Sequence record: OR352937.1
Source: Escherichia phage AV106
DNA: 50,922 bases
Direction: 5' to 3' (one strand)
The translations under genes were made by a program, and so were the position numbers. Below the pieces are notes generated by a model. The model saw nothing but the letters and a program-made list of their open reading frames with translations. It did not search any database and had not been told where the DNA came from. How positions within the stretch are numbered: position 1 is the first letter of the stretch; each line of letters opens with the position of its first letter. This document shows positions 1-50,922 of the stretch, one piece after another.

Positions 1-10
1 ACAAAAAGTG

Positions 11-427
11 CTATTTCGTTAAATCGTATATTGCCAGCTTGAATTGCTCAAATCCGTATGCGACGGCAGAGAATCCTCCGCGATCCCGAACCTTTTTGAG
101 AAACTCCCTTTGCTTATCGCTGACTGGTGATGCCTTTCCTTTGCCGGACTTATTAACCCGCTTTAGTTCGATAGCTGCAAACGGGTAGCGTGAGTTTATA
201 CCAATCAGAATAACAAAGTCTGACACGCCTTTGAGTAATCCAGCCTGTTCATCCCTTAGCGCCGACGTTATTGTTTTTTCACCTTCATTAACTGTGTGCC
301 AAAATAGAAGCTGAGGAAAATTGTATTTCAACCAGGATACGCAATCTACTTGATGAGCGTCCTCCTTTCTCGTGTCGCTAGGATCTCGCTCGTAAAACTC
401 TAAGTAATCGCCTTTGTCTGTAATCAT
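11..427 (-). CDS. VRR-NUC-type nuclease (PD-(D/E)xK fold)
   Basis: 138 aa; GVSDFVILIG...AAIELKRVN resembles the VRR-NUC D...ExK core; 4-nt overlap with the helicase ORF; stop codon lies inside a dyad motif copy. Confidence 0.55.
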   Translation of the reverse strand: MITDKGDYLEFYERDPSDTRKEDAHQVDCVSWLKYNFPQLLFWHTVNEGEKTITSALRDEQAGLLKGVSDFVILIGINSRYPFAAIELKRVNKSGKGKASPVSDKQREFLKKVRDRGGFSAVAYGFEQFKLAIYDLTK

Positions 428-2442
428 TCCGGGATATCCTCCATACCGAAGTCTTTGCGTGAAATAATATCTTCTTTCTTCTGGTTGCGTCTATGAGTAA
501 CACGTACCGGATGCGCTATATGATGAGAGTATTGCACGATCTTGATAGCGTTCTTCATTCCGATAAAGTAGCGACGCATTTTAGGATCTGACACGTGAGG
601 TAATACTCCTTTCGTTTTCCATAGCGTACCGCAGATCTTAGAGTCTGACTCAGGGAAGAACTTTTCATACGCCTTAAACTCATCACCCTCATCGTTAATA
701 AGCGTGTATTTGTATATCACACCTTTTTGGTTTTTGGTTAACGTAACCTCAAAATTCTTGACCTCGTACCAGTCATTCTTAGTGTACGCCTTACCGGATA
801 ACTTAAGGTTAGGATCGACAAGAGAAACATCGCAACAGCGACAGACTCGGGCCACAACATCATTCTCGGCACCGCACCCTTTAACAAGAATTTTCCCGGT
901 ACGTTCATCAACTTGGTCCTCGCAAATCTGAGAAGTCCAGAAATGATCGCAGCGTTCACCGTCGATAACGTTAACGCAACGGCGAGCATAGAAGCTATTT
1001 ACGCAACCACATTTAGGACACGTTTTCGGGTCTTTTCCGTTCTCGAATCGCTTCTGAAACTGAGCCTGCTCAAGTATAGGGTCAAAATAAAGCTGCCCCA
1101 ACTCGTCCATCGTACCAGCAAAATCCCATACCAGATGATCTTGCTTAACCATTCCTTCAGCAACCTGCCAGGATTTAAGAAGTCGCATACCCCTACCCAA
1201 AAGCTGAATCAGCAAGGTAAGAGATCCTATCTTGCGAAGTATTACACTAAAATCCCAATTTGGAACGTTAACGCCAGTAGTTAGCGCCATGACCTGAAAG
1301 GTATATTTAATTTTCCCAGCCCTCACATCATCAAGAATCTTCTTGCGCGTTTTAGTGTCTGTGTCGCCAGTAATAATTGCATATGTGCTTCCTGGTGGTA
1401 GTGCCGCAGCCGCCTCTTTGCAGTGACGCACCCCGGCGCATGTAATCAGAACTGCGTTACGCTCTTCAGCCTTTTTGGCAACCATTTGCATGATTCGCTG
1501 GGTAAGAGATTTATCATGAAGGATCTCATCTTCCATTGCCTTCATATCTTTCTCTGTGAAGTCCTGCACCCCATCCTCGCTTGATGCCTTAAATTTATCA
1601 AGATCGTAGTGAACTCCGTCCGTCGAGCCGAATATAGTCGGAACGACTGAGCCAAACTCAATAAGGTAGTTGGTGTCTATATCAGTAACGCGCTCACGCC
1701 AGAAGCCTAACGCCTTTGGATTCTCAACAAGAATAGGAACTACACCCCTAAATTCAGATCCAGTCATACCAAATATTCTAAGATCGTGACCGTGAACCTC
1801 TTTACAGCGTCGCATCATTTCCATGATTACGATCGTGTACTGACTGCGCTTAGTTCCAAGAAGAGGCTTTCCATCATTACCAATCAGAGGAGTATCACCG
1901 TCCATGATAATTTTCCCTTTCTCTCCCCGCATCTGTTCCATTGTTTCCTTTCCGTCTATGGCTTGCGCAAGGTCTTCCCAATCCACCTGGTGACATTCAT
2001 CTATCCCGATTACGTGAGGGACAAAATCAGCCAACTCATTATTTAAACCATTTGCAACAGTGCCCTCAGAGCCTACCACGATCGGGAAGTAGCAAGACTT
2101 GATTCCAAGTGACGCTGAGAATATAGAGTTAGTCACTCCGAAATTGTCGATCTCTTCACTATCCTGATCGACAATTTCACCCTGGCGTGCCAGCACAAGC
2201 ATTTTCAAGCCCATTTTTTGACACTGCTTTGCAACCATAGCAAAAATGATGGTCTTACCCGCCGATACTGACGCTTTAACAAAGAATGGATGCTCATAAT
2301 TTGATAGGCGTTTTGCGATCTCAGCATAAGCAACAACCTGGTACGGATACGGAACTACCTCACCAACAGTGAATCGTTCTTGAGTGCGTTTTATATAGTC
2401 CTCGCCAAGTAATGCGATTTGCTTTTTGATGTTAATTGTCAC
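424..2442 (-). CDS. SF2 DNA helicase (DECH box) with C-terminal Cys-rich zinc-ribbon-like region
   Basis: 672 aa; Walker A-like SAGKT, GIDECHQ (DExH box); C-terminal CPKCGC...CxxxxxxxxC cluster; GTG start. Confidence 0.7.
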   Translation of the reverse strand: MTINIKKQIALLGEDYIKRTQERFTVGEVVPYPYQVVAYAEIAKRLSNYEHPFFVKASVSAGKTIIFAMVAKQCQKMGLKMLVLARQGEIVDQDSEEIDNFGVTNSIFSASLGIKSCYFPIVVGSEGTVANGLNNELADFVPHVIGIDECHQVDWEDLAQAIDGKETMEQMRGEKGKIIMDGDTPLIGNDGKPLLGTKRSQYTIVIMEMMRRCKEVHGHDLRIFGMTGSEFRGVVPILVENPKALGFWRERVTDIDTNYLIEFGSVVPTIFGSTDGVHYDLDKFKASSEDGVQDFTEKDMKAMEDEILHDKSLTQRIMQMVAKKAEERNAVLITCAGVRHCKEAAAALPPGSTYAIITGDTDTKTRKKILDDVRAGKIKYTFQVMALTTGVNVPNWDFSVILRKIGSLTLLIQLLGRGMRLLKSWQVAEGMVKQDHLVWDFAGTMDELGQLYFDPILEQAQFQKRFENGKDPKTCPKCGCVNSFYARRCVNVIDGERCDHFWTSQICEDQVDERTGKILVKGCGAENDVVARVCRCCDVSLVDPNLKLSGKAYTKNDWYEVKNFEVTLTKNQKGVIYKYTLINDEGDEFKAYEKFFPESDSKICGTLWKTKGVLPHVSDPKMRRYFIGMKNAIKIVQYSHHIAHPVRVTHRRNQKKEDIISRKDFGMEDIPE

Positions 2443-2480
2443 GGCTATTTAATCCTTTAAATCGTTGTATCGTTTACGAT

Positions 2481-2525
2481 ATAATACACGGCATACAGTA
2501 AACGTTTTTAGCAAAAAGTGCTACA
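2481..2525 (-). promoter_or_regulatory. Dyad-motif promoter upstream of the helicase gene
   Basis: Minus strand: TAGCA-N5-TGCTA, then 22 bp, then TATTAT in the loop of hairpin CGTTTAC...GTAAACG. Confidence 0.5.
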
Positions 2526-2536
2526 GGAGAATTAAT

Positions 2537-2989
2537 ATGAATATGAAACGTATCGCAGAGTCTACTGGTGAAATCGATAAACGTCACATCAATGGTAACA
2601 ACGGAACACGACGCGGTAAAGATAAAAAGCCTCGCCAGCGCTGCGGATTTTATATCCATAAAGAAGAAACGCGCGCAGGACTGAGAGCGCGATTGGATGC
2701 TCTTATTGAATATTATGGTGGTCCGGCGGCTTGCGCAAAGGCTCTGAAAGTTAGCAACCAGACGGTTCAAGGGTGGAAGGATCGAAATATGATTTCCTGG
2801 CAAGGCGCTGAAGCGGCGCATCGCGCTTATCGCCGACAGGGTTGCAAAGGATTTCGGGCCGCATGGCTGCGATTCGATCTGAAGTTTGATGGGAACGGCA
2901 AGTGCCTTGAGAAGCGCTGCAAAAACAAGAAGTTTATGCGGGTCGTGAAGAAGGAAGATATTGGAACGACAAATAGCATTTTTAGTTAA
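2537..2989 (+). CDS. HTH DNA-binding protein (Cro/YdaS-like), candidate regulator
   Basis: Start moved to ATG after RBS AGGAGA; GGPAACAKALKVSNQTVQGWKDRNMIS looks like a helix-turn-helix; basic C-terminus; followed by a strong terminator. Confidence 0.4.
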   Translation: MNMKRIAESTGEIDKRHINGNNGTRRGKDKKPRQRCGFYIHKEETRAGLRARLDALIEYYGGPAACAKALKVSNQTVQGWKDRNMISWQGAEAAHRAYRRQGCKGFRAAWLRFDLKFDGNGKCLEKRCKNKKFMRVVKKEDIGTTNSIFS

Positions 2990-3016
2990 AACAAACGACG
3001 CGTAGCGGGTTAACAT
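2971..3016 (+). promoter_or_regulatory. Dyad-motif promoter for the primase gene, embedded in a terminator hairpin
   Basis: AATAGCATTTTTAGTTAAAAC, then 22 bp, then TAACAT in the loop of the 2997..3040 hairpin. Confidence 0.45.
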
Positions 3017-3040
3017 CCTTCTACGCGTTTTTTATTTTGG
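2997..3040 (+). terminator. Intrinsic terminator after the HTH gene
   Basis: Stem ACGCGTAG...CTACGCGT followed by TTTTTTATTTT. Confidence 0.6.
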
Positions 3041-3050
3041 AGATCTGGAA

Positions 3051-3986
3051 GTGAACGAAGAATTTATGATGTTTCAGAAAGAGGACGTTTTACCGTACAT
3101 GAAGGGGTTATGGCGCGAGGCTTTCCAATCAATCTGCGGATTGCCGAATGATGTTTTTAATAAGAAGCACCAACCCTGCCCAAACTGCGGCGGTAAAGAC
3201 CGCTTTCGCTGGACTGATAACCTGAACACCCCGGGCGACGGCGGCGCGATCTGCAACTCATGCGGTAACGACTCTGGTATTGGCTGGCTGATGAAATTAA
3301 CTGGCATGCCGTACAGCGAATGTATAAACATCCTGGGGAGATTTCTCGGCAAGGTTCCGCAGGAATACATTGTCAAGGCAAACAAGAAAGCGCGCCGAAC
3401 TCCGGTATCAGGTGTCAATGTCATGATGGCAGATCATAAGGCGGTAATGAAAGTTATGGAGCGTACAGAGAAGCGAGTAAACACACCTCTAAGTATTTTT
3501 GAGTCACTACCCACTGAATCATTCGACGTTGGCGTAAAGCGTCGAGAAGATGGCGGGGAGAGCGTATTTCACACTATCCCGTGTCAACTTGTGCATGAGG
3601 ATGGGCTTGATGGCGAGTTTTGCAATATTTTGATTATTGACGAGGAAGGAAGGGAGTCATTTTACGCTAAGAAATACACAAGTTGCTCGGTTGCCGTGAC
3701 TGGTAAAACTGAAAAGGCGATCTACTTATGCCTGAACTGGATTGATGCTCAGCATATTGCATTTCACACAAAGCAAGAGGTATGGGCCTGCTTCACTCCT
3801 GAAAACCTAGAAATGGTTGCGTACAGGTATAAAGGTGATCGAGAAGTAAGGGTGGCATGCGAACCTTCGGACAAGGAGACTTTATACATGGCAGACGACC
3901 GACAATTAAAAATAATCATCCCAAATCCGGGAGGATACCGCTCAGGAATGCAATCCAAATTATTCTCAGCAAGCGATCTACTCTAA
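3051..3986 (+). CDS. DNA primase-like protein (zinc-binding N-terminus)
   Basis: 311 aa; CPNCGGKDRFRW...CNSCG zinc-finger-like motif typical of phage/plasmid primases; GTG at 3051 or ATG at 3066. Confidence 0.55.
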   Translation: MNEEFMMFQKEDVLPYMKGLWREAFQSICGLPNDVFNKKHQPCPNCGGKDRFRWTDNLNTPGDGGAICNSCGNDSGIGWLMKLTGMPYSECINILGRFLGKVPQEYIVKANKKARRTPVSGVNVMMADHKAVMKVMERTEKRVNTPLSIFESLPTESFDVGVKRREDGGESVFHTIPCQLVHEDGLDGEFCNILIIDEEGRESFYAKKYTSCSVAVTGKTEKAIYLCLNWIDAQHIAFHTKQEVWACFTPENLEMVAYRYKGDREVRVACEPSDKETLYMADDRQLKIIIPNPGGYRSGMQSKLFSASDLL

Positions 3987-4008
3987 CCGCCTTCGGGCGG
4001 TTTTTTGT
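3984..4008 (+). terminator. Intrinsic terminator after the primase gene
   Basis: CCGCC-ttcg-GGCGG followed by TTTTTT. Confidence 0.65.
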
Positions 4009-4014
4009 TGCCAG

Positions 4015-4043
4015 TTGCAAGACTCATAACACAATGATAAAAT
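4015..4043 (+). promoter_or_regulatory. Sigma70-like promoter for the tail fibre gene
   Basis: TTGCAA, 17-bp spacer, TAAAAT; a dyad-motif copy (4051..4065) lies in the 5' UTR. Confidence 0.5.
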
Positions 4044-4086
4044 CATTGCTTAGCAATTTATGCTATTTACTTAAGGAGTTTATACT

Positions 4087-6189
4087 ATGGCTTTATATAG
4101 ACGCGGTACAGCATCAATGGATGCAGACGGCACGGTTCGCGGAACCGATACGAAATGGAAAGATCAGCTTGCTTTGATTCGAGTCGGTGCAACTATCGTA
4201 TTCCTAGAGCAACCAATTAAGCTGGCGGTAATCAGCGATATTGTGAGCGACACAGAGTTAAAGGCTATCTCTACGGATGGTCAGACTGCCGCTGACGGTA
4301 AGTATGTAATCTTGCTTAACGATTCATTGACCGTTAACGGGCTTGCTCAAAACGTTGCTGAGACTCTTAGATACTATCAAAGCAAAGAGACTGAGATCGC
4401 TGGGGCAATGGATATCATTGCGAGCCTGGATATGGATAACCTTAACCGTATCGTTGAGGAAATTAAGGCGAACAAATCAGCCGCAGAAGCTGCGCAGAAT
4501 CAAGCGGAGCTTGCTCGCGACGCATCTGCTGCAAACCGTGATGCCGCAAGCCAATTTGCAACATCGGCAGAGCAAAGCAAGGATGCAGCAAAGACCAGTG
4601 AAACGAACGCCAACAGCGCTAAGACCGCCGCCGAAACAGCTAAATCTCAGGCCGTAACCGCTAAAGACCAGGCCAAAGGCTTTCGGGACGAGGCTGAAGG
4701 CTTTGCGAACAGCGCGGACGCCTCGAAAAAAGTGCCGTATGCGGGCGTCACTGTCAGCGCGCCGACTGGCATGGCGGATATGCTTAAGCGGTTACGCGAT
4801 TCTGTTAAAGGCGGTTTTTGGCGCGTTGAGGATATTTCGCAGTTCCCATCTGGCGAAACGACCCCCTTCAAATACGGCTCGGGAGTGTGTGGGGGCGCTG
4901 GGGATACATTCTTTGCCGTCAACGTTGATTGGCGGACTTCTCGCGTTAAAGTTTTCTCAGGAAACAATAACGCGATTAACGGCACGTCAGGCAACGTGAG
5001 CGCTATTGAACTGGCGAAGCTGGGTGCTAACGGTGATGTCGCGATCGGAGACGGCGGGACAGGTGCATCGACAGACTATGGAGCGCGCGCAAACCTTCAG
5101 GTCATGCTAGAAAAACAAGCATCATTGACTACGGAAGATCTTAACAGCCTGAAAGGTGATAAGTCTGGATTTTATTATACTGCCGCGAGCGTCAACGCAA
5201 CGCCGGAGCGTAATTATCCCGTTCAGGACGCAGGTTGTCTACTTGTTCAGCGCACTGGCACTAACGATCCTAGAAGCTGCATACAAACGTACACCTCACA
5301 CAGTACCGGTCGAAAATGGATTCGCTGGCTTAGCAATGGAGCAACCGAAGCATGGTCCAAATGGTACGAGATTTATAACTCGGGGTCGTCGCCGACTTTT
5401 TCCGGAGTGGTCACTGGCTCTGCGGTAACAGCTAAGGGCGACAATGCCGAAGCTAGTGTCCGTGTTATTGCCGATACAGGCGGTAAATATAGTGCTCGTA
5501 TTTCTGTAACGAATAACGCTACAAAGAGAAGTGCTAATTTAGACCTCTCTGATGACGGTACGCTAAGCACCCCCCATATAAATTCCGTCGGGGGTATAGA
5601 CAGCCAGGGCGGGATGCTTTTGCACAAAGTGCCGTACCCGGCAATAGGCTTTCGCCCAAACCGGTATACCTCACCAGACACACAACTTGGTGCATTTACT
5701 AAGTTTGAGGTTTCGGGGCAAGATGGGGAGGTGGCGTATGTATCTCTGTCGCGGCATTACGGTACAGGTGCGGCAGAAGGGGCAATGTATGTTATGTTCC
5801 CCAACACAGGCGGCACGTTGGCTTTGCAGGGGACTTCAGGTATTAATTACAAGAAAAACATTGTTGACGCCAAAGTCAACGAGGCTCTCGATAGAATAAC
5901 GGGACAGCGATTGGTAAACTTTGTATATAAAGACGATGAACAGGAGCGCGTTCGCTTCGGTATTATCGCCGAAGAAGCGGAATTAATAGCGCCGCAGTAC
6001 ATCAAGCACCATCAGACACCTTACGAGGATATTATTGACGAAGATGGAAACAAAATCGGAGAGAAAACACGGGATAGACCATCCGTCGATGTAAACCCAA
6101 TCGTCATGGATTTGATGGGGTGCGTTCAATATCTAAATAAGCAGGTGGAGGAATTGAAAGCTGCCTTAGCGGCACTGAATAAAGCATAA
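4087..6189 (+). CDS. Tail fibre protein with C-terminal intramolecular chaperone (peptidase S74-like) domain
   Basis: 700 aa; RBS AAGGAG; Ala/Gln-rich coiled-coil shaft; C-terminal RVRFGIIAEEAELIAPQYI...LNKQVEELKAALAALNKA resembles the self-cleaving chaperone domain of tail spikes; strong terminator follows. Confidence 0.65.
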   Translation: MALYRRGTASMDADGTVRGTDTKWKDQLALIRVGATIVFLEQPIKLAVISDIVSDTELKAISTDGQTAADGKYVILLNDSLTVNGLAQNVAETLRYYQSKETEIAGAMDIIASLDMDNLNRIVEEIKANKSAAEAAQNQAELARDASAANRDAASQFATSAEQSKDAAKTSETNANSAKTAAETAKSQAVTAKDQAKGFRDEAEGFANSADASKKVPYAGVTVSAPTGMADMLKRLRDSVKGGFWRVEDISQFPSGETTPFKYGSGVCGGAGDTFFAVNVDWRTSRVKVFSGNNNAINGTSGNVSAIELAKLGANGDVAIGDGGTGASTDYGARANLQVMLEKQASLTTEDLNSLKGDKSGFYYTAASVNATPERNYPVQDAGCLLVQRTGTNDPRSCIQTYTSHSTGRKWIRWLSNGATEAWSKWYEIYNSGSSPTFSGVVTGSAVTAKGDNAEASVRVIADTGGKYSARISVTNNATKRSANLDLSDDGTLSTPHINSVGGIDSQGGMLLHKVPYPAIGFRPNRYTSPDTQLGAFTKFEVSGQDGEVAYVSLSRHYGTGAAEGAMYVMFPNTGGTLALQGTSGINYKKNIVDAKVNEALDRITGQRLVNFVYKDDEQERVRFGIIAEEAELIAPQYIKHHQTPYEDIIDEDGNKIGEKTRDRPSVDVNPIVMDLMGCVQYLNKQVEELKAALAALNKA

Positions 6190-6193
6190 CGAG

Positions 6194-6222
6194 AAGGGGC
6201 CGTGCGGCCCCCTTTTTTTTAG
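6194..6222 (+). terminator. Intrinsic terminator after the tail fibre gene
   Basis: GGGGCCG-tgc-GGCCCC followed by TTTTTTTT. Confidence 0.7.
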
Positions 6223-6494
6223 TTTGAGTTTTCCCAGTCCATTTTGCGCCGCGCTAGCGGGCTTTCGTATGACAACAAGCTGTTATCTCATATGAGGATT
6301 ACGCTGAGCTTCAAGGTCCGACACCTGACGGTAAGGAACTTATTGGTAAGCAACGATTCTTCCAGGTTGACTACGCGGCTGTGGCAGCTTACGCAGTGCA
6401 GGTGTGTAAAGAGCAGGAGGAAGAGATTATTTCCTCAAGGAATGACGTTGATGAATTGAAATTGATTGTAAAATCGTTGCTTGATAGCAAGTAA

Positions 6495-6526
6495 AATAAA
6501 TCCCCGCAATGCGGGGATTTTTGTTA
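6495..6526. terminator. Bidirectional terminator (SSB end and convergent fibre unit)
   Basis: AAATCCCCGC-aat-GCGGGGATTT with T-runs on both strands. Confidence 0.6.
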
Positions 6527-6937
6527 GAACGGGATATCATCATCAAAAGTTGATTGAGGATTTGGATGTGGCTGTGATTGCGTTCGTTGTTGTTGCTGAG
6601 GTGTTCGTTGTTGATTGCTTTGTCCTCGTTGGCTGAACACCAATTTCGGGAAATCAGCTGGCTGCAATGAGTTGTAAACCGTTCCGTTGTGCTCACGGGA
6701 TGAGATCTTCAACGTTTCGCAAGATACTGAAATTACTCGACCAACCTGAAACGCCTCACGATACCAGTCATCAAGACCAGGCTTTCCACCATCGCTAAAA
6801 AAGAATGTGTAGTTAGTGTATTCACGATCGCCATCACGCGGTTTGTAGCTTTCTGCCAGCTCAATGATGTAAGTATTGCCTCCGTTACGCTCAAGAATCT
6901 TCGGTTCTTTACGGATCTCGCCAGTGATAATATGCAT
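6524..6937 (-). CDS. ssb: Single-stranded DNA-binding protein
   Basis: 137 aa; C-terminus ends in the acidic tip DDDIPF preceded by a Gln/Pro-rich linker, as in bacterial SSB tails; RBS AGGAGAGAAA. Confidence 0.7.
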   Translation of the reverse strand: MHIITGEIRKEPKILERNGGNTYIIELAESYKPRDGDREYTNYTFFFSDGGKPGLDDWYREAFQVGRVISVSCETLKISSREHNGTVYNSLQPADFPKLVFSQRGQSNQQRTPQQQQRTQSQPHPNPQSTFDDDIPF

Positions 6938-6983
6938 AATTTTCTCTCCTAAAATTTATGGGCGACCTAAGCCGCCCTGATGA

Positions 6984-7631
6984 TTATTCGAAGTTTGTGA
7001 TTGATTGAGATTGTACAGGCTTCGCGCTTGTTGCTTCAACCTGTTTTTTCTGTTCTGGTTGTGCAGGTCGAATGCCGCGAGCTTTACCGATCTCAAACTT
7101 AGCCTTTAATGCGTTGTAGTGATCCTGAATGATTGACTTGCTCGCCGTGTCCGTCTGGCGGTAAGCGTTAGCCCATACCTCTTTCAGTGATTCGATATCT
7201 TCACACGCATCAAGTTCTTTTTTCCAGTCCTTGACAGATTTCACTGCAAGCTGAGCATCGTCATCACTCTGGCTAATCCCCAGCGCTGCGGCTAATGAGT
7301 AACGTCGAGCATACGTCATTGCGGAACCTACGCCTTGCGGATCGCGTTTTGCAATCGGCATCATCATGAAGAATTTGGCCCACTGCCCAGATTTATGAAT
7401 CAACATCGTCTCAAGATGGAAGGTCGTTTCCGTGCTTGTATCAAGCATTGATTGCAGGATCATAATATCGTTGTCGGTTAGCGCCGGACTAACTGCTGCC
7501 ATCATCGCATCAAGAGTTGCGTATGAATTCTTCAGGTGATTGTTTTTTGCGTCCTTCTTTGCTTTAGCAAATTTGTTGCGAGCATTGAACAGTGCGGGAA
7601 GGATTTCGTTTGTTTCTGGTGATAATTGCAT
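6984..7631 (-). CDS. erf: ERF-family single-strand annealing protein
   Basis: Start moved to the ATG behind CCAATCAGGAGA; MTYARRYSLAAALGISQSDDDAQ matches the conserved ERF core (P22 Erf SSYARKYCLNGLFGIDDAKD). Confidence 0.75.
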   Translation of the reverse strand: MQLSPETNEILPALFNARNKFAKAKKDAKNNHLKNSYATLDAMMAAVSPALTDNDIMILQSMLDTSTETTFHLETMLIHKSGQWAKFFMMMPIAKRDPQGVGSAMTYARRYSLAAALGISQSDDDAQLAVKSVKDWKKELDACEDIESLKEVWANAYRQTDTASKSIIQDHYNALKAKFEIGKARGIRPAQPEQKKQVEATSAKPVQSQSITNFE

Positions 7632-7705
7632 CTTAACTTCTCCTGATTGGTGTATGAGGTGCATTATAACACCTCATTAATTATTTGTTTAGCTATTTGT
7701 GCCGT

Positions 7706-8770
7706 TTACTTATTTTGATAGCGCACCCATGACGGAGTTTCAAGTTCAATCTCGCTTGCGTCGCCAGCGTATCCAGGCCAAACATCCATTTCAGAGCAAG
7801 CCTTGTAAGTGTGGACTACGCTAATGTACTGGTTACGACCGATCCTGATTTGCTCCATTGTCATACGGTAAGCCAGTGCGATATAAGGCTCTTTTTTCTC
7901 CTGCGCAAGCAATCGAACTACGATCGGAATATCTTCCGGGAAGTTTCCTTCAAAAGCGCCAGCCTGGATTGCGCGACGTAGCAGGTCATGCTGCAATGCC
8001 ATCTTCAGGTAATAGCCGTGATTGTATGCCAGTCTCGGGAACTCTAACGGGTTGGCGCTCATCGTAGTTTTGAAGTCTGTGATAATTAGTGCTTCCGGTA
8101 AAATTACGTCTTCGAATACCGGATCACCATTTTCATCATAACCAGTCAGCACACGACCTGGCACGTTCTCTTTGTAGTCAAGGTGATCGAGTCGAACCTT
8201 AACCTTGACTCCGGATATTTCACCGAAGATTGAGATTTCACGCTGAGCTGTTTCGCTGTTAATGCACGCTTCATGATCGGGATTCTGCTCAAGGATGGCT
8301 CTCATCTTCATGCAAGCATCGTATTTGTCAGCGTCAACCAATTTCTTTCCTTCAGCGCGCGCCTCTGCTTCTGCGATCAGTTCGATCAGATACTGAACGT
8401 TGAGTTCTTCACCGCAATCAATCATCATTTTGATGAGGTCCGGGTATTGCTTTCCGGATGTACCTTTCAGACCAAACGATTTTAATTTTGCAGCCAGTGC
8501 AGTTTGTGACGTAATCAGATCCTTGAACTCTTCCGGAGCCGGACAACGAGCATACGTTGCAGTAAACAGATCACGACTCTCAAAGTTAGTATGCGACTGA
8601 GTGCCAAACTCAAGCGCTTTCGTTGTCTCGTTCTTCTTGAATCGCCAGTTAGCCGGACAAGTCTGATAGATTTCTGCAAGACTCGATCCGCTTACATACT
8701 CTGCCGCCCAACCTTCGTTGCTGTGATACTCGTCATTGGAAAGCTGGCTTGACGTGAATACTTGGAACAT
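7706..8770 (-). CDS. Recombination-associated exonuclease (PD-(D/E)xK family candidate)
   Basis: 354 aa; first gene of the exo-erf-ssb operon; RLDHLDYKEN...ITDFKTT looks like a D...D/ExK motif; RBS AAGGAGA; driven by a sigma70-like promoter. Confidence 0.5.
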   Translation of the reverse strand: MFQVFTSSQLSNDEYHSNEGWAAEYVSGSSLAEIYQTCPANWRFKKNETTKALEFGTQSHTNFESRDLFTATYARCPAPEEFKDLITSQTALAAKLKSFGLKGTSGKQYPDLIKMMIDCGEELNVQYLIELIAEAEARAEGKKLVDADKYDACMKMRAILEQNPDHEACINSETAQREISIFGEISGVKVKVRLDHLDYKENVPGRVLTGYDENGDPVFEDVILPEALIITDFKTTMSANPLEFPRLAYNHGYYLKMALQHDLLRRAIQAGAFEGNFPEDIPIVVRLLAQEKKEPYIALAYRMTMEQIRIGRNQYISVVHTYKACSEMDVWPGYAGDASEIELETPSWVRYQNK

Positions 8771-8801
8771 TGCGTTTATCTCCTTCGTTTACGATGAATC
8801 C

Positions 8802-8829
8802 ATTATAGCCATTAACAGCGTTTAGTCAA
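8802..8829 (-). promoter_or_regulatory. Sigma70-like promoter for the exo-erf-ssb operon
   Basis: Minus strand TTGACT, 16-bp spacer, TATAAT, about 25 nt upstream of the RBS AAGGAGA. Confidence 0.55.
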
Positions 8830-9106
8830 TCGGATACATGTAATTTGTGTGTAATTGCGTGTCTATATCGCTCAAGTTACAACCAGCATTAATAGAATCA
8901 ATTGCTTAAGTCTATTTTTATGCGCTGTCTATCGCGTAACACTTGTAACAGCTTTTTCTTAGAAATACAGAGATACCTACAAATAGAATCAAGATTGATT
9001 AAATTTTGAACATATGTGATAGAAATTTGACGAATCAATCAAATCACCTGTTACACGGTAGACAACTGTTACACAACAATAATTATATATATAAAGCTAA
9101 AATTAA

Positions 9107-9185
9107 ATATTATCTATCTATATATATTATATAGAGTTTTTATCATATCTCTCTGCGGTCGGATGGGGTGGATTTTGTAACACCC
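9107..9185. repeat. AT-rich control module, copy A
   Basis: ATATTATCTATCT, then 52 bp of TA-rich sequence, then ATTTTGTAACACCC; a second copy with identical spacing lies at 40349..40427. Confidence 0.6.
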
Positions 9186-9238
9186 GTTCCGGTTACAAAA
9201 ATAGACACCTGTTACACGAAAAAATTGTAATCGTGCTA

Positions 9239-9267
9239 TTGCAATAAAAGTAAATGCGACATACAAT
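9239..9267 (+). promoter_or_regulatory. Sigma70-like promoter for the Cor-like lipoprotein gene
   Basis: TTGCAA, 17-bp spacer, TACAAT, then RBS GAGGA and ATG at 9297. Confidence 0.55.
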
Positions 9268-9296
9268 GCAATCACACTAACGACGAGGACATACAA

Positions 9297-9527
9297 ATGA
9301 AAAAGTTAATCACCATTATTGCCGCCGCATTCATCCTGACTGGTTGTGCTCAGAATCTTAAGAATGGAGACTGCGTTGCTTACGCTTACGGATCTTGCAT
9401 GATGCGATTCGTTGATGGCAATAAGATTCCGTCTGGCGAGATTGACATGCGATTCAAAGGTCTTTCATCAGACGACAACCAGGGCAACTTTAGCGGTAAG
9501 GTGTCAGTTAAAACTAAGGAGTGGTAA
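9297..9527 (+). CDS. Small outer-membrane lipoprotein, Cor/Llp-like superinfection exclusion candidate
   Basis: 76 aa; lipobox LTGC after a hydrophobic signal peptide; own consensus-like sigma70 promoter; sits beside the tail-tip genes as cor does in FhuA-dependent phages. Confidence 0.5.
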   Translation: MKKLITIIAAAFILTGCAQNLKNGDCVAYAYGSCMMRFVDGNKIPSGEIDMRFKGLSSDDNQGNFSGKVSVKTKEW

Positions 9528-9529
9528 TT

Positions 9530-10486
9530 ATGGGGCAAGGAATATACATAAATCTAAATGACGGTCGTCCAGCAATGGAGATAACCTCGGGACTTCGCGC
9601 CCCGTCATGGTGCGGACCAATACAAGCTGACGGGGTTGATTCATCTGGATCTGTTTTTGATTTTGGTCTGCAAATGAGTCCAGGATCTACCGCTTTTTGC
9701 CTTCCATCTCAGGCTATCTACATAGACGACATGGATTATATCCCGGAGGTGTATTATTTAACCAGCTTTCAGAAGGTTAATGATTCAACAGGGAGAATAA
9801 CGGTAGGTAATTTTAACGGGCACGGTGGAAGGAGGATGAGATTTTATGGCAACTGTTACGAGATCCTCCCCGCTCAGGCTGGTAATCAGGGCATACTCGT
9901 TAACGATTCAACTAACTTCGCGGCGATACCGAATAACGCAAGGTTAATGAGCGCTGCATTTGTTGGAGGTATTCAGGTTAACGGTCAAGCTCAGTTGCCA
10001 GTTCAGGGTGTTCCTTTCGGTATGTGGGATAACCCAAACGTAACACTGGAATCTGACGGGAATACAATATGGTGCAGAGACGCAAACTATAACGGTATTG
10101 ATGACGTTGGCGCGAGCGTATACGTTCAACTCGTAATATTTAATAACACCCCACCACCTCCCGGCCCGGGAATCACTATGAGCAATCCTGCTGGTCAGAT
10201 TGTTTTCTCAAGCGTTCGACGTCCTTTTGTTCTCGGCGGGACTATGGCGATAAATGACGGGTGGCAGTGGTGCGGTGGATTTTTCCCAATACTAAGAACA
10301 GGTACGATATGCAGAGTTACAGGTGGATATAATAACATTCGATACAAGGGAGTGTGTATGAGCGGCGGTAACGTGAGAAGCGCCCCCGGAACAAGAGTAG
10401 GTAATTATTCCACCCAAAGCGGAGCGCGATTCCCATTCAATATAAACATTTCAATGCCAATTCCTTTCACTCCGAACATGTATTAA
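9530..10486 (+). CDS. Hypothetical protein (possible fibre or receptor-associated)
   Basis: Start moved to ATG after RBS AAGGAG; Gly/Asn-rich with PPPPGPG linker and several Cys; bidirectional terminator follows. Confidence 0.4.
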   Translation: MGQGIYINLNDGRPAMEITSGLRAPSWCGPIQADGVDSSGSVFDFGLQMSPGSTAFCLPSQAIYIDDMDYIPEVYYLTSFQKVNDSTGRITVGNFNGHGGRRMRFYGNCYEILPAQAGNQGILVNDSTNFAAIPNNARLMSAAFVGGIQVNGQAQLPVQGVPFGMWDNPNVTLESDGNTIWCRDANYNGIDDVGASVYVQLVIFNNTPPPPGPGITMSNPAGQIVFSSVRRPFVLGGTMAINDGWQWCGGFFPILRTGTICRVTGGYNNIRYKGVCMSGGNVRSAPGTRVGNYSTQSGARFPFNINISMPIPFTPNMY

Positions 10487-10513
10487 AAAAAAGGGGCCAA
10501 TCGGCCCCTTTCT
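10487..10513. terminator. Bidirectional terminator between convergent genes
   Basis: AAAAAAAA-GGGGCC-aatc-GGCCCC-TTT. Confidence 0.65.
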
Positions 10514-10514
10514 G

Positions 10515-13500
10515 TTACCAGACACCAACAACCACTCGGCCCCCGTTAGGTAGGTTAACCGTGATCCCGTTATTGTTTATCTGAACCGTGTTATTGGTTC
10601 CGTTAAATGCGAAGTTGCCGTTATTTGCGTATAGACTACCCCTTACAATTGTGTTATGAAACTCTGAAGTACCTGACTTATTAACACCCCACCCCTGAGA
10701 TCCAGGTACGAAGTTATTTGACTGAATCCATTCCCCAATCATGGCGTTAGTAATAAATCCATCCTTGATGATCGCGCTACTTAGAATAACCTGGCCATTT
10801 TCAACAACGAAGGGGTACTGAGTCTGACCATTCATTCCATTCATGATGGCAAATCGTGATGCCTCAAACAAAATCTGCGCCTTAACCGCAGCTCCGGAAC
10901 CAATCAGAGACATAGCCATTCCTGCACTGTATTCTTGGCCGTTATACTTCAGACCGAGCTTGACGCCGTACATTGCACCAGTCGAATCCGCATTGCTCCA
11001 CGAATCAAGTTTTTGAGAAAGTGCCGCCTCATTATTCCCAAGTCTCGCGCTTAACGACAAGTCAGCTTGAGTTCTCGCCTCAGTCTCGTTTGCTATAGCC
11101 TCTCTAATATCAGTCAAACTTGCCTGGATATCATCACCAATCTCTGCCTTGAGTTGGTCAATTTCACGCGATAGCGCTCCAGTCTCAGTCGCTATAACTT
11201 CACGCAATTCGCTATTGCTTGCGCTAATCTGATCGTCAAAACTTGCCTTCAACTGCTCGATCGACGTCACTCGCGCCTGCGTCTCATCAGCAATAAGTTT
11301 CAGTGATTTCGTGTACTCAGCTTTTCGTTTTCCGTTCTCCTTCTTCATGTAGATCGCGTCTTTATCATTGGCGAGCGCGTTTTCTATTGCTGCCTCTGCG
11401 TTAGCTGCGTTCTGCGCCGCGTTGTCTGTTGCGTTATCAACAAGCCACTCGTAACCAGGCGAGTTTTCGATATCGACAGAAATCTCTCCGATGATATCGT
11501 CAACGTTTGTTGATGCCATACCTCTGACAAAATCAGTCCACTGAGACACGTTACCGATCCTGTCAACCGTCCTTACCCGATACCACACAATATTCCCTCC
11601 AGGCATCGGTGAGTGATAATACTCATGCTGCGGGTACGGAATCAAAGAAAGCAAACTTGCGTTATCCACTGTTCCATCCGGTGACTGTTGCAACTCTGTA
11701 TAGGCCGTATCTCCAGAACCATCAGAGAACCCCCATTTTGTACGGATGCCAAAAACAACATCATCCGTAGCTGTAAGGTTAATAGGTCGTCCCGGCTCAC
11801 CTTGTTTACCCGTCAGCGTCGCAGCTACGATATTTGACCATCCTGAAGTCGTACCTGAGCCAGCTACAGATCGAACGCGAACCTGATAGTTTCCAGCGTA
11901 AATCCCTTCAACGTAAACCTCTTTGTTTGCCGTCTGCGGAACGTTCTGCCAGTTGCCGTTATCCTTTCGCCACTGGACGTCATAGAAAACTGCGTACGGC
12001 ACTTTATCCCAGCTAACAATCATCGTTTCTACGCTCATACCCTGGACGATTCTCGACTCTGAGGACACCTGCACGTTTTCCGGTTTAGGGATCTGATCTG
12101 GCTCAACGATGCTCGTCGGTCGGTCGTCGATGTTAACTCCGTAATCAATCTCATCGTACTTGTTAGGATCGTACTCAACCGCCGTAATCTTGTAGGTAAA
12201 CTCTTCATCATCATCACCCTTGTCGATTTTGGTCACGACGTACTGCTGCAACGCAATGTCGGTACGGTCGATTGCGAATACCGTGTTAGGCTTCACAGGA
12301 AAGCCAAAGCCGATGTTAACCTCTATAGTCTTACCATCCGCACTAACACTTGAGATTGTGCGCTTCACGGGCTTACCATCGGGCTTATTTACGATAATAA
12401 AGTCACCTGCGCGAGCATCAACGCGGAACGGCAGGAAAATCTGACTACCGGATACTTCGAGCAAACGCCCTGACAGGTTCATCGTCAAGTTACTTGACCA
12501 GAAGTTATCAGCTATTGCTACAACATCTCCGATTGTCGGGATCATGCCCTCAAGTCCGGTAGCGAAGTTTACCGTAGTGCTGCGGAGGTTAGTTTTCAGA
12601 ATCCACCTCCCGCGTCGGTTGGCCTCGCTTCGACGTGTGCAACCGATCGCTGTAATACTCGTTACGTTGTTCCCAAAACGTAGAGTAGCCTCACGATCGA
12701 ATACTGGCTCAACGTCCTGCTGATACATGTTTTGTTCATCATCAAACATCACATTACACGTCGTGTACATGCTCTTTTCGCTTGCGAACGTGTAGGAGAA
12801 GTCACCATTAACCACGTTGTCGTTAGTGAAGATGTACGCAGGCTCACGCGGCCTGTCGATGATTACCGAAATGCTTTCGCCATTCCAAAAGCTCATACCT
12901 CGAAAGATTGAGCAAATATCTCGAATAACCTTGTAAGCGTCAGTCTGAGACTGGATTATCACATCGCAAAGGTAGCGAGGTTCCGTCCCGCCCTTCCCAT
13001 CAGGAACCATCTGATCGCAATATTGCGCAGCCTCGTAGAGCGCCCATTTATCGACAGCGATACCAAGCTCTTTCTGATCCAGGCCGTAACGCTGATTAAT
13101 CATCAGGTCATAAAGAACCCACGCCGGATTATTCGTCCATGCTTTTTTGAAAGTGCCATCCCAATTGCCGTTGTATGTTCGAGATTCTGGATCGTAGTTC
13201 GACGGAACGTTTACAATCTTCCAGCGCTTACGAATTGAAATCGTAGGTAACTGGTTGGGGAACATCTTCGAATCGAACTCTACGAAAAGAAGACCAGTCA
13301 GAGGATAACGGAATTTGGCATCAATCACCTCGGCATAGCTTTTCACCTGAATTGCATCAACGACATTCGAATCACTGGAGTCGGGAGTCTTTCGAACAAC
13401 TCTTAATATTACCTGATTGTTGAAGTTAGGAAGGTTTACGCGACGGCTTCGATCATAACCTGACATTGTTTTGCCTTCGATTACGTCAGTAAGAACAGTC

Positions 13501-13967
13501 TCAAACGAACCGCCATCAACCGCTTGCTGCACCTCGTACTCAACTCGAACGCCGTTTTTATCGCCGTTACTTTCAATTCGTACGCCGCGAGGCATGAACA
13601 TTTTGATGCGTATTGCCGATAGTGTTTTATTGGTTACTGAGATCGTGTATGGGTTATCGGTAGTAACCTCACGATTTACAGTTACCTCACTGGAGCTATC
13701 TTCCATGCCCTTGATGTATTCCTGCGTCTGAGTTCCCGGCCTGAACTCAGCCTTTACCCCTTCGAAGTTGAACGATCCATCCTCGTTTTGCACCGGAACT
13801 GAGTTAAACATCAACTGCTTTAGGCTGAATGTTTCGTCAATTTCACCATCAGATACAGCTAACAGGATTTTGATTTTGTTGATTGAGATTAGATTGTCTT
13901 CCATCTCAACTGGGTTATGAGGCTTCTGTGACCCACCCTTAGATCCACTTATCACTTTTTGAATCAT
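10515..13967 (-). CDS. Tail tip / host-specificity protein (lambda J-like)
   Basis: 1150 aa; last gene of the tail module after I/K/L/M-like genes; fibronectin-III-like central region; size and position match lambda gpJ. Confidence 0.8.
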   Translation of the reverse strand: MIQKVISGSKGGSQKPHNPVEMEDNLISINKIKILLAVSDGEIDETFSLKQLMFNSVPVQNEDGSFNFEGVKAEFRPGTQTQEYIKGMEDSSSEVTVNREVTTDNPYTISVTNKTLSAIRIKMFMPRGVRIESNGDKNGVRVEYEVQQAVDGGSFETVLTDVIEGKTMSGYDRSRRVNLPNFNNQVILRVVRKTPDSSDSNVVDAIQVKSYAEVIDAKFRYPLTGLLFVEFDSKMFPNQLPTISIRKRWKIVNVPSNYDPESRTYNGNWDGTFKKAWTNNPAWVLYDLMINQRYGLDQKELGIAVDKWALYEAAQYCDQMVPDGKGGTEPRYLCDVIIQSQTDAYKVIRDICSIFRGMSFWNGESISVIIDRPREPAYIFTNDNVVNGDFSYTFASEKSMYTTCNVMFDDEQNMYQQDVEPVFDREATLRFGNNVTSITAIGCTRRSEANRRGRWILKTNLRSTTVNFATGLEGMIPTIGDVVAIADNFWSSNLTMNLSGRLLEVSGSQIFLPFRVDARAGDFIIVNKPDGKPVKRTISSVSADGKTIEVNIGFGFPVKPNTVFAIDRTDIALQQYVVTKIDKGDDDEEFTYKITAVEYDPNKYDEIDYGVNIDDRPTSIVEPDQIPKPENVQVSSESRIVQGMSVETMIVSWDKVPYAVFYDVQWRKDNGNWQNVPQTANKEVYVEGIYAGNYQVRVRSVAGSGTTSGWSNIVAATLTGKQGEPGRPINLTATDDVVFGIRTKWGFSDGSGDTAYTELQQSPDGTVDNASLLSLIPYPQHEYYHSPMPGGNIVWYRVRTVDRIGNVSQWTDFVRGMASTNVDDIIGEISVDIENSPGYEWLVDNATDNAAQNAANAEAAIENALANDKDAIYMKKENGKRKAEYTKSLKLIADETQARVTSIEQLKASFDDQISASNSELREVIATETGALSREIDQLKAEIGDDIQASLTDIREAIANETEARTQADLSLSARLGNNEAALSQKLDSWSNADSTGAMYGVKLGLKYNGQEYSAGMAMSLIGSGAAVKAQILFEASRFAIMNGMNGQTQYPFVVENGQVILSSAIIKDGFITNAMIGEWIQSNNFVPGSQGWGVNKSGTSEFHNTIVRGSLYANNGNFAFNGTNNTVQINNNGITVNLPNGGRVVVGVW

Positions 13968-14014
13968 GATGTTTACCTTTTTGTGCTATTTATCGGTGGA
14001 CTCATTATACAGGC

Positions 14015-14047
14015 GAAAAAAAACCCGCGCAAGGCGGGTTAATTTTA
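14015..14047 (-). terminator. Intrinsic terminator between the I-like and J-like genes
   Basis: Minus strand ACCCGCC-ttgc-GCGGGT followed by TTTTTTTT; same stem as the 16164 terminator. Confidence 0.6.
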
Positions 14048-14614
14048 ACTCATATCCTCGGCATAAGAACCTGCTGAGAAAGTTGCTCCACCTCCGGCGC
14101 GATATCCATACGGGATCGGGAGAGGGTATCCCGCCGCCGTCGTATTGACAGCACCGCCGAACGCGTACGAAGGTTTATTCTTGCTTGATTGAACTTCAAA
14201 GTTTGCGCCACCAGGCTGAGGTGAAATCATCTGCATCACACCGCCCAGCACCATAGCGCCGCCCATTAAAGCTAGAGACGCGCCGCCAGTATAGAATGCT
14301 GCAACCATTATTGCCGCGCCCAATACAACCTGGAATAGACCTCCTGTCTTAGAGCCAGTAGGGATCGGTACGATTCTTATCTCTTTCGCGCACTTGAATT
14401 TTTCCTCTTCATGGTGGCCCACGTTAACGCCATCCACAAATATTGCAAACTTGCTACGAGATCCTACCTCGCTTTGCATGTACTCCTTAAATCCATCTAC
14501 CTGACTGGATAGCGCCCGGATGGCTTCCGGGTAAGAATCAACAGCGTAACGGTGAAAGACGCCGAAGCGTCTCCCAAGTGAACCTGATAATTTGATTACT
14601 TTTACATCATTCAT
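14045..14614 (-). CDS. Tail assembly protein (lambda I-like)
   Basis: 189 aa; directly downstream of the K-like gene with ATGA overlap; Gly-rich hydrophobic C-terminus. Confidence 0.5.
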   Translation of the reverse strand: MNDVKVIKLSGSLGRRFGVFHRYAVDSYPEAIRALSSQVDGFKEYMQSEVGSRSKFAIFVDGVNVGHHEEEKFKCAKEIRIVPIPTGSKTGGLFQVVLGAAIMVAAFYTGGASLALMGGAMVLGGVMQMISPQPGGANFEVQSSKNKPSYAFGGAVNTTAAGYPLPIPYGYRAGGGATFSAGSYAEDMS

Positions 14615-15345
14615 AATTTAAGATCCTTATGGCGAACGATTAAAACGGTATGATCCTGATACCATCCAGAATAAATATCCCTGCGAGATAGCTTGCCGAA
14701 GGCATGATGCAAGATCTGATTATCTCCCAGGTAAATCCCTGCGTGGTTCCATACCGGAACGTTTTGCCCTATCTGCATGATTACCATATCACCGAATGAA
14801 GGATTATTCTGATCTGGAATCTCAACGAAGCCGTCCTGCTTGTAATAATCCTGATAGAGATTAATTCCGTACTCAGGTTTCCACCATTCAAAATTCAATC
14901 GGCGATCGCGCAATTCTACTCCGTGCTCTTTGTGCCACGCCATAACAAGACCGTAACAGTCGAATGATCCTAATGACCACGGACGACCAATCAGAGGTAA
15001 TTTCTCTGGCTTCACAAATCGCATATCCCCTTCCGGCACGCTAACAATAATCCAGGTAACTTCCATCTCGTTGCACATGCACGTATCGTGAGCGCTTGGT
15101 AGAGTTGTAGCCCCCTCTCCTGTGTGGCTGTGAACAATTGCTATTGTTGTTGATTCCGCATGGTCCTCAATGCAAGCGTATTGTACGGAATCCATCATGA
15201 AATGATTCTCGGGATCACGATGCACATTATCAATGCGATGGTATTTTTGCACGCGGCCCTTTTGGGTTACTACCCCGCAGCATTCGCGGGGGTATTCTTC
15301 CTGAGCGTGAGTCATAATTTCAAGTTTAATTTTTGCACTAATCAT
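14611..15345 (-). CDS. Tail assembly protein (lambda K-like, MPN/JAMM plus NlpC/P60)
   Basis: Start moved to ATG behind RBS AGAGGA; JAMM-like HSHTGEGATTLPSAHD motif; C-terminal Cys/His peptidase-like region. Confidence 0.7.
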   Translation of the reverse strand: MISAKIKLEIMTHAQEEYPRECCGVVTQKGRVQKYHRIDNVHRDPENHFMMDSVQYACIEDHAESTTIAIVHSHTGEGATTLPSAHDTCMCNEMEVTWIIVSVPEGDMRFVKPEKLPLIGRPWSLGSFDCYGLVMAWHKEHGVELRDRRLNFEWWKPEYGINLYQDYYKQDGFVEIPDQNNPSFGDMVIMQIGQNVPVWNHAGIYLGDNQILHHAFGKLSRRDIYSGWYQDHTVLIVRHKDLKL

Positions 15346-16124
15346 TGATTTTTCCTCTGTAGTGAAGCGACAGCGCAACCGCCAAAATCCAATTCATTGT
15401 TTGCGCCGAATCTCAGGCGGCAGGCCGTTACAGTTCCCGGGCAAAAATCCAGCGACGGATCGTCTACAGGATTATTGTCTTTATCGAAGTAACCATTTTG
15501 CCCGTTGTATCCGCAGCCTTTCCCTGTTTTATACCACCCCCTTTGCGCCCAATAGCATACGCTTTGCGTGAGTCGAGATGGGATCATGATTCCATCCATA
15601 TCATACGGAGACGTAAGATCGAACCGGGCAACACTCTTATCGACATAGCTCGGGCGTTCGATATAGTATACCAGTTTGCGGTAAGCTCCGTCAGCGATTG
15701 AGCCGTTAGGTTGAATCAAGTCCTTTTGAGTGATCCAGATAGTCACCTTAGCTTGCATTAGTCCGTTATATGCACGAATCATCGCAGATACGCGACTATC
15801 GATGTTTGCCACCGTTAATTGTGGCTTTGTGGCCTTGCCGGAACTATCAAATGAGATCCCGGATATGCCGAACGGGCGCGCTCCATATTGCTCCCCACGG
15901 AATGTAATTTCTTTCGGCGGCAGCGTTCCAGTTTGCTGGGCCTGCATGATTTCCTCTGGAGTGTACTGGATGTTCTCTCCGTGGAATCGATACACCTGAG
16001 CGCCGAACTTGCTACCATCAACTTCAATAAGGGTGATTATCTCTCCAGGGTATAGTGATTGAAGGCAGTTGTGAAACAGGCTCTTCCCGCTTTCTTCATC
16101 ATAAAGTTTTTTGTTTTCGCTCAT
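15342..16124 (-). CDS. Minor tail protein (lambda L-like)
   Basis: Start moved to ATG behind RBS AAGAGGAAAAG; C-terminal Cys cluster; position between M-like and K-like genes. Confidence 0.55.
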   Translation of the reverse strand: MSENKKLYDEESGKSLFHNCLQSLYPGEIITLIEVDGSKFGAQVYRFHGENIQYTPEEIMQAQQTGTLPPKEITFRGEQYGARPFGISGISFDSSGKATKPQLTVANIDSRVSAMIRAYNGLMQAKVTIWITQKDLIQPNGSIADGAYRKLVYYIERPSYVDKSVARFDLTSPYDMDGIMIPSRLTQSVCYWAQRGWYKTGKGCGYNGQNGYFDKDNNPVDDPSLDFCPGTVTACRLRFGANNELDFGGCAVASLQRKNQ

Positions 16125-16163
16125 TGTCTTTTCCTCTTGTTTAGTTGCAACCATTCTACAGCT

Positions 16164-16195
16164 ACAAAAAAACCCGCGCAAGGCGGGCTTTTGTC
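16164..16195 (-). terminator. Intrinsic terminator between the M-like and L-like genes
   Basis: Minus strand CCCGCC-ttgc-GCGGG followed by TTTTTTT. Confidence 0.6.
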
Positions 16196-16203
16196 ATGAA
16201 GTG

Positions 16204-16557
16204 CTATTCCATAGATGTAAACTGCTCCATAAACGTTACATTAATTTCCATCACGTCGCGTGATACTGGTTTCGCTCCCAAACTATTTGGCTTAACTACC
16301 CATATCCCGACCTTCCCGTCTGGAGGCGTCCATGCGAACGGCTTGATGCGGTGAGAATCGCAGAAGTCGTAAACAGCCATGAAATCTTCCCCAGCATAGA
16401 CAACTGAATACTCGCGCCGAGTGGTGTTAAATCCAGAAGATGCAAGCTGCATGTATCCGTTACCAAACTGTATGGATCTGTCATTGTTGGTAGTGGTAAG
16501 GGAGCCGCCGCCCCCTTGAACCTGCGTACACCAACTGAAAGTATCAAGTGCCGCCAT
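16204..16557 (-). CDS. Minor tail protein (lambda M-like)
   Basis: 117 aa; immediately downstream of the tape measure gene. Confidence 0.5.
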   Translation of the reverse strand: MAALDTFSWCTQVQGGGGSLTTTNNDRSIQFGNGYMQLASSGFNTTRREYSVVYAGEDFMAVYDFCDSHRIKPFAWTPPDGKVGIWVVKPNSLGAKPVSRDVMEINVTFMEQFTSME

Positions 16558-16559
16558 TA

Positions 16560-19433
16560 TTATCCTCCTGTTTTTTCCTGAATGTAATTGTAAACCTCAC
16601 CGCCCTGTGAACAAGACTCTCGAATCATTTTTTTGAACATCATTTCTACGCCCTGAGAAATCCCTCTCGGATCTGAACCGTTGTCAACTTTAACCTCCAT
16701 ACCCCTAACATCAACGACCGTCCCGCCTGCTGACTGGTTCACTGCCTTCGGTGCGGATTTAGATGCGTTGAATCCAGAGGTTGCAACACTACCCGCAGCG
16801 GCAGCAAGCGAGGTAACAGCAACGCCTGAAGATAAAGACCTAAAACCAGAGACGGCAGGCGTAGGAGTTGCCTGTGATGCCGCAGAGTCGCTAGAGGTCA
16901 ATCCACTTGCAAAACTCCATGTCTTACCTCCCGTCATGCCTGAGATCGTATTGAAGATTACCATCTGAGCAATCATCTTGATAATCATGCTAATGATGTT
17001 TTTCGCAAAGTCCTCAAAATTTGCCTTACCTGTAGTCAGGAATTGGGTTATCATATCACTCATTCCGTTAAGTGAACTTGACGCGATATCATATACGTTA
17101 CCATACATATCCATTGCAGAATCGCCGTAATCTGCAAATGCGCTTTCAGCACCTGCCAACCAGTCAGCACGCTTGGCATCTTCCGCAGTATAGTAATCAT
17201 TTTGTGCCTTGATCATGTTCTGGAGTTTTTCATCTCCTTCGCTGCCACCTGCATTAATATAGTCAGTGGTGATCTTAGCCAGCTCCGCTTGTCGCTCCAT
17301 TTCTCTGGTGCTCATCCCGCGAGATGCGTTTAGCTGCTCTGTAGCTGCCGTCAAATCATTGACAAATTTCAGTGATTTATCGGTAAGGGCGTTCAACTGC
17401 TGCTGCTTAACAATCTGATCGCCAATCTCAGCCTTTTGTTTCGCAAGCTCTAAAACCTTCTCTTGGTTTGCAAGTAGTGCTTTTTCTTCCGCAGATAACT
17501 GACGCTTAGAACTAGCTTCTCGAAGAACAGCAATTGTAGCCTCAGTCGTAAACAGCGCCTTTCTCTGTGCTGATAGTTTTTGCCCGATCTCCTTGTGCTC
17601 CTGCAAAACCTTAAGCTGCGCTTTGAGTGAAATTAACTCCTTATCGAATTGCTCTGTAGGTGAGCGTAAAATTTTCGACTGCTTATTTCGTTCGCGGTTT
17701 CGCTTTTCGATCTCTTTAGCTTCTTCCTTGATAGCGTCCTTAGTTTCCTGGCTATACTGCTTTTCAAGAGTACGGCGCTGCTTCATTGCTTCAATGTATC
17801 CCATCTCACCTTTTTCAACACGGGCGTTGATGGCATCAAGCTCTGAAGCTAACTGATCGTAGTTGTCACGAGAACTTTTTACAATATTCTCCTGTTCCTT
17901 TAGTACATCAGCGCCGAAATCACTCATTCCAGGCAGAGACTGCGTAGCCTTAATTGCAGAGGCTATAAAGTTTGAGATGTACTCATCACCCTTCGCCAGA
18001 ATCATTTTTACCTGAATTACCGTACCCTGAACTACGTCAATAATCAGGTTTAATGCTCCTAGAGTATGATCCCCAACCCACCCCCACGCATCAGAGGCCC
18101 ACTGCTTAATATCGTTCCACATTTTTTCAAGAGGCGTGGCATTATCTGCGATCGACTTCATTCGCTTCTCCATAACTTCGGCGAATAATTTCGTTGCTTC
18201 AGACACTGCCTCAGTTTCACCCTTAGTACGGCTTAGCGTATCGATATATGTCAGTTGCCCTTTTTCTAAAAAGTTGTATTGCTCGTTAAGTTTAGCCAGA
18301 CCCTTTACAGGATCGCTTGCGATTTTATCGAACTCAGCGATGATTTTACTTGCTGATTTTCCGGTTGCTGTCGACCACTCAGCGGTAGCCTTTGTGATGT
18401 TCTGGATCTGCTCGCGGGTGTACTTACCAGAACTCGCCAACTCCGTTACAATCTCGCGAATACTCCCAATGGTTGAGTTGCTTGTCTGCGCGATCTTTTT
18501 AGACACTGAATCAAGATCTTCAGCCGTAACACCTGCATAACCGCCAGTCTCAATAAGTGCATTCTGCATATCAGTTATTGACTTGTAAGAGTCATAACCG
18601 GCTTTCGCAAGAAGACCTAAAGAGCCGACAAGAACACCAACACCAACTGTGACCGGATTAATATAGCTGAGCAATACCTTAAATGTATTCCCGATCCCGC
18701 CGAACGAGTCCTTGATTTGACCGCCTTGCTGGATGGCAACCATCCAAACTGGCATACCGGACGCAAGAGATGTAACGACGTCGGTAATCTGCGCGGGAAG
18801 CATTCGCATTGCCTGCCTATATTGCCCCGCGCTAATACCTGCGGCATTCATGGCTCGACCCTGCTCTTTCAGTTTTGCGATCAGTGGCGCTGCTTCATTT
18901 GATAGTCCAAGCTGAGCCGCTTTCAGTTCCATTAACTCTGCGTGAGTTTTGCCAATAGCGTTAACCTGACTGTTCAGGGAATCCATGAACGCTTTGTTTT
19001 TCGCTGCTGCCTGCTCTTTTGCTTTCGCTTCCTGCAATGCTGCCTGCCCCTCTTCAGTAAGCATGGCTCGGCTGCGAGCAAGTTTTGCATTTTGCATGTC
19101 CAGCATTTCACCCAAACGGAAAAATGTTTCATCTGGAACAACGCCCTTTTGCCAGAGTTTATCAAGCTGCTGAGATGCAATCTTCAGCCTTTCCATTTTT
19201 GATACTGTAGGATCGATTGCCTTTTCTACAGCCTCGTACTCTTTGCGCTGGCGCTTAAGTTGCTCTGCGTGTTCTTTAGCCTTCTGCTTTGCAACCTCGG
19301 CCTCATTGATTAAAGACCCCATAGAGTCAGCGGCTTGGTCGTTAGCTTTTGAAAACTCTTTCAATGACTTGACGGCGCGCTGCACTGTCGACACATCAAC
19401 GTCAAGCGATAGACCTGCTACCTTATCAACCAT
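16560..19433 (-). CDS. Tail tape measure protein
   Basis: 957 aa; long Ala/Gln/Lys-rich coiled-coil regions; Gly-rich hydrophobic segment; located after the G/GT chaperone pair. Confidence 0.85.
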
Positions 19434-19448
19434 ATAACCCCCTTATAT

Positions 19449-19473
19449 ACAAAAAAACCGCCAGACGGCGGCT
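19449..19473 (-). terminator. Terminator/attenuator directly upstream of the tape measure RBS
   Basis: Minus strand CCGCC-gtct-GGCGG followed by TTTTTT, then AAGGGGG RBS and ATG. Confidence 0.55.
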
Positions 19474-20107
19474 TAGTTATTCTGCTTAGCAATCATTTCA
19501 AGCGCTTTCGCTTCCATGATCCTAACGTCCTGCAATGCCAGTTCTTCATCTTCTATTTTATAGATTTTAAACAACATAGGCAAAACATTATAGTCAAGAC
19601 CATAAGCGCCAGCGCCTGAACTTCTCCACTGAGTGAGCATTGATGTAAAAACATTCCAAGCCTTCACCATTTCAGCGTCGCCAATTATCGTTTCAGGTTC
19701 CTCGTCTTCATAGTCTGAAAGACTTAAACCAACCGATCGCAATTGTTCCTCTGTTGGCGGCTTCTGATATAACAGATAGACCGCCCTTTTTAGTTTTTTG
19801 CGCGGTGTCCGGCGAGAGCCTTGATGTAAGTTGCTGTCAGGTTGTACGCTGCTGAAGGATAATACTGAACCAGTTTTCGCGCATTTTCTTCGTTAAATTC
19901 TTCTTCAAGGTTCCATCCTGACGCGATCTTGGTAATGAACTCGCTGTCGTTCATTTCTCCCTGGTTGGCATACATATCCTGAACTTCTTTACTGGAAAGG
20001 TGGCGTACAGTGAAAATGATCGTTGCATCTTCACCGTTAGGCATGGTGAAGGTGACTGGAAGTTTGAAGTCTGGAAGTTGACCAAGAACGAAATTAAATT
20101 TAGCCAT
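19473..20107 (-). CDS. Tail assembly chaperone G-T fusion made by programmed -1 frameshift
   Basis: Slippery A_AAA_AAC on the minus strand at about 19799..19793, ending just before the G stop codon; the -1 frame then reads K-L-K-R-A-V-Y-L-L-Y-Q-K-P-P-T-E-E-Q-L-R-S-V-G-L-S-L-S-D-Y and continues through ORF 19473..19742. Confidence 0.6.
19790..20107 (-). CDS. Tail assembly chaperone (lambda G-like)
   Basis: 105 aa; RBS CCAATCAGGAGA; ends in a slippery heptamer directly before its stop codon. Confidence 0.6.
   Translation of the reverse strand: MAKFNFVLGQLPDFKLPVTFTMPNGEDATIIFTVRHLSSKEVQDMYANQGEMNDSEFITKIASGWNLEEEFNEENARKLVQYYPSAAYNLTATYIKALAGHRAKN
19793..19799 (-). other. Programmed -1 ribosomal frameshift slippery site (A_AAA_AAC)
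   Basis: Canonical X_XXY_YYZ heptamer at the 3' end of the G-like ORF, in the position where tailed-phage G/GT frameshifts occur. Confidence 0.6.
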
Positions 20108-20189
20108 GATATTTCTCCTGATTGGTTAATGGCACTTTTTGTTAAAAGAGAATAGTGCAAACTTGATACGATGATTTTACAGAAATGAA

Positions 20190-20212
20190 TAAGGGGGCGC
20201 AAGCCCCCTTGT
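20190..20212 (-). terminator. Terminator-like hairpin after the major tail gene
   Basis: GGGGGC-gcaa-GCCCCC, with a U-rich tract on the minus strand. Confidence 0.5.
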
Positions 20213-20221
20213 GGATATGAT

Positions 20222-20890
20222 TTAGGCACCAGGTGATGCCAGAGCGGATGAAACGAAAGTGAAATCACCCTTCAGGGATACGGCGAGTTGTACCGTTTCC
20301 ATTTCGTTCACTTGCGTAGATGGAATGTCGTTAAAAGACAAGATGCCAGCCCACATGCGCATCTCGTTCGCTTTTGGAACATACATCCGAACCGCAGTTA
20401 CCTGACCAGAAGAATCCAGCTTACGCAGAATAGGGTAGATCGGGTTATCAAATTCGTGCGCGAATGTGTAAGTTAGCGAGATCGCAGATTTAAACGTTGG
20501 GATCTGCTGTTCTTTATCGTCGGACAAGCACTGATAAGTATAATACTGCTGCTCGCCGCCGTCCTGACCAATCTCCTGTACGCAAGGAATCTCAGTCCAG
20601 CCAGTAATTTTTGCAAAGCTCATCGTACCGCCAGCCGGGAAAACAAGAGTATCAGAAGTGTCAATCCCAGCGAGAGTGATGCTTGTTTCCTGAGCGTTAG
20701 TAACAATTAGCACTCGACTGACCATCTTTGCCCAGGTTGACTGAGTTACAATAACGTAATCGCCTTTTACTAAGTCGCCCTTAGATGCAACTGTAGCAAC
20801 AGGATTTTCTGCGTTAGTAATAGCGGTTGCCTCAATCTCTTCTCCGCGAGAGGTTTCCACGAAAATTTGCGCGCCATTTGGTAAGTGCAT
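20222..20890 (-). CDS. Major tail protein
   Basis: Start moved to internal ATG (MHLPNGAQ); position upstream of the chaperone pair; terminator downstream. Confidence 0.5.
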   Translation of the reverse strand: MHLPNGAQIFVETSRGEEIEATAITNAENPVATVASKGDLVKGDYVIVTQSTWAKMVSRVLIVTNAQETSITLAGIDTSDTLVFPAGGTMSFAKITGWTEIPCVQEIGQDGGEQQYYTYQCLSDDKEQQIPTFKSAISLTYTFAHEFDNPIYPILRKLDSSGQVTAVRMYVPKANEMRMWAGILSFNDIPSTQVNEMETVQLAVSLKGDFTFVSSALASPGA

Positions 20891-20892
20891 AA

Positions 20893-21291
20893 TTAAGTCT
20901 CCTTTGTGTCTACTCGTACTGTAAAGCGAACCGGAATCATCCACCCGCTTTCATGTTTAACAATTTGATGCACGATTGCACCCTCGAAAATATAACCAAC
21001 GTTAAGCATTTTACCATCTTTGAAAAAATCAGCAATCTCTTTTGCTTTCAATCTTGCTTCGTCAACTCCGGATCCTGGAGGGAACACTACTCCGATCTGA
21101 ACGATTGCGATGTAAGATTTACACTTTCTGTCAATGGATAGATAAAGCGTATCACCTTCAATGTAGTTGAACCTAAGCCACATCCCGCCATCCTTCGGCG
21201 GTATGAAATTTCTGTTTTCCATGTAGTGAGGAAAGTCTCTGTACTTTGATAGAAAAGCGGCTCGCGCCGCCGCTGATAACTCATAGTGCAT
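20893..21291 (-). CDS. Tail completion / tail terminator-like protein
   Basis: 132 aa; position between the head-tail joining genes and the major tail gene. Confidence 0.35.
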   Translation of the reverse strand: MHYELSAAARAAFLSKYRDFPHYMENRNFIPPKDGGMWLRFNYIEGDTLYLSIDRKCKSYIAIVQIGVVFPPGSGVDEARLKAKEIADFFKDGKMLNVGYIFEGAIVHQIVKHESGWMIPVRFTVRVDTKET

Positions 21292-21724
21292 TTTGCTGTC
21301 TCCTTGCCTGCTTGATTGCGTCAGCCATATATGATCTCAGCCTTAATGCCACAAGGCCGACAACGCCGCTCGGTGCTTGCTGTGAATGACCGTACTCAAG
21401 AGCGTTTGCATAAATCAACATGTTTGAAAAGTGAACGGATGTTATCGCGCCGCCACGGCTGAACATGCCATAAGTTTTTGCCTGTTCCTCACCCCTGACG
21501 ACACCGCCAGTTTTATCGTATCGGTTTAATGCGTGGTTAGGGATTTCGTTAAAAGTTATCTGCCAGTTACCCTTGAATCGACCTGTATCAACAGGGGATC
21601 GGCTAACAAGAGCGTCGTGAACATCCCTTACGAATATTTCAATGGCATGTTCTAACGTGCTTTCAGCGACCTTAATCCACGCATCAATCTCGCCTTGAAA
21701 TCTACGAATCTGATAATTAGCCAC
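21281..21724 (-). CDS. Head-tail joining / neck protein
   Basis: Start moved to a GTG that overlaps the upstream stop codon (GTGGCTAA), RBS GGAGGG; the longer track ORF would overlap the upstream gene by about 100 nt. Confidence 0.35.
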   Translation of the reverse strand: MANYQIRRFQGEIDAWIKVAESTLEHAIEIFVRDVHDALVSRSPVDTGRFKGNWQITFNEIPNHALNRYDKTGGVVRGEEQAKTYGMFSRGGAITSVHFSNMLIYANALEYGHSQQAPSGVVGLVALRLRSYMADAIKQARRQQNAL

Positions 21725-22097
21725 CGACTGATACCCTCCGTAATACTGGACGATAGGCGACTGGTTCCAGTGACGCCTGAACCGGGCGAGCATCAACGAC
21801 AACATGACGAATGCCATCAATCTCTATATAGTCACCTTCGTTTATTTCATGATCATTATTGAAGATCCCCAAAATATCTGAGGCGCGGATAGTTTCCCCG
21901 TCAATCTCACGCGCGTTCGGTCTTCTCGTCGCGCCGGATATTGGAATAACCTGTTCCATCTGTTGGATCTCGAATCCGTTTTCATCATATCCGTATTCAC
22001 CTTGCTTTATCAGGTTCATAGGTCTTGACGGATCTGTGAAGAAAGCCACGCCTTTGCGAGCCATTCTTTCAATCTGTGAGTAGTTCATTAGTGGCAT
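21717..22097 (-). CDS. Head closure / head-tail adaptor-like protein
   Basis: 126 aa; position in the connector module. Confidence 0.35.
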   Translation of the reverse strand: MPLMNYSQIERMARKGVAFFTDPSRPMNLIKQGEYGYDENGFEIQQMEQVIPISGATRRPNAREIDGETIRASDILGIFNNDHEINEGDYIEIDGIRHVVVDARPVQASLEPVAYRPVLRRVSVGG

Positions 22098-22498
22098 CCT
22101 CCACGGAGTCCTGTCATTAATGCGAATCTACCACGGCGTCGCGCTTTAAGCTGTTCGAACATCTTACCCCACGGCGTCGAAAGCATCATGTTTCCTGACT
22201 GGTTCTTCGTAACCTCTCCGAAAGTCTGGCTAAATTCACCGCTCAGTGAGAATGACGTAACTCGTCGTGAGTACGATTCCAGATCCTCATCTTCACCTTT
22301 TAGCGCCCCGTCAAGGAAAGCAAGGTGCAATGCATAAAGAGCGAGCGCTTTGACGTATGCGTCTTTAAAGGTCTTCTGGCATACAAAAAGCTCAGCCATT
22401 TCTACCCACGCATAAAGCGTTTCGTCTGGAACCTTACGAAGTGCCGGAACCAGCTTTCGCATTTGCTCAACAACTGCAATTAAAGTTTCTTGATTCAT
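22088..22498 (-). CDS. Head-tail connector-like protein
   Basis: 136 aa; preceded by a terminator-like hairpin and RBS. Confidence 0.35.
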   Translation of the reverse strand: MNQETLIAVVEQMRKLVPALRKVPDETLYAWVEMAELFVCQKTFKDAYVKALALYALHLAFLDGALKGEDEDLESYSRRVTSFSLSGEFSQTFGEVTKNQSGNMMLSTPWGKMFEQLKARRRGRFALMTGLRGGCH

Positions 22499-22510
22499 AA
22501 TTTACCACCA

Positions 22511-22540
22511 TAAAAAAAGGCGCTACATGAGCGCCTTGAT
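22511..22540 (-). terminator. Attenuator hairpin
   Basis: Minus strand AAGGCGCTC-atg-TAGCGCCTT followed by TTTTTTTATGG. Confidence 0.5.
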
Positions 22541-22542
22541 GA

Positions 22543-22830
22543 TTAATATTCGCCGCCGTCTTCAAGCTCTTTTACGCTCATTTTATCCCACGGATCTGGC
22601 TTCGTGATCTTTGCCATTTCAGCGCGGATTTTGCGGTTGGTTGCACTGTCGTCTTTAACTTCGATTTCTTCGCGAGCAATTAAGCAACGCAGGCCAGGTA
22701 AATCAAGAACGGAAGCCGGAAGCGTGACCTCTTCATCTGGAAGAACTTTAGCAAAGGAACCATCTTCAAGACGGAACATCTGAAGAGCTACACCAACGTT
22801 TACGATAACAACAGTTTTTTCTTTAGCCAT
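22543..22830 (-). CDS. Hypothetical small structural protein
   Basis: 95 aa; RBS GGAGAAATC; between the major capsid gene and the connector genes. Confidence 0.35.
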   Translation of the reverse strand: MAKEKTVVIVNVGVALQMFRLEDGSFAKVLPDEEVTLPASVLDLPGLRCLIAREEIEVKDDSATNRKIRAEMAKITKPDPWDKMSVKELEDGGEY

Positions 22831-22841
22831 TTTGATTTCTC

Positions 22842-22873
22842 CAATAAAAAAGGGACTAACTAAGTTAGCCCCT
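22842..22873 (-). terminator. Terminator after the major capsid gene
   Basis: Minus strand GGGGCTAACT-tag-TTAGTCCC followed by TTTTTTATT. Confidence 0.6.
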
Positions 22874-22879
22874 ATAATA

Positions 22880-23839
22880 TTACACGCCAGTGATTAAGAC
22901 AATAGTCATCGGGCGATAAATTGTAAGACCAGTACACTTAGAGGTGCAAGGCACTTTAAAGTGCAAGTCTTTCGGTTGTGCTGGCAGCATGTTAAATGCT
23001 TCCGGGATCTCGATGGACATGTTCATCGGATTCTTTTCGTACACCAGTACGCCTTTGGTGCCTGCGCCGTCAATATCCTCAAGCTCTGCGATAGAGTCGA
23101 TTTCGATACCTGAGTTCTGAGACTTGAAATAGTCCAGATAAGACATGGTAGTCTCAGGCATACGAATCGCCAGCACCTTACGCATGGACGGCGGGATCAG
23201 AATGTTGGTAGCTCGGTGCTGGCCTCGAGTAATCGTCTCGATGGTTTCGATCGCCTGAGTCAATTCCGCTTCAGCCGTTTCCGGTTTCTGAGTTGCGCCA
23301 TCCATCCACTTACCGGAGGTAATTTTGGTGATGTTCGGATGATTGAACACGGACACAATCTTGTGCGGCGCGGAACCTTTGAACACCAGGCGGTTAACAA
23401 GCTGATCATGAGCCAACTGGCACGCACTTGCCTTACGGGTTGACAGTGGGCGACCAGTTGCCTGACCTGCTTTGATTTCGTCGATTGAGATCAGATACGC
23501 GTTACCCAGACGGAACACCTTGCCAAACTCAGAAGTACCCAGGGCGTCAACCAGCGGAAGATCGTCGGTGTAGTCTGCGATAATCTGAGCCGTACCAACC
23601 TTGTCAAAGGTCATGTATTCAAACGTCTTATCAGTCGGAGAAAGATCGGTTGTAACCGGGAATACGCGTAGAGCGGAGCCGACCGGGTAGTCTTCTTCAT
23701 AGGACTGGCTTTTAATGCGGTGTAGTTCCTGAGCGGTCCAGATACCCATCGTTGCGGCTGCATCCTGTTTTACGCCAGCCTGGATCAGATACATTTCAAC
23801 ATTGCTCTTATCTGCTTCGTCAAATTTTTTAGTAGTCAT
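22880..23839 (-). CDS. Major capsid protein
   Basis: 319 aa; RBS AAGGAGAAG; position after scaffold and decoration genes; flanked by attenuator hairpins as expected for the most highly expressed structural gene. Confidence 0.75.
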   Translation of the reverse strand: MTTKKFDEADKSNVEMYLIQAGVKQDAAATMGIWTAQELHRIKSQSYEEDYPVGSALRVFPVTTDLSPTDKTFEYMTFDKVGTAQIIADYTDDLPLVDALGTSEFGKVFRLGNAYLISIDEIKAGQATGRPLSTRKASACQLAHDQLVNRLVFKGSAPHKIVSVFNHPNITKITSGKWMDGATQKPETAEAELTQAIETIETITRGQHRATNILIPPSMRKVLAIRMPETTMSYLDYFKSQNSGIEIDSIAELEDIDGAGTKGVLVYEKNPMNMSIEIPEAFNMLPAQPKDLHFKVPCTSKCTGLTIYRPMTIVLITGV

Positions 23840-23930
23840 GATTACTTCTCCTTAGTTAATAAAAAAGCCGTGATTATGTTCACAGCTTCAATAATAGCAC
23901 TTTTTGTTAAAGCGTCAAAGTGTTTTTGTG

Positions 23931-24947
23931 TTATGGGGCAGGTTCAGCAGCGATGGTTAACTCAGCCTGACCACTAACACCAGAGCCATCCGCAGCAGTC
24001 CAGATAACATTAACTGTACCAGCAGCAATCGTGGTTACGAGTCCGGTAGCAGCGTCTACAGTCGCCAAAGCGGTATCAGACACAGACCAGGAGCCAGATT
24101 TGTTTGTAGCATTCTCTGGAGTCACAGCCACACTAGCTTGTACGGTTTCGCCAGCAGTTGCAGAATCTGCAGCAAGGCTTACAGCAGCGCCAGTAACATT
24201 AACGACAGCTTTTTCGAATCGATATGCGATTGTCTCACTAGTCTCACTTGCATCATTTGCAGTCCACGTCACATTAACGTTTCCAAACACATCACCACCG
24301 ACAGGGGTTAGCTTTCCAGTCTGATCAATAGTTGCAATGTTCGTAGCATCAACAGACCATGCGCCAGTTTTATCAGTTGCGTCATCTGGTTTTACGGTAA
24401 CGCTGCATTGTACGGGTGCATTGTTTGGCTGTGGGCTTGTCTTGTTAGTAGTGATTGTTGCAGAATCAACAAGAACAACCGGAGGCGGTGGGGGTGGAGT
24501 AATGAAAGCATTTTGTTTCACCTGAACCTCAATAATGTGCCCGTCTTCGTGCTTAACAAAGCCACCCGCGAAGGTCCAGCCTACAGATCCAGCGCCACCA
24601 GTGACAACCCCACCAGCTCCAAACTCTAACTTTGAGAACAAATCAGGAGCTTCATCAAGAGAAGTAAGCGCCCAGGCGCGACCGTGAGAAACGACGTTAC
24701 ACACTTCACCATCAAGGATTTTACCGCTCAGGTGTTCGTATTGGGAACGAAAAGCGATACCGTAAGGTGTTCCACCATCAGCAAGCGCCGTTACAACTTT
24801 CATTCCGTCAACGATCCCGATAACTTGGACTGCCGCGCCGAACTCAATATCACCTTGAGCCACACAAGCGCCATCAATGTTATAGGTTGAAGTATCAGAA
24901 AGATTACCCGGACACGCGGGGCGCAAGAACAAATTTTCGTAAGCCAT
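23931..24947 (-). CDS. Capsid decoration-like protein with two C-terminal Ig-like (BIG2-type) domains
   Basis: 338 aa; N-terminal 150 aa paralogous to ORF 25009..25488; PPPPPP linker; two tandem repeats of about 60 aa (SVTVKPDDATDKTGAWSV... and SVAVTPENATNKSGSWSV...) that look like bacterial Ig-like domains. Confidence 0.55.
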   Translation of the reverse strand: MAYENLFLRPACPGNLSDTSTYNIDGACVAQGDIEFGAAVQVIGIVDGMKVVTALADGGTPYGIAFRSQYEHLSGKILDGEVCNVVSHGRAWALTSLDEAPDLFSKLEFGAGGVVTGGAGSVGWTFAGGFVKHEDGHIIEVQVKQNAFITPPPPPPVVLVDSATITTNKTSPQPNNAPVQCSVTVKPDDATDKTGAWSVDATNIATIDQTGKLTPVGGDVFGNVNVTWTANDASETSETIAYRFEKAVVNVTGAAVSLAADSATAGETVQASVAVTPENATNKSGSWSVSDTALATVDAATGLVTTIAAGTVNVIWTAADGSGVSGQAELTIAAEPAP

Positions 24948-24957
24948 AATAATTTCT

Positions 24958-24996
24958 CCATAAAAAAAAGGGACTATCCAAAAGGATAGCCCCTAT
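24958..24996 (-). terminator. Terminator after decoration gene 25009..25488
   Basis: Minus strand GGGGCTATCC-tttt-GGATAGTCCC followed by TTTTTTTT. Confidence 0.6.
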
Positions 24997-25008
24997 ATTA
25001 AATGCTAA

Positions 25009-25488
25009 TTACAGTTGATGCAACTGAACTTCTACAAGCTGAATATCTTTATATTTGGCAAAGCCGCCAGCGTAAGTCCAGTTAGTAGTGATTGTGCCAT
25101 CAGATTTTTCCTGACCATCAACATCAAGTTTAACGGCAGTGCCGAAAATTGGTGTGTCGGTGGATTTTGAAAGCATCCAAACTCGACCGGAGGTCATTAC
25201 GTTGATTGCGCCGCCTTCTTCATAAACCATCTGGCCTTGAGAATTAACAGTCTGCCAGTGAGAGCGAATCGCTACACCGTAGGGGTATTTTTCTGCTTCC
25301 ATACCCTTAATGAGTTTATGACCATCAGCCGCTTGCGCTGCGACAACCTGCACGGCAGATCCAACAAAAACAGAACCCCCCTCACTAACAACGCAAGCGC
25401 CGTCAACGTTGTATTTAGAGGTATCCGAAATCATGCCCGGGAGGGCGATCGCCATGTCGCGCTGATAAGATGCGTTAATCTGTGCCAT
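25009..25488 (-). CDS. Capsid decoration-like protein (short paralog)
   Basis: 159 aa; shares SDTSxYNxDGACV and downstream blocks with the N-terminus of ORF 23931..24947. Confidence 0.5.
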   Translation of the reverse strand: MAQINASYQRDMAIALPGMISDTSKYNVDGACVVSEGGSVFVGSAVQVVAAQAADGHKLIKGMEAEKYPYGVAIRSHWQTVNSQGQMVYEEGGAINVMTSGRVWMLSKSTDTPIFGTAVKLDVDGQEKSDGTITTNWTYAGGFAKYKDIQLVEVQLHQL

Positions 25489-25499
25489 GATATTTCTCC

Positions 25500-26612
25500 T
25501 TACATTACTTTGCTTAAACGTGAATTTGGCGTAACAGGAGCGGCGTCGTTTTTCTCTTCCGGCTTACCGCCTTCGATAGAGTCGCCTTTTACTGCTTTAC
25601 GCTGAATAGCCATGATATCAGAATCTTTAGCAACATCAAACATAGCGTCGATATATGCGTCTGATTTTTCACTAACATCTTTATCAAGCATGGCTTTAAC
25701 TACGGCAATCTTGACGTCTTTGATATCAAGACCATCATGTTTGACGCCTGCGGTTTCTGCTACTGCGGTAACTTCTGCGCGTGCGGCGGCATCGGCTTTT
25801 TGCTTCTCTACCTCTGCCTTCACAAGTTCCGGCAGAGAGTCAACCTTAACCTTCAGCGCATCGCGCTCAGCTTCGAAGCCATCAGCTTTCCCCTGAATGG
25901 TGGCAATCTGCGCGGTTAATTTTTCGATATGGTTCGCAACGTCTTCGGTTACTTCCACATCAACTGAGTCGATCTTAATTTTTTTCATTTGCTTGTCCTC
26001 GTTAGTTAATTGAACGTTATTATCATACGGGAACTCCTGTTCGGCATCAAGATTTAATTTAGCAATTCCCGCACGACCTTTAAAAACTAGGGCAATATGG
26101 TTGACCTTGATATTAGTTTGTACCGCGTCGAATTTCACCCAACCTTCAGGTGGCGCTTCGTCCTGTTTCATATCCTCTTCGAAGATATATTCTCCAGTCT
26201 CATTTGAACCCCAGCCGGGCTTATCAATATCTACCGACGTATACCCTACAGATAATTCCCCGGCCTCCTTCGCTTTAGCTTTGCTGATCGCGTAGTCGCT
26301 GTAAATACTCAAAGGAACTTCAACGCCAACCCCTGAAGCAATACCAGCGCCAGCACACGATCCGACAACAACGTCCTTAGCATTTTGGGGTGTCACCGTT
26401 ACGTGACCGACTGTTATCGGCTTGCCTGCAAAACTTTGCAAGGAATCTTGCTTGAAAACTTCGGACGCCGGACGGAACTCAACTCGATCGCCGTGAGGCG
26501 TTTTGTAAACCTGAGCGCCGATTCGCGCCACGATTGGGCGGTCAACTAAAAAACCGTTATCATCAAAGTGAGCCTTGATTTTTACTGAATCGAATCTTTG
26601 CTTTGCCTTCAT
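25500..26612 (-). CDS. Prohead scaffolding protein (possible scaffold/protease fusion)
   Basis: Start moved to ATG behind RBS AGGAGA; C-terminal half is Lys/Glu/Ala-rich coiled coil; position between the head morphogenesis and capsid genes. Confidence 0.45.
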   Translation of the reverse strand: MKAKQRFDSVKIKAHFDDNGFLVDRPIVARIGAQVYKTPHGDRVEFRPASEVFKQDSLQSFAGKPITVGHVTVTPQNAKDVVVGSCAGAGIASGVGVEVPLSIYSDYAISKAKAKEAGELSVGYTSVDIDKPGWGSNETGEYIFEEDMKQDEAPPEGWVKFDAVQTNIKVNHIALVFKGRAGIAKLNLDAEQEFPYDNNVQLTNEDKQMKKIKIDSVDVEVTEDVANHIEKLTAQIATIQGKADGFEAERDALKVKVDSLPELVKAEVEKQKADAAARAEVTAVAETAGVKHDGLDIKDVKIAVVKAMLDKDVSEKSDAYIDAMFDVAKDSDIMAIQRKAVKGDSIEGGKPEEKNDAAPVTPNSRLSKVM

Positions 26613-26614
26613 TT

Positions 26615-27376
26615 TTAATCTCCTGTAGAAAAGTCTGGAACAGCCCAACAGCGGCAGTTGTATTCTTCACCCGGGAATACGTGATCGGAATCTACCGCTA
26701 TGCGCTTACCTTCCCATCTTACATGTTTTTCACGTTCGCGTAAATCCATCACCCCGCGCCAGAAATAGTAAGATACACCAGCGTCTTTTATGCGCTGCCG
26801 CATCAGTCTACTGTTCCAGGTTCCGACAATTCCCGACGCTCTATTTTTGGCCCAGCTACGGTAAATACCAAATCGCTCCTTAGCAAGTTCAACAACAAAA
26901 TCCTTGCTTTTACCCTGACCGGATGCCGCACGAAGTTTATCAGTGAAATCAGTAACCATGTTGGCGGCAAATTTCCTGATAGAAGTAGTCACCTGCGATC
27001 GCCACAGATTATATTGTCCTGAGTACCAGCTTTCGGCAGCGGTAGGACCAATCAGGGCAAGTAGCATTACGGCTTGATTCTTCTTACCTCCAGCATTTCT
27101 AGCTATTCGCAACCACTGCTTAGAGTTGAATTTATAGATAGTTAGCGCGACGGATGATAGAGATCCGATAATCGGCGCGATTAGAGATTCGACGTAATCA
27201 AGCAATGACCTTTCTGTCTGATCTATCTCTTCGTCAGTAGCGTCAAATTTCATCGGCTTTAATTCGTCACGCATTTTTTCAGTTAGTTTGGCTGCAACAT
27301 CCTGTAGGGAGCGCGACATTGCGCGCTCGCTCATTTCAGGATAGCGCCACTGTGTTGCAACGCCATTAATTTTCAT
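26615..27376 (-). CDS. Head morphogenesis protein (SPP1 gp7 / Mu F-like)
   Basis: 253 aa; C-terminal PGEEYNCRCWAVPDFS matches the conserved motif of this family; directly follows the portal gene. Confidence 0.7.
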   Translation of the reverse strand: MKINGVATQWRYPEMSERAMSRSLQDVAAKLTEKMRDELKPMKFDATDEEIDQTERSLLDYVESLIAPIIGSLSSVALTIYKFNSKQWLRIARNAGGKKNQAVMLLALIGPTAAESWYSGQYNLWRSQVTTSIRKFAANMVTDFTDKLRAASGQGKSKDFVVELAKERFGIYRSWAKNRASGIVGTWNSRLMRQRIKDAGVSYYFWRGVMDLREREKHVRWEGKRIAVDSDHVFPGEEYNCRCWAVPDFSTGD

Positions 27377-28649
27377 CTTCTAACTTCTCCCCTAATCCCG
27401 GCTCCGGTTCGGTTGTTTCTTCCGGTTCGCGAATGTTGATGTTATTACCATCCTTGAGTTTGAACTCAGGGGCAATGGATCGCAACGTGTCGCGAGCTTC
27501 TTCCAGATCGATGATTTGCTCAGTGATAGCTTTCGTAACCGACTCAACGTTATTCTTCGTGATCTCTGATTCCTCTTTCTTACTCGGAACAGACAAAGGC
27601 TCAAACTCGATCGACCACTCTTCCTCATCAACAATGAACGGCAACAAGAACTCAAGAAGCGGCCTGTAATCTTCCTCTCGTTTGCGATCGACTAGCTTAT
27701 AGAAAGTCTCAAGCGCTGTGTTTTGGCTCGCTGATACGCCGCCTACGTTCTTATTCTTGATGATAATCTCATGAATCCCGGATAGGGAGACGATGCGGTC
27801 CATCTTGCTTGATAAGAACTCAGGAACTCCGCTGATATCAGAGTTGAGAACGTCATACTCCTCAGTCTCAGCATCGATACCGATCGCACGGCCCACGCCG
27901 GAGTTATCATCAACCTGAGCAAGTCGCAGGCGCGCGGCATACTGAGCGTCATCATCATCACACATTTCGGCAAGACCTTTGACCTTCCATACAGCCTGTT
28001 GCTTACGTCTCAAGATCTGAGTAGCCAGAGATTCACAGTAATCATAGTCACAGATTGCATCAATCAGTGACTTATTCAATACCGAAGCTCCCCATCCTTG
28101 ATTCTGCTTTCTTGCCTGTTGCGTTACTCGTTCACCATCAGCAATAAAGACTCTTGAGTGATGAATCAGGTACGGCTGCATATTGTCGCCAGGGGATACC
28201 TTGTAAATTTCAGGCTCACCATAGCGAGGAGATCTTGCATTGGTGACTCGCTTTTCAACAGTGATAGCAAATCGATCATAAACTCTGACGCCTTCAAGTT
28301 TAGCTCCAGACTTTGCCTGACTGGTTAACATCCGGTTGTCTTTGATGATTGCCACCATCGCCGCGCCACCGTAAAGACGTGCCCAACAAAGAAGATCCAC
28401 CAGACTTGAATCAAGTTTGTAGCTATCCCATAAAGACTTGAACTCTTTTTCATCCTTAACGCCTGACATTTTAAAACCAGCCGTCACCATCTCTTCCGGG
28501 ATAACATCCACAATTCGCTTCGCGGTTGCGTTGTCGTTGTAGAAAGAACCGACGTGATATGATGCATCAGACATAAAGAATGGCTTAGGCGATCCGTCCG
28601 CGCCGCCGTTAAAGATATCGTTATATCCATCATGCTTAACAATTTTCAT
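27366..28649 (-). CDS. Portal protein
   Basis: Start moved to ATG behind RBS GGAGGAAAC; about 427 aa; immediately downstream of the large terminase gene. Confidence 0.7.
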   Translation of the reverse strand: MKIVKHDGYNDIFNGGADGSPKPFFMSDASYHVGSFYNDNATAKRIVDVIPEEMVTAGFKMSGVKDEKEFKSLWDSYKLDSSLVDLLCWARLYGGAAMVAIIKDNRMLTSQAKSGAKLEGVRVYDRFAITVEKRVTNARSPRYGEPEIYKVSPGDNMQPYLIHHSRVFIADGERVTQQARKQNQGWGASVLNKSLIDAICDYDYCESLATQILRRKQQAVWKVKGLAEMCDDDDAQYAARLRLAQVDDNSGVGRAIGIDAETEEYDVLNSDISGVPEFLSSKMDRIVSLSGIHEIIIKNKNVGGVSASQNTALETFYKLVDRKREEDYRPLLEFLLPFIVDEEEWSIEFEPLSVPSKKEESEITKNNVESVTKAITEQIIDLEEARDTLRSIAPEFKLKDGNNINIREPEETTEPEPGLGEKLEDEN

Positions 28650-28661
28650 GTTTCCTCCAAT

Positions 28662-28687
28662 AAAAAGGGCCGTCAATTGACAGCCCT
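28662..28687 (-). terminator. Attenuator between the large terminase and portal genes
   Basis: Palindrome GGGCTGTCAATTGACGGCCC followed by TTTTTATT, then RBS. Confidence 0.5.
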
Positions 28688-28703
28688 GATTATATCTCAT
28701 TTA

Positions 28704-30272
28704 TTACCGCTTAACCATCCCGGCTAGTCGCTTCATTCGCTCGATAGGATCGTCAATTGTCAGTAGTTCAATGTTAGCCGCATCCATGAAGTTATCGACA
28801 ATATCATCATGCGGGTGAGTGTCATCGTAAGTGAAGGCGCTATGTTCTGCGATGATTTCCGCAAGCATAGGGTGCTCTTCTGGAAGAACCACGCGACCAG
28901 CCTTAATGACTGGCTGAGCATCCATCGCTCGGGTAACTTTATCCTTGTTACGCTGCAATGGAGTGATAGAGATCGGAGTCTTCTTCCTGAGATTCTGGAT
29001 TAAGCCCGTACCGCTTGCTTTGTCTTCCACGTAGATTTTACGAAGTACCCCCATTGATTTATTGTGCCTCCATGCCTGATTGACGAAAGCTGTAAATTGC
29101 CTCTCCATATCCGGCGCTTCCCACTTTCCGCGAATGCCGTCGATAAAGTAAACCTTATCATTCTTCTTGCCCCACAAACAAAATACCGTGTAGTCGTTTA
29201 GCTCACCTGTCTTCTGAGCGGTATCGGCAGTGATGAATCGGTAATCATATTTACCCGGATCTGGCTCGTCAGCGTCAAGACTGCTGCCGTAATAAGTCCA
29301 CCACTCTGAGTTAAACACGGAGCCACCCAGCGCGATCGGTTTCTGCTGATACTGAGAATCAAAGGTATACTGATCTGCTTCTCGTAACGCTAACAGGTCG
29401 TGAACGCTTTCCTTGCTGGGCCAAAAAGAGTAATGCTTAACGCCATCCAATTCTACATACTCAGACGATAAAACATCACGCTCAAAGTAAGGCTGCAACC
29501 AATCAGGAAGTGTCTTTCCGTATTCTTCCGTCACCAGCGCCGGTATTGAGATTTGGTCAAACTCAATACCCATCCCGCCATTCATCATGAACCATGTTGA
29601 ATCCTGAGCATGTAGTCGTTGCTGAATTGCAATAATAGGCGTCTCGTTATGCATGCGACGGGATCGAATGGTGTTTTTCAATAGCATGTGTGTACGCTCA
29701 CGCTTAACCTTTGAGAACATATCATCAGGCTTGTCGATATCGTCGAGCATTACCATACCTGAGAATCCCGGCGTCATGTAGCCACCACGCGAACCAGTAA
29801 TACGACCGCCAGCCGCTGCGGATATCAACTCAAACCAAACCTTTCCATCTTCGTTAAGAACCTGCATCTCCTCGTCTTTCGATGTGCCGAACTTGCAAGG
29901 CCATAGCTCTTGAAATTCGTTGCTACTGATAATCTCACGGACGCGCTTACTGTTACGCTTAACCAAGCTGTCAGCAAACGACACGTTAAGGTTTCGCACC
30001 TTCTTACACTTGAGCATTGCGTAAACAGGAAGGTGAATTGAGAACACTTCAGTTTTACCGGAACCTGGCGTGACGTTAAAGATTGTATTCCCTCGTCGGC
30101 CTGCAATAATTTCCTCCACTTCGTGACATAGGTAAAGGTGATGCCAGTTAGGCTGGAACTGCTGAGCCTGCATAAGCTGGAACCAGATCCGAATCATTTT
30201 TTCGAAATTGGCCTCGCTCATTTTCTTGATCGCTAACTTCTGCGTTGCGTTAAGGTCTTCCCATTGAATCAT
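28704..30272 (-). CDS. Terminase large subunit
   Basis: Start moved to second ATG behind RBS GGGAGA; Walker A-like TPGSGKT; conserved nuclease-domain acidic residues in the C-terminal half. Confidence 0.85.
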   Translation of the reverse strand: MIQWEDLNATQKLAIKKMSEANFEKMIRIWFQLMQAQQFQPNWHHLYLCHEVEEIIAGRRGNTIFNVTPGSGKTEVFSIHLPVYAMLKCKKVRNLNVSFADSLVKRNSKRVREIISSNEFQELWPCKFGTSKDEEMQVLNEDGKVWFELISAAAGGRITGSRGGYMTPGFSGMVMLDDIDKPDDMFSKVKRERTHMLLKNTIRSRRMHNETPIIAIQQRLHAQDSTWFMMNGGMGIEFDQISIPALVTEEYGKTLPDWLQPYFERDVLSSEYVELDGVKHYSFWPSKESVHDLLALREADQYTFDSQYQQKPIALGGSVFNSEWWTYYGSSLDADEPDPGKYDYRFITADTAQKTGELNDYTVFCLWGKKNDKVYFIDGIRGKWEAPDMERQFTAFVNQAWRHNKSMGVLRKIYVEDKASGTGLIQNLRKKTPISITPLQRNKDKVTRAMDAQPVIKAGRVVLPEEHPMLAEIIAEHSAFTYDDTHPHDDIVDNFMDAANIELLTIDDPIERMKRLAGMVKR

Positions 30273-30311
30273 GATTAAGTCTCCCATGCGGGCGCTCGCG
30301 CGCCCCTAACG

Positions 30312-30836
30312 TTAAAGCATATCAAGAATGCTGTTTACCGCCTCTTTCATCGCATCCTCAGTAGTGGCGACTACTGTCGATGCGGAAGCTGACGAGTTTT
30401 CGATATTGATTGAGGTTGGCTTATCGATTCCGAGATCCTTACCGATAAAGGAGGCATTAATAACACCGTTGGCGGCAAGCTGGAATTTTTGCTCATTGAT
30501 TACCGATTCCACAAACTCCATAACCTCGCTGTATTCTTCCTCTCGCTTCCACTTAATGATCGCGGCCTCGCTTGCACCGATGAATAGTCGGTATCCGGTC
30601 CAGGTGAAGACGCGCGGCTTATGAACTAGCGATTCATAAACGCCACCCTGAAAGCTGGCTGATTCTGACGCCTTGATTGCGTTGTCCTCAGCCCATTCGA
30701 AATACTTAACTGACAGATCGAATAGTTGCTCAGGCGTCATTGCCCGGTTTTTAGCAAGAACAGTGCCGAACTTTTTCTTGTATAGCTCTTTGAAATTGCC
30801 TCCCTGGACTACGGGGGCGTTCTTAGGTTCACTCAT
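30312..30836 (-). CDS. Terminase small subunit
   Basis: Start moved to ATG behind RBS AAAGAGGATGG; directly upstream of the large terminase gene; preceded by a dyad motif and a terminator. Confidence 0.5.
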   Translation of the reverse strand: MSEPKNAPVVQGGNFKELYKKKFGTVLAKNRAMTPEQLFDLSVKYFEWAEDNAIKASESASFQGGVYESLVHKPRVFTWTGYRLFIGASEAAIIKWKREEEYSEVMEFVESVINEQKFQLAANGVINASFIGKDLGIDKPTSINIENSSASASTVVATTEDAMKEAVNSILDML

Positions 30837-30888
30837 AAATCCATCCTCTTTGTTTAACATTTAGTGCTATTTTACCATATTGCAGGCA

Positions 30889-30915
30889 TAAAAAAACCCG
30901 CCGAAGCGGGTTAGT
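30889..30915 (-). terminator. Terminator at the end of the early minus-strand array
   Basis: Minus strand CCCGC-ttcg-GCGGG followed by TTTTTTT. Confidence 0.6.
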
Positions 30916-30920
30916 ATTTA

Positions 30921-31148
30921 TCACGATAATCGTCGTTTAATGCCTTTAGGGTGGGTCTGAGCTTTAGAGTAGCAGTGAGCAAGGTCGCCAGTCATTTCCC
31001 ATTGATCCTTCTTAGGCGAGTAGGTCAGCCATACACCAGTTTTATCCTTCGCGTCCATCGCAATTGCTGCCGCCACAAGTGCGAAGCCAGCAAACAAACC
31101 AGCACCAAAAATAATGACACCAGCGATAATCAATAAAAAAATTGTCAT
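30921..31148 (-). CDS. Small membrane protein
   Basis: 75 aa; N-terminal transmembrane helix MTIFLLIIAGVIIFGAGLFAGFALVAAAIA; RBS AGGAGA; last gene of the early minus-strand array. Confidence 0.45.
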   Translation of the reverse strand: MTIFLLIIAGVIIFGAGLFAGFALVAAAIAMDAKDKTGVWLTYSPKKDQWEMTGDLAHCYSKAQTHPKGIKRRLS

Positions 31149-31149
31149 G

Positions 31150-31335
31150 TTAAATCTCCTTTATTAATTCAATATTTATTTTGTGAGTGTCAAGGTTAGC
31201 GCCGGAAAGTTTTTTTGCTTTCGCGATGGCTTCTGCCTGACTGGTTGCTGATAATTCAGTTTCGAAAGATTGCTTGCACGACTGGCAAAACATTCCCATC
31301 TTTCGAATAATTAATTTAACTTTGAATCGCTTCAT
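31150..31335 (-). CDS. Hypothetical small protein
   Basis: 61 aa; CxxC pair; start overlaps the 3' end of the small ORF upstream. Confidence 0.35.
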   Translation of the reverse strand: MKRFKVKLIIRKMGMFCQSCKQSFETELSATSQAEAIAKAKKLSGANLDTHKINIELIKEI

Positions 31336-31477
31336 CTTCCTGCGCCTTAATCATAACGCCAGCAATGCGACCAATAACAGCCTCGCCAGGATTTAATCGT
31401 TTTTTATAACGAGTGGTTTCACCGTTGCGAGTTACTTTAATTTCGATTTTGACTGATTCGTTTTTGATATTTTGCAT
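31316..31477 (-). CDS. Hypothetical small protein (53 aa, absent from the ORF track)
   Basis: ATG behind RBS AAGAGGA; translates MQNIKNESVKIEIKVTRNGETTRYKKRLNPGEAVIGRIAGVMIKAQEDEAIQS; below the track length cutoff. Confidence 0.35.
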   Translation of the reverse strand: MQNIKNESVKIEIKVTRNGETTRYKKRLNPGEAVIGRIAGVMIKAQEDEAIQS

Positions 31478-31641
31478 TACGCAATCCTCTTGAATTGTTG
31501 CCGCTTACGGGTCTGCGGCGTTGCTTAACCACTATGCAACCGAGCTTGTTAGCTGGAAGTGTGAGAATCGTCTCACGCGTTGCGCTTATTTGCGCCTCGT
31601 CTGTCTACGGGATTAATACTATCACCGCTCAGAGATTCAGG

Positions 31642-31845
31642 TCAATCATTAATTTCAAATTGGCCCTTAGTAATATCCTGCGGGTAGTCAATCTCATGAA
31701 TATTTCCATCGTCTCCGTATACAAATACGAGTCTCTTTGCTTTACTTACTTTTTCAACGTCATACAAGCATCCAGCTGAGAAAGCATCACCATTGCGTGA
31801 TGTAACACATCGAACCTGATCGCCTTTCTTCGGTAAGTTAGCCAT
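31642..31845 (-). CDS. Hypothetical protein
   Basis: 67 aa; RBS GAGGGG; coupled to the upstream gene. Confidence 0.4.
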   Translation of the reverse strand: MANLPKKGDQVRCVTSRNGDAFSAGCLYDVEKVSKAKRLVFVYGDDGNIHEIDYPQDITKGQFEIND

Positions 31846-32075
31846 TATTCGTAATCCCCCTCTTTGTTACCTACGCGCCCTGCAATATATCCGGCAGTCC
31901 AGACAAATTTGTAGCGGTCGATGAGTAGCTCGACCTTTTTGTGGTGAGCCGAGATTACATCAATCATGATCTTGTCATTTTTACGATCTTCTTTCTTCAT
32001 GCCGCTGACGAATTTATTCAGTTCCTTCGCTGCGCGCTTTACTACGTTCCATTCTGCTTCACTTAAACCGAACAT
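31845..32075 (-). CDS. Hypothetical protein
   Basis: 76 aa; TAATG stop/start overlap with the upstream gene. Confidence 0.4.
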   Translation of the reverse strand: MFGLSEAEWNVVKRAAKELNKFVSGMKKEDRKNDKIMIDVISAHHKKVELLIDRYKFVWTAGYIAGRVGNKEGDYE

Positions 32076-32419
32076 TATTTATCACCTTTGAATGAAAAAC
32101 CTACACCTAAAACCTGATTGCAAACTGATTCCATGTATCGCAACTGGTATTGAGCAACATTTGAAGGACTTAATTCATCGGCAAATAAACTCTCAACATT
32201 GATTTCTTTTTTATGCTTGCGCTTCCATGCCTTGATGATATTTGGCAGGATGCGCTCGCTCTTCCAGGCTGCAAACTCAGCTTGATTCGTTGAAACAGGA
32301 GTAAGTTGCTTTTCGATCTGGTTGAGCAACTCGGCAGTTGCTCCTTTTACGTGCAATTGGTCGCCGATCGCATCAAGGATTTCACGAGCTTGCTTCTCTG
32401 ATAGGTTAATCGTAATCAT
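32075..32419 (-). CDS. Hypothetical protein
   Basis: 114 aa; RBS AAGAGGA. Confidence 0.4.
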   Translation of the reverse strand: MITINLSEKQAREILDAIGDQLHVKGATAELLNQIEKQLTPVSTNQAEFAAWKSERILPNIIKAWKRKHKKEINVESLFADELSPSNVAQYQLRYMESVCNQVLGVGFSFKGDK

Positions 32420-32424
32420 TCCTC

Positions 32425-32625
32425 TTATCCTTCATTTTCGATCGGTGTAAAAAACTGAGTGTTCACTGCCGGGTTATAATAAACTCCGTCGTCATAGTCG
32501 CTTTTTTTCACCTCGATAAAAACGTCGCAACCGTCATGCATGAAGTCACCATCATCAGTTTCAATAAGTTCGAATACTTCAGAAGTTTTATTGCATTTAA
32601 ACAACTTTCCAGCATATAACATCAT
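32425..32625 (-). CDS. Hypothetical acidic small protein
   Basis: 66 aa; preceded by the dyad motif, a hairpin and a -10 element. Confidence 0.4.
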   Translation of the reverse strand: MMLYAGKLFKCNKTSEVFELIETDDGDFMHDGCDVFIEVKKSDYDDGVYYNPAVNTQFFTPIENEG

Positions 32626-32657
32626 TTCGATTTTCTCTCTTTGTTGTCGATGAGGTA

Positions 32658-32703
32658 ACTATATCAAATCACCCCACCGACGTTTTAGCAATTCGCGCTA
32701 TTT
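32658..32703 (-). promoter_or_regulatory. Dyad-motif promoter
   Basis: AATAGCGCGAATTGCTAAAAC, 22 bp, TATAGT in a hairpin loop; upstream of ORF 32425..32625. Confidence 0.55.
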
Positions 32704-33270
32704 GTTGATGACCGTAGCGGCTATGTGCTGAGCGGTAATTTCTGGATGACCTTCGACAGAGAAGAAATCACACTCCTGATAACCATTAACCCCGATCATA
32801 TCTTCCAGGTAAATATAATCACGACTGTCGTTGTCAAAGTTGCAGCCTTTGCGGTGGATTCGGCATAGCTTGACCTGGATATCACCTTCAATCATCTGCA
32901 ATACCTCATCTTTGAATCCACCATCAGTAAATACTGACAGAGAATATGACTCTTTGACCTTGCTTTCCGCTCGCATACCGAAGAATCGATTTCCGAACTG
33001 TGGCTTGATGACTTCCTCGCTAATCCAGATCATAAACTGGCGAGGGCTTTTACCGTTCAGGATTGACGCTGGCTCTTCTTTGTAACGACGATCCTCATAC
33101 AAGAACATGAAATACTCGTAGTTAGTCTCACCCAGGATTGCCCGAGCAATCTCAAACATTGGTTCTTTGAAGCTGCGCAAAGCTACATGATCGTAAGTGT
33201 CAGCCAGGATGCATCCGATAGTGTCCTTGCCTGCTCCAGGGGCGCCGTTTAAAATGATAGCTGTTTTCAT
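32698..33270 (-). CDS. Deoxynucleoside monophosphate kinase (T4 gp1-like)
   Basis: 190 aa; P-loop NGAPGAGKDT; ILNGKSPRQFMIWISEE resembles T4 dNMP kinase YLNGKSPIKGVFVFDDE. Confidence 0.65.
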   Translation of the reverse strand: MKTAIILNGAPGAGKDTIGCILADTYDHVALRSFKEPMFEIARAILGETNYEYFMFLYEDRRYKEEPASILNGKSPRQFMIWISEEVIKPQFGNRFFGMRAESKVKESYSLSVFTDGGFKDEVLQMIEGDIQVKLCRIHRKGCNFDNDSRDYIYLEDMIGVNGYQECDFFSVEGHPEITAQHIAATVINK

Positions 33271-33271
33271 A

Positions 33272-33382
33272 TCAGTATCTCCCTAAAAATAATTTTGCCA
33301 TATTGATAATAGTGTGATTGATGATTAGCAGGATGATAACCGTCAATGCCGGATGTGCTGCAATAAATTCGTATAGGTTCAT
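33272..33382 (-). CDS. Hypothetical small hydrophobic peptide (36 aa, absent from the ORF track)
   Basis: ATGA overlap with the HAD gene stop; translates MNLYEFIAAHPALTVIILLIINHTIINMAKLFLGRY; its stop abuts the kinase start. Confidence 0.3.
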   Translation of the reverse strand: MNLYEFIAAHPALTVIILLIINHTIINMAKLFLGRY

Positions 33383-33912
33383 TTCTCTACCCCGTGCGAT
33401 TTTAAATGATCGTGAACGTTGTCGCCATAGTCAACTACAGCATATGTGGTTATTCCAAGCGACCGGAATAATGGAATAATTTGCGGTGAATCATCCCAAG
33501 CCGCGAGGATGTTTTCAATACCGATCGCTCGCACAGCTTCCTCTTTCATCACTGTGTCTTTCCGGTTGTCTGTGTGCGGTCGCATGACTAAGTAATCATA
33601 TCGCGCACCGTGATGCTTAAGCCACAACTCAGATGCGTAACGAACCTCATCACTTCGCCCGGTTAAAACTATTACGTGATACCCAGCGGCAAACATAGAG
33701 TTCATCACCTCAATCGTGCTCTGGATGGGGTTATCAAATATTGCGGCTCGATTAAACTCAGACCAGCTTTCAGTCAAGTGCAAATCCTTTGTTGGCAACA
33801 GGTGAAGGCGCTTTGATCCATCACTCAGTGTTCCGTCAAAGTCAAAGATTGCGACGCGGCGCGGACCGAGAAACAGGTTGATAGTTTGACCCCAAATTGT
33901 AATTTTATCCAT
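33379..33912 (-). CDS. HAD-superfamily phosphatase (nucleotidase-like)
   Basis: 177 aa; motif I FDFDGT near the N-terminus and downstream acidic motifs typical of HAD hydrolases. Confidence 0.6.
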   Translation of the reverse strand: MDKITIWGQTINLFLGPRRVAIFDFDGTLSDGSKRLHLLPTKDLHLTESWSEFNRAAIFDNPIQSTIEVMNSMFAAGYHVIVLTGRSDEVRYASELWLKHHGARYDYLVMRPHTDNRKDTVMKEEAVRAIGIENILAAWDDSPQIIPLFRSLGITTYAVVDYGDNVHDHLKSHGVEK

Positions 33913-33952
33913 TATTTATTCCTATGATTGGTTGCTTAACTCAACGAAGGGC

Positions 33953-33998
33953 ATTCTATCAAATGCCCTTGAGCAAGTTTTAGCAATTAGTGCTATTA
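33953..33998 (-). promoter_or_regulatory. Dyad-motif promoter
   Basis: AATAGCACTAATTGCTAAAAC, 22 bp, TAGAAT (preceded by TGa) in the loop of AAGGGCAT...ATGCCCTT; upstream of the HAD gene. Confidence 0.55.
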
Positions 33999-34442
33999 CC
34001 AGTAATCTACCTCGTAGTCAGCCCAGGCGTCAAAATCACTTTGGCAGAATGTGCCGCTATAATTTTCCATCATTTCATCGATCAGGAAGTAGCAGGACTC
34101 ACCGTTACGATAGAAGTATGAATCAGCAACGTTACGCGCCCAGCGCCCAGCATCCTTCTTGCTCATCTTCCAGTGCTTCATGGCGATTTTCTTAAATGCG
34201 CGAACAATACGCTTGCGGATCTTGACATTCTTGTACACAGCGTTGCATCCGTAAGCCATATATTCATTGTTGCCAAGATTCTGCATGATGTACGGATTAA
34301 CGTCTTTTGACGTAATCATCAGATCGCCATCGCCGCGACGCGCATCATAAATGCTTGCTGTCATGTAGTGGCCTTTGAACATTCCAATGCCGTGCAGAGT
34401 GTGTTCATCGTTAGGCGTTTCAATGCAGATTAAGTGTTTCAT
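33996..34442 (-). CDS. Hypothetical protein
   Basis: Start moved to ATG (MKHLICIE) behind RBS GAGGAAG; the track's N-terminal extension reads through the promoter hairpin. Confidence 0.45.
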   Translation of the reverse strand: MKHLICIETPNDEHTLHGIGMFKGHYMTASIYDARRGDGDLMITSKDVNPYIMQNLGNNEYMAYGCNAVYKNVKIRKRIVRAFKKIAMKHWKMSKKDAGRWARNVADSYFYRNGESCYFLIDEMMENYSGTFCQSDFDAWADYEVDYW

Positions 34443-34472
34443 GATCGCTTCCTCGTTTGTTGGTGTAGGGGA

Positions 34473-34518
34473 ATCATAGCGCATCCCCCTTGATAGGTTT
34501 TAGCAATTCGTGCTATTC
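34473..34518 (-). promoter_or_regulatory. Dyad-motif promoter
   Basis: AATAGCACGAATTGCTAAAAC, 22 bp, TATGAT in the loop of GGGGGA...TCCCC. Confidence 0.55.
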
Positions 34519-34718
34519 GTTTTAATAGTGATGCAAAAATAATTTTTTAAGCACGTTACCACGCGCGCTGAATCGACTTGTGGGAGCCTCAAAATTTCGT
34601 GGACCAATTGCACTGCCGACACCTCAGATTTGTAGTAGTGTGCGATTCTGGAGGTGTTTGGGCGCATTCCTTCCACCGCGTCACGCGCTGCATCTTCTGC
34701 TGTCATGATAGTAGCCAT
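34500..34718 (-). CDS. Hypothetical protein
   Basis: 72 aa. Confidence 0.35.
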   Translation of the reverse strand: MATIMTAEDAARDAVEGMRPNTSRIAHYYKSEVSAVQLVHEILRLPQVDSARVVTCLKNYFCITIKTNSTNC

Positions 34719-34821
34719 AAAACACCCTTAAGAGATAATGTCAGGACTAGGAGGCAGAATAGCAACTCCTGAAATGATGGCGGCTCGTTATTCCAGTTAT
34801 AAAAGTCTGGCATAGTGTTTT

Positions 34822-34860
34822 CTCCAAAAGAAAGGGGAACAGCTCAGAGTCGATTCCCCG
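34822..34860 (-). terminator. Terminator after ORF 34867..35505
   Basis: Minus strand GGGGAA...TTCCCC followed by TTTCTTTT. Confidence 0.45.
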
Positions 34861-34866
34861 TTAAAA

Positions 34867-35505
34867 TTACATGATGAACATCAGCGAAATCGAAGCTACC
34901 AGGAGAACAAGAGCAATAGCTAGGCCAGACAAGTCTGCTTTCTCTTCAAACTTCATTGCTGGCTTGCGGTCAACATTAATAGGCTTGACGTTGCTAATCT
35001 TGCTGGTGTTGATCTTGCCGTTGACGCGGAAAGTGCGATTGCGCTTCTTACCGAAAGTTGCGAACTTAGTGCCGCCACTGTTCCAACGAAGGCCTTCGCC
35101 ATTGTGAGTTACGGTTGCAATGCGGTGTCGGCCCGTGTCGTCGGTCAGCGCTACAGTGTGCTTTGCGTGCTCAGTAGGCACGTCGTAGATTTTGCCAACG
35201 GTAAATTTTTTGGTGTTATCACTGATACATTCGAATTTCATAAATCTTACCTCTTTATTATGCAGTTGGTTGATTGCTTCGATTACGTCGTTAAATTTAA
35301 CACCATCCACGATTCGATGGAAGATATATTTTGAGCTACCGCCATAAGGCAGGAAAATTTCCTGATATTCGTGACGCCGTACAACGTTCACGTTGCAACC
35401 GTTCTCATCAGTAATGATGAAGCTGTCATCATTTACGCGAACACCTTTGTAAGTTTTTCCCCACTTAAAACCAGATCCGCTACTTGATACGCACTCAAAT
35501 TTCAT
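34867..35505 (-). CDS. Membrane-anchored protein with internally duplicated domain
   Basis: 212 aa; two tandem domains starting MKFECVSSSGSGFKWGKTY and MKFECISDNTKKFTVGKIY; C-terminal transmembrane helix LSGLAIALVLLVASISLMFIM; terminator downstream. Confidence 0.45.
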   Translation of the reverse strand: MKFECVSSSGSGFKWGKTYKGVRVNDDSFIITDENGCNVNVVRRHEYQEIFLPYGGSSKYIFHRIVDGVKFNDVIEAINQLHNKEVRFMKFECISDNTKKFTVGKIYDVPTEHAKHTVALTDDTGRHRIATVTHNGEGLRWNSGGTKFATFGKKRNRTFRVNGKINTSKISNVKPINVDRKPAMKFEEKADLSGLAIALVLLVASISLMFIM

Positions 35506-35789
35506 GGTCTAACCTTCCTGTAAGGCTTGATTGATAACATCACGTATTGCGTGAAGTCGCATTCTTGCTCGTCATAACCGCGATTGATGTATGGCGTCAC
35601 GTCTGTAACATCGGACACCATGGCGTGAACTTCCCACCCGGTAAACTCGTCACGATCGAACTCGCGTAGCTCAAGGATATCACCAACCTGGAAGTTGCGG
35701 TCATTGACGCGGAACTCTGCCGTTTTGGTTCCGTTCATTACACCAATGAAATGTACCGGGGAGATTTTTAACTTATGAGTTTTGCTCAT
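35502..35789 (-). CDS. ASCH/DUF3850-like small protein
   Basis: 95 aa; N-terminal HKLKISPVHFIGVMNGTKTAEFRVNDRNFQVGDILELRE matches the ASCH-like pattern. Confidence 0.45.
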   Translation of the reverse strand: MSKTHKLKISPVHFIGVMNGTKTAEFRVNDRNFQVGDILELREFDRDEFTGWEVHAMVSDVTDVTPYINRGYDEQECDFTQYVMLSIKPYRKVRP

Positions 35790-36057
35790 CTTTCTTTACC
35801 TCGAATGTCACGTTCCAGAATTTATTGCCGCATGAGTGATAGATTACGTCCTGAGACGTGAGTTCGTGCAATGCGTGCCCGATAATCTCCATTCGGTCAT
35901 TCGGCGTCAGTCCGCGAAGCGATTCACGAAGGCGTGAGGCCTTGTCGTAAATCTGCCACTGCGTGAGTCGTGCAGCCATAGCTAATTCCTTATTTGCAAA
36001 ACGGGCAGGTTGATTTATTTCCGCTGCCGCCATGATTAGGGCAGCACACTTTCTCAA
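35773..36057 (-). CDS. Hypothetical protein (start uncertain)
   Basis: 94 aa in the track with a TTG start; first ATG is 8 codons in; overlaps a 25-aa Cys-rich ORF that carries the canonical leader. Confidence 0.3.
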   Translation of the reverse strand: MRKCAALIMAAAEINQPARFANKELAMAARLTQWQIYDKASRLRESLRGLTPNDRMEIIGHALHELTSQDVIYHSCGNKFWNVTFEVKKDEQNS

Positions 36058-36107
36058 TTGGTGTCATAACTGATTCCTCTGATTGGTTGCCATGCTTCAA
36101 TAAGGCC

Positions 36108-36153
36108 ACTATATCAAATGGCCTTGCGGAAGGTTTAGCAATTCGTGCTATCG
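36108..36153 (-). promoter_or_regulatory. Dyad-motif promoter
   Basis: GATAGCACGAATTGCTAAACC, 22 bp, TATAGT (preceded by TGa) in a hairpin, then leader AACCAATCAGAGGAATCAGTT-ATG. Confidence 0.55.
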
Positions 36154-36297
36154 TTTAACGCACATAGTTTTTACTTCATATCCGAACGGCTTGTTTTCTG
36201 CAATCACCTCCCGAGCTTTTTCGCATGATTGCTGACTTTCCATGTATACGTGATCCGGCCCGGTGCTCATCAAGATAATCAAGACCCATGCAGCCAT
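36148..36297 (-). CDS. Hypothetical small protein with hydrophobic N-terminus (49 aa, absent from the ORF track)
   Basis: TAATG overlap with the upstream gene; translates MAAWVLIILMSTGPDHVYMESQQSCEKAREVIAENKPFGYEVKTMCVKR; stop codon lies inside a dyad motif. Confidence 0.3.
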   Translation of the reverse strand: MAAWVLIILMSTGPDHVYMESQQSCEKAREVIAENKPFGYEVKTMCVKR

Positions 36298-36803
36298 TAT
36301 TTCACCTCATAGCGGACGAGCGTTCCGCGCTTAATGCTGATTTCACCTGACACAGTCTTGTTCTTGAAGCCGCCGTGATGCAATAGAATCGTGATGATAT
36401 CGTCGTGCACCTCAATAGTTTTTGGTGTCGCGGTAATCTCAATCCAAGAATCGCTGCTAATCTGGACACCTTTTATCGTTGCGCTAAGTGGCATGTTCTC
36501 GATCTGAGAGCACTGTAACGATGGTTTGATTTCTGGCGTTGCAGCCTTGAATATCGAGCCTCCAATCTTCCAGCTATCATACAAGCTGTAAGCATTATTA
36601 CCTTCACTCATAATGTAGTGGTAGTCCTTATTTGGTGAGTTTTCTTTATTCACTTCGTTATGTCTGGCAATAAACCACTCCAGCTTAAGTTGAGACACCT
36701 CATCAGTGGCCCACGTTCCCTTATCTTCACTGGTGAACGTAATTTCACCACATCCCATGCTGATAAATTTGATCGGGAATTTGACATCTTCTAATTTCAA
36801 CAT
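36297..36803 (-). CDS. Hypothetical protein
   Basis: 168 aa; RBS AAGAGGAAA; preceded by dyad motif and TGgTACAAT. Confidence 0.45.
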   Translation of the reverse strand: MLKLEDVKFPIKFISMGCGEITFTSEDKGTWATDEVSQLKLEWFIARHNEVNKENSPNKDYHYIMSEGNNAYSLYDSWKIGGSIFKAATPEIKPSLQCSQIENMPLSATIKGVQISSDSWIEITATPKTIEVHDDIITILLHHGGFKNKTVSGEISIKRGTLVRYEVK

Positions 36804-36831
36804 AATGATTTCCTCTTAGTGGTTGATATGG

Positions 36832-36879
36832 GGATTGTACCAGTCAGGACGAATCCCCTTTTAACAATTCGTGCTTAGT
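36832..36879 (-). promoter_or_regulatory. Dyad-motif promoter (24-bp spacing variant)
   Basis: CTAAGCACGAATTGTTAAAAG, 24 bp, TACAAT (preceded by TGg) in the loop of GGGGATT...AATCCCC. Confidence 0.5.
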
Positions 36880-37363
36880 AGACTAGCTCGCACTCAATAG
36901 AGAACGGTTCGGAGTCGCGATGGAAGAAGCAAAACGCTTCTTTATACATGCCACCAACAAATCCAACAGCCTTAAGTTGCTCATGGCTAACGTAGACAAG
37001 GTTGTTGGTAATTTCCTCAAAGTCAACAATAACCGGGAACGTGCGATTCTCATAACCAGGGCGCATAGGATACCCGCCATTGTTGAGAAGTCGAACCTTT
37101 CGCGGCTTGATGTTTGCCTGGACTTCCCATTCAAAAAAGAACATCGTTCCATCATTTTCGTTGAAGTCAGCCGGGCCAAATACTGGACTAACCGATAGGC
37201 CGTAATCCAGATCGTACACGCCAGCTTTTACAAGGTCGTCAACCTTGACGCGGTAGCCGCCAGTGCTATCATCGCACTTCACGGCGTCAACGATAATCGG
37301 GTCAGCTTCCAGGTCGCGAGTAAAGCCTTTGTAACCGCCAGTGCACAGTAATTTAATTTTCAT
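36875..37363 (-). CDS. Hypothetical protein
   Basis: 162 aa; RBS GAGGACGAG; preceded by dyad motif and TATAGT in a hairpin loop. Confidence 0.45.
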   Translation of the reverse strand: MKIKLLCTGGYKGFTRDLEADPIIVDAVKCDDSTGGYRVKVDDLVKAGVYDLDYGLSVSPVFGPADFNENDGTMFFFEWEVQANIKPRKVRLLNNGGYPMRPGYENRTFPVIVDFEEITNNLVYVSHEQLKAVGFVGGMYKEAFCFFHRDSEPFSIECELVY

Positions 37364-37394
37364 GTTCTCGTCCTCATTCGTTGTCGATGTGGTT

Positions 37395-37440
37395 ACTATA
37401 TCGCAACCACATGATCGCGTTTTAACAAAAAGTGCTATTC
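37395..37440 (-). promoter_or_regulatory. Dyad-motif promoter
   Basis: AATAGCACTTTTTGTTAAAAC, 22 bp, TATAGT in the loop of ATGTGGTT...AACCACAT. Confidence 0.55.
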
Positions 37441-37626
37441 TTTAATTTCGAAGCAATCCGTATCTTCATAGAATACCCAGGTATCGCCATTATCATCAAG
37501 CAATGAGATGTTACCGAAGCTGGTTAGCGAAGCGTTATAAGGCTTGTTGACAGTAAAGCACTCCTTTACTTCCTCATCTTCGCTACCTTTGAATAATGCA
37601 ATCATTTGGTGCATAAAATCAGCCAT
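37435..37626 (-). CDS. Hypothetical protein
   Basis: 63 aa. Confidence 0.4.
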   Translation of the reverse strand: MADFMHQMIALFKGSEDEEVKECFTVNKPYNASLTSFGNISLLDDNGDTWVFYEDTDCFEIKE

Positions 37627-37635
37627 TTTTAAATC

Positions 37636-37809
37636 CTATTTGCAAGTGATCTCATTTGATGTGATTGGTAGCAAAACGTTGCCAACCATCACAAACGTAG
37701 TAACCTGGTTCCCGGTCTTATGACAGCTATCTCTGACCTCTCCGCATCCTGACACTACCAGGATAGCCAGGGCGACCGCCGCCATCATGCAAATCAATAT
37801 TCGCATCAT
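37636..37809 (-). CDS. Small lipoprotein (57 aa)
   Basis: Start moved to ATG-ATG; signal peptide MMRILICMMAAVALAILVVSGC with lipobox LVVSGC; mature part has further Cys; ATGA overlap with the upstream peptide. Confidence 0.4.
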   Translation of the reverse strand: MMRILICMMAAVALAILVVSGCGEVRDSCHKTGNQVTTFVMVGNVLLPITSNEITCK

Positions 37810-37916
37810 TCGAACGCCCCAGCACACAGGAGAAGCATTACCACGATGCCGACCATAACGTGACCCATGCAGAAGAACCAGACGGCAGACCATAGAGCTA
37901 TTGTATTGAAGTTCAT
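37806..37916 (-). CDS. Small hydrophobic membrane peptide (36 aa, absent from the ORF track)
   Basis: ATGA overlap with stop of ORF 37913..38140, RBS GAGGTG; translates MNFNTIALWSAVWFFCMGHVMVGIVVMLLLCAGAFE; stop overlaps the lipoprotein start. Confidence 0.3.
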   Translation of the reverse strand: MNFNTIALWSAVWFFCMGHVMVGIVVMLLLCAGAFE

Positions 37917-38140
37917 TTTAGCACCTCGATCTTGTTGTCGCCGATTGAGTTTTCTACTACCGATTGCGGATCATCACCAGGAACGCGCATGTAAAAATTA
38001 CTCACCGCCGTGAAGTTCCATTGACCGCGCCACTTGAAATATAATCCGTTCTTTGCGCCTTTCGCGAAGTGAGTAGATTTAGCCGGGATCATGTGCCCGT
38101 TGACGCGGATTAGTTTGGTTAGGTTGCTGTAACGTGGCAT
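37913..38140 (-). CDS. Hypothetical protein
   Basis: 75 aa; RBS GAGGAA. Confidence 0.4.
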   Translation of the reverse strand: MPRYSNLTKLIRVNGHMIPAKSTHFAKGAKNGLYFKWRGQWNFTAVSNFYMRVPGDDPQSVVENSIGDNKIEVLK

Positions 38141-38146
38141 AATTAT

Positions 38147-38410
38147 TTATTCCTCAATTAAAGTGCTTATATCATCATAGCCCTGAAATTCACCATTCCA
38201 GATCAAGAAGCTAGTTACGCCCTCAATCTCAATCCACTTGCCATTCTCCTCTCGATACTCCTTGTAAATGTATGGGGAAAGCTCAATCACTGCATAGCGG
38301 CGATACTGCAAGCCACCATTGATGCTTGAGCAGTAGCGAGAAATGAAAATCGCGTGTTGCTTGTTGTGGCGAGTAGCTTCAATTGCGTTTCTATTCTTGA
38401 CGATTGACAT
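38147..38410 (-). CDS. Hypothetical protein
   Basis: 87 aa; leader CCAATCAGAGGA; preceded by dyad motif and TATAGT. Confidence 0.45.
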   Translation of the reverse strand: MSIVKNRNAIEATRHNKQHAIFISRYCSSINGGLQYRRYAVIELSPYIYKEYREENGKWIEIEGVTSFLIWNGEFQGYDDISTLIEE

Positions 38411-38449
38411 GGTGAATCCTCTGATTGGTATCTCGTTTTGATGGGGTAA

Positions 38450-38495
38450 CTATAGCAAGATACCCCGATCCGTTTTTAACAATTCGTGCTATTTG
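38450..38495 (-). promoter_or_regulatory. Dyad-motif promoter
   Basis: AATAGCACGAATTGTTAAAAAC, 22 bp, TATAGT (preceded by TGc) in the loop of GGGGTA...TACCCC. Confidence 0.55.
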
Positions 38496-38956
38496 GTAAG
38501 ATACTTCACGTTACTACCAGCAACCTCATTCCAGCCGTCATCAAAGAACACGCTGTAGCATGTTTCTGAGCGCTGTCGAATCTTCGATACGGTCCTCCAC
38601 ACTTTACGACCTGAGTAACCAGTCAGCACACGCATCCCTGGCAACAACTCACCAGACTTTCTCGCCTTAATGGTCACATCAGAATCAAGATCGAAAGACT
38701 CAAGATAGACCGGGTTAATCATATCGCACATGCGGCGCTCTTGCTCATCTTCACAATCGCAGCCATTGTTCGCCTTGATAGCTCCAATGAAGCAACCCAG
38801 CTTTTCAGTAAGTGAGCCTGCGCGGTATGAGTTGATATCAATAACCGTGTAGTGGCTGTACATGTGCCAGTGCGATCCGGTTTTGTGCTCAAACGCGAAG
38901 AATGACATTTCGCCATCAATCTCATCTTTAGCCAGGAATACGGTAATGGTTGTCAT
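38489..38956 (-). CDS. Hypothetical protein
   Basis: 155 aa; several Cys (CDCED...C). Confidence 0.4.
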   Translation of the reverse strand: MTTITVFLAKDEIDGEMSFFAFEHKTGSHWHMYSHYTVIDINSYRAGSLTEKLGCFIGAIKANNGCDCEDEQERRMCDMINPVYLESFDLDSDVTIKARKSGELLPGMRVLTGYSGRKVWRTVSKIRQRSETCYSVFFDDGWNEVAGSNVKYLTK

Positions 38957-38958
38957 GA

Positions 38959-39153
38959 TTATGCCTCAGCAAAGTAAGTGTTAAATCCTTTGAGTTTGTA
39001 GTCGCTACCTACGCGCACCACGTTCCAGGCAAGTCCCGAGTGATATGCAACCATATCCTCAAGGTCGATCGTGATTTCGGTTCCTTTCTTGAACAGACCC
39101 TTTTCATGAGTTGAGTCGCGCTGAACAACCACTACGTCAATTTGCGTTTCCAT
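38959..39153 (-). CDS. Hypothetical small protein
   Basis: Start moved to ATG (METQIDVV) behind RBS GAGGAAAAGAAG; the track's N-terminal extension covers the promoter. Confidence 0.4.
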   Translation of the reverse strand: METQIDVVVVQRDSTHEKGLFKKGTEITIDLEDMVAYHSGLAWNVVRVGSDYKLKGFNTYFAEA

Positions 39154-39185
39154 CTTCTTTTCCTCTGTATCGTGTCGATGAGAAG

Positions 39186-39231
39186 ATAATACCCGATCCG
39201 CTCGACCGGGCTTTAACAAAAAGTGCTATTC
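39186..39231 (-). promoter_or_regulatory. Dyad-motif promoter
   Basis: AATAGCACTTTTTGTTAAAGC, 22 bp, TATTAT; upstream of ORF 38959..39153. Confidence 0.55.
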
Positions 39232-39486
39232 CATCAAAGTGAAGCAGCGAATTTTATTTGGCTTGAATAGGAATAGCTGGATGCCTTGCACCTTACCAAG
39301 ACTGATCATCTCTACGCCAAACTGTTTACGCACATACCGGACCAGCTCATCGGCTGGCGAACTCATCTGTAGTCCGAGGTGATGGAAACCGACAAACCCG
39401 TATGTTTCGGGGTTAAGCTGGAATGCCTCACCTGGATTGAGTTGCATCAATACACCTTTCAGGGAGTCATGCTTAATTTTGCTCAT
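39226..39486 (-). CDS. Hypothetical protein
   Basis: 86 aa; RBS GAGGAGAAG. Confidence 0.4.
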   Translation of the reverse strand: MSKIKHDSLKGVLMQLNPGEAFQLNPETYGFVGFHHLGLQMSSPADELVRYVRKQFGVEMISLGKVQGIQLFLFKPNKIRCFTLME

Positions 39487-39488
39487 GA

Positions 39489-40064
39489 TTACTTCTCCTC
39501 ATCCAGTAAATGTGAGCGGAATTGCTCGACCAGCTTATTGAGATCGGACACCGAGATATTGCTACCTTCAAAATCCCTCAAATCGATTTTGAACGCCTCA
39601 ACCTTCGCATTGAACACGTCGGCTATGCTCTTTCGCTTCCTACCTCTCTTGCCCTGTTTAGCTTCGCCTATGGCCTTCTCTGCTTCCTCGCCTTCGAGTT
39701 CGGTTATGAATATCGTCACCCCGTCAACCTGATCGCGGTTGATTCGCACAGATACGGCCTTATTGTGCGCCTTGAGCATGTGGCGCTTGATGATATTGGA
39801 CACGTACGACGCGGTGAGTCTCTCGAGCAACCAGGCTGATCGAGATGTGTACTCGTTAACGACTGCCTCATCGATCTGGTCATCGTTAAGTTCCACGCCC
39901 TGAGTAGCCTTTACAATCTCGGCCTGCTCATTGACGTACACTTCAACCATTTGCTTTCCAGTGACTGAGAAGTCATTCCCTGATTGGTGGATTTCAATCG
40001 CCTTTCGAATATAGTCCGGCAGGTTGAGTTCAAATTCTGTCACTTCTTTAAGCTGAGTTTTCAC
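39489..40064 (-). CDS. Hypothetical protein, first gene of the minus-strand early array
   Basis: 191 aa; GTG start with RBS GAGGT; C-terminal basic patch KQGKRGRKRK; adjacent to the repeat-rich control region. Confidence 0.4.
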   Translation of the reverse strand: MKTQLKEVTEFELNLPDYIRKAIEIHQSGNDFSVTGKQMVEVYVNEQAEIVKATQGVELNDDQIDEAVVNEYTSRSAWLLERLTASYVSNIIKRHMLKAHNKAVSVRINRDQVDGVTIFITELEGEEAEKAIGEAKQGKRGRKRKSIADVFNAKVEAFKIDLRDFEGSNISVSDLNKLVEQFRSHLLDEEK

Positions 40065-40111
40065 TTGTCTATACCTCGTTGTCTATGGGTGTAACTTTCA
40101 ACTTCGAAAAA

Positions 40112-40141
40112 CATGTTACAGCTACAACGTCAGGCGCGTCA
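40112..40141 (-). promoter_or_regulatory. Candidate sigma70-like promoter for the first minus-strand early gene
   Basis: Minus strand TTGACG, 18-bp spacer, TAACAT, about 40 nt upstream of the GTG start at 40064. Confidence 0.35.
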
Positions 40142-40348
40142 ATGTCTATAGCTGCATTTTTTATTTTTGTAACCAGTGCAACCGATGCAACCGACTTTTT
40201 CTATAAAAGTAAGCACATCTATTTATGCGCGCGGAATAGTATGTTTTTTATACTATGCATCACGAAATATATGCCACCATCAAAAAATGCGGTTGCACCT
40301 ATTACGCCGATTACATACCAATATATAATATAATAAATAAATAAATAT

Positions 40349-40427
40349 ATATTATCTATCTTATTATTATATATAGATATTTTATTATATATAGGCCCAT
40401 CGACTCGCTGGCCATTTTGTAACACCC
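40349..40427. repeat. AT-rich control module, copy B
   Basis: Same two anchor sequences (13 bp and 14 bp identical) with the same 52-bp spacing as copy A. Confidence 0.6.
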
Positions 40428-40677
40428 CTGATGGTATACAACTATTACGACAATTACAACTACCGCATAGACGAATAGCACGTTTTGCTAAAAATGGAGA
40501 TGACTACAAGGCGAACCGGGTAACACTAGATCCTCCCTCTCACAATCATTGCATTCCAAGCAACAATCACATCAACAGTTGCACATCATGCAACAATCAC
40601 ATTTCATCATTCGGGATCAATCAGGATCGCAATTATTCCAGATATTCCATTGCTGGTGGAATAATGAGCAACTATTG

Positions 40678-40724
40678 GAATAGCATTTTTTGCTAACGAC
40701 TTGGTCAGGCTGGCAGTGTATGAT
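40678..40724 (+). promoter_or_regulatory. Dyad-motif promoter for the C5-methyltransferase gene
   Basis: AATAGCATTTTTTGCTAACG, 23 bp, TATGAT, then leader CATCAACCAATCAGTAGGAGA. Confidence 0.5.
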
Positions 40725-40757
40725 TCATCACATCAACCAATCAGTAGGAGATTTGCA

Positions 40758-41462
40758 ATGAAATTAATCTGGTCGCTATTCGACGGTTCCGGTCTTGCTG
40801 GTCATGAACTGGCTAAGCAAGGTCACAAGGTGATGTGCTTCAACTTTGACGGAGCCGATCACGGGGATTATGCAAAGTACAATGCCCGGGTGGAGCATCC
40901 GAACATTGAGTATGTGAACGTGTTCATTGACGCAGCGTTTGAGCGTGATGCTATCGCTGGCGTGTATGGCAAGCCGGATTTCATTATGGCCTTCCCGCCG
41001 TGCACTGACCTGGCTGTTAGTGGTGCCGCTCACTTCGCAAGAAAGCGTGAACGCGATCCGTTATTCCAGGAGAAGGCTGTTGCCACCGCCCGGATTACTG
41101 CAAATATTGGCGACGCCCTGGGCGTGACTTACATCATTGAGAATCCGGTTAGCGTCCTGTCATCTGCCTGGAGAAAACCAAATCACTCCTTCAATCCCTG
41201 GGAGTATGGCGGCTATCTTCCTGAGAATGACTCACACCCCTGGTTCCCTATGTATATTGCGCCGCGCGATGCTTACCCGAAGAAAACTTGTCTGTGGACC
41301 TCTGACGATTTTGTCATGCCTGAAAGAAAACCTGTAAGCCTACCTGACGGGTACTCTGCACAGCACAGTAAGCTAGGCGGCAAATCTGCCAAAACTAAGT
41401 TGATACGATCCCTGTCGCCGCGTGGATTTTTCAAAGCGATCGCAAATAGCACTTTTTGTTAA
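40758..41462 (+). CDS. DNA (cytosine-5) methyltransferase, short Dcm-like
   Basis: Start moved to ATG behind a dyad-motif promoter and leader; motif I LFDGSGLAG (FxGxG), motif IV FPPC (catalytic Pro-Cys), motif VI IENPV (ENV-like). Confidence 0.55.
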   Translation: MKLIWSLFDGSGLAGHELAKQGHKVMCFNFDGADHGDYAKYNARVEHPNIEYVNVFIDAAFERDAIAGVYGKPDFIMAFPPCTDLAVSGAAHFARKRERDPLFQEKAVATARITANIGDALGVTYIIENPVSVLSSAWRKPNHSFNPWEYGGYLPENDSHPWFPMYIAPRDAYPKKTCLWTSDDFVMPERKPVSLPDGYSAQHSKLGGKSAKTKLIRSLSPRGFFKAIANSTFC

Positions 41463-41489
41463 AACTCGATCGGTGTGATTTGGCATAAT
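41445..41489 (+). promoter_or_regulatory. Dyad-motif promoter
   Basis: AATAGCACTTTTTGTTAAAAC, 22 bp, CATAAT; overlaps the 3' end of the methyltransferase ORF. Confidence 0.55.
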
Positions 41490-41522
41490 TACCTCATCGA
41501 AACGAGATTGAGGAAAAACAAA

Positions 41523-41708
41523 ATGGCACGTCGCATCACTAAAGACCTTAAAGTTCTGAACAAAGAAAACGTAGTTAAAATTCTGGTTATTTGGGGGTAC
41601 AACGAAGAATCAGCAAAGCAGAAGGTAGAAGCGGGTTACGATCTGGCTGTCAAAGCGATGCCTAACGACGACGCAAAAGGCATTGCAAACTATGTATCAT
41701 TCTTTTAA
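41523..41708 (+). CDS. Hypothetical small protein
   Basis: Start moved to ATG (MARRITKDL) after dyad motif, CATAAT and RBS GAGGAAAAA. Confidence 0.4.
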   Translation: MARRITKDLKVLNKENVVKILVIWGYNEESAKQKVEAGYDLAVKAMPNDDAKGIANYVSFF

Positions 41709-41723
41709 TTAACGGGCTAACAA

Positions 41724-41909
41724 ATGAAAACGAAATTAGTGCATAAATCAGAAATCAAGATAGGCGACACTGTGATTCACAACGGAGAGCTTAGAACTGT
41801 TGGTAAGGAGTCAATAACCAAAGATGAATTTATGGGGTTATTGTTGTTCGGCGACTCTTATCGCTTGGGTTACAAAATGGTTGAGCTTGTTGAGGAAGTA
41901 AAATTCTAA
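41724..41909 (+). CDS. Hypothetical small protein
   Basis: 61 aa. Confidence 0.35.
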   Translation: MKTKLVHKSEIKIGDTVIHNGELRTVGKESITKDEFMGLLLFGDSYRLGYKMVELVEEVKF

Positions 41910-41953
41910 ATAGCACGAATTGCTAAACGCCCCGAGGGGAATCGGGGTATAGT
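41908..41953 (+). promoter_or_regulatory. Dyad-motif promoter
   Basis: AATAGCACGAATTGCTAAACG, 22 bp, TATAGT in the loop of CCCCGA...TCGGGG, then leader CATCAACCAATCAGGAGA. Confidence 0.55.
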
Positions 41954-41984
41954 GAACACATCAACCAATCAGGAGAATCGCCAG

Positions 41985-42215
41985 ATGGCAATCAAACATC
42001 CCGGATTAAAGAAAGCAATCCAGCGAGCAAATGACGAGGGATTTATTGTATATCGCACACATTACGGTCACATGGGTGGACTTAAAGAGCATCATACAAA
42101 GGTTGAGCTTGTGGACTTGTGGGAGGATTACGATACATTCCAGTACATCGCCACGTCTGACGTAGAGGCGCAAGTGAAATACATCAATGACACTATTGAT
42201 AGCTTCAGAGGGTAA
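41985..42215 (+). CDS. Hypothetical protein
   Basis: Start moved to ATG (MAIKHPGL) behind leader AACCAATCAGGAGAATCGCCAG; dyad motif and TATAGT upstream. Confidence 0.45.
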   Translation: MAIKHPGLKKAIQRANDEGFIVYRTHYGHMGGLKEHHTKVELVDLWEDYDTFQYIATSDVEAQVKYINDTIDSFRG

Positions 42216-42219
42216 TTAT

Positions 42220-42591
42220 ATGTTTAAGCATTTCACAGATCTGGACTTCTCAGCCAGCACAGCAATCCAGACTGACGAGAAAGAAAGCGTAGCGATCGAG
42301 AACATCGCGCGCAAGATTTACAATAAGCAAGAGAAGGCCGTGAGAGCAGCTCTAACCGCCTATTATGGTGTAAGTGATGCAATGGAGTGCGTGAACCGAG
42401 TAACGCGCGTGGTGGACCATTCTGGCGTTTCTCGCTTCGTCGATAAAGATACTGGCGAGACAATCATTCAGCTAAACAATCCATCAATGCGTACTGAGTT
42501 AGGAAATATTGCACTGTGGGGAGTTGCTAACTATTCAATCACCGTTAACTCATGTGTAGCGGATCGCGTTAAGGAGGCATTGTATGAGTGA
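42220..42591 (+). CDS. Hypothetical protein
   Basis: Start moved to ATG (MFKHFTDL) behind RBS AGAGGG. Confidence 0.4.
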   Translation: MFKHFTDLDFSASTAIQTDEKESVAIENIARKIYNKQEKAVRAALTAYYGVSDAMECVNRVTRVVDHSGVSRFVDKDTGETIIQLNNPSMRTELGNIALWGVANYSITVNSCVADRVKEALYE

Positions 42592-42798
42592 TAATATTTA
42601 CCGCGTAGTGGCGATCTCACGTAAGACTCAGAAAAAAGTAATTGCCTACATGGGGAATAGCGCCATTGAAGCTACAGACGCTTTCGAATTGCTAAAGAAT
42701 AACGAATGATTTATGAACACGTTCCGAGTTCGACTTGAGCGCCTTGAACCTGTTATTATTGACGAATCGAGAAAGCTATCCTGACTGGTTAGGGGGGG

Positions 42799-43122
42799 AT
42801 GATGAACCACACTTACAAAATCACAACGAAATCACCGAAGATTAACGGAAGTACGGTAGTCGCACTGAATAACGCGGCAGCAATCCACGAAAAAAACATC
42901 ATGGAGCGCGTTAAGGCGGCGGTGGGCCGATTCTACGGAATAAACGCTGATATTGCCGACAGCAAACGACTGTTCAAATACGTGCCAGGCCATCCGTACA
43001 GTCGGATGATCGACATTAAGCATGATAAAGAACTGGTTAGAATCGGATCGCTTAGCATTGACGAGTTCGACCATAACATTAACCTTGTAACGGCGTATCA
43101 AACTTGGGACGGTAAAAAATGA
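42799..43122 (+). CDS. Hypothetical protein
   Basis: 107 aa; RBS GGGGGGATG. Confidence 0.4.
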   Translation: MMNHTYKITTKSPKINGSTVVALNNAAAIHEKNIMERVKAAVGRFYGINADIADSKRLFKYVPGHPYSRMIDIKHDKELVRIGSLSIDEFDHNINLVTAYQTWDGKK

Positions 43123-43260
43123 TTTATATTCACACTTTCTATACTGGCAAATTTAACAGAGTAAAAAATGTTCGCGTTTACGATAGCCACCAAAAAGCAA
43201 TGATGCAGAAAGTAGTTCTAGGTGGAACAATCAAAGAGTGCAAAGTAATTTCTGAGTACT

Positions 43261-43306
43261 GATAGCACGAATAGCTAAAGACAATAAATAGGGAGTAAGG
43301 TATATT
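43261..43306 (+). promoter_or_regulatory. Dyad-motif promoter
   Basis: GATAGCACGAATAGCTAAAG, 23 bp, TATATT. Confidence 0.5.
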
Positions 43307-43338
43307 ACTCACACACCAAACAAACAAAGGAATTAAAA

Positions 43339-43563
43339 ATGAGCATTAAAGTTGAGAATATCATCAAGCACCTGAACGCGAAAGGCCGTGTAGTTATAAA
43401 AATGGATAAGTCTTCCGGCTTTATTTCAATGACGGTAACTAAGACTCGTAACGGTAATAACGTTATCGGCAGCACGCCAGGCTCGCGCTTAGTAAATGCA
43501 ACAGATGCCGATGTTCGTGCTACGCTTGAAGCAAACTCAATTTATATTAATTCGTGGAGTTAA
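43339..43563 (+). CDS. Hypothetical protein
   Basis: 74 aa; dyad motif and TATATT upstream. Confidence 0.4.
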   Translation: MSIKVENIIKHLNAKGRVVIKMDKSSGFISMTVTKTRNGNNVIGSTPGSRLVNATDADVRATLEANSIYINSWS

Positions 43564-43566
43564 TTA

Positions 43567-43776
43567 ATGGAGCAGGATAATTTTTGGACCCGTTATTTTG
43601 CAGCGCTTGATGCTGGACTTAGTGCCGAATGGTGCATCAAGGTTGCATATAAAGAAATAACACTTGATGAGGCTCTTGGCGATATGGATATGAATGCTGA
43701 AAGCGAATACGATCCTAACTTTGAATTACCTAGTGATGATATTAATGAAGACGACGACGATTATACTCCCTGGTAA
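43567..43776 (+). CDS. Hypothetical acidic protein
   Basis: 69 aa; very acidic C-terminus (EDDDDYTPW). Confidence 0.4.
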   Translation: MEQDNFWTRYFAALDAGLSAEWCIKVAYKEITLDEALGDMDMNAESEYDPNFELPSDDINEDDDDYTPW

Positions 43777-43820
43777 ATAGCACGATTTGTTAATATTGCC
43801 GTAAGGTCATTTGATAAAGT
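43776..43820 (+). promoter_or_regulatory. Dyad-motif promoter
   Basis: AATAGCACGATTTGTTAAT, 22 bp, TAAAGT (preceded by TGa) in the loop of AAGGTCA...TGACCTT, then leader AACCAATCAGGAATT. Confidence 0.55.
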
Positions 43821-43856
43821 GACCTTATTCAAGATAACCAATCAGGAATTAACGAA

Positions 43857-44273
43857 ATGAAATCCATCAAACTGAAATGTACTCACGCAGATAAAATCAC
43901 AGGATTTGAAGTAAACAACATATACAAAGGTCGTGAGCGCTATGATGGCACTCGCGAAGTAAAATTAAAATGCGGGAAGTATTTAAAACTTGAAAAGCAT
44001 GATGAATTACAGATTCACGGATCTGATGAAATTTTCTTCGCGAAGTTCACTGAGTTGAAAACAAAGACGCTCAAGTGCACCGGGCTTGACCATCGCAACC
44101 CAATGAAAAAATCATTCAAAGTTGGCAAGCGTTACCAGGTTGAAAGCGGTCGCGCTCTCGGTGGCGTAGCTGGTTACATCTTTGATGAAGATGGTTGTCG
44201 CTGGACCTTATTTCGCGAAGAGGTTGGTTTTAGTATCGCAGACGGCACAACCTTTGAGGCCAAATACTTATAA
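43857..44273 (+). CDS. Hypothetical protein
   Basis: 138 aa; leader AACCAATCAGGAATTAACGAA; dyad motif and TAAAGT upstream. Confidence 0.45.
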   Translation: MKSIKLKCTHADKITGFEVNNIYKGRERYDGTREVKLKCGKYLKLEKHDELQIHGSDEIFFAKFTELKTKTLKCTGLDHRNPMKKSFKVGKRYQVESGRALGGVAGYIFDEDGCRWTLFREEVGFSIADGTTFEAKYL

Positions 44274-44275
44274 CC

Positions 44276-44320
44276 AATAGCACTTTTTGCAAAACGCGTG
44301 TACCATTGGCGGTGTATCAT
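44276..44320 (+). promoter_or_regulatory. Dyad-motif promoter
   Basis: AATAGCACTTTTTGCAAAACG, 22 bp, TATCAT in the loop of CGGTGTA...TACACCG. Confidence 0.55.
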
Positions 44321-44349
44321 TTACACCGTCAACTAAGGAGTTTATTGTG

Positions 44350-45918
44350 ATGTTTAATATTAAGCCAAAACTGAATTACCAACAGATTATTGAGATCGCC
44401 AATAGCACTGGAGTTAATCCGGTGGCGATCGCAATTCGTGAAAACAGCTATGGTGACTCAGTTTCATTTTGGCAAGATCCGATCGATATCAATAGCGGCA
44501 ACGATAAGTTCCCTCTGATTTCGTTAGGTGGCGATAACCTGGTATTCGAATATGCAAAAGCAAAGGCCGAGTCTGTACAGTTCCCTGTTTCGTCTGCGTA
44601 CGCTCATTTCATTGGGTGCATATCAGCCGCGATGCTCGGGAAGTTTTGGGTGCAATATCACGGAGAAGAACAACCAACCGCTCTTTACATGGTAATCAGC
44701 CAGCCACCGTCAACAGGTAAATCTGCGATTAACTCCGCAGCGATTACGCCTATGCGCGCAGAGATTCAGCGACTGAATGAAGAGCGAAAAAAGGAACGTA
44801 TCCGTTTAACCAGTCAGCTACGTCAGGTCGAGAAGGAAATTAAAAACGACCCGAAGGGTAACACGACGGCAGCGCTATACGAGGACAAGGAAAAACTGGA
44901 AGAAAAGATCAAGAAGATGGCTGATATTGTTTTCGCTGTATCAGATCCTACACCTGAAGGTCTTGCGAAGGTGGCGGCTGTTCAAGGTCACTTCTCAGTA
45001 ATCTCTGATGAGGCGACAGCAATCAACACATTGCTCGGCCTGACTTATGGCGGCTCTGATAAGAAATCAAACAGCGAACTTATCCTTAAGGCGTGGGATA
45101 AAAACCATATGGAGGTCGCGCGTTCAAACCAAGACAACAACTTATCTCTTTGCCCGGTCGGTTCGATCTGCGTCATTGCGCAGGATGAAACAATCAAGGG
45201 TATCATGGACGCAGGCCAGCGAGGCATCGGCGTATCTGAGCGTTTCCTTTTAGTTCGTGAGGAGCCGCTTTTAGGTACTCGTATTCTTTGTGATGAAAAT
45301 GGTGATGCGCTGTATAAGGAAGTCGATCGAGGATTGGTGAGTAAATATTATCGACTCGTGCACAACATCATGAAAGAGGATAACGTTGTTCTCTCTGTAA
45401 GCCGTAATGCTATGCGTGAATTAAACCTTGCGCGTCAGGCTATGGAACCGGATTTCGCCGCAGGTGGGAAATACTCTCACTCAATGCTACGCGGTCATCT
45501 CGGCAAGTTCGATAAGCACGCCTTGCGTATTGCTTCAGTTCTCCACACGATCAAAAATTGGGATGGTGAATCACCGAACCGTTCCAACCGTGAGATTGAC
45601 CTTGAAACGATGCAGGAAGCAATCATGATCTTCAATGAGCTTTCCAGGACTTATCTGTCGTCTGCCAGCGCTGCCGGGTATGCAGGTGATGAGGCTGAAT
45701 CTCGTAAGCTGATTGATGTTATCACTGAGATCGCGAAGAAGAACAAAGGCCGCGCACCTATTCATAGCATCGTTGCAAAGTGCCGGAACGTTACTCCGTT
45801 CAACGGTCAACAGAAAGTATCTGAGAGAATAGATAGCCTGCTGATCACGCTCGAAGAGATGAACTACACTTGCCGCATTGATGATATTGTTTTCATCAAT
45901 CCTAGACTGATGGGTTAA
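44350..45918 (+). CDS. P-loop NTPase, candidate replication or helicase-loader ATPase
   Basis: Start moved to ATG behind RBS AAGGAG; Walker A-like QPPSTGKSA; long Lys/Glu-rich helical segment. Confidence 0.4.
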   Translation: MFNIKPKLNYQQIIEIANSTGVNPVAIAIRENSYGDSVSFWQDPIDINSGNDKFPLISLGGDNLVFEYAKAKAESVQFPVSSAYAHFIGCISAAMLGKFWVQYHGEEQPTALYMVISQPPSTGKSAINSAAITPMRAEIQRLNEERKKERIRLTSQLRQVEKEIKNDPKGNTTAALYEDKEKLEEKIKKMADIVFAVSDPTPEGLAKVAAVQGHFSVISDEATAINTLLGLTYGGSDKKSNSELILKAWDKNHMEVARSNQDNNLSLCPVGSICVIAQDETIKGIMDAGQRGIGVSERFLLVREEPLLGTRILCDENGDALYKEVDRGLVSKYYRLVHNIMKEDNVVLSVSRNAMRELNLARQAMEPDFAAGGKYSHSMLRGHLGKFDKHALRIASVLHTIKNWDGESPNRSNREIDLETMQEAIMIFNELSRTYLSSASAAGYAGDEAESRKLIDVITEIAKKNKGRAPIHSIVAKCRNVTPFNGQQKVSERIDSLLITLEEMNYTCRIDDIVFINPRLMG

Positions 45919-45922
45919 TAAT

Positions 45923-46330
45923 ATGCTTCTTCTTTTAGATCTGTTCAGGTTCTGCGAAGGTTACGACAAATACACTCGACAGCACATAGCGAAATTTATA
46001 TACGCCCACAAGGAAAGTGAGCGTTTTGCTAAGGCTGCTGGAATGACTCGCCGTGAATTTACAAGCGCGCTATCTAAGGAGTTTTGCGCTCGTTGCGTGA
46101 CTGAGGGTTACTTAGATCGCAATGATGGAGTTTACTGGTGCAAGGGAAAGATTAAGCGCCCGGTAATGATGAAGCTGATGTGTATTGATGGCTACAACAA
46201 TCGGTATACGTGGGAAATGATGCACATTGGAGAGATGAGTGATGAAGATTTGTTTGGCGAACGTAGAAACATTGATAGATCGGAACGTCGAATTGTGCGC
46301 AAGGCTCCAGCTTACGAAAGAAGAATTTGA
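45923..46330 (+). CDS. Hypothetical protein
   Basis: 135 aa; several Cys (CxxC-like). Confidence 0.35.
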   Translation: MLLLLDLFRFCEGYDKYTRQHIAKFIYAHKESERFAKAAGMTRREFTSALSKEFCARCVTEGYLDRNDGVYWCKGKIKRPVMMKLMCIDGYNNRYTWEMMHIGEMSDEDLFGERRNIDRSERRIVRKAPAYERRI

Positions 46331-46442
46331 GCAAGGGTTGTTGAGTCTGTTACTCACTTCAATGAGGGCCAGTAACGAAAGCGAGCATAATCTTTGCGAT
46401 AAGGAGGGGGAGTTACTCCTTCATGTGAAAAGGTACAAATAA

Positions 46443-46470
46443 GAAAGGAGGCTTAGCCTCCTTTTTTTCC
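46443..46470. terminator. Bidirectional terminator between the convergent plus early array and lysis cassette
   Basis: AGGAGGC-tta-GCCTCCT followed by TTTTTTT. Confidence 0.6.
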
Positions 46471-46857
46471 GTTCTTACGAAGTGAAAAATAAATCATCAA
46501 CAGGCCAATAAAAACGAGAGTCCACCCTACAATTGCATCGTACCAGTTCCCCGGTTTTGTTACCGTGATGCTTTCAGCGTTAACCGTGTTAGCCTGAATG
46601 GTTGACACTTCTACAGACTTCTTGACGGATGAGTCAATCTTGCCAATATTTGAATCACTCACCTTCACTTCTCGCTTATCGTCGGCCTTTGCAGTAACTC
46701 CCGCCAGTTGCTTCGTGTTCTCAGCGCCAACCTGCGCAGTAACATCCGGGGAGTCAGAAAGTAAACCGCTCAGAGCAGATGCCGTCGAGCAACCGGATAG
46801 AGAAATAACACCAACAGCCACTGCAATCGCAATGCACGTTTTCTTCAGTTTCATCAT
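46453..46857 (-). CDS. Unimolecular spanin (lipoprotein with C-terminal transmembrane anchor)
   Basis: 134 aa; N-terminal signal peptide with lipobox LSGC and C-terminal helix [19 protein letters not shown], the topology described for T1 gp11; directly downstream of the endolysin. Confidence 0.6.
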
Positions 46858-47342
46858 AATTCCTTAACGCAATACGCGTATTCTTCAGCGCGTCGGTTCT
46901 TTAGTCCTCTAGACACTTCGCGCTTTTTGGTTTTTGGGTTGTAGTAGTATACCCATCGCCATAACTGATTGCACGCTTCCTTGTGCTTACTCTGATTTAT
47001 TAGCTTAAGCATTGTAGAAGATCCGAACGCGCCAGTACCGACGTTGAAAGTGAAGCTGTACAGTGACGCGCGCATCGTTACCGGAATATCAACATTCACC
47101 TTTTTGTCAACGTATCGCTGAGCGACTCCGATATGTTTTATCAGCAATGCATCGCATTCTCGCTTAGTGTATTTCTTGCCAGGTATGACGTCCGGCCCGG
47201 TTATTCCGCTGCATACTGTAGGGACTCCGGCTATATCGTAATACACCTCGTATTCTATCCCTTCGATTCGTTCCAGTAGTGTAGGTGTCAACGTCAAAGC
47301 GGCCCCGATCGATGCGCCTATAACGTTATTTTTTAAGCTCAT
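46854..47342 (-). CDS. SAR endolysin (phage lysozyme with signal-anchor-release N-terminus)
   Basis: 162 aa; Gly/Ala-rich weakly hydrophobic N-terminus [17 protein letters not shown] followed by the conserved lysozyme core (EGxxY...VPTVCSG...YSFTFNVG); resembles P21-type R lysozymes; RBS GGAGATA. Confidence 0.75.
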
Positions 47343-47557
47343 TATCTCCCCCTGATCTTAAGCGCCTTATTTAGATCGCCATCGTTTAACGCTTCCTGAA
47401 TCGCCTTGCTATCACGATACTTCCAGTATGCTCCCCAAGCACCAAAAAGCAGAAAGCAAATGAATGTAGCGCCAGCAATGTAAAGTTGCCCGGTAGCGGC
47501 CCCGACTAATGAAGCGCCGCCCGTGCTGGACGTCGCAGCGGTTAAAAATTCTTTCAT
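47342..47557 (-). CDS. Holin, pinholin-like with two transmembrane segments
   Basis: Start moved to ATG (MKEFLTAA) behind RBS GGTGAG; TMD1 Gly/Ala-rich (SAR-like), TMD2 [14 protein letters not shown], charged C-terminus; directly upstream of the SAR endolysin. Confidence 0.55.
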
Positions 47558-47675
47558 AATCTCACCATATATTTTTTGAACAAGTGAGTCGATTTTAACC
47601 TTCAAATTTATTTTATACAACGCAAAAAGGCCAGCATGTAAATCATGCCAGCCCGTAAGGTTATGAATGATATTG

Positions 47676-47852
47676 TTAATCTAGCTCAATAAATTCCAGG
47701 TAATGACCATTCAGAGGAGCTTGGATTGTTGAACCTCTACCATCGTAAATCTCAAACAATCCACCTCCGAAATCATAACCAACACTATAGATCTGATTTA
47801 CGCGGAATGGAAGCGTTTTGGAATCATTTCGGATGCACTTAACTCGTTTCAT
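47676..47852 (-). CDS. Hypothetical small protein (58 aa, absent from the ORF track)
   Basis: ATG behind RBS AAAGAGGG, with a degenerate dyad motif and TATATT 22 bp apart upstream; translates MKRVKCIRNDSKTLPFRVNQIYSVGYDFGGGLFEIYDGRGSTIQAPLNGHYLEFIELD. Confidence 0.35.
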   Translation of the reverse strand: MKRVKCIRNDSKTLPFRVNQIYSVGYDFGGGLFEIYDGRGSTIQAPLNGHYLEFIELD

Positions 47853-47881
47853 GAAATACCCTCTTTGTTTTCTATGTGGTC

Positions 47882-47924
47882 AATATACCCGAATCCCTTC
47901 GGGAATTTTTGGCGATTAGTGCGA
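47882..47924 (-). promoter_or_regulatory. Degenerate dyad-motif promoter upstream of small ORF 47676..47852
   Basis: GATCGCACTAATCGCCAAAAA, 22 bp, TATATT; hairpin CCCGAA...TTCGGG. Confidence 0.4.
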
Positions 47925-49067
47925 TCCTGTCATTTCTGGACGATAGATGAATCGACCGATTTCACCAAACTGTTTATCGTAAACGATTACCGCCGCCTGG
48001 CGATATGAGCGCCACCCGCCTCGCGCTGCGTATGCATCTTTCGCGCCTAACTGCCCGTGAACCTCATCAATACCTAACGAGTGCTCAGTGATTGTCTGAT
48101 GATGCCAGTGTCCGCTATGCGTGTACACGTATTTGCTTTCACCAAAATCTGCGCGGAAATCTGCTGCCATAGCTGCGAGTCGAGTCTCTGCTTTTTTCAT
48201 CGTGTGACCGTGAGTATATCCCAGCAAAGTATTTCCCCAGCGAGTCTTATGTAGAACCATAGGGCTTACGTCAACGAATACTCTTGGCTCGTCTTCATAG
48301 TATGCAGCCATTGCGGCGCGCAACCAAATCATCCCGGCCTGGTCGTGGTTTCCTTCGACAACCTGAACTTCGACCTCTTTGTGTTTAGTCAGCATTTTGT
48401 CGATAGCTCGTCGCACCGATCGAATAGCCACATGCACCAATTTCGCATATCGTGAATCCTGATCCAGAACGTGACCACTTGCCGGGGTAACAGCATCAAG
48501 ACCGTCTGAGTGAAGGAAGTCGCCGCCGATTAACAGAACAGCCTTCTCTGCGTTCGGGGCAATATCGATCGCGTAGTTAAAGAAGTCATTCAGCACTTTT
48601 TCCGCTACGTCTGTAGAGTAGTTCTCTCCGCATTCATGCTTGTGAGCAAGCGCGCCAATGTGAAGATCGAACACCGGGTAGAGTGCTAGCTTGCCAATAG
48701 CGGTTGTAAGCCCTTGCGAGGTGAGTAGCTCAGTTGGTTTTGCTCGCGGCAAGTCTTCACAGAATGCAATACGCGCTGCTTCCATCATTGCAGCAATCTT
48801 CTCTCGGTCCTGATCGGTCTTAACCCATCGCACTACCTCGGTCCCATCGCCGCGAATCATCGTTGATGTGCCTTTTACCATGAATCCTTCCGGTACGTTC
48901 TTAGCAACATGCTCGTTACCGTGGAAGTGACCTTCTTTTGCAAGTTTGGCGTGACGCGCTTCAACTGTGCGGATGTGCATACCGTACTTTTCCGCGATCT
49001 CGCGAAGTGTAAGGCCGCTCATGCGCTCTTCGATAAGTTGCTCGGTAGTGATTTTAGCTTGTGACAT
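47916..49067 (-). CDS. Calcineurin-like metallophosphoesterase with N-terminal HTH domain
   Basis: 383 aa; N-terminal LTLREIAEKYGMHIRTVEARHAKL (HTH-like); phosphoesterase motifs GDFLHSD, GNHD, GHWHH. Confidence 0.6.
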   Translation of the reverse strand: MSQAKITTEQLIEERMSGLTLREIAEKYGMHIRTVEARHAKLAKEGHFHGNEHVAKNVPEGFMVKGTSTMIRGDGTEVVRWVKTDQDREKIAAMMEAARIAFCEDLPRAKPTELLTSQGLTTAIGKLALYPVFDLHIGALAHKHECGENYSTDVAEKVLNDFFNYAIDIAPNAEKAVLLIGGDFLHSDGLDAVTPASGHVLDQDSRYAKLVHVAIRSVRRAIDKMLTKHKEVEVQVVEGNHDQAGMIWLRAAMAAYYEDEPRVFVDVSPMVLHKTRWGNTLLGYTHGHTMKKAETRLAAMAADFRADFGESKYVYTHSGHWHHQTITEHSLGIDEVHGQLGAKDAYAARGGWRSYRQAAVIVYDKQFGEIGRFIYRPEMTGSH

Positions 49068-49145
49068 ATTTTAATCCTTACATGATAATGAAATACATTA
49101 CTGAAAATGAAATTAGCGGTGTTAATACTACAGCAAAATAAAGAT

Positions 49146-49547
49146 TCATGCCACAGCCTTTAACCAGAATCCTAGATCTGACGATTTAAACTCAACCAGC
49201 TTTCCGTCAACCTCAAGCATCATACTGTTTCTACCAGGTGAGTAATAACCTATATGCAACTCCTGATCGATCCCTATGGTACACAGCACGTTTGCGAAGT
49301 CAGGAGGCAACCAATCAGAGAAAGGTATTTTCTTAACCTGCTTCTTTCCGATCCATATGGTCTGGTAATCGTCTTCGTTAATGTTTAAGCCTGGAAGGCT
49401 TGTTGTTCTTTGCTGCTTTTCGTTCTCTCTCAATTCTCTTTCCCTCTTCACGATAAAACTCAAGTGACGGAGTTGCTGGCACTCTATGCATTTTTCTCGG
49501 CATATCTTCCATAAATGAAATCTTGCCATTTGAGATAATGCTAACAT
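49146..49547 (-). CDS. Hypothetical protein (start uncertain)
   Basis: 133 aa in the track; overlaps ORF 49378..49650 in another frame and a dyad-like sequence lies inside the overlap. Confidence 0.3.
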   Translation of the reverse strand: MLALSQMARFHLWKICREKCIECQQLRHLSFIVKRERELRENEKQQRTTSLPGLNINEDDYQTIWIGKKQVKKIPFSDWLPPDFANVLCTIGIDQELHIGYYSPGRNSMMLEVDGKLVEFKSSDLGFWLKAVA

Positions 49548-49627
49548 CCTTTATATAGAAATATTTCGCTATTAGTGCTATATCGTCTGAGATTCCGCAT
49601 TCCTTCGCGTGCTCCCAAACCTCTCGT

Positions 49628-49837
49628 TTACCTTGTTTTTTTATCAGCATTGGTTAGTTTCTCCACGCTTTCAATAAAACACTCAACATCTTTGACTGAG
49701 CAGAGGTAATAAGCCATTTTAAGGAAGTTCATAGCAATATCCCAATCAAAGTTACCGCCTTTCTTGTCAGTGATATGAACAGCCATTTTTGCGGACTGTT
49801 GAGCGATATTGAAAAAGTTTGCGTTAATGCGTGCCAT
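49628..49837 (-). CDS. Hypothetical protein
   Basis: 69 aa; RBS GAGGAATAAGAAG; dyad motif and TATAGT upstream. Confidence 0.4.
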   Translation of the reverse strand: MARINANFFNIAQQSAKMAVHITDKKGGNFDWDIAMNFLKMAYYLCSVKDVECFIESVEKLTNADKKTR

Positions 49838-49869
49838 CTTCTTATTCCTCGTTTCGTTTTGATGAAATA

Positions 49870-49915
49870 ACTATACCCGACTTTCGCCGGGTAGTTTTAG
49901 CAATTAGTGCTGTAA
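49870..49915 (-). promoter_or_regulatory. Dyad-motif promoter
   Basis: TACAGCACTAATTGCTAAAAC, 22 bp, TATAGT in the loop of ACCCGG...CGGGT. Confidence 0.55.
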
Positions 49916-50155
49916 GATCGTGTCGGATTTAAGTTCTTCTACGTCTTTCTGAATGATTGAAGGCCAATGCTCGATGTGTTTATTCTTTATCTCATCGAAC
50001 GACATATCAAGAGAACTTGTAAACTCCCATAAATCGCAACCAATAACATCTTTAGTTAATCCGTTTCGCTCCATAATTTCGCAGCACGTAGCGCGATAAA
50101 GAAGCCATAACCCTTGATCAGTTAATTTAACAGGAACCATTTTTTCGCTCATCAT
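49904..50155 (-). CDS. Hypothetical protein
   Basis: 83 aa; ATGA overlap with the methyltransferase gene. Confidence 0.4.
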   Translation of the reverse strand: MMSEKMVPVKLTDQGLWLLYRATCCEIMERNGLTKDVIGCDLWEFTSSLDMSFDEIKNKHIEHWPSIIQKDVEELKSDTILQH

Positions 50156-50865
50156 ACTTTTCTCACCTTTGCTCGTTTGTTTTTAACGGAAGGACAAATA
50201 CTTGTGATTGGGATGTAGTGAGTCTGTTGCGTCTCACCTTCTTTAAGTTCGCGCATAATAAAAATAACCGAACCTTTGTTGTTGCCGTCTACGGCTTTTC
50301 CAGTTTCACCGGATATGAAAGCTAGACGACCGGATCGTGCGTATTCATTGCCGTCAATATCCTCAGTCAAATCAGCTTCAATCCAGATGATTTCAGCCGC
50401 GTGCTGTCGAGCCTCAGTAAACCACGCCGTCGAGTTATCGGCAGGTAAAAGAATATCGATCTGGTTGTTGTGCTCCATTTCCTCAATCGCTTTCTTGACG
50501 AATATATCAGGTCGACTGTAAGGAGGATTTAACCATACGTGCTTATTTTTACCCCACCAACGTTTTAAGCAGTTTGTTTCCTGGGAATAAAACTTCTCGC
50601 AAACTTTATTTTCTTCGCTTGCCGCAGCGTCGAGGTCATATTTTCCGTAGCGACCCTCAAGGTATGCGATAACCTCGCGTGGGGTTGACCATAAATCACG
50701 AACTGCGTCAGGTGTATTGGTTCCCTTGTATCGACGTCCTGAAATCTCTTTGCAGGTTGGCGTTTTCAATGCTTGATAATAAACTCCTGATGCTATTGCT
50801 TCGCGAGTGAATGAGCACCCAGTTTCTGCAAAGTCGATTGTTTCGATATCATTAAAGTCTTTCAT
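50152..50865 (-). CDS. DNA N6-adenine methyltransferase (Dam-like, NPPY motif)
   Basis: 237 aa; catalytic WLNPPYSR and upstream DLDAAAS AdoMet-binding-like motif; RBS GAGAGGA. Confidence 0.7.
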   Translation of the reverse strand: MKDFNDIETIDFAETGCSFTREAIASGVYYQALKTPTCKEISGRRYKGTNTPDAVRDLWSTPREVIAYLEGRYGKYDLDAAASEENKVCEKFYSQETNCLKRWWGKNKHVWLNPPYSRPDIFVKKAIEEMEHNNQIDILLPADNSTAWFTEARQHAAEIIWIEADLTEDIDGNEYARSGRLAFISGETGKAVDGNNKGSVIFIMRELKEGETQQTHYIPITSICPSVKNKRAKVRKV

Positions 50866-50922
50866 TTTTAATCCTCTCGTTTCGGTGAGATAATAATGCC
50901 AGATTCCATTCCGGCAGTTTTA

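Follow-up and report, generated by a model that had tools for sequence, protein, structure and literature searches.

The paper on phage TLS credits the "transcripton" picture of the late genes of coliphage T1 to Roberts, Martin and Kropinski 2004 (PMC11447400). Using stricter criteria, the TLS authors recognised only three sigma-70-like intergenic promoters, and transcriptons in TLS were not affirmed (PMC11447400). TLS is said to rely on the host polymerase throughout, none being phage-encoded, and the same is expected for T1-like phages (PMC11447400). In the literature we found neither 3' nor 5' transcript ends mapped for a T1-like phage, nor a usable description of start sites inside terminators.

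We analysed a stretch of 50,922 nucleotides of Escherichia phage AV106 (OR352937.1), here called the window. It belongs to a Tunavirus with about 94% DNA identity to T1, with which it shares the same genes, junctions and hairpins; the late genes lie on the minus strand. In the T1 GenBank record (AY216660) rho-independent terminators are annotated at the homologues of 8 of the 10 hairpin sites described below, namely seven of the nine listed in an earlier note on this DNA and the site at 23864-23889. The hairpins between TerL and portal and between the major tail protein and chaperone G (V>G) are without annotation in T1, and a single late promoter is annotated there, before the capsid gene. 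Most of these hairpins were already known as predicted T1 terminators, in GenBank and discussed since 2004. What we add is comparative evidence of selection on the structure of all ten throughout the family, two sites beyond the T1 annotation (TerL>portal and V>G), and the coupling of most hairpins to conserved promoter-like sites through two compact types of overlap. Neither these geometries, with a -10 next to the 5' arm or with a -35 in the loop followed by a 17-nt spacer, nor their conservation throughout the family is described in the T1 sources consulted.

All nine hairpins that the earlier note had placed between late genes were recovered at their positions on the minus (transcribed) strand, each in an intergenic gap of the late array. 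The list lacks a tenth hairpin, at 23864-23889, which immediately precedes the major capsid gene. The predicted features are listed from TerS to the tail fibre gene J (dG in kcal/mol; deco, decoration gene; Ig, Ig-domain decoration gene; MCP, major capsid protein; GT, G-T chaperone; TMP, tape measure protein; SD, Shine-Dalgarno).

30895..30912, minus strand: gp23>TerS terminator AACCCGC-TTCG-GCGGGTT; seven T at 30888-30894; dG -11.8; terminator annotated at the T1 homologue
30869..30877, minus strand: extended -10-like TGgTAAAAT, candidate, 10 nt past the gp23>TerS T-run, upstream of TerS
28689..28717, minus strand: promoter-like TGGTTA-17-TATAAT; -10 ends 1 nt before the TerL>portal hairpin
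28666..28687, minus strand: TerL>portal terminator, 9 bp, loop AATT; five T at 28661-28665, then SD and the portal ATG at 28649; dG -17.7, z -5.3; not annotated in T1
24969..24994, minus strand: deco>Ig terminator, 11 bp, loop TTTT; eight T, then SD; dG -19.4; annotated in T1
23891..23918, minus strand: major capsid promoter-like TTGACG-16-TGcTATTAT, 10/12 plus TG; promoter annotated in T1
23864..23889, minus strand: Ig>MCP terminator, 10 bp; six T; dG -12.8, z -5.6; annotated in T1
22874..22902, minus strand: promoter-like TTGTCT-17-TATTAT; -35 in the last MCP codons, -10 abutting the MCP>gp32 hairpin
22851..22873, minus strand: MCP>gp32 terminator, 10 bp; six T, then SD; dG -13.8; annotated in T1
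22517..22537, minus strand: gp32>head-tail connector terminator, 8 bp; seven T, then SD; dG -14.0; annotated in T1; without promoter
20174..20210, minus strand: V>G module; hairpin 20191-20210, 8 bp, dG -15.7, not annotated in T1; -35 TTGCGC at 20197-20202 (loop and 3' arm), TAAAAT 17 nt downstream at 20174-20179
19455..19474, minus strand: GT>TMP terminator, 8 bp; seven T, then SD and the TMP ATG at 19433; dG -14.1; annotated in T1; without promoter
16153..16195, minus strand: M>L module; core CCCGC-CTTGC-GCGGG at 16173-16187, extended by A4/T pairs, seven T; dG -14.1; terminator annotated in T1; -35 TTGCGC 16176-16181, 17-nt spacer, -10 TAGAAT 16153-16158
14004..14047, minus strand: I>J module, preceding the tail fibre gene J (ATG at 13967); hairpin AACCCGC-CTTGC-GCGGGTT at 14022-14040, eight T; dG -14.4; terminator annotated in T1; -35 TTGCGC 14027-14032, 17-nt spacer, -10 TATAAT 14004-14009

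RNA folding of the nine previously listed hairpins gave dG values of -11.8 to -19.4 kcal/mol with z of -2.5 to -5.3 against dinucleotide shuffles. The ten stems are perfect and G+C-rich, 7-11 bp long with 4-6 G-C pairs, and the loops measure 3-5 nt in the folded structures (6 nt in the Ig>MCP hairpin). In 9 of 10 cases 5-8 T follow directly 3' of the stem; the exception is 20191-20210 at V>G, where the T-run is weak in this phage (ATTCATTTCT) but good in most relatives. All ten lie downstream of a stop codon, between annotated late genes, and are co-oriented with them. A loose scan of positions 12000-31900 returned 30 terminator-like sites where 18.7 +/- 4.0 were expected, and a stricter scan of the whole window returned 30 against 8.7 +/- 2.7 (maximum 14 in 30 shuffles). 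The only intragenic hairpin from these scans, at 21256-21274, was discarded as coding; with a z of -1.3 it is no more stable than shuffled sequence, 21 of 200 shuffles doing equally well. With the covariance models of Rfam 15 at gathering score we obtained no match in the whole window.

We then compared the junctions among 63 relatives with capsid protein identities of 57-100% and late-protein identities down to about 35-65%, taking all counts over distinct junction sequences. A hairpin with a T-run was present at the same ten junctions in 85-100% of the distinct regions, and in at most 0.5% of shuffled regions. The individual counts are 14 of the 15 distinct relatives having gp23 for gp23>TerS, 29/32 for TerL>portal, 21/21 with the junction resolved for deco>Ig, 28/32 for Ig>MCP, 34/35 for MCP>gp32, 29/34 for gp32>connector, 42/44 for V>G, 36/38 for GT>TMP, 35/35 for M>L and 36/38 for I>J. 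Eleven other late junctions, mostly between overlapping or nearly abutting genes, yielded one terminator-like match in total. The comparison of stems across relatives, which the earlier note had suggested as a check, showed that stem sequences differ between clades while the hairpin and its T-run stay at the same junctions. Nine junctions have 13-25 distinct hairpins each and gp23>TerS has 4, with many positions changed on both sides of the stem; the MCP>gp32 hairpin alone has 18 distinct stems. Because the hairpins were picked for pairing, these turnover counts are descriptive only. Such stem-anchored counts were used instead of covariation from MAFFT and RNAalifold, which for MCP>gp32 and Ig>MCP gave consensus energies of -5.6 and -0.2 on poor alignments of these short, length-variable hairpins. 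A chance origin is ruled out by the shuffles of the window and of the orthologous junction regions. The terminator-like reading of the earlier note is borne out by the canonical anatomy, by the same junctions being used in relatives, by stems that turn over while the hairpin stays, and by the T1 annotation. Sequence comparison lends good support to evolutionarily conserved, terminator-like hairpins.

To call them a near-identical family, as had been done, was an overstatement. Only two pairs are alike, plus two looser relations, and the median score in pairwise alignments of the modules was 6, near the background (null 3.4 +/- 1.6, maximum 12). The modules deco>Ig and MCP>gp32 are alike over about 60 nt with a score of 32, M>L and I>J over about 60 nt with a score of 26. 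The shared stems themselves proved exact: CCCGCGCAAGGCGGG occurs at 14024-14038 and 16173-16187 only (0.06 expected even with 2 mismatches allowed) and AGGGACTA...TAGCCCCT at 22851-22873 and 24969-24994 only (0 expected). The hairpin at 24958-24996, described before as capsid-flanking, actually separates the decoration gene from the Ig-domain decoration gene. The longest common substring was given up as a test for shared stems; it understated the relation between deco>Ig and MCP>gp32 (6-7 nt, the background 95th percentile), which the module alignment showed clearly. A duplication of terminator modules, as previously suggested, is compatible with the two pairs of about 60 nt. However, much of the identity between M>L and I>J is functional sequence (-35 TTGCGC, T-run and -10), and it is confined to the T1 clade and a few others; duplication is therefore not separable from convergence or gene conversion.

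At 7 of the 10 junctions a conserved sigma-70-like promoter is predicted to overlap or adjoin the hairpin. In design A, found at TerL>portal, Ig>MCP and MCP>gp32, the -10 ends 0-2 nt before the 5' arm. In design B, found at V>G, M>L and I>J, a TTGCGC -35 is located in the loop and 3' arm and the T-run in the spacer, with the -10 exactly 17 nt downstream. The extended -10 after the T-run of gp23>TerS is separate from both designs. Matches to the consensus amount to 10/12 for TTGACG-16-TATTAT with TG, to 9/12 each for TTGTCT-17-TATTAT, TTGCGC-17-TATAAT and TGGTTA-17-TATAAT, and to 8/12 each for TTGCGC-17-TAGAAT and TTGCGC-17-TAAAAT. The design-B -35 agrees with the consensus in TTG only (3/6), and the design-A -35 at TerL>portal likewise reaches 3/6.

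Among distinct relatives a -10 abuts the TerL>portal hairpin in 33/36 (TATAAT in 22), and the MCP>gp32 promoter is present in 21/26, including clades with a different MCP C-terminus. The capsid promoter is kept across clades as TTGnnn-16-TAT(C/T)AT abutting the hairpin (automatic count 21/40); at those Ig>MCP loci with an inserted gene that were listed, the promoter plus hairpin still adjoins the capsid gene. The design-B promoter geometry occurs in 33/42 relatives at V>G, 36/43 at M>L and 37/39 at I>J. Upstream of TerS, TGnTAAAAT is kept in 14/14 of the distinct relative sequences listed and is a better candidate than a promoter with a loop -35 (TTCGGC-17-CAATAT), which was rejected as too weak, 1/15 passing. 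At deco>Ig the promoter matches among relatives are weak and inconsistent, with no conserved promoter. The abutting-promoter test gave 0 at gp32>connector (0/26; downstream 1/39) and at GT>TMP (promoter in 0/35 and 0/28), and the design-B geometry test 0-1 at four control junctions that lack a promoter. The abutting test has a background of 4-6 matches out of 19-40 at four further junctions to which no abutting promoter was assigned; some -10-like hexamers arise by chance, because AT-rich sequence (stop codons, A-tracts) precedes terminators.

A further repeat, ATAGCAC-N3-TTGnTAAAA, occurs throughout the family at or beside several modules and, in the early region, upstream of inverted repeats that bear a -10. 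The extended -10 at 30869..30877 overlaps the first 2 nt of one copy, and the spacer of the capsid promoter at 23891..23918 is a reversed copy. We considered its TTGnTA as a -35; the nearest -10-like hexamer is 22 nt away in the early copies and 8 nt at TerL>portal in relatives, which is not canonical. Early copies as antisense extended -10 promoters were also dismissed, the -7 T not being conserved (flanks read by eye).

Since most hairpins adjoin a conserved promoter-like site, the "late operon" resembles a chain of short units of transcription more than a single operon with progressive attenuation. We propose, with a probability of roughly 0.7, that the hairpins are intrinsic terminators for the host RNA polymerase at ten boundaries, seven of them with sigma-70-type promoters that make the array such a chain, and that three are attenuators. 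The units would comprise TerS-TerL; portal to the decoration protein, the Ig-decoration gene being reached by read-through; the major capsid protein on its own; gp32, whose transcripts would read through into the connector genes and as far as the major tail protein; G/GT, likewise reading through into TMP-M; L-K-I; and J. The major tail protein gene is located downstream of an apparently good terminator without a conserved promoter between them, an arrangement that is awkward for a simple stoichiometry argument.

In design A, initiation about 7 nt downstream of the -10 would fall inside the 5' arm of the hairpin because the -10 abuts this arm. Locally initiated transcripts, without a complete hairpin, would then escape, while incoming transcripts would terminate. 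When folded, RNAs begun 6-9 nt after the design-A -10 reach 0 to -5.5 kcal/mol and leave 4-5 nt unpaired ahead of the U-tract; incoming transcripts reach -12.5 to -15.9 kcal/mol. Design B would use the T-run as the 17-nt spacer between a -35 in the loop and 3' arm and the -10. The hairpins at deco>Ig, gp32>connector and GT>TMP lack a promoter and lead straight into a ribosome binding site, therefore the genes downstream would be expressed by read-through and the hairpins may serve as attenuators stepping expression down. The graded attenuation within one operon that the earlier note had envisaged fits these three junctions, where the T-run leads into the SD and no conserved promoter is found, but not the other seven, which carry a promoter. 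The promoter-bearing junctions appear to match the T1 transcripton picture as cited in PMC11447400. We infer termination, its efficiency, the start sites and the escape of locally initiated transcripts from the sequence.

The model of the earlier note in its full form, one long late operon whose leaky hairpins set the structural stoichiometry by a stepwise fall, taken here to have no functional internal promoters, seems unlikely to us. Some read-through is indeed required, since five of the T-runs lead straight into a Shine-Dalgarno sequence; other phages provide documented cases of stepwise read-through (PMC9163698), and strict promoter searches in TLS found few (PMC11447400). However, six junctions keep -35/-10 pairs of fixed geometry, and the seventh an extended -10, across clades with diverged flanks, compared to about 0 at promoter-less junctions, and the capsid gene has a 10/12 promoter with TG that is also annotated in T1. 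Moreover, with ten terminators in series, their stems of 7-11 bp followed by 5-8 U, hardly any transcript would reach the tail fibre gene, which comes last. We consider it quite improbable that the hairpins act mainly after transcription, as 3' stabilisers or processing boundaries against 3' exonucleases, and do not stop RNA polymerase. They do come after the genes whose products are required in the largest amounts (decoration, capsid, major tail protein), and in the T1 group the V>G hairpin keeps its stem with a weak U-tract; a terminated transcript would be protected anyway, so that the two roles are not exclusive. Yet 5-8 T after the stem are conserved at nearly all junctions and relatives, and a stabiliser would not need a T-run. 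Perfect stems of 5-11 bp followed by a U-tract are also too short for T7-type RNase III sites and unlike them, and no Rfam family was matched anywhere in the window.

The terminators could alternatively be efficient early and overridden late by a phage antitermination factor, making them timing switches and not stoichiometry setters. Such factors classically act on terminators placed in series within a late array, as with lambda Q, and the conserved ATAGCAC-N3-TTGnTAAAA repeat stands beside several late junctions. Time-dependent read-through has also been reported for LUZ7 (PMC9163698). We nevertheless hold this to be very improbable: neither the T1 late annotation nor the literature searched contains an antiterminator, and internal promoters make antitermination unnecessary for most units. 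Virtually no weight can be given to chance palindromes or selfish REP-like repeats without a role in expression. Two pairs share stems, but REP-like elements would be many near-identical copies at non-orthologous sites, and we found two alike pairs at orthologous positions. The large excess over shuffles speaks against this explanation too, as do the fixed orthologous junctions, kept down to 57% capsid identity with different stems, and the mutual dissimilarity of most of the ten.

Returning to the chain of short units, we tentatively extend it, at somewhat less than even odds, to the whole of the Drexlerviridae. Late terminators and promoters would there form single overlapping modules of two fixed geometries, either with the start site in the 5' arm, such that only incoming transcripts see a complete hairpin, or with the -35 in the loop and the U-tract as spacer, insulating each structural block in less than 60 bp; ATAGCAC-N3-TTGnTAAAA may bind a putative phage regulator that times the modules. 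As first written, the hairpin finding had little at stake. If RNA mapping confirms the modules, it would settle whether T1-like late regions are transcriptons, the question raised in the TLS paper. It would further offer a set of small insulator parts of natural origin, terminator and promoter combined, for use in E. coli, and therapeutic phages of the T1 type could be engineered from a concrete map with their expression balance undisturbed.

In LUZ7 (by ONT-cappable-seq) and in T7, inefficient serial intrinsic terminators in co-directional arrays give nested transcripts and tuned downstream levels (PMC9163698). The three promoter-less hairpins of the window resemble this stepwise read-through. 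In contrast to the hairpins predicted here, those of LUZ7 and T7 were mapped experimentally, and both phages use RNA polymerases encoded in their own genomes; T1-like phages have none. Like lambda, the window comes from a siphophage that keeps its head and tail genes in one long co-directional array, and its tail genes M, L, K, I and J are lambda-like. The lambda late operon relies on a single late promoter together with the processive antiterminator Q, and is not known to have terminator-promoter modules between its structural genes. Here, seven junctions have promoter-like sites of their own, and no Q/qut equivalent was identified in the T1 late annotation. The RNase III hairpins of T7 are similar in being structured intergenic elements that punctuate polycistronic phage transcripts. 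These sites are long imperfect helices of about 20 bp without a U-tract, whereas the elements described here are perfect stems of 5-11 bp followed by 5-8 U.

When the region 14000-31000 was compared by megablast, 473 phage records matched, the best being the Tunavirus genomes JMPW2, SH6, pSf-2 and T1 with 93–94% identity over 97% of the query. The minus strand encodes the structural genes, beginning with a small gene (31148-30921) and ending with tail fibre gene J (13967-10515). The order is small gene, TerS, TerL, portal, head morphogenesis protein, protease, decoration protein (deco), Ig-domain decoration protein (Ig) and major capsid protein (MCP), followed by gp32, connector proteins, tail terminator, major tail protein V, chaperones G/GT, tape measure protein (TMP), M, L, K, I and J. 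Junctions are written below in the order of transcription (e.g. MCP>gp32).

Over its N-terminal 145 residues, the Ig-domain decoration protein (23931-24947(-)) is 36% identical (E 1e-25) to the decoration protein (25009-25488(-)); the two are paralogous, the result of a tandem gene duplication. Both genes are 79–83% identical to those of most T1-group relatives, the adjoining genes 95–100%, and the Ig-domain product comprises 338 aa here vs 255 aa in T1. The longest TerS reading frame starts with the ATG at 30860 (minus strand) within an ATAGCAC repeat; the start annotated in T1 lies 24 nt further downstream (window 30836) after a good AAGAGGA ribosome-binding site.

The nine terminator-like hairpins of the earlier note all consist of a stem-loop followed by a T-run on the minus strand, with folding energies of -11.8 to -19.4 kcal/mol as RNA; relative to dinucleotide-shuffled sequences, their z-scores run from -2.5 to -5.3. 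At V>G (20190-20212) the stem is strong and the T-run weak. We found a tenth, overlooked hairpin at the Ig-decoration/capsid gene junction (23864-23889; -12.8 kcal/mol, z -5.6). A loose terminator scan of the late region returned 30 sites vs 18.7 ± 4.0 expected; under stricter criteria (6 or more pairs, 4 or more G-C pairs, 5 or more T in 8) the whole window had 30 vs 8.7 ± 2.7. The hairpin observation is correct and far beyond chance. The single intragenic candidate, at 21256-21274, was dropped since it folds no better than shuffles.

As predicted terminators of phage T1 the hairpins are already known. In the curated T1 record AY216660, seven of the nine and the tenth have homologues annotated as "terminator, rho-independent", and a promoter feature stands just ahead of the capsid-proximal terminator; T1 (our locus L013) also has the hairpins at TerL>portal and V>G, without annotation. 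Part of the 2024 TLS paper (PMC11447400) recaps the 2004 T1 genome paper; for TLS 21 intergenic terminators were predicted and transcriptons were not affirmed after a strict promoter search. Other T1-like genome papers predicted 8–21 terminators, and in our literature search no T1-like phage turned up with experimentally mapped transcript ends. The overlap geometries of terminators and promoters and their conservation across the family, described below, add modest new detail.

An IMG/VR capsid-protein search yielded 63 loci of relatives with 10 kb flank, in which capsid identity ranges from 100% down to 57% and that of other late proteins to about 35–65%. Late genes were placed by tblastn and every junction was scanned for a hairpin plus T-run. 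The same ten junctions bear one in most relatives (27–55 of 48–61 loci per junction; 15/16 at gp23>TerS), and the eleven other late junctions, mostly between overlapping or nearly abutting genes, gave a single match in total. At a threshold of dG ≤ -9 with five or more T, a terminator was present in 85–100% of the distinct junction regions vs 0–0.5% after shuffling each region. The stem sequences themselves vary, as a comparison across relatives, proposed earlier as a check, made evident: at MCP>gp32 the stem reads AGGGGCTAAC/GTTAGTCCCT in the window and GGGGAATCC/GGGTTCCCC, AAGCCTCTC/GAGAGGCTT or GGGAGCCTC/GAGGTTCCC elsewhere. Nine junctions have 13–25 distinct hairpins and gp23>TerS has 4, with many stem positions altered on both sides. 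RNAalifold on MAFFT alignments reported compensatory pairs, in alignments that are poor because the hairpins are short and variable in length; no Rfam family matches the window. Taken with the conserved U-tracts, the turnover of stems at retained junctions indicates that selection maintains intrinsic terminators, and it argues against an explanation by chance palindromes, mobile repeats or RNase III sites.

The comparison also showed putative sigma-70-like elements in fixed register with most late hairpins, conserved across relatives, mostly in two arrangements (designs A and B).

Promoter-like sites at late hairpins
28717-28689, minus strand: TerL>portal, TGGTTA-17-TATAAT, design A
23918-23891, minus strand: Ig>MCP, TTGACG-16-TGcTATTAT, design A
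22902-22874, minus strand: MCP>gp32, TTGTCT-17-TATTAT, design A
20202-20174, minus strand: V>G, TTGCGC-17-TAAAAT, design B
16181-16153, minus strand: M>L, TTGCGC-17-TAGAAT, design B
14032-14004, minus strand: I>J, TTGCGC-17-TATAAT, design B
30877-30869, minus strand: gp23>TerS, conserved extended -10 TGnTAAAAT after the T-run

In design A the promoter lies just upstream and its -10 ends 0–2 nt ahead of the 5' arm. This arrangement is kept in 33/36 cases at TerL>portal; at MCP>gp32 it is kept in 21/26, which include clades differing in their capsid C-termini. For Ig>MCP the automatic count was 21/40, and those loci with an inserted gene that were inspected also have the promoter plus hairpin beside the capsid gene. 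The inserted gene, of about 0.7–0.8 kb between the Ig-decoration homologue and the MCP gene, is found in many relatives (e.g. L015, L019, L022, L038) and has its own terminator upstream. Elsewhere the test for abutting promoters gave 0 matches at gp32>connector and GT>TMP, and 4–6 chance-level matches at four junctions without an assigned abutting promoter. Transcription starting 6–9 nt past a design A -10 would begin within the 5' arm. RNAs with such starts fold with only 0 to -5.5 kcal/mol and have several unpaired bases before the U-tract, vs -12.5 to -15.9 kcal/mol for incoming transcripts across the same hairpins; judging from this folding, locally started transcripts should therefore escape the terminator that stops incoming ones.

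In design B the putative -35 (TTGCGC) lies within the loop and 3' arm, and the -10 follows exactly 17 nt on. Among distinct sequences of relatives this geometry occurs in 33/42 at V>G, 36/43 at M>L and 37/39 at I>J, vs 0–1 at four promoter-less junctions. It explains the 15-mer stem previously noted as shared by M>L and I>J, which on the transcribed strand is CCCGCC-TTGCGC-GGG, a stem around a -35. At deco>Ig, gp32>connector and GT>TMP no conserved promoter was found among the relatives compared and the T-run leads directly to the Shine-Dalgarno (SD) sequence; only these three look like pure attenuators.

The two shared stems quoted in the earlier note are exact and occur nowhere else in the window. 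One pair had been called capsid-flanking, which is slightly wrong, as 24958-24996 precedes the Ig-decoration gene and 23864-23889 the capsid gene. We aligned the ten modules pairwise, from 8 nt before to 32 nt after each hairpin. Deco>Ig and MCP>gp32 scored 32, with ~80% identity over ~60 nt covering flank, T-run, SD spacing and ATGGCT; the other pair, M>L and I>J, scored 26. Looser links join gp23>TerS to I>J (21) and TerL>portal to MCP>gp32 (19), against a median of 6 and a shuffled-partner null of 3.4 ± 1.6 (maximum 12). The M>L/I>J 15-mer identity holds in 14/14 T1-group loci and a few others; most other clades share only a TTG(C/T)G core. Duplication of modules, as first proposed, and homogenisation within the genome are both reasonable readings of the two outstanding pairs, and functional sequence in common (-35, T-run, -10, SD) makes up part of the similarity. 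The other six hairpins are unlike each other, so that "near-identical" is overstated for the family.

ATAGCAC occurs 21 times in the window vs 5.8 ± 2.35 expected.

Examples of ATAGCAC
13983-13989, minus strand: copy
16201-16207, minus strand: copy
23894-23900, plus strand: copy
30864-30870, minus strand: copy
33990-39229, minus strand: copies
40475-44408, plus strand: copies

Most copies are part of ATAGCAC-N3-TTG(C/T)TAAAA, oriented along transcription, a 21-nt direct repeat without assigned function in TLS, T1, Rtp and Rogue1 (PMC11447400). Three forward copies adjoin late hairpins, and the capsid promoter has its spacer and TG made up by a reversed one. Within the T1 group, the spacer at V>G contains a second copy, in reverse (TTTTAACAAAAAGTGCTAT), which creates an extended -10-like site, TGcTATCAA, ahead of G; it is degenerate in the window (GTGCCAT, 20120-20140(-)), and it is missing from the short spacer of several other clades. 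Many relatives outside the T1 group (L017, L018, L019, L025, L030, L036, L037, L038, L040, L046) carry ATAGCAC-N3-TTGCTAAA directly ahead of the TerL>portal TATAAT, so placed that TAGCAC occupies the -35 position (17-nt spacer) and TTGCTA is separated from the -10 by just 8 nt; the window's own TerL>portal junction lacks the repeat.

Early-region ATAGCAC units
33940-33996, minus strand: unit
34465-34516, minus strand: unit
36095-36151, minus strand: unit
37385-37438, minus strand: unit
38440-38492, minus strand: unit
39180-39229, minus strand: unit
41446-41500, plus strand: unit
41910-41960, plus strand: unit
43262-43315, plus strand: unit
43777-43830, plus strand: unit
44277-44330, plus strand: unit

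About 8 nt beyond each early ATAGCAC-N3-TTGnTAAAA lies an inverted repeat of 5–7 bp with a -10-like hexamer (TAGAAT, TATAGT, TATTAT, CATAAT, others) in its loop or 3' arm; the arms vary among copies and complementarity is kept. Since the hexamer follows TTGnTA by 22 nt in the four copies counted, TTGnTA is too distant for a -35. The units may represent a class of promoters specific to these phages, equipped with an activator box; the sources consulted do not present them in this way.

For the late genes we predict seven transcription units, a more detailed version of the transcripton picture: TerS-TerL (unit 1); portal to decoration protein, with read-through to the Ig-decoration gene (unit 2); MCP by itself with the strongest promoter (unit 3); gp32, with read-through to the connector genes and then to V (unit 4); G/GT, with read-through to TMP-M (unit 5); L-K-I (unit 6); and J (unit 7). 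Termination at the late hairpins is inferred, as are how efficient it is, where transcripts start and whether control changes over time. The hairpins would act as terminators, as the earlier note proposed, but mostly as promoter-coupled unit boundaries instead of a single attenuation ladder. Graded attenuation would apply within units 2, 4 and 5. It is awkward for unit 4 because the abundant tail tube protein sits downstream of a good terminator. At GT>TMP it is plausible because the chaperones are needed in excess over the tape measure, as in lambda. Stepwise read-through at inefficient phage terminators has published precedent in LUZ7 and T7 (PMC9163698).

Follow-up and report, generated by a model that had tools for sequence, protein, structure and literature searches.

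A probable programmed -1 frameshift joining the tail assembly chaperone reading frames of Escherichia phage AV106

Background

The tail chaperones G and G-T of phage lambda were reportedly the subject of work by Levin, Hendrix and Casjens in 1993 and by Xu, Hendrix and Duda in 2004, 2013 and 2014. Recoding in tail chaperone genes is said to have been known since 1993, and the 2004 study (Xu et al.) is said to have described it as nearly universal in long-tailed phages. The G/G-T frameshift is conserved among long-tailed phages, and in lambda the G:GT ratio is about 30:1 (PMC5009743).

We discuss here the corresponding region of Escherichia phage AV106 (OR352937.1), a T1-like phage (Tunavirus) with 99.8% identity to Shigella phage phi2457T. 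The window, that is the whole stretch of DNA that was analysed, is 50,922 nucleotides long. An earlier sequence-only reading of the window had proposed that a programmed -1 frameshift joins the G and T reading frames, and this proposal is now supported by synteny, by Pfam and PHROG matches, by conservation of the slip site, by the absence of an independent start codon for the conserved linker and by homologues in which the two parts are annotated as a joined CDS. We put at about 90% the probability that a single initiation site yields two tail assembly chaperones through programmed -1 ribosomal frameshifting at A_AAA_AAC.

Organisation of the G and T reading frames

The genes are in the order tail tube, G, T, tape measure and gpM-like protein, and the features discussed are listed in Table 1. 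G is the product of standard translation, with its start ATG at 20107..20105 and its stop TAA at 19792..19790, and direct reading of the sequence gives ...CAC CGC GCA AAA AAC TAA for the 3' end of the ORF. Both the coordinates and the sequence first reported for this ORF hold.

The -1 frame has no stop codon from 100 nt 5' of the G stop to the TAA at 19475..19473, and the claim that it is open through the mechanically listed ORF 19473..19742 is thus confirmed. The first codon of the T part is CTA (19793..19791), in which the C of the heptamer is read for the second time. Reading of the -1 frame across the junction gives ...AKN|LKRAVYLLYQKPPTEEQLRSVGLSLSDYEDEEPE..., which includes the listed ORF, and the predicted G-T junction region is ...ALAGHRAKNLKR... 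The full G-T product, join(20107..19793, 19793..19473) on the minus strand, would have 211 aa and a mass of 24.1 kDa.

Both halves are above the Pfam gathering score, G with 127.2 bits against Phage_TAC_4 (cut-off 21.1) and the extension with 47.2 bits against DUF1799 (cut-off 26). The PHROG 17368 profile has 213 positions, of which G matches 1-107 and the extension 109-212, and as it spans both halves, fused products must already have been deposited. With regard to the neighbouring genes, a tape measure gene had been placed next to G and T, and the Pfam matches to TMP_2 and Tape_meas_lam_C bear this out. The true start of the tail tube gene is probably internal to the ORF given in Table 1, as relatives (RefSeq Sfin-1 and T1) have a 669-nt CDS annotated. 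The terminator-like element after T is also annotated as a terminator in T1, Stevie and Scapp.

Table 1. Features of the G/T region of AV106 and its neighbours (positions in the window)
Feature	Coordinates	Strand	Details
Tail tube (major tail) gene	20222..20944	-	Directly 5' of G; Pfam Phage_tail_3, E=2e-70
Shine-Dalgarno sequence AGGAG	20115..20119	-	7 nt 5' of G ATG; direct sequence reading
G ORF, predicted tail assembly (tape measure) chaperone	19790..20107	-	105 aa, 11.9 kDa; Pfam PF08748 Phage_TAC_4, E=5.5e-37, full length
Slippery heptamer A_AAA_AAC	19793..19799	-	X_XXY_YYZ phase; adjoins G stop
T part, -1 frame extension	19473..19793	-	106 codons, ending at TAA 19475..19473; Pfam PF08809 DUF1799, E=2.7e-12
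Candidate stimulatory hairpin	19756..19785	-	Begins 7 nt 3' of heptamer; dG -15.4 kcal/mol
TTG opening mechanically listed ORF 19473..19742	19740..19742	-	GAGG upstream; TTA in T1, start not conserved
Terminator-like hairpin and U-run	19455..19474	-	Overlaps T stop, between T and tape measure gene
Tape measure gene	16560..19433	-	957 aa, directly 3' of G/T; Pfam TMP_2, E=1.9e-74, and Tape_meas_lam_C, E=4e-25

Proposed mechanism

We propose that ribosomes initiate at the ATG at 20107 and that the majority would stop at the UAA at 19792..19790, releasing G. A minority of them, probably less than a few percent, would slip one base back, with tRNA-Lys (on AAA) and tRNA-Asn (on AAC) re-pairing with AAA AAA. 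The shifted ribosomes would then read CUA (Leu) and 105 more codons to end at 19475..19473, giving a 211-aa G-T product with the junction ...A-K-N-L-K-R... The abutting 0-frame stop probably assists through slow filling of the A site, the "shifty stop" effect, and the hairpin at 19785..19756 probably assists in the AV106 lineage.

If the roles are as in lambda, the tape measure protein (957 aa) would be coated by G and by the corresponding part of G-T, the tail tube protein would be recruited by the T part (DUF1799), and neither chaperone would remain in the virion. The sequence of AV106 and its comparison with relatives show the arrangement and phase of the ORFs, that both the site and the -1 peptide are conserved, and that there is no alternative start. 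From these we infer that slippage occurs and at what likely rate, what the stop and the hairpin contribute, and that the proteins act as chaperones. We found no junction peptide and no frameshift reporter assay for AV106 or T1.

Conservation of the slip site

The heptamer alone is no more than would be expected by chance, as AAAAAAC is present in 20 copies in the window against 15.5 expected, and its significance comes from its phase, position and conservation. Of 110 distinct related G-T regions, 106 have T in the -1 frame, and 101 combine this arrangement with A_AAA_AAC directly 5' of the stop. Other relatives have G_GGA_AAC, A_AAG or A_AAA_G at the same position, with the stop one codon farther downstream in the tetramer variants, and an in-phase slip site is kept down to about 30% protein identity. 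The apparent exceptions to the -1 arrangement (L040, L042, L072 and L073) are contigs with several indels or homopolymer-length errors, and we reject them as genuine in-frame fusions or +1 arrangements.

The conservation is also seen at the codon level. All 44 of the Drexlerviridae coding sequences compared have the same AAA, AAC and CTA codons (K, N and L) at the site, and zero synonymous diversity is found in just 6% of the informative codons of the gene. For codons 102-112 the synonymous diversity is 0.20, as against a gene mean of 0.41. The codon before Lys may be GCA, GTA, GAA or CAA (A, V, E or Q), with A as the third base throughout. Judged by these codons, the slip site is conserved beyond the need of the amino acids that it encodes. 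The G and T frames overlap by only 7 nt in 10 of the unique sequences and by 13 nt in 5 others, and such short overlaps pin the shift to the motif.

The frames could also be joined at the level of transcription, if RNA polymerase were to add an A in the A6 run of a subpopulation of the mRNAs, and the junction would then be ...A-K-K-L-K-R... The site is indeed a homopolymer, A6 in AV106 and A7 in the group with GAA AAA AAC, and there is a draft contig (L073) in which an extra A fuses the frames. However L073 has a second frame break and resembles a homopolymer sequencing error, and the relatives with G_GGA_AAC, A_AAG or A_AAA_G have runs of only 3-4 A at this position. Conservation extends to the X_XXY_YYZ phase, the final C and the A in the third position of the preceding codon, but not to the length of the run. 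Productive slippage by bacterial RNA polymerase usually needs a run of some 9 or more bases, or else a special hairpin upstream, and we think it most improbable that it accounts for the joining of G and T.

Translation of the linker

In the family alignment there is no gap across the junction, with R102, L106 and G127 invariant and K104 and P118 nearly so. In the -1 frame, 93 of 98 unique sequences lack an ATG, GTG or TTG 5' of the site, and in the remaining 5 the upstream start codon that is present has no Shine-Dalgarno sequence. Linker codons Y111, Y114, K116, P118 and T119 have synonymous diversity of 0.44-0.73 while the peptide is conserved, which argues that the linker is translated. The comparison thus points to a conserved linker for which no independent start is available.

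These observations bear directly on whether G and T might be separate proteins made without recoding, T being an 89-aa protein initiated at the TTG at 19742. That TTG has an SD-like GAGG (19751..19748) five bases upstream in AV106 and its closest relatives, and most GenBank records have two distinct ORFs annotated. However the TTG is replaced by TTA in T1 and is missing in many relatives, and the first possible start after the site wanders from codon 8 to codon 51. In addition the stretch of 17 codons from the G stop to the TTG is conserved as -1 frame protein with its synonymous sites varying, and has no start codon upstream of it, and the 10 sequences with a frame overlap of just 7 nt also speak against separate initiation. 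Some free T could in principle be made from the GAGG-preceded TTG in AV106, but there is very little chance that separate initiation takes the place of recoding.

Candidate stimulators of the frameshift

The sequence-only reading described A_AAA_AAC at 19799..19793 as a canonical slippery site. The description is apt for its pattern, but not for its strength, as in E. coli reporters the heptamer gave 0.16% without a stimulator (Sharma 2014, supplementary table), 0.19% with the IS911 stimulators and 0.74% with the IS3 pseudoknot, and A_AAA_AAG gave 39% (Sharma 2014). A_AAA_AAC is thus intrinsically weak in E. coli, and the yield of G-T could be far below the roughly 3% of lambda.

It had been suggested that a stimulatory structure be looked for downstream, and there is a candidate hairpin with outer stem GGCGGU/GCCGCC, inner stem UCUG/CAGA and loop UUAUAU. 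Its stability is significant against dinucleotide shuffles (z=-4.3) and against synonymous recoding (z=-3.2, p=0.002), and it is found in most Drexlerviridae, with the stem codons, rare AGG and CGG among them, nearly fixed. However some Drexlerviridae (the L032 group, L070 and L071) have the heptamer but lack the hairpin, so that the hairpin cannot be essential, and in most distant relatives it is not significant. There is also no compensatory covariation within the conserved helix. The covariation score did exceed that of all 500 shuffles, but an equally high score was obtained when the 3' partners were slid by -1, and the sole double changes are in divergent sequences that lose the remainder of the helix. 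We therefore reject covariation as support for the hairpin.

With regard to other elements, there is no conserved upstream SD-like stimulator, the Gly codon 12-14 nt upstream of the site taking all four third bases, and an Rfam scan of 19300..20300 gave sub-threshold chance matches only, with no curated frameshift element.

The abutting stop allows a different account of the slip itself, with the same frameshift and the same products. The slip would be post-translocational, with tRNA-Asn in the P site, tRNA-Lys in the E site and UAA in an empty A site, and slow recognition by release factor would allow the -1 re-pairing, so that the G-T:G ratio would be set by termination efficiency and not by tandem slippage in the A and P sites. 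The concept of the shifty stop is established (Weiss et al. 1987, cited in PMC5009743), and the 0-frame stop adjoins the heptamer in the 101 unique sequences referred to above and comes one codon later in the tetramer variants. The 0.74% obtained with a strong pseudoknot and no abutting stop also suggests that another stimulator is needed. However the adjacency may be forced by coding, as the last base of the heptamer, C, joins with the TA or TG of the stop codon to give a -1 frame Leu codon that is invariant, and position alone is thus no proof of a kinetic role. It is also clear from lambda, with its site 15 nt before the stop, that adjacency is no general requirement. We regard a post-translocational slip as possible but on the whole doubtful.

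More tentatively still, we suggest that the Phage_TAC_4/DUF1799 family may have a fixed cassette, comprising the weak heptamer, the abutting 0-frame stop and, in Drexlerviridae, the hairpin 7 nt downstream, kept in position by rare Arg codons, in which stop and hairpin would jointly set the G-T:G ratio. If this is so the ratio would be sensitive to the termination capacity of the host (release factor levels, growth state), a sensitivity that is undescribed for lambda-type G/G-T sites. It is of some mechanistic interest that a heptamer that is weak in reporters is yet kept in more than 100 distinct phage sequences, and its constant pairing with an abutting stop, and often with a hairpin, makes this a convenient natural system for work on the tuning of weak sites.

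Protein family and homologues

The fused protein is matched by 1,145 phage records, nearly all as two pieces in different frames. A search for homologous proteins with the fused 211-aa query gave 2 matches, both of them T-only fragments, the family profile found no match among PDB sequences, and in NCBIfam there is no model that covers the G-T fusion. The virion proteomics table for Sfin-1 includes the tape measure and tail tube proteins and does not list the G and T ORFs, as expected for chaperones.

No similarity to lambda G-T was detectable by hhalign with the family profile (probability 0.4%, E=0.17), the alignment being limited to a 13-residue motif (GLDYNVLPMLF vs GLTYTVLSLFF), and on that probability we reject homology to lambda G/T. 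By profile comparison the Phage_TAC_4/DUF1799 pair is an organisational analogue of lambda G/T and not a demonstrable homologue, and the functional roles that we give to the proteins thus rest on analogy.

Annotation

We take the frameshift in AV106 to be real, but of a kind that is already known and is quite ordinary. The T1 RefSeq reference, Sfin-1, phi2457T, LHE71 and many other Tunavirus records give G and T as distinct ORFs, in many cases under the erroneous name "tail length tape measure protein", and the 211-aa G-T product is absent from all Tunavirus records that we inspected. The two-ORF annotation in T1 and the nearest relatives is an annotation gap only. The practical value of the analysis is for annotation, and we suggest that the joined CDS, join(20107..19793, 19793..19473) on the minus strand, be added.

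Comparison with known systems

As in lambda, AV106 has two overlapping ORFs between the major tail and tape measure genes, and the analogy would extend to an abundant short product and a rare long fusion, neither expected in virions. The two differ in the heptamer, which is A_AAA_AAC in AV106 and G_GGA_AAG in lambda, in the stop, which abuts the heptamer in AV106 and is 15 nt beyond the site in lambda, and in the AV106 proteins being of Pfam families Phage_TAC_4 and DUF1799.

True homologues are found nearer to AV106. Citrobacter phage Stevie (KM236241, Tlsvirus), which belongs to the same family as AV106, has a G that is 54% identical to that of AV106, a slip site GTA AAA AAC TAA with the same heptamer and the same hairpin, and a joined frameshift CDS at 10144..10775. 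Serratia phage Scapp, at 25% identity, also has a joined CDS, named "Tape Measure Chaperone Frameshift Product", but its slip site is the tetramer A_AAG and not the heptamer. L006 and L049, which are Webervirus relatives, also differ from AV106, with A_AAA_G at this site. The genome announcements for Stevie, Klebsiella phage Skenny and K. aerogenes phage Solomon mention the frameshift.

The same heptamer, in the same host, is used by IS1 for insA-insB', a proven case of -1 frameshifting in which the low efficiency fits a rare fusion protein (Sharma 2014). The IS1 product is however a transposase, with unrelated proteins and biology, and IS1 has no established stimulator, whereas AV106 and most of its relatives have the abutting stop and the hairpin. 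E. coli dnaX (gamma/tau) resembles AV106 in having a lysine-run heptamer and a hairpin a few nucleotides downstream. In dnaX, however, the heptamer is A_AAA_AAG, the shift is about 50% and gives the shorter product, and there is an upstream SD-like element, whereas AV106 has the weak AAC version, giving the longer product, and no such element is conserved at its site.

The G and T reading frames

A programmed -1 frameshift joining G to T was proposed in the sequence-only reading, and it is supported by a conserved, phased slip site and by a translated linker that is start-less. We put at about 0.9 our confidence that ribosomes slip into the -1 frame at 19799..19793 and so make a G-T protein of 211 aa (24.1 kDa). 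G ends ...GGA CAC CGC GCA AAA AAC TAA, no stop interrupts the -1 frame between a point 100 nt 5' of the G stop and the TAA at 19475..19473, and the product after the slip would read ...HRAKN-LKRAVYLLYQKPPTEEQLRSVGLSLSDYEDEEPE...KQNN; the listed ORF 19473..19742 is the portion of the -1 frame after its first TTG. All coordinates of that reading are exact: the G ORF at 19790..20107 with its end GCA AAA AAC TAA, the phased heptamer A_AAA_AAC abutting the stop, and the -1 frame running open through ORF 19473..19742. There are 20 copies of AAAAAAC in the window where 15.5 are expected, so the heptamer alone is not unusual and its significance must come from context.

Features of the G/G-T region (window coordinates)
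Feature	Position	Strand	Details
G ORF	ATG 20107..20105, stop 19792..19790	minus	105 aa, 11.9 kDa
SD AGGAG before G	20119..20115	minus	read from sequence
Slippery heptamer AAAAAAC	19799..19793	minus	X_XXY_YYZ phase
Candidate hairpin	19785..19756	minus	arms GGCGGU/GCCGCC, inner stem UCUG/CAGA, starts 7 nt after heptamer
Synonymous-diversity trough in T	19544..19583	minus	codons about 176-189
Sigma-70-like match	19583..19555		TTGCCT-17-TAAAAT, 9 of 12
13-residue motif in T	19571..19603		G-T residues 169-181
Terminator-like hairpin, U-run	20191..20210	minus	follows tail tube gene
Terminator-like hairpin, U-run	19455..19474	minus	overlaps T stop, precedes tape measure gene

The 1-kb stretch around G/G-T has 99.8% identity to Shigella phage phi2457T and at least 95% identity with 28 phage records, with 36 more at 80-95%. 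Most of these records come from phages of Escherichia and Shigella; the ones that were inspected belong to Tunavirus (Drexlerviridae), T1 among them, which marks the window, at sequence level, as a T1-like siphophage.

The whole of G is covered by a match to Pfam Phage_TAC_4 (E=5.5e-37), and the T extension matches DUF1799 (E=2.7e-12). In the 213-position profile of PHROG 17368, G covers positions 1-107 and the extension 109-212, and as the profile spans both halves, fused products of this family have been deposited already. The tail tube protein gene lies 5' of G (Phage_tail_3, E=2e-70), and 3' of G/T are the genes for a 957-aa tape measure protein and for a gpM-like minor tail protein. The position is canonical for a G/G-T pair, and TMP_2 and Tape_meas_lam_C matches just downstream bear out the earlier statement that the tape measure gene follows. 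The two flanking terminator-like hairpins have equivalents that the T1, Stevie and Scapp records list as terminators, and the chaperone genes may be a separately attenuated transcription unit inside the late operon.

Conservation of the slip site

The fused G-T protein matched 1,145 phage records by tblastn, nearly all in two pieces, that is in two reading frames. From IMG/VR and GenBank we collected 130 loci (given L-numbers), which comprise 110 distinct G-T regions with protein identity to the window down to about 30%; the end-of-G motif and the frame of T were assigned by separate tblastn of the G half and the T half. T is in the -1 frame for every region in the tabulated motif classes, and a 0-frame stop lies directly 3' of the heptamer in 101 of the 110 sequences.

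Motifs at the end of G in the collected loci
Motif	Unique regions	Phages
A_AAA_AAC TAA	56	Drexlerviridae, SECphi4 (Dhillonvirus), Aeromonas pAEv1818, others
A_AAA_AAC TGA	45	HK639-like group, others
A_AAA_G TC TAA	2	Webervirus (L006, L049)
G_GGA_AAC TGA	1	Ralstonia phage (L046)
A_AAG TAT TAA	1	Serratia phage Scapp (L047)
A_AAG CGC TAA	1	Klebsiella phage vB_KPAJ1 (L048)

The codon preceding Lys encodes A, V, E or Q and its third base is always A. The -1 frame is open just 7 nt before the G stop in 10 unique sequences and 13 nt before it in 5 more, so that in these the shift is possible only on the motif itself. The AAA, AAC and CTA codons are invariant in a set of 44 different coding sequences from Drexlerviridae, whose G-T proteins are 52-100% identical to that of the window, and just 6% of the informative codons of the gene have zero synonymous diversity; the 7-codon sliding mean has its minimum, 0.20, at codons 102-112, where the gene as a whole averages 0.41. 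It is very improbable that the fusion arises by transcriptional slippage within the A6 run, as relatives with G_GGA_AAC or A_AAG at the same place have only 3-4 A, and it is the phase and the final C that are conserved, not the run length.

Four contigs (L040, L042, L072 and L073) were considered as counter-examples and rejected, as they have several indels or homopolymer-length differences. L073 (IMGVR_UViG_2619619144_000009, about 1228..1236) has one extra A, putting G and T in frame, and the A-run of L042 (about 1804) is one A shorter; both are likely to be sequencing errors since both contigs have other frame breaks.

Synonymous diversity dips a second time inside T (0.17-0.21; gene mean 0.41), over the sequence TTG CCT ATG TTG TTT AAA ATC TAT AAA ATA GAA GAT GAA GAA, where 37 of 40 sequences keep ATA, a rare codon for Ile, and 44 of 44 keep GAT. 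This trough coincides with a sigma-70-like match, and may represent an internal promoter for the tape measure gene or a different constraint on the nucleotide sequence. With lambda G-T, hhalign aligns just one segment, a motif of 13 residues in the most conserved DUF1799 block, YGLDYNVLPMLFK in the window and SGLTYTVLSLFFS in lambda gpT (L131), with 46% identity and a non-significant E=0.17; it might be a shared tail tube protein binding motif.

Translation of the linker

The family alignment is gap-free over the junction, with R102, L106 and G127 invariant and K104 and P118 nearly so. At Y111, Y114, K116, P118 and T119 of the linker the amino acid is kept while the codon varies (diversity 0.44-0.73), and by this measure the linker is under purifying selection as a translated peptide. 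From the -1 frame stop that precedes the slip site down to the site itself, 93 of 98 unique sequences lack any ATG, GTG or TTG in that frame, and the 5 that do have such a codon show no SD-like sequence. The first candidate start 3' of the shift varies in position from codon 8 to codon 51. In the window it is possible to envisage two separate genes, translation of T beginning from the TTG at 19742, which has GAGG five bases 5'; T1 has TTA at the same codon. That reading is highly unlikely, as the linker is conserved yet start-less, and from these comparisons independent initiation cannot explain the conserved region, even if TTG 19742 could conceivably give a small amount of free T protein in the window phage.

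Mechanism and downstream hairpin

The best-supported mechanism for the frameshift is a tandem -1 slip in which tRNA-Lys and tRNA-Asn would move from AAA AAC to AAA AAA, with CUA decoded next. Two context features, the abutting stop codon and a downstream hairpin, may raise or tune the rate. A stop directly after the heptamer is the arrangement reportedly described as a 'shifty stop' by Weiss et al. in 1987. A post-translocation 'shifty stop' slip would be a mechanistic variant of the same frameshift, not separable here from tandem A/P slippage, and we regard it as possible but rather unlikely. The adjacency may itself be forced by coding, since the invariant Leu codon of the -1 frame consists of the C of the heptamer and the first two bases of the stop, TA or TG. 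No upstream SD-like stimulator is conserved in the 44 Drexlerviridae coding sequences, and no Rfam family matches the frameshift region.

A_AAA_AAC is a weak heptamer in E. coli: AAAAAAC gave 0.163% with no stimulator, 0.189% with the IS911 stimulators and 0.739% with the IS3 pseudoknot, the figures for AAAAAAG being 0.29%, 4.3% and 39% (Sharma et al. 2014). A chaperone pair needs a low shift rate, as the lambda G:GT ratio is about 30:1 (PMC5009743).

The suggestion that a stimulatory structure be sought 3' of the heptamer led to a candidate hairpin (dG -15.4 kcal/mol; z=-4.3 against dinucleotide shuffles). Compared with 500 sequences in which these 16 codons were recoded synonymously according to the codon usage of the phage itself, the hairpin has z=-3.2 (p=0.002), and an equivalent is found in most other Drexlerviridae (z between -2.7 and -5.5). 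The stem depends on AGG or CGG for Arg, which, with 30 and 18 occurrences out of 423, are the two least used for Arg in the window, and its codons are nearly fixed (GCG 40/44, CTG 43/44, CAG 36/39, CCG 42/42); adjacent non-stem codons vary freely. However, a pair-by-pair count of the conserved helix found invariant pairs or single-sided changes and no compensatory changes, its covariation score is equalled by a register-shifted control, and the hairpin is not significant in most of the distant relatives and is missing in the L032 group, L070 and L071, all of which retain the heptamer. It is thus a probable lineage-specific stimulator, neither essential nor proven.

The Drexlerviridae-like IMG/VR contigs L032, L033 and L035 (and L066-L068) have the same LKRAVYLFYQKPPT linker as the window. 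In this sublineage CGC GCC replaces CGG GCG, both synonymous positions of the 5' arm being changed together, which abolishes the hairpin (dG -2.7, z=+1.2) and keeps A_AAA_AAC TAA. It is a natural 'hairpin knock-out' open to experimental comparison.

Comparison with known systems and annotation

The frameshift is already known: T1-like phages have homologous sites that have been annotated and published, and in general terms the principle is textbook. Citrobacter phage Stevie, a Tlsvirus of the Drexlerviridae that is identical to locus L026, has GTA AAA AAC TAA with the same hairpin and carries a joined 'tape measure chaperone' CDS (10144..10775), the Skenny and Solomon genome announcements state the same frameshift, and one CDS of Serratia phage Scapp bears the label 'Tape Measure Chaperone Frameshift Product'. 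Separate ORFs are annotated in T1 (NC_005833), Sfin-1, LHE71, tonnikala, JLBYU26, Penguinator and HK639, and there is no joined G-T CDS in any Tunavirus record inspected. RefSeq often names the chaperone ORFs 'tail length tape measure protein', as in T1 (NC_005833, 18872..19506), Sfin-1 (NC_047998) and other Tunavirus, and the T1 record gives gp39 as a fragment of 55 codons that begins at an internal ATG. In the Sfin-1 paper both ORFs are hypothetical 'phage proteins' and neither is in the virion proteomics table, which is consistent with non-structural chaperones. The value of our analysis lies in annotation correction for Tunavirus genomes, with a small mechanistic addition in the combination of weak heptamer, abutting stop and lineage-specific hairpin.

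Lambda was the first phage in which the G/G-T frameshift was shown (Levin et al. 1993), and its conservation among long-tailed phages was found by Xu et al. (2004); the review PMC5009743 summarises the subject. Similarity of this G-T family to lambda G-T is not detectable (hhalign probability 0.4%), so the window G-T is, as far as sequence comparison goes, an analogue of lambda G-T in organisation, a relation that Xu et al. reported in many phages. The two systems differ in that the lambda slip site is 15 nt before its stop, whereas in the window family the stop abuts the heptamer.

Follow-up and report, generated by a model that had tools for sequence, protein, structure and literature searches.

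A marbox-like oriented repeat at early promoters and within late promoters of the T1-like coliphage AV106

The repeat and its early copies

The stretch of DNA analysed here (the window; 50,922 nucleotides, sequence record OR352937.1) comes from Escherichia phage AV106, a T1-like coliphage of the genus Tunavirus with ~95% identity to T1. A 17-mer repeat, TAGCAC-N5-TGYTAAA, is found in both early arms, in the divergent pir/helicase control region and before four late genes, encoding the terminase small subunit (terS), the major capsid protein, the G chaperone and a J-like protein (Table 1). A pattern search of the whole window with up to three mismatches gave 25 matches against 1.03 expected. 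All four late-region copies reported in the initial annotation were recovered, displaced by a few bases at most, and their distances to the start codons were as given there. A weight matrix was built from the early sites (17 early promoters); the best position in the shuffled window scored at most 9.0. The late copies are far beyond chance, with scores of 29.1 (23895), 20.1 (30853), 19.2 (20130) and 11.1 (13972).

The repeat consists of an A-box (GCAC), 7 bp and a B-box (YAAA). It had been described as a symmetric dyad, but its sites score low on the opposite strand in the weight matrix and the element is therefore asymmetric. Moreover, its orientation relative to the direction of transcription is constant, the left G is invariant while the right side carries C or T, and the flanks differ. 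The repeat is thus an oriented element and no true dyad.

Early copies are centred at about −42, in forward orientation and overlapping the −35 region. In the window, a [T/C]AnnnT hexamer follows exactly 20 nt downstream in 14 of the 17 matrix promoters and 21 nt downstream in the other three; among relatives, the hexamer lies at 20 nt in 67/70 distinct sites. One right-arm copy (40476-40492) has no −10 hexamer downstream. At most phage sites a GC-rich hairpin separates the box from the start site. Many early promoters also have a TGn extended −10 and might work without any activator. In the pir/helicase region, the opposite strand carries a TATAAT directed towards pir, placing the repeat downstream of the pir start site and ahead of the pir ribosome-binding site (RBS), a layout identical to that of the G-chaperone site described below.

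Table 1. Positions of the repeat copies and associated control elements in the window.
Feature	Position	Strand	Description
Divergent pir/helicase control region	2471..2523	-	Repeat 2507-2523 at helicase promoter (TATTAT)
J copy TAGCACAAAAAGGTAAA	13972..13988	-	Degenerate; oriented with late genes; about +10 to +26 of J promoter; overlaps J RBS
J terminator and −10	14004..14040	-	Terminator 14040-14022; loop TTGCGC 17 nt upstream of perfect TATAAT (14009-14004)
G-chaperone copy TGGCACTTTTTGTTAAA	20130..20146	+	Inverted relative to late genes; 22 nt upstream of G ATG (20107)
Antisense extended −10 TGaTACGAT	20164..20172	+	Exactly 20 nt after repeat; class II geometry
Sense late promoter, G/T chaperone and tape-measure genes (predicted)	20174..20202	-	−35 TTGCGC (20202-20197), 17-nt spacer, −10 TAAAAT (20179-20174)
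Major tail gene terminator	20191..20210	-	Loop supplies −35 of sense G promoter
Terminator-like hairpin and T-run	23864..23889	-	Between capsid promoter and capsid RBS; CATAAT in loop
Sense capsid promoter (predicted)	23891..23918	-	−35 TTGACG (23918-23913), 16-nt spacer, TGc, −10 TATTAT (23896-23891)
Capsid copy TAGCACTTTTTGTTAAA	23895..23911	+	Inverted relative to late genes; fills spacer of sense capsid promoter
terS copy TAGCACTAAATGTTAAA	30853..30869	-	Same orientation as late genes; about −7 to +10 of terS promoter
terS extended −10 TGgTAAAAT	30869..30877	-	Last T is first base of repeat
Left early arm	32684..39228	-	Nine copies; TAnnnT hexamer 20 nt downstream of each (class II-type)
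Right early arm	40476..44294	+	Seven copies; six with −10 hexamer 20-21 nt downstream

Geometry and conservation of the late copies

The late geometries were re-examined against 63 related loci. The capsid copy alone approaches universality (59/61 loci), the other three being present in 30/56 (G chaperone), 15/51 and 42/51 (J) loci; three of the four late copies are lineage-specific. The distinction drawn initially between early copies at about −42 and late copies in operator-like positions holds, as both arrangements are conserved across relatives with 57-100% capsid-protein identity. On the other hand, the portal promoter in the window has no repeat and the late promoter before the tail-tip gene L shows only a weak match (score 9.7). 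Since some late promoters lack a site and three late copies are lineage-specific, the repeat cannot be the sole early/late switch, contrary to the complete single-factor switch first envisaged.

The capsid copy had been assigned to the −35 region of a CATAAT hexamer. Instead, it occupies the spacer of a sense promoter, TTGACG-16-TATTAT, with a predicted start near 23884. In an unbiased promoter scan this promoter reached the joint top score (10/12) and was the best intergenic match on the late strand. Its TTGnnn-16/17-TAnnnT arrangement is found in 25/25 distinct relatives and the TGn extension in 24/25; as a control, such a promoter occurs on the opposite strand in 0/76 early sites. The element is predicted to be a strong, conserved sense sigma-70 promoter. 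The adjacent hairpin, annotated as a terminator in T1, indeed holds CATAAT in its loop, but relatives differ in the loop sequence, and the repeat, which had also been placed inside the hairpin, lies outside the stem (23889-23864). In relatives the capsid copy keeps the marbox consensus considered below, alternating between TTT and GAA subtypes.

As first noted, the copies at 20130 and 23895 run opposite to the late genes, and weak antisense −10 hexamers had been proposed for each. At the capsid gene the hexamer at 23932 (TATGGG) lacks the essential last T and is conserved in 1/25 relatives, so that an antisense promoter is not borne out there. The G-chaperone copy, by contrast, is a genuine class II antisense promoter by prediction, with a plus-strand start near 20179, and its hexamer cannot be called weak by evolutionary standards: TAnnnT (TACGAT at 20167-20172) lies at 20 nt in 24/24 distinct relatives, in the form of 9 different hexamers, and the TG extension is present in 21/24. 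Its −10 abuts that of the sense promoter, whose predicted start is near 20167 and whose elements are likewise maintained (TA[A/G/C]AAT in 24/24 and TTGnnn-17 in 17/18 distinct relatives). The sense promoter is kept also in genera without the repeat; 26/56 loci have lost or lack the repeat module but retain this promoter.

The terS copy lies 16 nt before the terS ATG (30836). As noted initially, TGgTAAAAT lies directly upstream, and an overlap with the repeat was seen as well. The predicted start is near 30862. TGnTAAAAT (n = g/a/c) is conserved in relatives with the terS repeat, and in all genera examined the upstream terminator is followed by a −10. At J, the predicted start near 13997 places the copy at about +8 to +27. 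The −10 is conserved in relatives as TATAAT or TACAAT, and the J copies in the 42 loci score 11-25.

Resemblance to marboxes and candidate binding proteins

The ChIP-derived marbox consensus is GCAnnWWnTGnnAAA (PMC12052159). It has 18 exact matches in the window against 0.94 expected. A second marbox consensus, AYnGCACnnWnnRYYAAAY, has 19 matches with at most one mismatch against 1.11 expected in the window. The repeat thus matches two published marbox consensus sequences for the host stress regulators MarA/SoxS/Rob; the terS copy has 0 mismatches to both, and the J copy 1 mismatch to the second. Compared with the co-crystal sites of MarA and Rob, it shows 16/18 identity to mar and 15/18 to micF. 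Class II marbox promoters are those in which a forward marbox overlaps the −35, and E. coli micF, lpxC P2, lpxL P1 and rfaY P1 resemble the phage early sites in consensus, orientation and this overlap. The likeness extends to spacing: in E. coli MG1655 micF, the marbox is followed after exactly 20 nt by TAGAAT, the distance seen at the phage early sites, and the RamA site at micF lies at about −41 and reads CACT-7X-AAA. With confidence about evenly divided, we propose that the repeat is a marbox-type site, of the kind bound by a monomer of the MarA/SoxS/Rob (RamA) activators.

A host protein would fit several observations. No MarA/SoxS/Rob/RamA-like ORF was found in any of the six frames of the window, and no AraC-family Pfam match among the T1 helix-turn-helix candidates. 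In T1, the repeat occupies the class II position at the dam and orf65 promoters; both work in E. coli cells that carry no phage, and that of dam has also been tested in E. coli lysate. On the other side, Rob probably has little activity unless an inducer is present, and unstressed cells contain little MarA or SoxS. No rob, marA or soxS phenotype for T1 is reported in the searchable literature, and that a virulent phage would need these proteins is conjecture. Natural marboxes are degenerate, which speaks against a marbox since the phage copies are near-perfect; the latter also have extra conserved bases (AT before GCAC, TTG), which could reflect a different protein.

Alternatively, a phage protein may bind the repeat as a pseudo-dyad (TAGCA-N5-TGCTA), activating from −42 in the manner of lambda cI at PRM, and repressing its own gene and, from operator positions, late promoters. 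The top candidate is Pir, a Cro/C2-like regulator with a helix-turn-helix of that type, whose homologues occur in 824 phage records, across the whole family, together with the motif. In T1, Pir acts positively at the dam promoter, where the repeat lies at −42, and the pir promoter, with its repeat between start site and RBS, is repressed by Pir and Orf65. TAGCA/TGCTA symmetry is visible in half of the copies. Lambda cI at OR2 activates PRM from about −42 and represses PR, so that activation from −42 is also open to a cI-type dimer, and the proposed factor would share with cI activation from about −42 and repression from operator positions. Lambda cI, however, is a phage-encoded dimer that binds symmetric sites, whereas the AV106 repeat is asymmetric in its conservation and fixed in orientation. 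Reported Pir responses do not follow the sites: at the T1 orf65 promoter the copy at −42 has the highest score (34.7), but this promoter is reportedly Pir-independent, while hol and recE are Pir-regulated from plain sigma-70 promoters without the repeat. A better candidate for a Pir operator is CGTTTAC-N20-GTAAACG around the pir −10, and GTAAACG recurs at about +10 of recE. Finally, late promoters most need restraint at the very onset of infection, before a repressor encoded by the phage could have been made. We consider Pir the main competing binder, but its role at the repeat doubtful.

The inverted late copies might, secondly, and in line with the alternative first offered, make antisense RNAs acting on the major tail and decoration/capsid messages. 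At the G site, the class II promoter is complete, conserved (24/24) and directed at the major tail gene, which its transcript would enter from the 3' end; the hairpin that this transcript would meet has a poor T-run in that direction. The defective capsid hexamer argues against such a role, as does the 57%-identity group, in which a capsid antisense transcript would reach a bidirectional terminator within ~30 nt. Furthermore, neither an Rfam match nor a conserved antisense ORF was found, and the sense promoter at G persists where the module is missing. This explanation appears unlikely.

For the related phage TLS, stoperators, enhancer sites or UP elements were proposed (PMC11447400), and the repeats could be factor-independent accessories of this kind, the late copies serving as extra enhancers or stop signs. 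Consistent with this, the promoter-proximal part of the sites is A/T-rich and −10 elements follow downstream. UP elements, however, consist of A/T tracts between −40 and −60 and have no invariant GCAC, nor would they have a role at the late copies, which sit in spacers, at +1 or in inverted orientation. The term stoperator implies an immunity repressor that binds the site, and these virulent phages have none; the fixed 20-nt distance to the −10 favours a promoter-coupled activator site; we regard this explanation as very improbable. That the late copies are functionless fossils or chance matches is disfavoured and hardly credible: although the J copy is degenerate in the window and the terS, portal and G copies are restricted to certain lineages, the scores are well above any shuffle, the capsid copy is retained down to 57% capsid-protein identity, and exact late geometry is kept while adjacent bases vary.

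A proposed role in early and late transcription

From the sequence match, geometry and conservation of the repeat, we infer the identity of its binder and the sign and timing of regulation. On the marbox-type reading, early promoters would be activated and late ones damped by occlusion or promoter competition, a scheme that we judge to have an even chance of being correct. At the early promoters (about 20), the factor would act from the forward repeat at about −42 in class II fashion. In the late region, the repeat is laid over ordinary sigma-70 promoters, where a bound protein could not activate. At the capsid gene, the 16 bp separating TTGACG from TGcTATTAT are taken up by the repeat, so factor occupancy and RNA polymerase binding would be mutually exclusive. 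At terS, the bound factor would cover the promoter from about −7 to +10, and at J it would sit downstream of TTGCGC-17-TATAAT, over the RBS. At the G chaperone the repeat would drive the backward class II promoter, whose −10 abuts the sense −10 of TTGCGC-17-TAAAAT; as both polymerases need the same 12-bp melted region, antisense initiation would compete with late sense initiation. While the factor is available, early promoters would be on and these late promoters damped. Once it is titrated (for instance by replicating genomes, with about 25 sites each), inactivated or decayed, the balance would reverse.

A precedent for the capsid arrangement is E. coli pbpG, where a marbox in the promoter spacer leads to direct repression by MarA, SoxS and Rob. 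Both are self-sufficient sigma-70 promoters with the marbox between their −35 and −10 elements; repression is known for pbpG and is suggested by position for the capsid promoter. Unlike the E. coli mar/sox/rob regulon, the elements described here belong to a virulent phage with about 25 near-perfect copies per 50 kb, to which binding is predicted.

Bidirectional and divergent promoters with shared or abutting −10 elements have been described genome-wide in bacteria. The G and pir/helicase sites resemble them, with opposite-strand −10s in one melted region and starts 12-18 bp apart, and differ in that one arm is tied to an activator site, which would offer the potential for a factor-controlled choice of direction.

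The 21-nt direct repeats of phage TLS, aaATAGCACnnnTTGnTAAAA, are the same element as the AV106 repeat; DR7, inverted beside the terminator before the capsid gene, corresponds to the 23895 copy, and DR8, before the J-like gene, to the 13972 copy (PMC11447400). Their function, as stoperator, enhancer or UP element, was left open (PMC11447400). The marbox match, the fixed distance to the −10 and the promoter-embedded late geometry go beyond that description (PMC11447400), and suggest that one host-type factor may turn early genes on and restrain key late genes.

Identity of the repeated element

The window map is a circular permutation of the T1 map and includes an 11-kb stretch ~95% identical to coliphage T1 and close relatives; the late-gene block, terS through the J-like fibre gene, occupies the minus strand at about 10.5-30.9 kb. 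The pattern of the recurring 17-mer box, TAGCACTWWWTGTTAAA, has 25 matches at three or fewer mismatches in the window, against 1.03 expected. Each of the four late-region copies reported in the initial annotation was located in the sequence, and a weight matrix built from 17 early copies scores them at 11.1 to 29.1 bits (see table), no position in the shuffled window exceeding 9.0. A further copy, at the dam promoter, runs across the two ends of the window, where linear scans miss it; it contains the TAG stop codon of the upstream resolvase gene and is followed 20 nt downstream by CATTAT.

Judged by sequence, the element is the 21-nt direct repeat aaATAGCACnnnTTGnTAAAA of phage TLS, whose function was left unknown and of which "similar repeats" were noted in T1, Rtp and Rogue1 (PMC11447400). 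TLS DR7 corresponds to the capsid copy and DR8 to the J copy. The element likewise coincides in sequence with the marbox, an asymmetric site to which the AraC-family activators MarA, SoxS, Rob and RamA bind as monomers. The older marbox consensus, AYnGCACnnWnnRYYAAAY(n), is matched 19 times in the window at no more than one mismatch (1.11 expected), and the ChIP-derived consensus GCAnnWWnTGnnAAA (PMC12052159) 18 times exactly (0.94 expected); all four late copies are among the marbox-consensus matches. Moreover, copy 40476-40492 is identical at 16 of 18 positions to the mar site of the MarA co-crystal, and the terS copy at 15 of 18 to the micF site of the Rob co-crystal.

The element had initially been described as a dyad. 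The opposite strand of the same sites obtains low weight-matrix scores, and the element is therefore oriented, the apparent dyad (TAGCA-N5-TGCTA) being only partial. Relative to transcription, the element always points the same way in the window, as it does at 67 of 70 related early sites.

Other identities were considered. Stoperators, as in mycobacteriophage L5, are asymmetric sites of the immunity repressor that silence transcription passing through them; unlike these, the boxes in the window are tied to -10 elements at a fixed distance, and neither an immunity repressor nor an integrase is found in the T1 annotation. The sigma-54 consensus is TGGCAC-N5-TTGCW, with fixed spacing of the GG and GC elements. 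A sigma-54 promoter was rejected on three grounds: the spacing in TAGCAC-N3-TTGC is 2 bp short, AG replaces GG in all copies but one, and a conserved sigma-70 -10 element stands 20 nt downstream of the box. The re-annotated T1 record AY216660 lists four "RpoD-independent" promoters at box sites, the first being the capsid copy and the last the pir/helicase copy; this label probably arises from a superficial sigma-54 look (TGGCAC...TTGC) with wrong spacing. TTGCTA or TTGTTA within the repeat lies 22 nt from the -10 and was rejected as a -35.

The repeat itself has been published with its function open. In the literature searched, which did not include the 2004 T1 paper, we found no report linking the repeat to marboxes and no description of either the fixed -10 distance or the late-promoter embedding.

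Boxes and associated features in the window, in T1 and in relatives
Feature	Position	Strand	Sequence or source	Matrix score
terS copy	30853-30869	-	TAGCACTAAATGTTAAA	20.1 bits
Capsid copy	23895-23911	+	TAGCACTTTTTGTTAAA	29.1 bits
G-chaperone copy	20130-20146	+	TGGCACTTTTTGTTAAA	19.2 bits
J copy	13972-13988	-	TAGCACAAAAAGGTAAA	11.1 bits
dam promoter copy	50919-50922 joined to 1-13	-	AAATAGCAC	32.1
Copy matching the mar site	40476-40492	+		31.4
Copy overlapping the pir end	2974-2990	+
Early-promoter inverted repeats (examples)	36096-36133, 43795-43832
Leader motif (among others)	20118-20127, 36079-36088, 40735-40744, 41963-41972, 43836-43845		AACCAATCAG(GAG)
Composite terminator-promoters	20174-20210, 14004-14040, 16150-16190	-
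Inverted repeat at pir/helicase	2471-2504		CGTTTAC-N20-GTAAACG
Further half-site at recE	8785-8791	-	GTAAACG
T1 "RpoD-independent" promoters (AY216660)	15062-15089, 30319-30346, 32109-32138, 36483-36511		PePPER prediction
terL-portal boxes in relatives (loci L018, L039, others)	-4.3 to -4.8 kb from capsid gene

Geometry of the early promoters

Class II marbox promoters carry a forward box that overlaps the -35 region, stands at a fixed distance from the -10 and is centred at about -41, as is the RamA site at micF (~-41, CACT-7X-AAA). The MG1655 micF promoter consists of a box, exactly 20 nt, TAGAAT and then the annotated micF 5' end, and the phage early promoters share this box-to-hexamer distance: a TAnnnT-type hexamer, frequently with a TGn extension, follows the 17-mer after exactly 20 nt in 14 of the 17 promoters used for the matrix and after 21 nt in the other three. 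Related phages display the same geometry at 67 of 70 distinct early sites. The early box is forward and lies over the -35 region with its centre near -42, so that the position initially proposed for activation, -42, holds on the box-to--10 geometry; the site placed there is an oriented class II box and not a dyad. In their sequence anatomy, the early promoters and a predicted plus-strand promoter at 20130-20172 have the geometry of class II marbox promoters.

Several further features were observed in the early region. At copy 40476-40492, in contrast to the neighbouring copies, no -10 hexamer can be recognised 20-21 nt downstream. Between box and start site, 16 of 18 early promoters (32684-44294, 47909-50544) contain a GC-rich inverted repeat of variable sequence whose loop usually holds the -10 hexamer (mean z = -2.96 relative to shuffles); these repeats may act as terminators or processing hairpins for read-through RNA from the upstream gene. 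No known RNA family was found within the window. The copy overlapping the end of pir is followed at 20 nt by TAACAT (3011-3016), which lies in the loop of the pir terminator (hairpin ~2997-3028), forming an overlapping terminator/promoter module ahead of the primase gene. Many early genes, and the G chaperone gene as well, carry a leader motif, AACCAATCAG(GAG), directly before the ribosome-binding site, with 32 matches at one mismatch or fewer against 3.6 expected; its variant AACCAGTCAG is also frequent, within genes too. Pseudomonas phage Motto (ON843697, Tempevirinae; locus L067) carries 19 box copies, most with a -10 at 20 nt, as well as the inverted capsid copy. Its genome has 45% G+C and its recorded host is Pseudomonas aeruginosa; as a natural test in a host without MarA and Rob it is uninformative, since this G+C content makes the host label doubtful.

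Geometry of the late-region copies

Late geometry was compared over 63 related loci whose capsid proteins are 57-100% identical. The capsid copy, which is inverted and present in 59 of 61 loci, is the only near-universal late copy. It fills the spacer of a sense-strand promoter, TTGACG(23918-23913)-16-TGc-TATTAT(23896-23891), with its centre at about -19 or -20; an unbiased promoter scan returned this promoter as the best intergenic late-strand match, with the joint top score. TTGnnn-16/17-TAnnnT surrounds the inverted capsid box in all 25 distinct relatives (TGn extension in 24), and the opposite strands of 76 early sites yielded no such pattern. The box subtype varies while the marbox consensus is kept, being TTT in T1-like phages and GAA in the group at 57% identity.

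CATAAT, to which the capsid -10 had initially been assigned, is just the loop of the terminator that follows; relatives do not conserve the loop sequence, and the 57%-identity group has no terminator there. A role as a sigma-dependent pause element in Q-type antitermination was rejected on the same grounds. Nor does the capsid copy appear to drive an antisense transcript, as had been suggested for both inverted copies: the hexamer at class II distance has no T at its last position and is kept in just one of 25.

The antisense proposal fares well at the G chaperone. The inverted copy, present in 30 of 56 loci, has a plus-strand TAnnnT exactly 20 nt away in all 24 distinct sequences, through nine different hexamers; TG precedes in 21 of 24, and fixed bases are confined to the key -12, -11 and -7 positions. 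This pattern identifies the G copy as a real class II promoter directed backwards, with a predicted start near 20179. On the sense strand, one base from the antisense hexamer, TA[A/G/C]AAT is found in 24 of 24, and its -35, TTGCGC, is provided by the loop of the major-tail terminator at a distance of 17 nt upstream (17 of 18). Even genera that lack the box conserve this sense promoter, and the inverted copy lies downstream of the sense start. The two start sites are ~12 bp apart and divergent; both polymerases would therefore have to melt the same DNA. The pir/helicase region is arranged in the same way. Composite terminator-promoters, in which the TTGCGC of an intrinsic-terminator loop serves as -35 to a TAAAAT, TATAAT or TAGAAT placed 17 nt downstream, across the 3' arm and the T-run, were observed before the G, J and L genes; the one at G is conserved across genera.

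The terS copy is forward and present in 15 of 51 loci. TGnTAAAAT (n = g/a/c) ends on the first base of the box, which covers about -7 to +10; in other genera the -10 after the terminator is kept and the box is absent. At the terL-portal junction, 20 of 56 loci instead have a forward box, followed 6-8 nt on by TATAAT or TACAAT; in other genera this is a perfect box that includes the terL stop codon, and a terminator and the portal ribosome-binding site come after the hexamer. Boxes at terS and at terL-portal never occur in the same genome, and the junction in the window (28650-28700, minus strand) retains TATAAT and the terminator with no box. The J copy, forward and present in 42 of 51 loci, lies at about +8 to +27, after TTGCGC(terminator loop)-17-TATAAT, and overlaps the ribosome-binding site. 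At the promoter of tail-tip gene L the match is no more than weak (score 9.7) and lies upstream of the L terminator. Minus-strand starts are predicted near 30862, 23884, 20167 and 13997 for the terS, capsid, sense G and J promoters.

With respect to the late genes, class II geometry was found at none of the four copies, the terS box overlapping the start, the J box occupying about +10 to +26 and the capsid and G boxes being inverted. In class I marbox promoters a reverse box lies upstream of the -35, centred at -56 to -85; class I activation of the capsid or G genes was rejected, as the distances are wrong. Taken together, we regard these anatomical and comparative statements as very probably correct.

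Candidate binding proteins and regulatory model

By the class I or class II rules, a protein on the late sites would be unable to activate. At the capsid, terS and J promoters it would collide with RNA polymerase, and at G it would steer polymerase into the antisense arm. At E. coli pbpG, which MarA, SoxS and Rob repress, the spacer of the promoter is overlapped by a marbox, a direct precedent for repression from the spacer as proposed at the capsid promoter. The original proposal of one factor that turns on early and restrains late promoters fits this anatomy; it does not amount to the whole switch, because the portal promoter in the window has no site and the match at L is weak.

No MarA-like phage protein was found with Pfam or with HMM and phmmer searches of all six frames, and the T1 helix-turn-helix candidates gave no AraC-family Pfam match. 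Because the phage encodes no recognisable MarA-family protein, a MarA-family binder would need to be a host protein. Such a protein would be there at time zero, when early promoters must fire and constitutive-looking late promoters be held. The dam and orf65 promoters of T1, both of class II type, work in cells without phage, and E. coli lysate served to assay the dam promoter. We give the overall host-marbox model an even chance.

The main rival to a host factor is Pir, which occurs family-wide (824 records) and could bind the box as a Cro/cI-type dimer, for which two equivalent half-sites are expected; TAGCA/TGCTA is the sole symmetric part of the box and is present in only part of the copies. 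However, the orf65 promoter, the best-scoring copy, is reported to be Pir-independent in T1; the Pir targets hol and recE are plain sigma-70 promoters without a box; and a separate inverted repeat, CGTTTAC-N20-GTAAACG, brackets the pir -10. This repeat encloses the overlapping pir and helicase -10 elements, and GTAAACG is found again near +10 of the recE promoter, which has consensus form (TTGACT-16-TATAAT). Since both promoters carrying GTAAACG, pir and recE, are Pir-repressed in T1, CGTTTAC/GTAAACG is a candidate Pir operator. T1 Orf65 activates its own marbox-type promoter and represses pir, a phenotype compatible with a box binder; as a universal binder it was rejected, since the late region is found in 455 phage records and Orf65 in only 65.

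Returning to a host factor, a specific and more tentative reading, which we consider possible but somewhat doubtful, is that T1-like phages (Drexlerviridae) tie their transcription programme to host MarA/SoxS/Rob/RamA. The ~20 early promoters would then be high-affinity class II marbox promoters, the capsid and other late promoters would be occluded by the same sites, and factor availability would set early expression and late-gene release. Availability could hinge on stress or bile salts, on replicating genomes titrating the factor, or on the decay of unstable MarA and SoxS after host shut-off. The literature searched, without the 2004 T1 and Rtp genome papers, contained no paper linking T1 to Rob, MarA or SoxS, and no Drexlerviridae transcriptome or start-site data were found in the literature searched.

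T1 is a classic phage whose transcriptional control, to our knowledge, was never worked out, and related phages are often met in gut samples and among the Klebsiella and E. coli phages collected for therapy. If the boxes are marboxes, infection would be coupled to the host antibiotic and stress-response regulators, which also govern efflux, porins and TolC, the receptor of TLS. If this is true, bile salts, salicylate, oxidants or mar mutations are predicted to alter early expression and timing, and the boxes would provide a simple, testable design for an early/late switch without a phage-encoded polymerase, sigma factor or anti-sigma factor. It would also offer compact parts, namely class II promoters, terminator-promoter composites and a factor-steered bidirectional promoter.

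What the first reader, a model, noticed from the sequence alone, without database searches (positions are those of the whole stretch)
31316..49148. Several small ORFs below the track cutoff have proper ribosome-binding sites or stop-start coupling
Seen directly: 31316..31477 (53 aa), 33272..33382 (36 aa, hydrophobic), 35990..36067 (25 aa, Cys-rich), 36148..36297 (49 aa, hydrophobic N-terminus), 37806..37916 (36 aa), 42585..42710 (41 aa, ATGA-coupled), 43119..43262 (47 aa, ATGA-coupled), 47676..47852 (58 aa) and about 49077..49148 (23 aa, hydrophobic). Each starts at an ATG overlapping the upstream stop or 5-10 nt after a GAGG-type RBS. Inference: the early region encodes a set of micro-proteins, several membrane-targeted, of the kind phages often use for host takeover or anti-defence.
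Basis: partly seen in the sequence, partly recalled or inferred. Interest (0 to 1): 0.45.

Follow-up and report, generated by a model that had tools for sequence, protein, structure and literature searches.

The report
Real micro-genes in a T1-like phage
The small ORFs are genuine, selection-constrained genes of a T1-like phage; most are already catalogued as hypothetical proteins, but a mobile 25-residue Cys/His peptide and a 23-residue membrane-type peptide beside an exonuclease gene are largely or wholly unannotated.

Summary
The window is a T1-like coliphage (Drexlerviridae, Tunavirus-like, 91-94% identical to deposited relatives). All nine ORFs exist: seven at the stated coordinates and two shifted by 1 nt; seven lie on the minus strand. 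Seven of nine have a Shine-Dalgarno match of at least 4 nt, against 14% of background small ORFs (P=3e-5). Five overlap the upstream stop by 1-4 nt.

Eight are under purifying selection in the claimed frame (pN/pS 0.06-0.17; 0.46 for c9), against 0.6-7.5 in shifted frames.

- Six (c1, c4, c5, c6, c7, c8) belong to existing PHROG families and are annotated in T1. c8 is also in Pfam DUF7244.
- c6 is not a 41-aa gene. It is a conserved 66-codon gene cut by a TGA where all nine relatives have Gly.
- c2 is a Tunavirus-only membrane-type peptide that few records annotate.
- c3 (25 aa, invariant C9/H12/C21/C24) is absent from most close relatives. It is exactly 25 codons in 30 copies from Drexlerviridae, Skatevirus and T4-like Pseudotevenvirus, mostly unannotated, and was found in no bacterial genome.
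- c9 (23 aa, hydrophobic) was annotated in none of the 15 records whose annotation tables I read. It sits just upstream of the exonuclease gene in five genera.

No evidence bears on host-takeover or anti-defence roles.

The parts
31316..31477 (-). c1, 53-aa soluble protein (homologue of T1p57, phrog_6666)
   Evidence: Own AGAGGA RBS 7 nt upstream. Intact in 10/10 relatives. pN/pS 0.12, against 2.0 and 0.6 in the shifted frames. phrog_6666 E=1e-33. Annotated in T1, DELF2 and others. 81% identical homologue in the Sertoctavirus BrunoManser.
33272..33382 (-). c2, 36-aa hydrophobic peptide between the polynucleotide kinase and P-loop NTPase genes
   Evidence: ATGA overlap with the kinase gene's stop, and 1 nt before the next gene's ATG. 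Intact wherever present, with ATG or GTG as start. pN/pS 0.11, against 1.7 and 1.9. 24-residue uncharged run, KD 2.53. Found in 55 records, all Tunavirus-like. Annotated in 3 of the 9 relatives' tables read (LeonhardEuler, IME18, ULIM2). Replaced by an HNH endonuclease gene in T1. No PHROG or Pfam match.
   Evidence: GGAG RBS 8 nt upstream. Intact in 11/11 sequences, pN/pS 0.15 against 1.2 and 4.3. A 111-bp CDS is annotated at the syntenic position in T1 and LeonhardEuler.
35990..36067 (-). c3, 25-aa Cys/His-rich peptide MTPIEKVCCPNHGGSGNKSTCPFCK; two CPx[CH] knuckles
   Evidence: AGAGGA RBS 7 nt upstream. Among 10 Tunavirus relatives present only in Sfin-1. Exactly 25 codons in 30 copies (22 distinct DNA sequences) from Tunavirus, Sertoctavirus, Tlsvirus, Skatevirus, Pseudotevenvirus and a Klebsiella phage. 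pN/pS 0.17 with pS 0.79, against 1.7 and 1.3. C9, H12, C21 and C24 invariant. Absent from 185,579 bacterial/archaeal species genomes.
36068..36151 (-). One copy of the repeated intergenic cassette (21-nt box ATAGCACGAATTGCTAAA, hairpin containing a TATAGT -10-like hexamer, then the ACCAATCAGAGGA RBS) that heads the unit starting with c3
   Evidence: 16 matches to the box in the window against 2.06 expected by chance. Repeat families D1-D4. Layout of all copies. 88-98% identical in distant Drexlerviridae. The 21-nt box is already described in TLS, T1, Rtp and Rogue1, function unknown (PMC11447400).
36148..36297 (-). c4, 49-aa protein with a short hydrophobic N-terminus (phrog_5579)
   Evidence: GAGGTGA RBS and a TAATG overlap with the upstream gene. 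Intact in 10/10 relatives. pN/pS 0.12. phrog_5579 E=2e-26. Annotated in every relative inspected. Hydrophobic run of only 14 residues.
37806..37916 (-). c5, 36-aa almost entirely hydrophobic peptide (phrog_25570)
   Evidence: GAGGTG RBS, with ATGA overlaps to both the upstream and downstream genes. Intact in 10/10 relatives. pN/pS 0.10. In the stretch overlapped by the 85-aa ORF, the c5 frame gives 0.10 against 2.2 and 4.3. 35 uncharged residues, KD 2.79. Annotated in T1, LeonhardEuler and ULIM2 only.
37636..37809 (-). 57-aa lipoprotein-like gene directly coupled to c5; the true extent of the '85-aa ORF'
   Evidence: 174-bp CDS in relatives. pN/pS 0.15. The sequence MMRILICMMAAVALAILVVSG-C has a lipobox-like motif.
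42584..42784 (+). c6: a conserved 66-codon gene (phrog_6503) interrupted by TGA at codon 42 (42707..42709).
   Evidence: All nine relatives have GGA or GGG (Gly) at codon 42 and an intact 201-bp gene. AAGGAGG RBS and an 8-nt overlap with the upstream gene.
43119..43262 (+). c7, 47-aa protein (phrog_3955)
   Evidence: ATGA overlap with the upstream gene. Intact in 9/9 relatives. pN/pS 0.08; 23 of 28 variable columns are at third positions. phrog_3955 E=4e-26. Annotated in T1 and most of the relatives inspected.
47676..47852 (-). c8, 58-aa protein (homologue of T1p14, Pfam DUF7244, phrog_4788)
   Evidence: AGAGGG RBS 7 nt upstream. Intact in 8/9 relatives; ULIM2 has a nonsense codon. pN/pS 0.17. 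DUF7244 99.9 bits against a cut-off of 27. 78% identical homologue in BrunoManser.
49078..49149 (-). c9, 23-aa hydrophobic peptide MNLYFAVVLTPLISFSVMYFIIM, directly upstream of the exonuclease gene 47916..49067
   Evidence: ATGA overlap with the upstream gene. Its TAA stop is part of the TAAGGA RBS 10 nt before the exonuclease ATG. Intact in 9/9 Tunavirus relatives and in 59 records at 90% identity or more. Same-length homologues at the same position in Sertoctavirus, Badaguanvirus, Vilniusvirus and Ec-G8, and a 25-aa counterpart in Webervirus. pN/pS 0.46 against 0.97 and 1.59. T concentrated at codon position 2, P=1.7e-5. No CDS at this position in any of the 15 annotation tables read.

Best explanation
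The nine ORFs are authentic cistrons in the densely packed accessory-gene arms of a T1-like virulent phage.

How they are expressed (inferred from anatomy). They are transcribed as parts of short polycistronic units. Each unit is headed by the known T1-type intergenic cassette: a 21-nt box, a hairpin containing a -10-like hexamer, and a conserved RBS. Translation starts either from the ORF's own Shine-Dalgarno site (c1, c3, c8) or by coupling to the preceding gene through a 1-8-nt stop/start overlap (c2, c4, c5, c6, c7, c9).

What is shown. Eight ORFs are kept intact by purifying selection on the encoded peptide. c6 is a recently inactivated allele, or a sequencing error, of a 66-aa gene.

What the products are (inferred from sequence):
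- c1, c4, c7 and c8 are small soluble accessory proteins of catalogued but uncharacterised families.
- c2, c5 and c9, plus the missed c10, are single-helix membrane-type peptides.
- c3 is a 25-residue peptide built from two rubredoxin-type CPx[C/H] knuckles. It most likely binds one Zn2+ through Cys9, His12, Cys21 and Cys24. It behaves as an independent mobile gene that has moved between unrelated virulent enterobacterial phages by recombination at gene junctions.
- c9 is made in step with the exonuclease encoded immediately downstream. Terminating ribosomes are released on that gene's RBS.

Biochemical roles are not known for any of them.
For: Genome identity and synteny.

ORFs intact in relatives.

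Selection in the claimed frame against shifted frames: c1 0.12, c2 0.11, c4 0.12, c5 0.10, c6 0.06, c7 0.08, c8 0.17; c3 0.17 with pS 0.79; c9 0.46; c10 0.15. Third-position enrichment: P from 2e-2 to 1e-8.

RBS enrichment: P=3e-5. Exact stop/start distances.

Family membership: PHROGs for six and DUF7244 for c8.

c6: TGA against GGA/GGG in nine relatives.

c3: 30 copies, all 25 codons, from at least four unrelated phage lineages, with canonical RBSs. Ligand residues are invariant, and the chance of keeping all four is 0.004-0.045 per lineage. The gene arrived as an 88-nt insertion bounded by a duplicated RBS-ATG. None found in bacterial genomes.

c9: positional, length and hydrophobicity conservation in five genera. 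Phase-specific T at codon position 2, P=1.7e-5.

Cassette; PMC11447400.
Against: - There is no direct evidence of translation. No ribosome profiling or proteomics for any T1-like phage was found in the paper library.
- c9's selection signal is modest: pN/pS 0.46, third-position P=0.07, and about 0.07 chance of staying open in three lineages. Within Tunavirus it is almost invariant at the DNA level (3 variable columns of 72, none synonymous). That would also fit a nucleotide-level constraint.
- Zinc binding by c3 rests on motif logic only. The AlphaFold model was low-confidence (pLDDT 64). No Pfam or PDB relative exists.
- Membrane insertion is inferred from hydropathy alone.
- Several of the genes are individually dispensable: c2 is absent from T1, c8 is truncated in ULIM2, c6 is truncated here, and c3 is absent from most relatives.
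Confidence: 0.85

Rival explanations
1. c9 is a leader/coupling ORF and not a functional peptide. What matters is that ribosomes translate through the gap and terminate on the TAAGGA site, which delivers them to the exonuclease start codon. The hydrophobic product is incidental.
For: In six lineages the stop codon is embedded in the exonuclease RBS 8-10 nt before its ATG. In Webervirus the stop lies 3 nt before the ATG. c9 has an ATGA or near-adjacent link to the upstream gene. Protein-level constraint is only moderate (pN/pS 0.46). DNA is almost invariant within Tunavirus.
Against: Length (23-25 codons), Pro11, Phe15, Tyr19 and the hydrophobic character persist through about 35-40% nucleotide divergence. 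T is concentrated at codon position 2 in every lineage (P=1.7e-5). A pure coupling device would not need that.
Confidence: 0.25
2. The small ORFs are chance open frames in intergenic or regulatory DNA and encode nothing.
For: Short ORFs are abundant: 262 ATG-ORFs of 20-59 aa in the window. ORF intactness alone is weak evidence at about 90% identity. Simulated survival is 0.37-0.5 per lineage even at cross-lineage divergence.
Against: Frame-specific purifying selection in eight of nine. Third-position enrichment down to P=1e-8. RBS enrichment P=3e-5. Six match independent PHROG profiles at E<1e-25. c3 keeps exactly 25 codons in 22 distinct DNA sequences.
Confidence: 0.03
3. c6 (41 aa) is a functional shortened protein in its own right, possibly followed by re-initiation at the ATG two codons after the stop to give a second, 23-aa piece, and not a dead allele.
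For: The excellent AAGGAGG RBS is retained. An in-frame ATG lies 3 nt after the TGA: codons are GAA TGA TTT ATG. The downstream 23 codons differ from relatives at only one residue.
Against: All nine relatives encode an uninterrupted 66-aa protein under the strongest constraint of the set (pN/pS 0.06). The near-identity of the downstream part fits a very recent mutation or a base-calling error equally well.
Confidence: 0.1
4. The micro-proteins are host-takeover or anti-defence effectors.
For: They lie in the accessory arms of the genome, are small, are individually dispensable, and vary between close relatives. c3 is horizontally mobile and restricted to virulent phages. These are general hallmarks of phage counter-host genes (established knowledge, not tested here). 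One database homologue of c3 carries the third-party label 'restriction alleviation protein'.
Against: No similarity to any characterised protein. c3 gave no Pfam hit at all at E<=0.1, so the label is unsupported; c3 shares only a terminal CPFC motif with the Lar family. There are no functional data in the literature searched.
Confidence: 0.3
5. c3 is conserved because the DNA or RNA is a regulatory element, and the peptide is not what is selected.
For: It lies immediately downstream of a conserved regulatory cassette in the window.
Against: In other phages it sits in unrelated contexts without the cassette: after ParB in Skate, after NadM in Lw1. 24 of 25 third positions vary while the peptide is 64-96% conserved, and other frames give pN/pS above 1. 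No Rfam hit.
Confidence: 0.02

Closest known systems
Annotated small hypothetical genes of coliphage T1 and relatives (T1p57, T1p14 and others; PHROGs 6666, 5579, 25570, 6503, 3955, 4788; Pfam DUF7244)
   Same: c1, c4, c5, c6 (full length), c7 and c8 are orthologues: same positions, 86-99% DNA identity, full-length profile matches.
   Different: Nothing substantive, except that c6 carries a premature TGA in this genome. Their functions are unknown in every database consulted.
Rubredoxin/zinc-ribbon 'knuckle' motifs (CPxCG) and other minimal zinc-binding peptides
   Same: c3 has two CPx[C/H] turns (C9-P-N-H12-G and C21-P-F-C24) eight residues apart, with all four candidate ligands invariant across lineages. 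Recognising this as the knuckle pattern rests on established motif knowledge.
   Different: At 25 residues it is shorter than any Pfam zinc-ribbon domain and matches none. The best PDB profile hit is insignificant (E=1.1). One ligand is His. Metal binding is untested.
Lar/Ral-type restriction alleviation proteins (a label attached to one c3 homologue in a third-party metagenome annotation)
   Same: A small phage-encoded protein with a CPFC motif.
   Different: c3 ends right after CPFCK, whereas Lar-family proteins begin with that knuckle and continue for about 50 more residues (from memory). The Pfam scan of c3 returned no family at E<=0.1. It should not be filed as a member.
Small hydrophobic bacterial and phage membrane peptides (under 50 aa, single helix) encoded in operons and translationally coupled to a partner gene
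   Same: c2, c5, c9 and c10 are 23-36 residues with one long uncharged hydrophobic run. c2, c5 and c9 overlap the preceding gene's stop by 4 nt.
   Different: No sequence relationship to any named small membrane protein. The pairing of c9 with an SbcD/Mre11-type exonuclease gene has no described precedent that I could find in the library (one search returned nothing relevant).
The intergenic 21-nt direct repeats of T1-like phages (aaATAGCACnnnTTGnTAAAA; PMC11447400)
   Same: The conserved stretch between c4 and c3 is one of at least 16 copies. They are oriented with transcription and lie about 80 nt upstream of start codons.
   Different: Here the box is seen as part of a longer cassette. A hairpin with copy-specific stems encloses a TATAGT-like hexamer, followed by a conserved ACCAATCAGGAG RBS. 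The cassettes coincide with the junctions where genes differ between phages. The paper leaves the function open.

Membership tests
PHROG families 6666 (c1), 5579 (c4), 25570 (c5), 6503 (c6 full length), 3955 (c7), 4788 (c8) | Full-length match to the family profile at a significant E-value | tested here: met
   E-values from 1e-26 to 4e-42, covering residue 1 to the end of both query and profile.
Pfam DUF7244 (c8) | Score above the curated gathering threshold | tested here: met
   99.9 bits against a cut-off of 27; residues 1-58 aligned to profile positions 1-57 of 57.
Protein-coding gene (all nine) | Excess of synonymous over non-synonymous change in the claimed frame but not in shifted frames | tested here: met
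   pN/pS 0.06-0.17 for c1-c8 and 0.46 for c9; shifted frames 0.6-7.5. For c9 within Tunavirus the test has no power (3 variable sites).
Protein-coding gene (all nine) | Direct evidence of translation (ribosome footprints or peptide detection) | not testable with these tools
   No such data for T1-like phages were found in the paper library.
Translationally coupled cistron | Start codon overlaps or abuts the stop codon of the upstream gene on the same strand | tested here: met
   Overlap of 4 nt (ATGA) for c2, c5, c7 and c9; 1 nt for c4; 8 nt for c6. Not met for c1, c3 and c8, which follow gaps of 164, 80 and 63 nt and have their own RBS.
Zinc-ribbon / rubredoxin-knuckle metal-binding peptide (c3) | Four Cys/His ligands arranged as two CPx[C/H] turns, conserved across homologues | tested here: met
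   C9, H12, C21 and C24 are invariant in 15 distinct peptides. Cys8 is replaced in RB43 and vB_EcRAM-01.
Zinc-ribbon / rubredoxin-knuckle metal-binding peptide (c3) | Match to a curated zinc-ribbon profile or a solved zinc-binding structure | tested here: not met
   No Pfam family at E<=0.1. Best PDB profile hit E=1.1. AlphaFold model pLDDT 64, uninformative.
Zinc-ribbon / rubredoxin-knuckle metal-binding peptide (c3) | Stoichiometric metal binding | not testable with these tools
   Requires a peptide and spectroscopy or ICP-MS.
Lar-type restriction alleviation protein (c3) | Match to the Lar family profile | tested here: not met
   The Pfam scan of c3 returned no family at E<=0.1. Only a third-party name on one 38-aa homologue suggests it.
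   c2 24 residues (KD 2.53), c5 35 (2.79), c9 23 (2.12). Not met for c4 (14 residues, KD 1.35). Actual insertion was not tested.
T1-type intergenic 21-nt repeat (element between c4 and c3) | Consensus aaATAGCACnnnTTGnTAAAA, intergenic, oriented with transcription, about 76 nt upstream of a start codon | tested here: met
   An exact CACGAATTGCTAAAC at 36133..36147(-), 84 nt upstream of the c3 ATG. 16 copies against 2 expected, all oriented with local transcription. Definition from PMC11447400.

The most novel reading that the evidence does not exclude
c3 defines a previously unrecognised family: a 25-residue zinc-knuckle peptide, among the shortest conserved phage proteins. It has been exchanged horizontally between unrelated virulent enterobacterial phages (Drexlerviridae, Skatevirus, T4-like Pseudotevenvirus) and is essentially invisible to gene callers. 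Such mobility and conservation would be expected if it binds and disables a conserved host factor, for example a defence or nucleic-acid-handling protein. In parallel, c9 would be an unannotated membrane peptide that works with, or localises, the family's SbcD/Mre11-like exonuclease.
Probability: 0.25. Interest if true: 0.65.

Novelty: new member of a known kind. Interest (0 to 1): 0.38.

Why it matters
For six of the nine ORFs nothing changes. They are catalogued hypothetical genes of T1-like phages.

The value lies in three points.

1. Standard annotation of a very well-sampled phage family still misses conserved genes below about 30 codons. c9 is unannotated in all 15 records whose tables I read, although homologues occur in 59 or more. 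c3 was unannotated in most of the rows listed from 145 matching records. When it is called, it is called with a spurious upstream extension.

2. c3 is a compact, experimentally tractable candidate. It can be made as a synthetic 25-mer to test as a phage effector, and it is shared by phages as different as T1-like and T4-like viruses.

3. The conserved intergenic cassettes, whose function the TLS authors list as an open question, coincide with the points where such mini-genes are inserted or swapped. This suggests they serve both as expression signals and as recombination junctions.

Tried and rejected
- IMG/VR scan with a neighbouring 191-aa protein to collect relatives: only two loci, so GenBank phage records were used instead.
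- Rfam and tRNA scans of the whole window: nothing. The conserved gap between c4 and c3 is not a known RNA family.
- Generic sigma-70 promoter and terminator scan: counts equal to shuffled expectation, so uninformative.
The workaround with the 44-aa Lw1 annotation found only four called proteins.
- PDB profile search for c3: nothing significant.
- AlphaFold2 of the 39-aa GTG-extended reading of c3 with four homologues: pLDDT 63.8. No fold search was run because the model is unreliable.
- NCBIfam and PADLOC scans of all ten peptides: nothing.
- Literature: no paper contains 'MTPIEK'. No translation or proteomics study of T1-like phages was found.
- TLS gp05 (26 aa) was considered as the c3 homologue and rejected on length and pI.
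- My first 'coupled' flag was too permissive: 52% of the small ORFs inside genes met 'SD>=4 or coupled'. It was replaced by explicit distances to real gene ends.
- Reading TTGCTA in the 21-nt box as a -35 element paired with the TATAGT hexamer was rejected, because the spacing is about 22 nt.
- Searches were script or parameter errors.

Full report
**What the window is.** Megablast of 31000-50000 against 50,697 phage records finds 545 matching records. The best are Tunavirus members (DELF2, XJA18, IME18, SA12KD, LeonhardEuler, Sfin-1), covering 85-94% of the query at 90-94% identity. The window is therefore a T1-like virulent siphophage of Enterobacteria (Drexlerviridae), not identical to any deposited genome. 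The region under study is the gene-dense accessory part of the genome. It has a minus-strand arm (about 30.3-40.1 kb), a divergent plus-strand arm (40.7-46.3 kb) and a second minus-strand block that contains the lysis cassette, an exonuclease gene and a Dam methylase gene.

**Checking the observation.** All nine ORFs exist.
- Seven coordinate pairs are exact. Two are one base off: the true ORFs are 42584..42709 and 49078..49149.
- c1, c3 and c8 follow gaps of 164, 80 and 63 nt and have AGAGGA or AGAGGG sites 7 nt before the ATG.
- c2, c5, c7 and c9 overlap the upstream stop as ATGA, and c4 as TAATG.
- c6 overlaps the upstream gene by 8 nt, not as ATGA, and has an AAGGAGG site.
- A Shine-Dalgarno match of at least 4 nt occurs in 7 of 9 candidates, against 34 of 239 small ATG-ORFs that lie inside larger genes (binomial P=3.3e-5).

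**Are they genes?** I collected nine distinct Tunavirus relatives, T1 itself included.
- c1, c4, c5, c7 and c9 are intact in every relative that has the region.
- c2 is intact wherever present, with ATG or GTG as start. In T1 an HNH endonuclease gene occupies its place.
- c8 is intact except in ULIM2, which has a nonsense codon.
- Pooled Nei-Gojobori pN/pS in the claimed frame is 0.12 (c1), 0.11 (c2), 0.12 (c4), 0.10 (c5), 0.06 (c6, full length), 0.08 (c7) and 0.17 (c8). Frames shifted by one or two bases give 0.6-7.5.
- Variable columns concentrate at third codon positions, with P from 2e-2 to 1e-8.
- Six match PHROG profiles end to end at E<1e-25, and c8 is Pfam DUF7244. T1's own annotation carries CDSs of 162, 150, 111, 201, 144 and 177 bp at the syntenic positions.

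These six are real genes that are already known, all of unknown function.

**Corrections.**
- c6 is not a 41-aa gene. Positions 42584..42784 form one 201-nt frame with TGA at codon 42. All nine relatives have GGA or GGG there and encode a 66-aa protein, the most constrained of the set. It is a recent nonsense mutation or a base-calling error.
- The 85-aa ORF that overlaps c5 is an artefact of an upstream in-frame ATG. In the overlap, selection acts on the c5 frame (0.10, against 2.2 and 4.3). The real downstream gene is 57 aa (37636..37809), ATGA-coupled to c5, with a lipoprotein-like N-terminus.
- A tenth small gene was missed: 34703..34813(-), 36 aa, pN/pS 0.15, with a syntenic 111-bp CDS annotated in T1.

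**c3, the 25-residue Cys/His peptide.** Among the ten Tunavirus relatives it is present only in Sfin-1.
- tblastn finds it in 145 phage records, 137 of them full length. Beyond Tunavirus these include a Sertoctavirus, Tlsvirus, Skatevirus, a Klebsiella phage and T4-like Pseudotevenvirus members (Lw1, Xman, RB43). Most of the listed rows show no annotated feature under the match.
- With 21 IMG/VR loci added, 30 copies comprising 22 distinct DNA sequences are all exactly 25 codons long. Most have a canonical RBS.
- pN/pS is 0.17 with synonymous sites near saturation (pS 0.79), and 24 of 25 third positions vary. Other frames give 1.3-1.7.
- Neighbouring genes differ completely between lineages (ParB-like, NadM-like, methyltransferase), so it is an autonomous cistron.
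- Gene callers reach it only by extending upstream to unrelated sequence.
- Cys9, His12, Cys21 and Cys24 are invariant, while Cys8 is not. Random substitution at the observed divergence would keep all four in 0.4-4.5% of trials per lineage. The two CPx[C/H] turns match the classic zinc-knuckle pattern (established motif knowledge), but no curated profile or solved structure matches, and the structure prediction was uninformative.
- No copy was found in one genome from each of 185,579 bacterial and archaeal species.
- In the window it sits in an 88-nt insertion directly after the ATG of a conserved cassette, flanked by a duplicated GGAAT(C/T)AG(C/T)T-ATG. T1, DELF2 and ULIM2 carry other genes after the same cassette.

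**c9, the 23-residue hydrophobic peptide.**
- Within Tunavirus it is almost invariant in DNA (3 variable columns of 72), so the selection test has no power there.
- Weak tblastn hits that looked like noise all lie at the same place, the unannotated gap just upstream of the exonuclease gene. They occur in BrunoManser (Sertoctavirus), IME347 (Badaguanvirus), NBD2 and KLB19 (Vilniusvirus) and Ec-G8. Lengths are 23-24 codons, Pro11, Phe15, Tyr19 and the C-terminal I-[IV]-M are conserved, and the TAA stop forms part of the TAAGGA site of the exonuclease gene.
- Webervirus phages have a 25-codon hydrophobic ORF in the same gap.
- Across genera pN/pS is 0.46, against 0.97 and 1.59.
- T occupies codon position 2 in 50-73% of codons but positions 1 and 3 in only 25-41%, in every lineage (P=1.7e-5). 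That is the signature of coding for hydrophobic residues and not of a merely T-rich spacer.
- I rate it a probable gene (about 0.7). The main rival is a pure translational-coupling ORF.

**c2.** It occurs in 55 records, all Tunavirus-like. The kinase and NTPase genes abut directly in BrunoManser and Webervirus, with no c2 between them.

**Context: the intergenic cassette.** The stretch between c4 and c3 stood out because it is 88-98% identical in hundreds of otherwise diverged Drexlerviridae.
- It is one of at least 16 oriented copies of ATAGCACnnnTTGCTAAA, against about 2 expected by chance.
- In most intergenic copies the box is followed by a hairpin whose stems differ between copies, enclosing a TATAGT-like hexamer. 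Several copies then have ACCAATCAGGAG and the first ATG of a unit.
- The 21-nt box is already published for TLS, T1, Rtp and Rogue1, with its function flagged as an open question (PMC11447400).
- A whole unit between two cassettes (about 41444-41965) is shared at 87-89% with phages in which nothing else of the 19-kb query matched. This fits the cassettes acting as recombination junctions.

**Function.** Nothing in PHROGs, Pfam, NCBIfam, PADLOC, the PDB or the searched literature assigns a role to any of the ten peptides.
- Hydropathy supports a single membrane helix for c2, c5 and c9, and perhaps c10, but not for c4.
- The host-takeover or anti-defence idea is reasonable in general for variable, dispensable accessory genes of virulent phages. 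Here it is untested.

**Verdict.** The interpretation that these are micro-proteins is supported, while the functional claim is open. Most of the set is ordinary and already catalogued. The new content is the recognition of the c3 and c9 families and the diagnosis of c6 as a truncated gene.

Noticed in passing
window 36068..36151(-), with further copies at about 32647-32701, 33942-33996, 34462-34516, 37384-37438, 38438-38492, 39175-39229, 47871-47925 and 49859-49913 (minus strand); box-only copies at 40475, 41446, 41910, 43262, 43777 and 44277 (plus strand): A repeated, transcription-oriented intergenic cassette. It consists of the 21-nt box ATAGCACnnnTTGCTAAA, then in most intergenic copies a hairpin whose stem sequences differ between copies around a TATAGT-like hexamer, then in several copies ACCAATCAGGAG and the ATG. 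The box is published (PMC11447400) with function unknown. The hairpin, RBS and junction aspects are my reading. The TAG inside the box serves as the stop codon of c4.
   Followed up: partly
It is conserved in 11/11 sequences, with pN/pS 0.15, and a 111-bp CDS is annotated at the syntenic position in T1 and LeonhardEuler.
   Followed up: yes
window 37636..37809 (-): A 57-aa gene ATGA-coupled to c5 that encodes a lipoprotein-like product (signal-like helix ending LVVSG-C). A membrane peptide and a small lipoprotein are thus co-translated as a pair. It is distinct from the minus-strand 228-bp gene near the tail-fibre genes of T1, which from memory I take to be cor. Function unknown.
   Followed up: partly
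window about 41444..41965 (+): A complete unit between two cassette copies (ORFs 41475..41708 and 41724..41909) is 87-89% identical to phages assigned to other groups (vB_Eco_mar001J1, Sip, EC167, B1.3), in which nothing else of the 19-kb query matched by megablast. This suggests recent horizontal exchange of a cassette-bounded module.
   Followed up: no
window 40549..40602 (+), in the 636-nt divergent intergenic region 40065..40700: Two 24-nt direct repeats 30 nt apart (TTGCAYWYCAWGCAACAATCACAT) lie between the two divergently transcribed arms. They could be an operator or an origin-like element. This region also carries different small ORFs in different relatives.
   Followed up: no
L008 (T1, MK213796.1) 5465..5959; L011 (ULIM2) 18506..18607: Accessory micro-genes are individually dispensable. 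T1 has an HNH endonuclease gene exactly where c2 lies in other Tunavirus genomes. ULIM2 has a nonsense codon in its c8 homologue, where only a 102-bp CDS is annotated in place of the 177-bp gene.
   Followed up: partly
L015 (Lw1), L016 (RB43), L018 (Xman), around the c3 homologue: In the T4-like phages the c3 homologue lacks a Shine-Dalgarno site. It is preceded by an in-frame ATG five codons upstream (MKILTM...), so a 30-aa form may be made there. It follows a NadM-type NMN adenylyltransferase / ADP-ribose pyrophosphatase gene.
   Followed up: partly
record MN994500.1 (Phage NBSal001): This record has exactly the window's length (50,922 bp) and carries a c3 homologue, but at 84% identity, at a different coordinate and on the other strand. 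I take the equal length to be a coincidence; this was not checked further.
   Followed up: no
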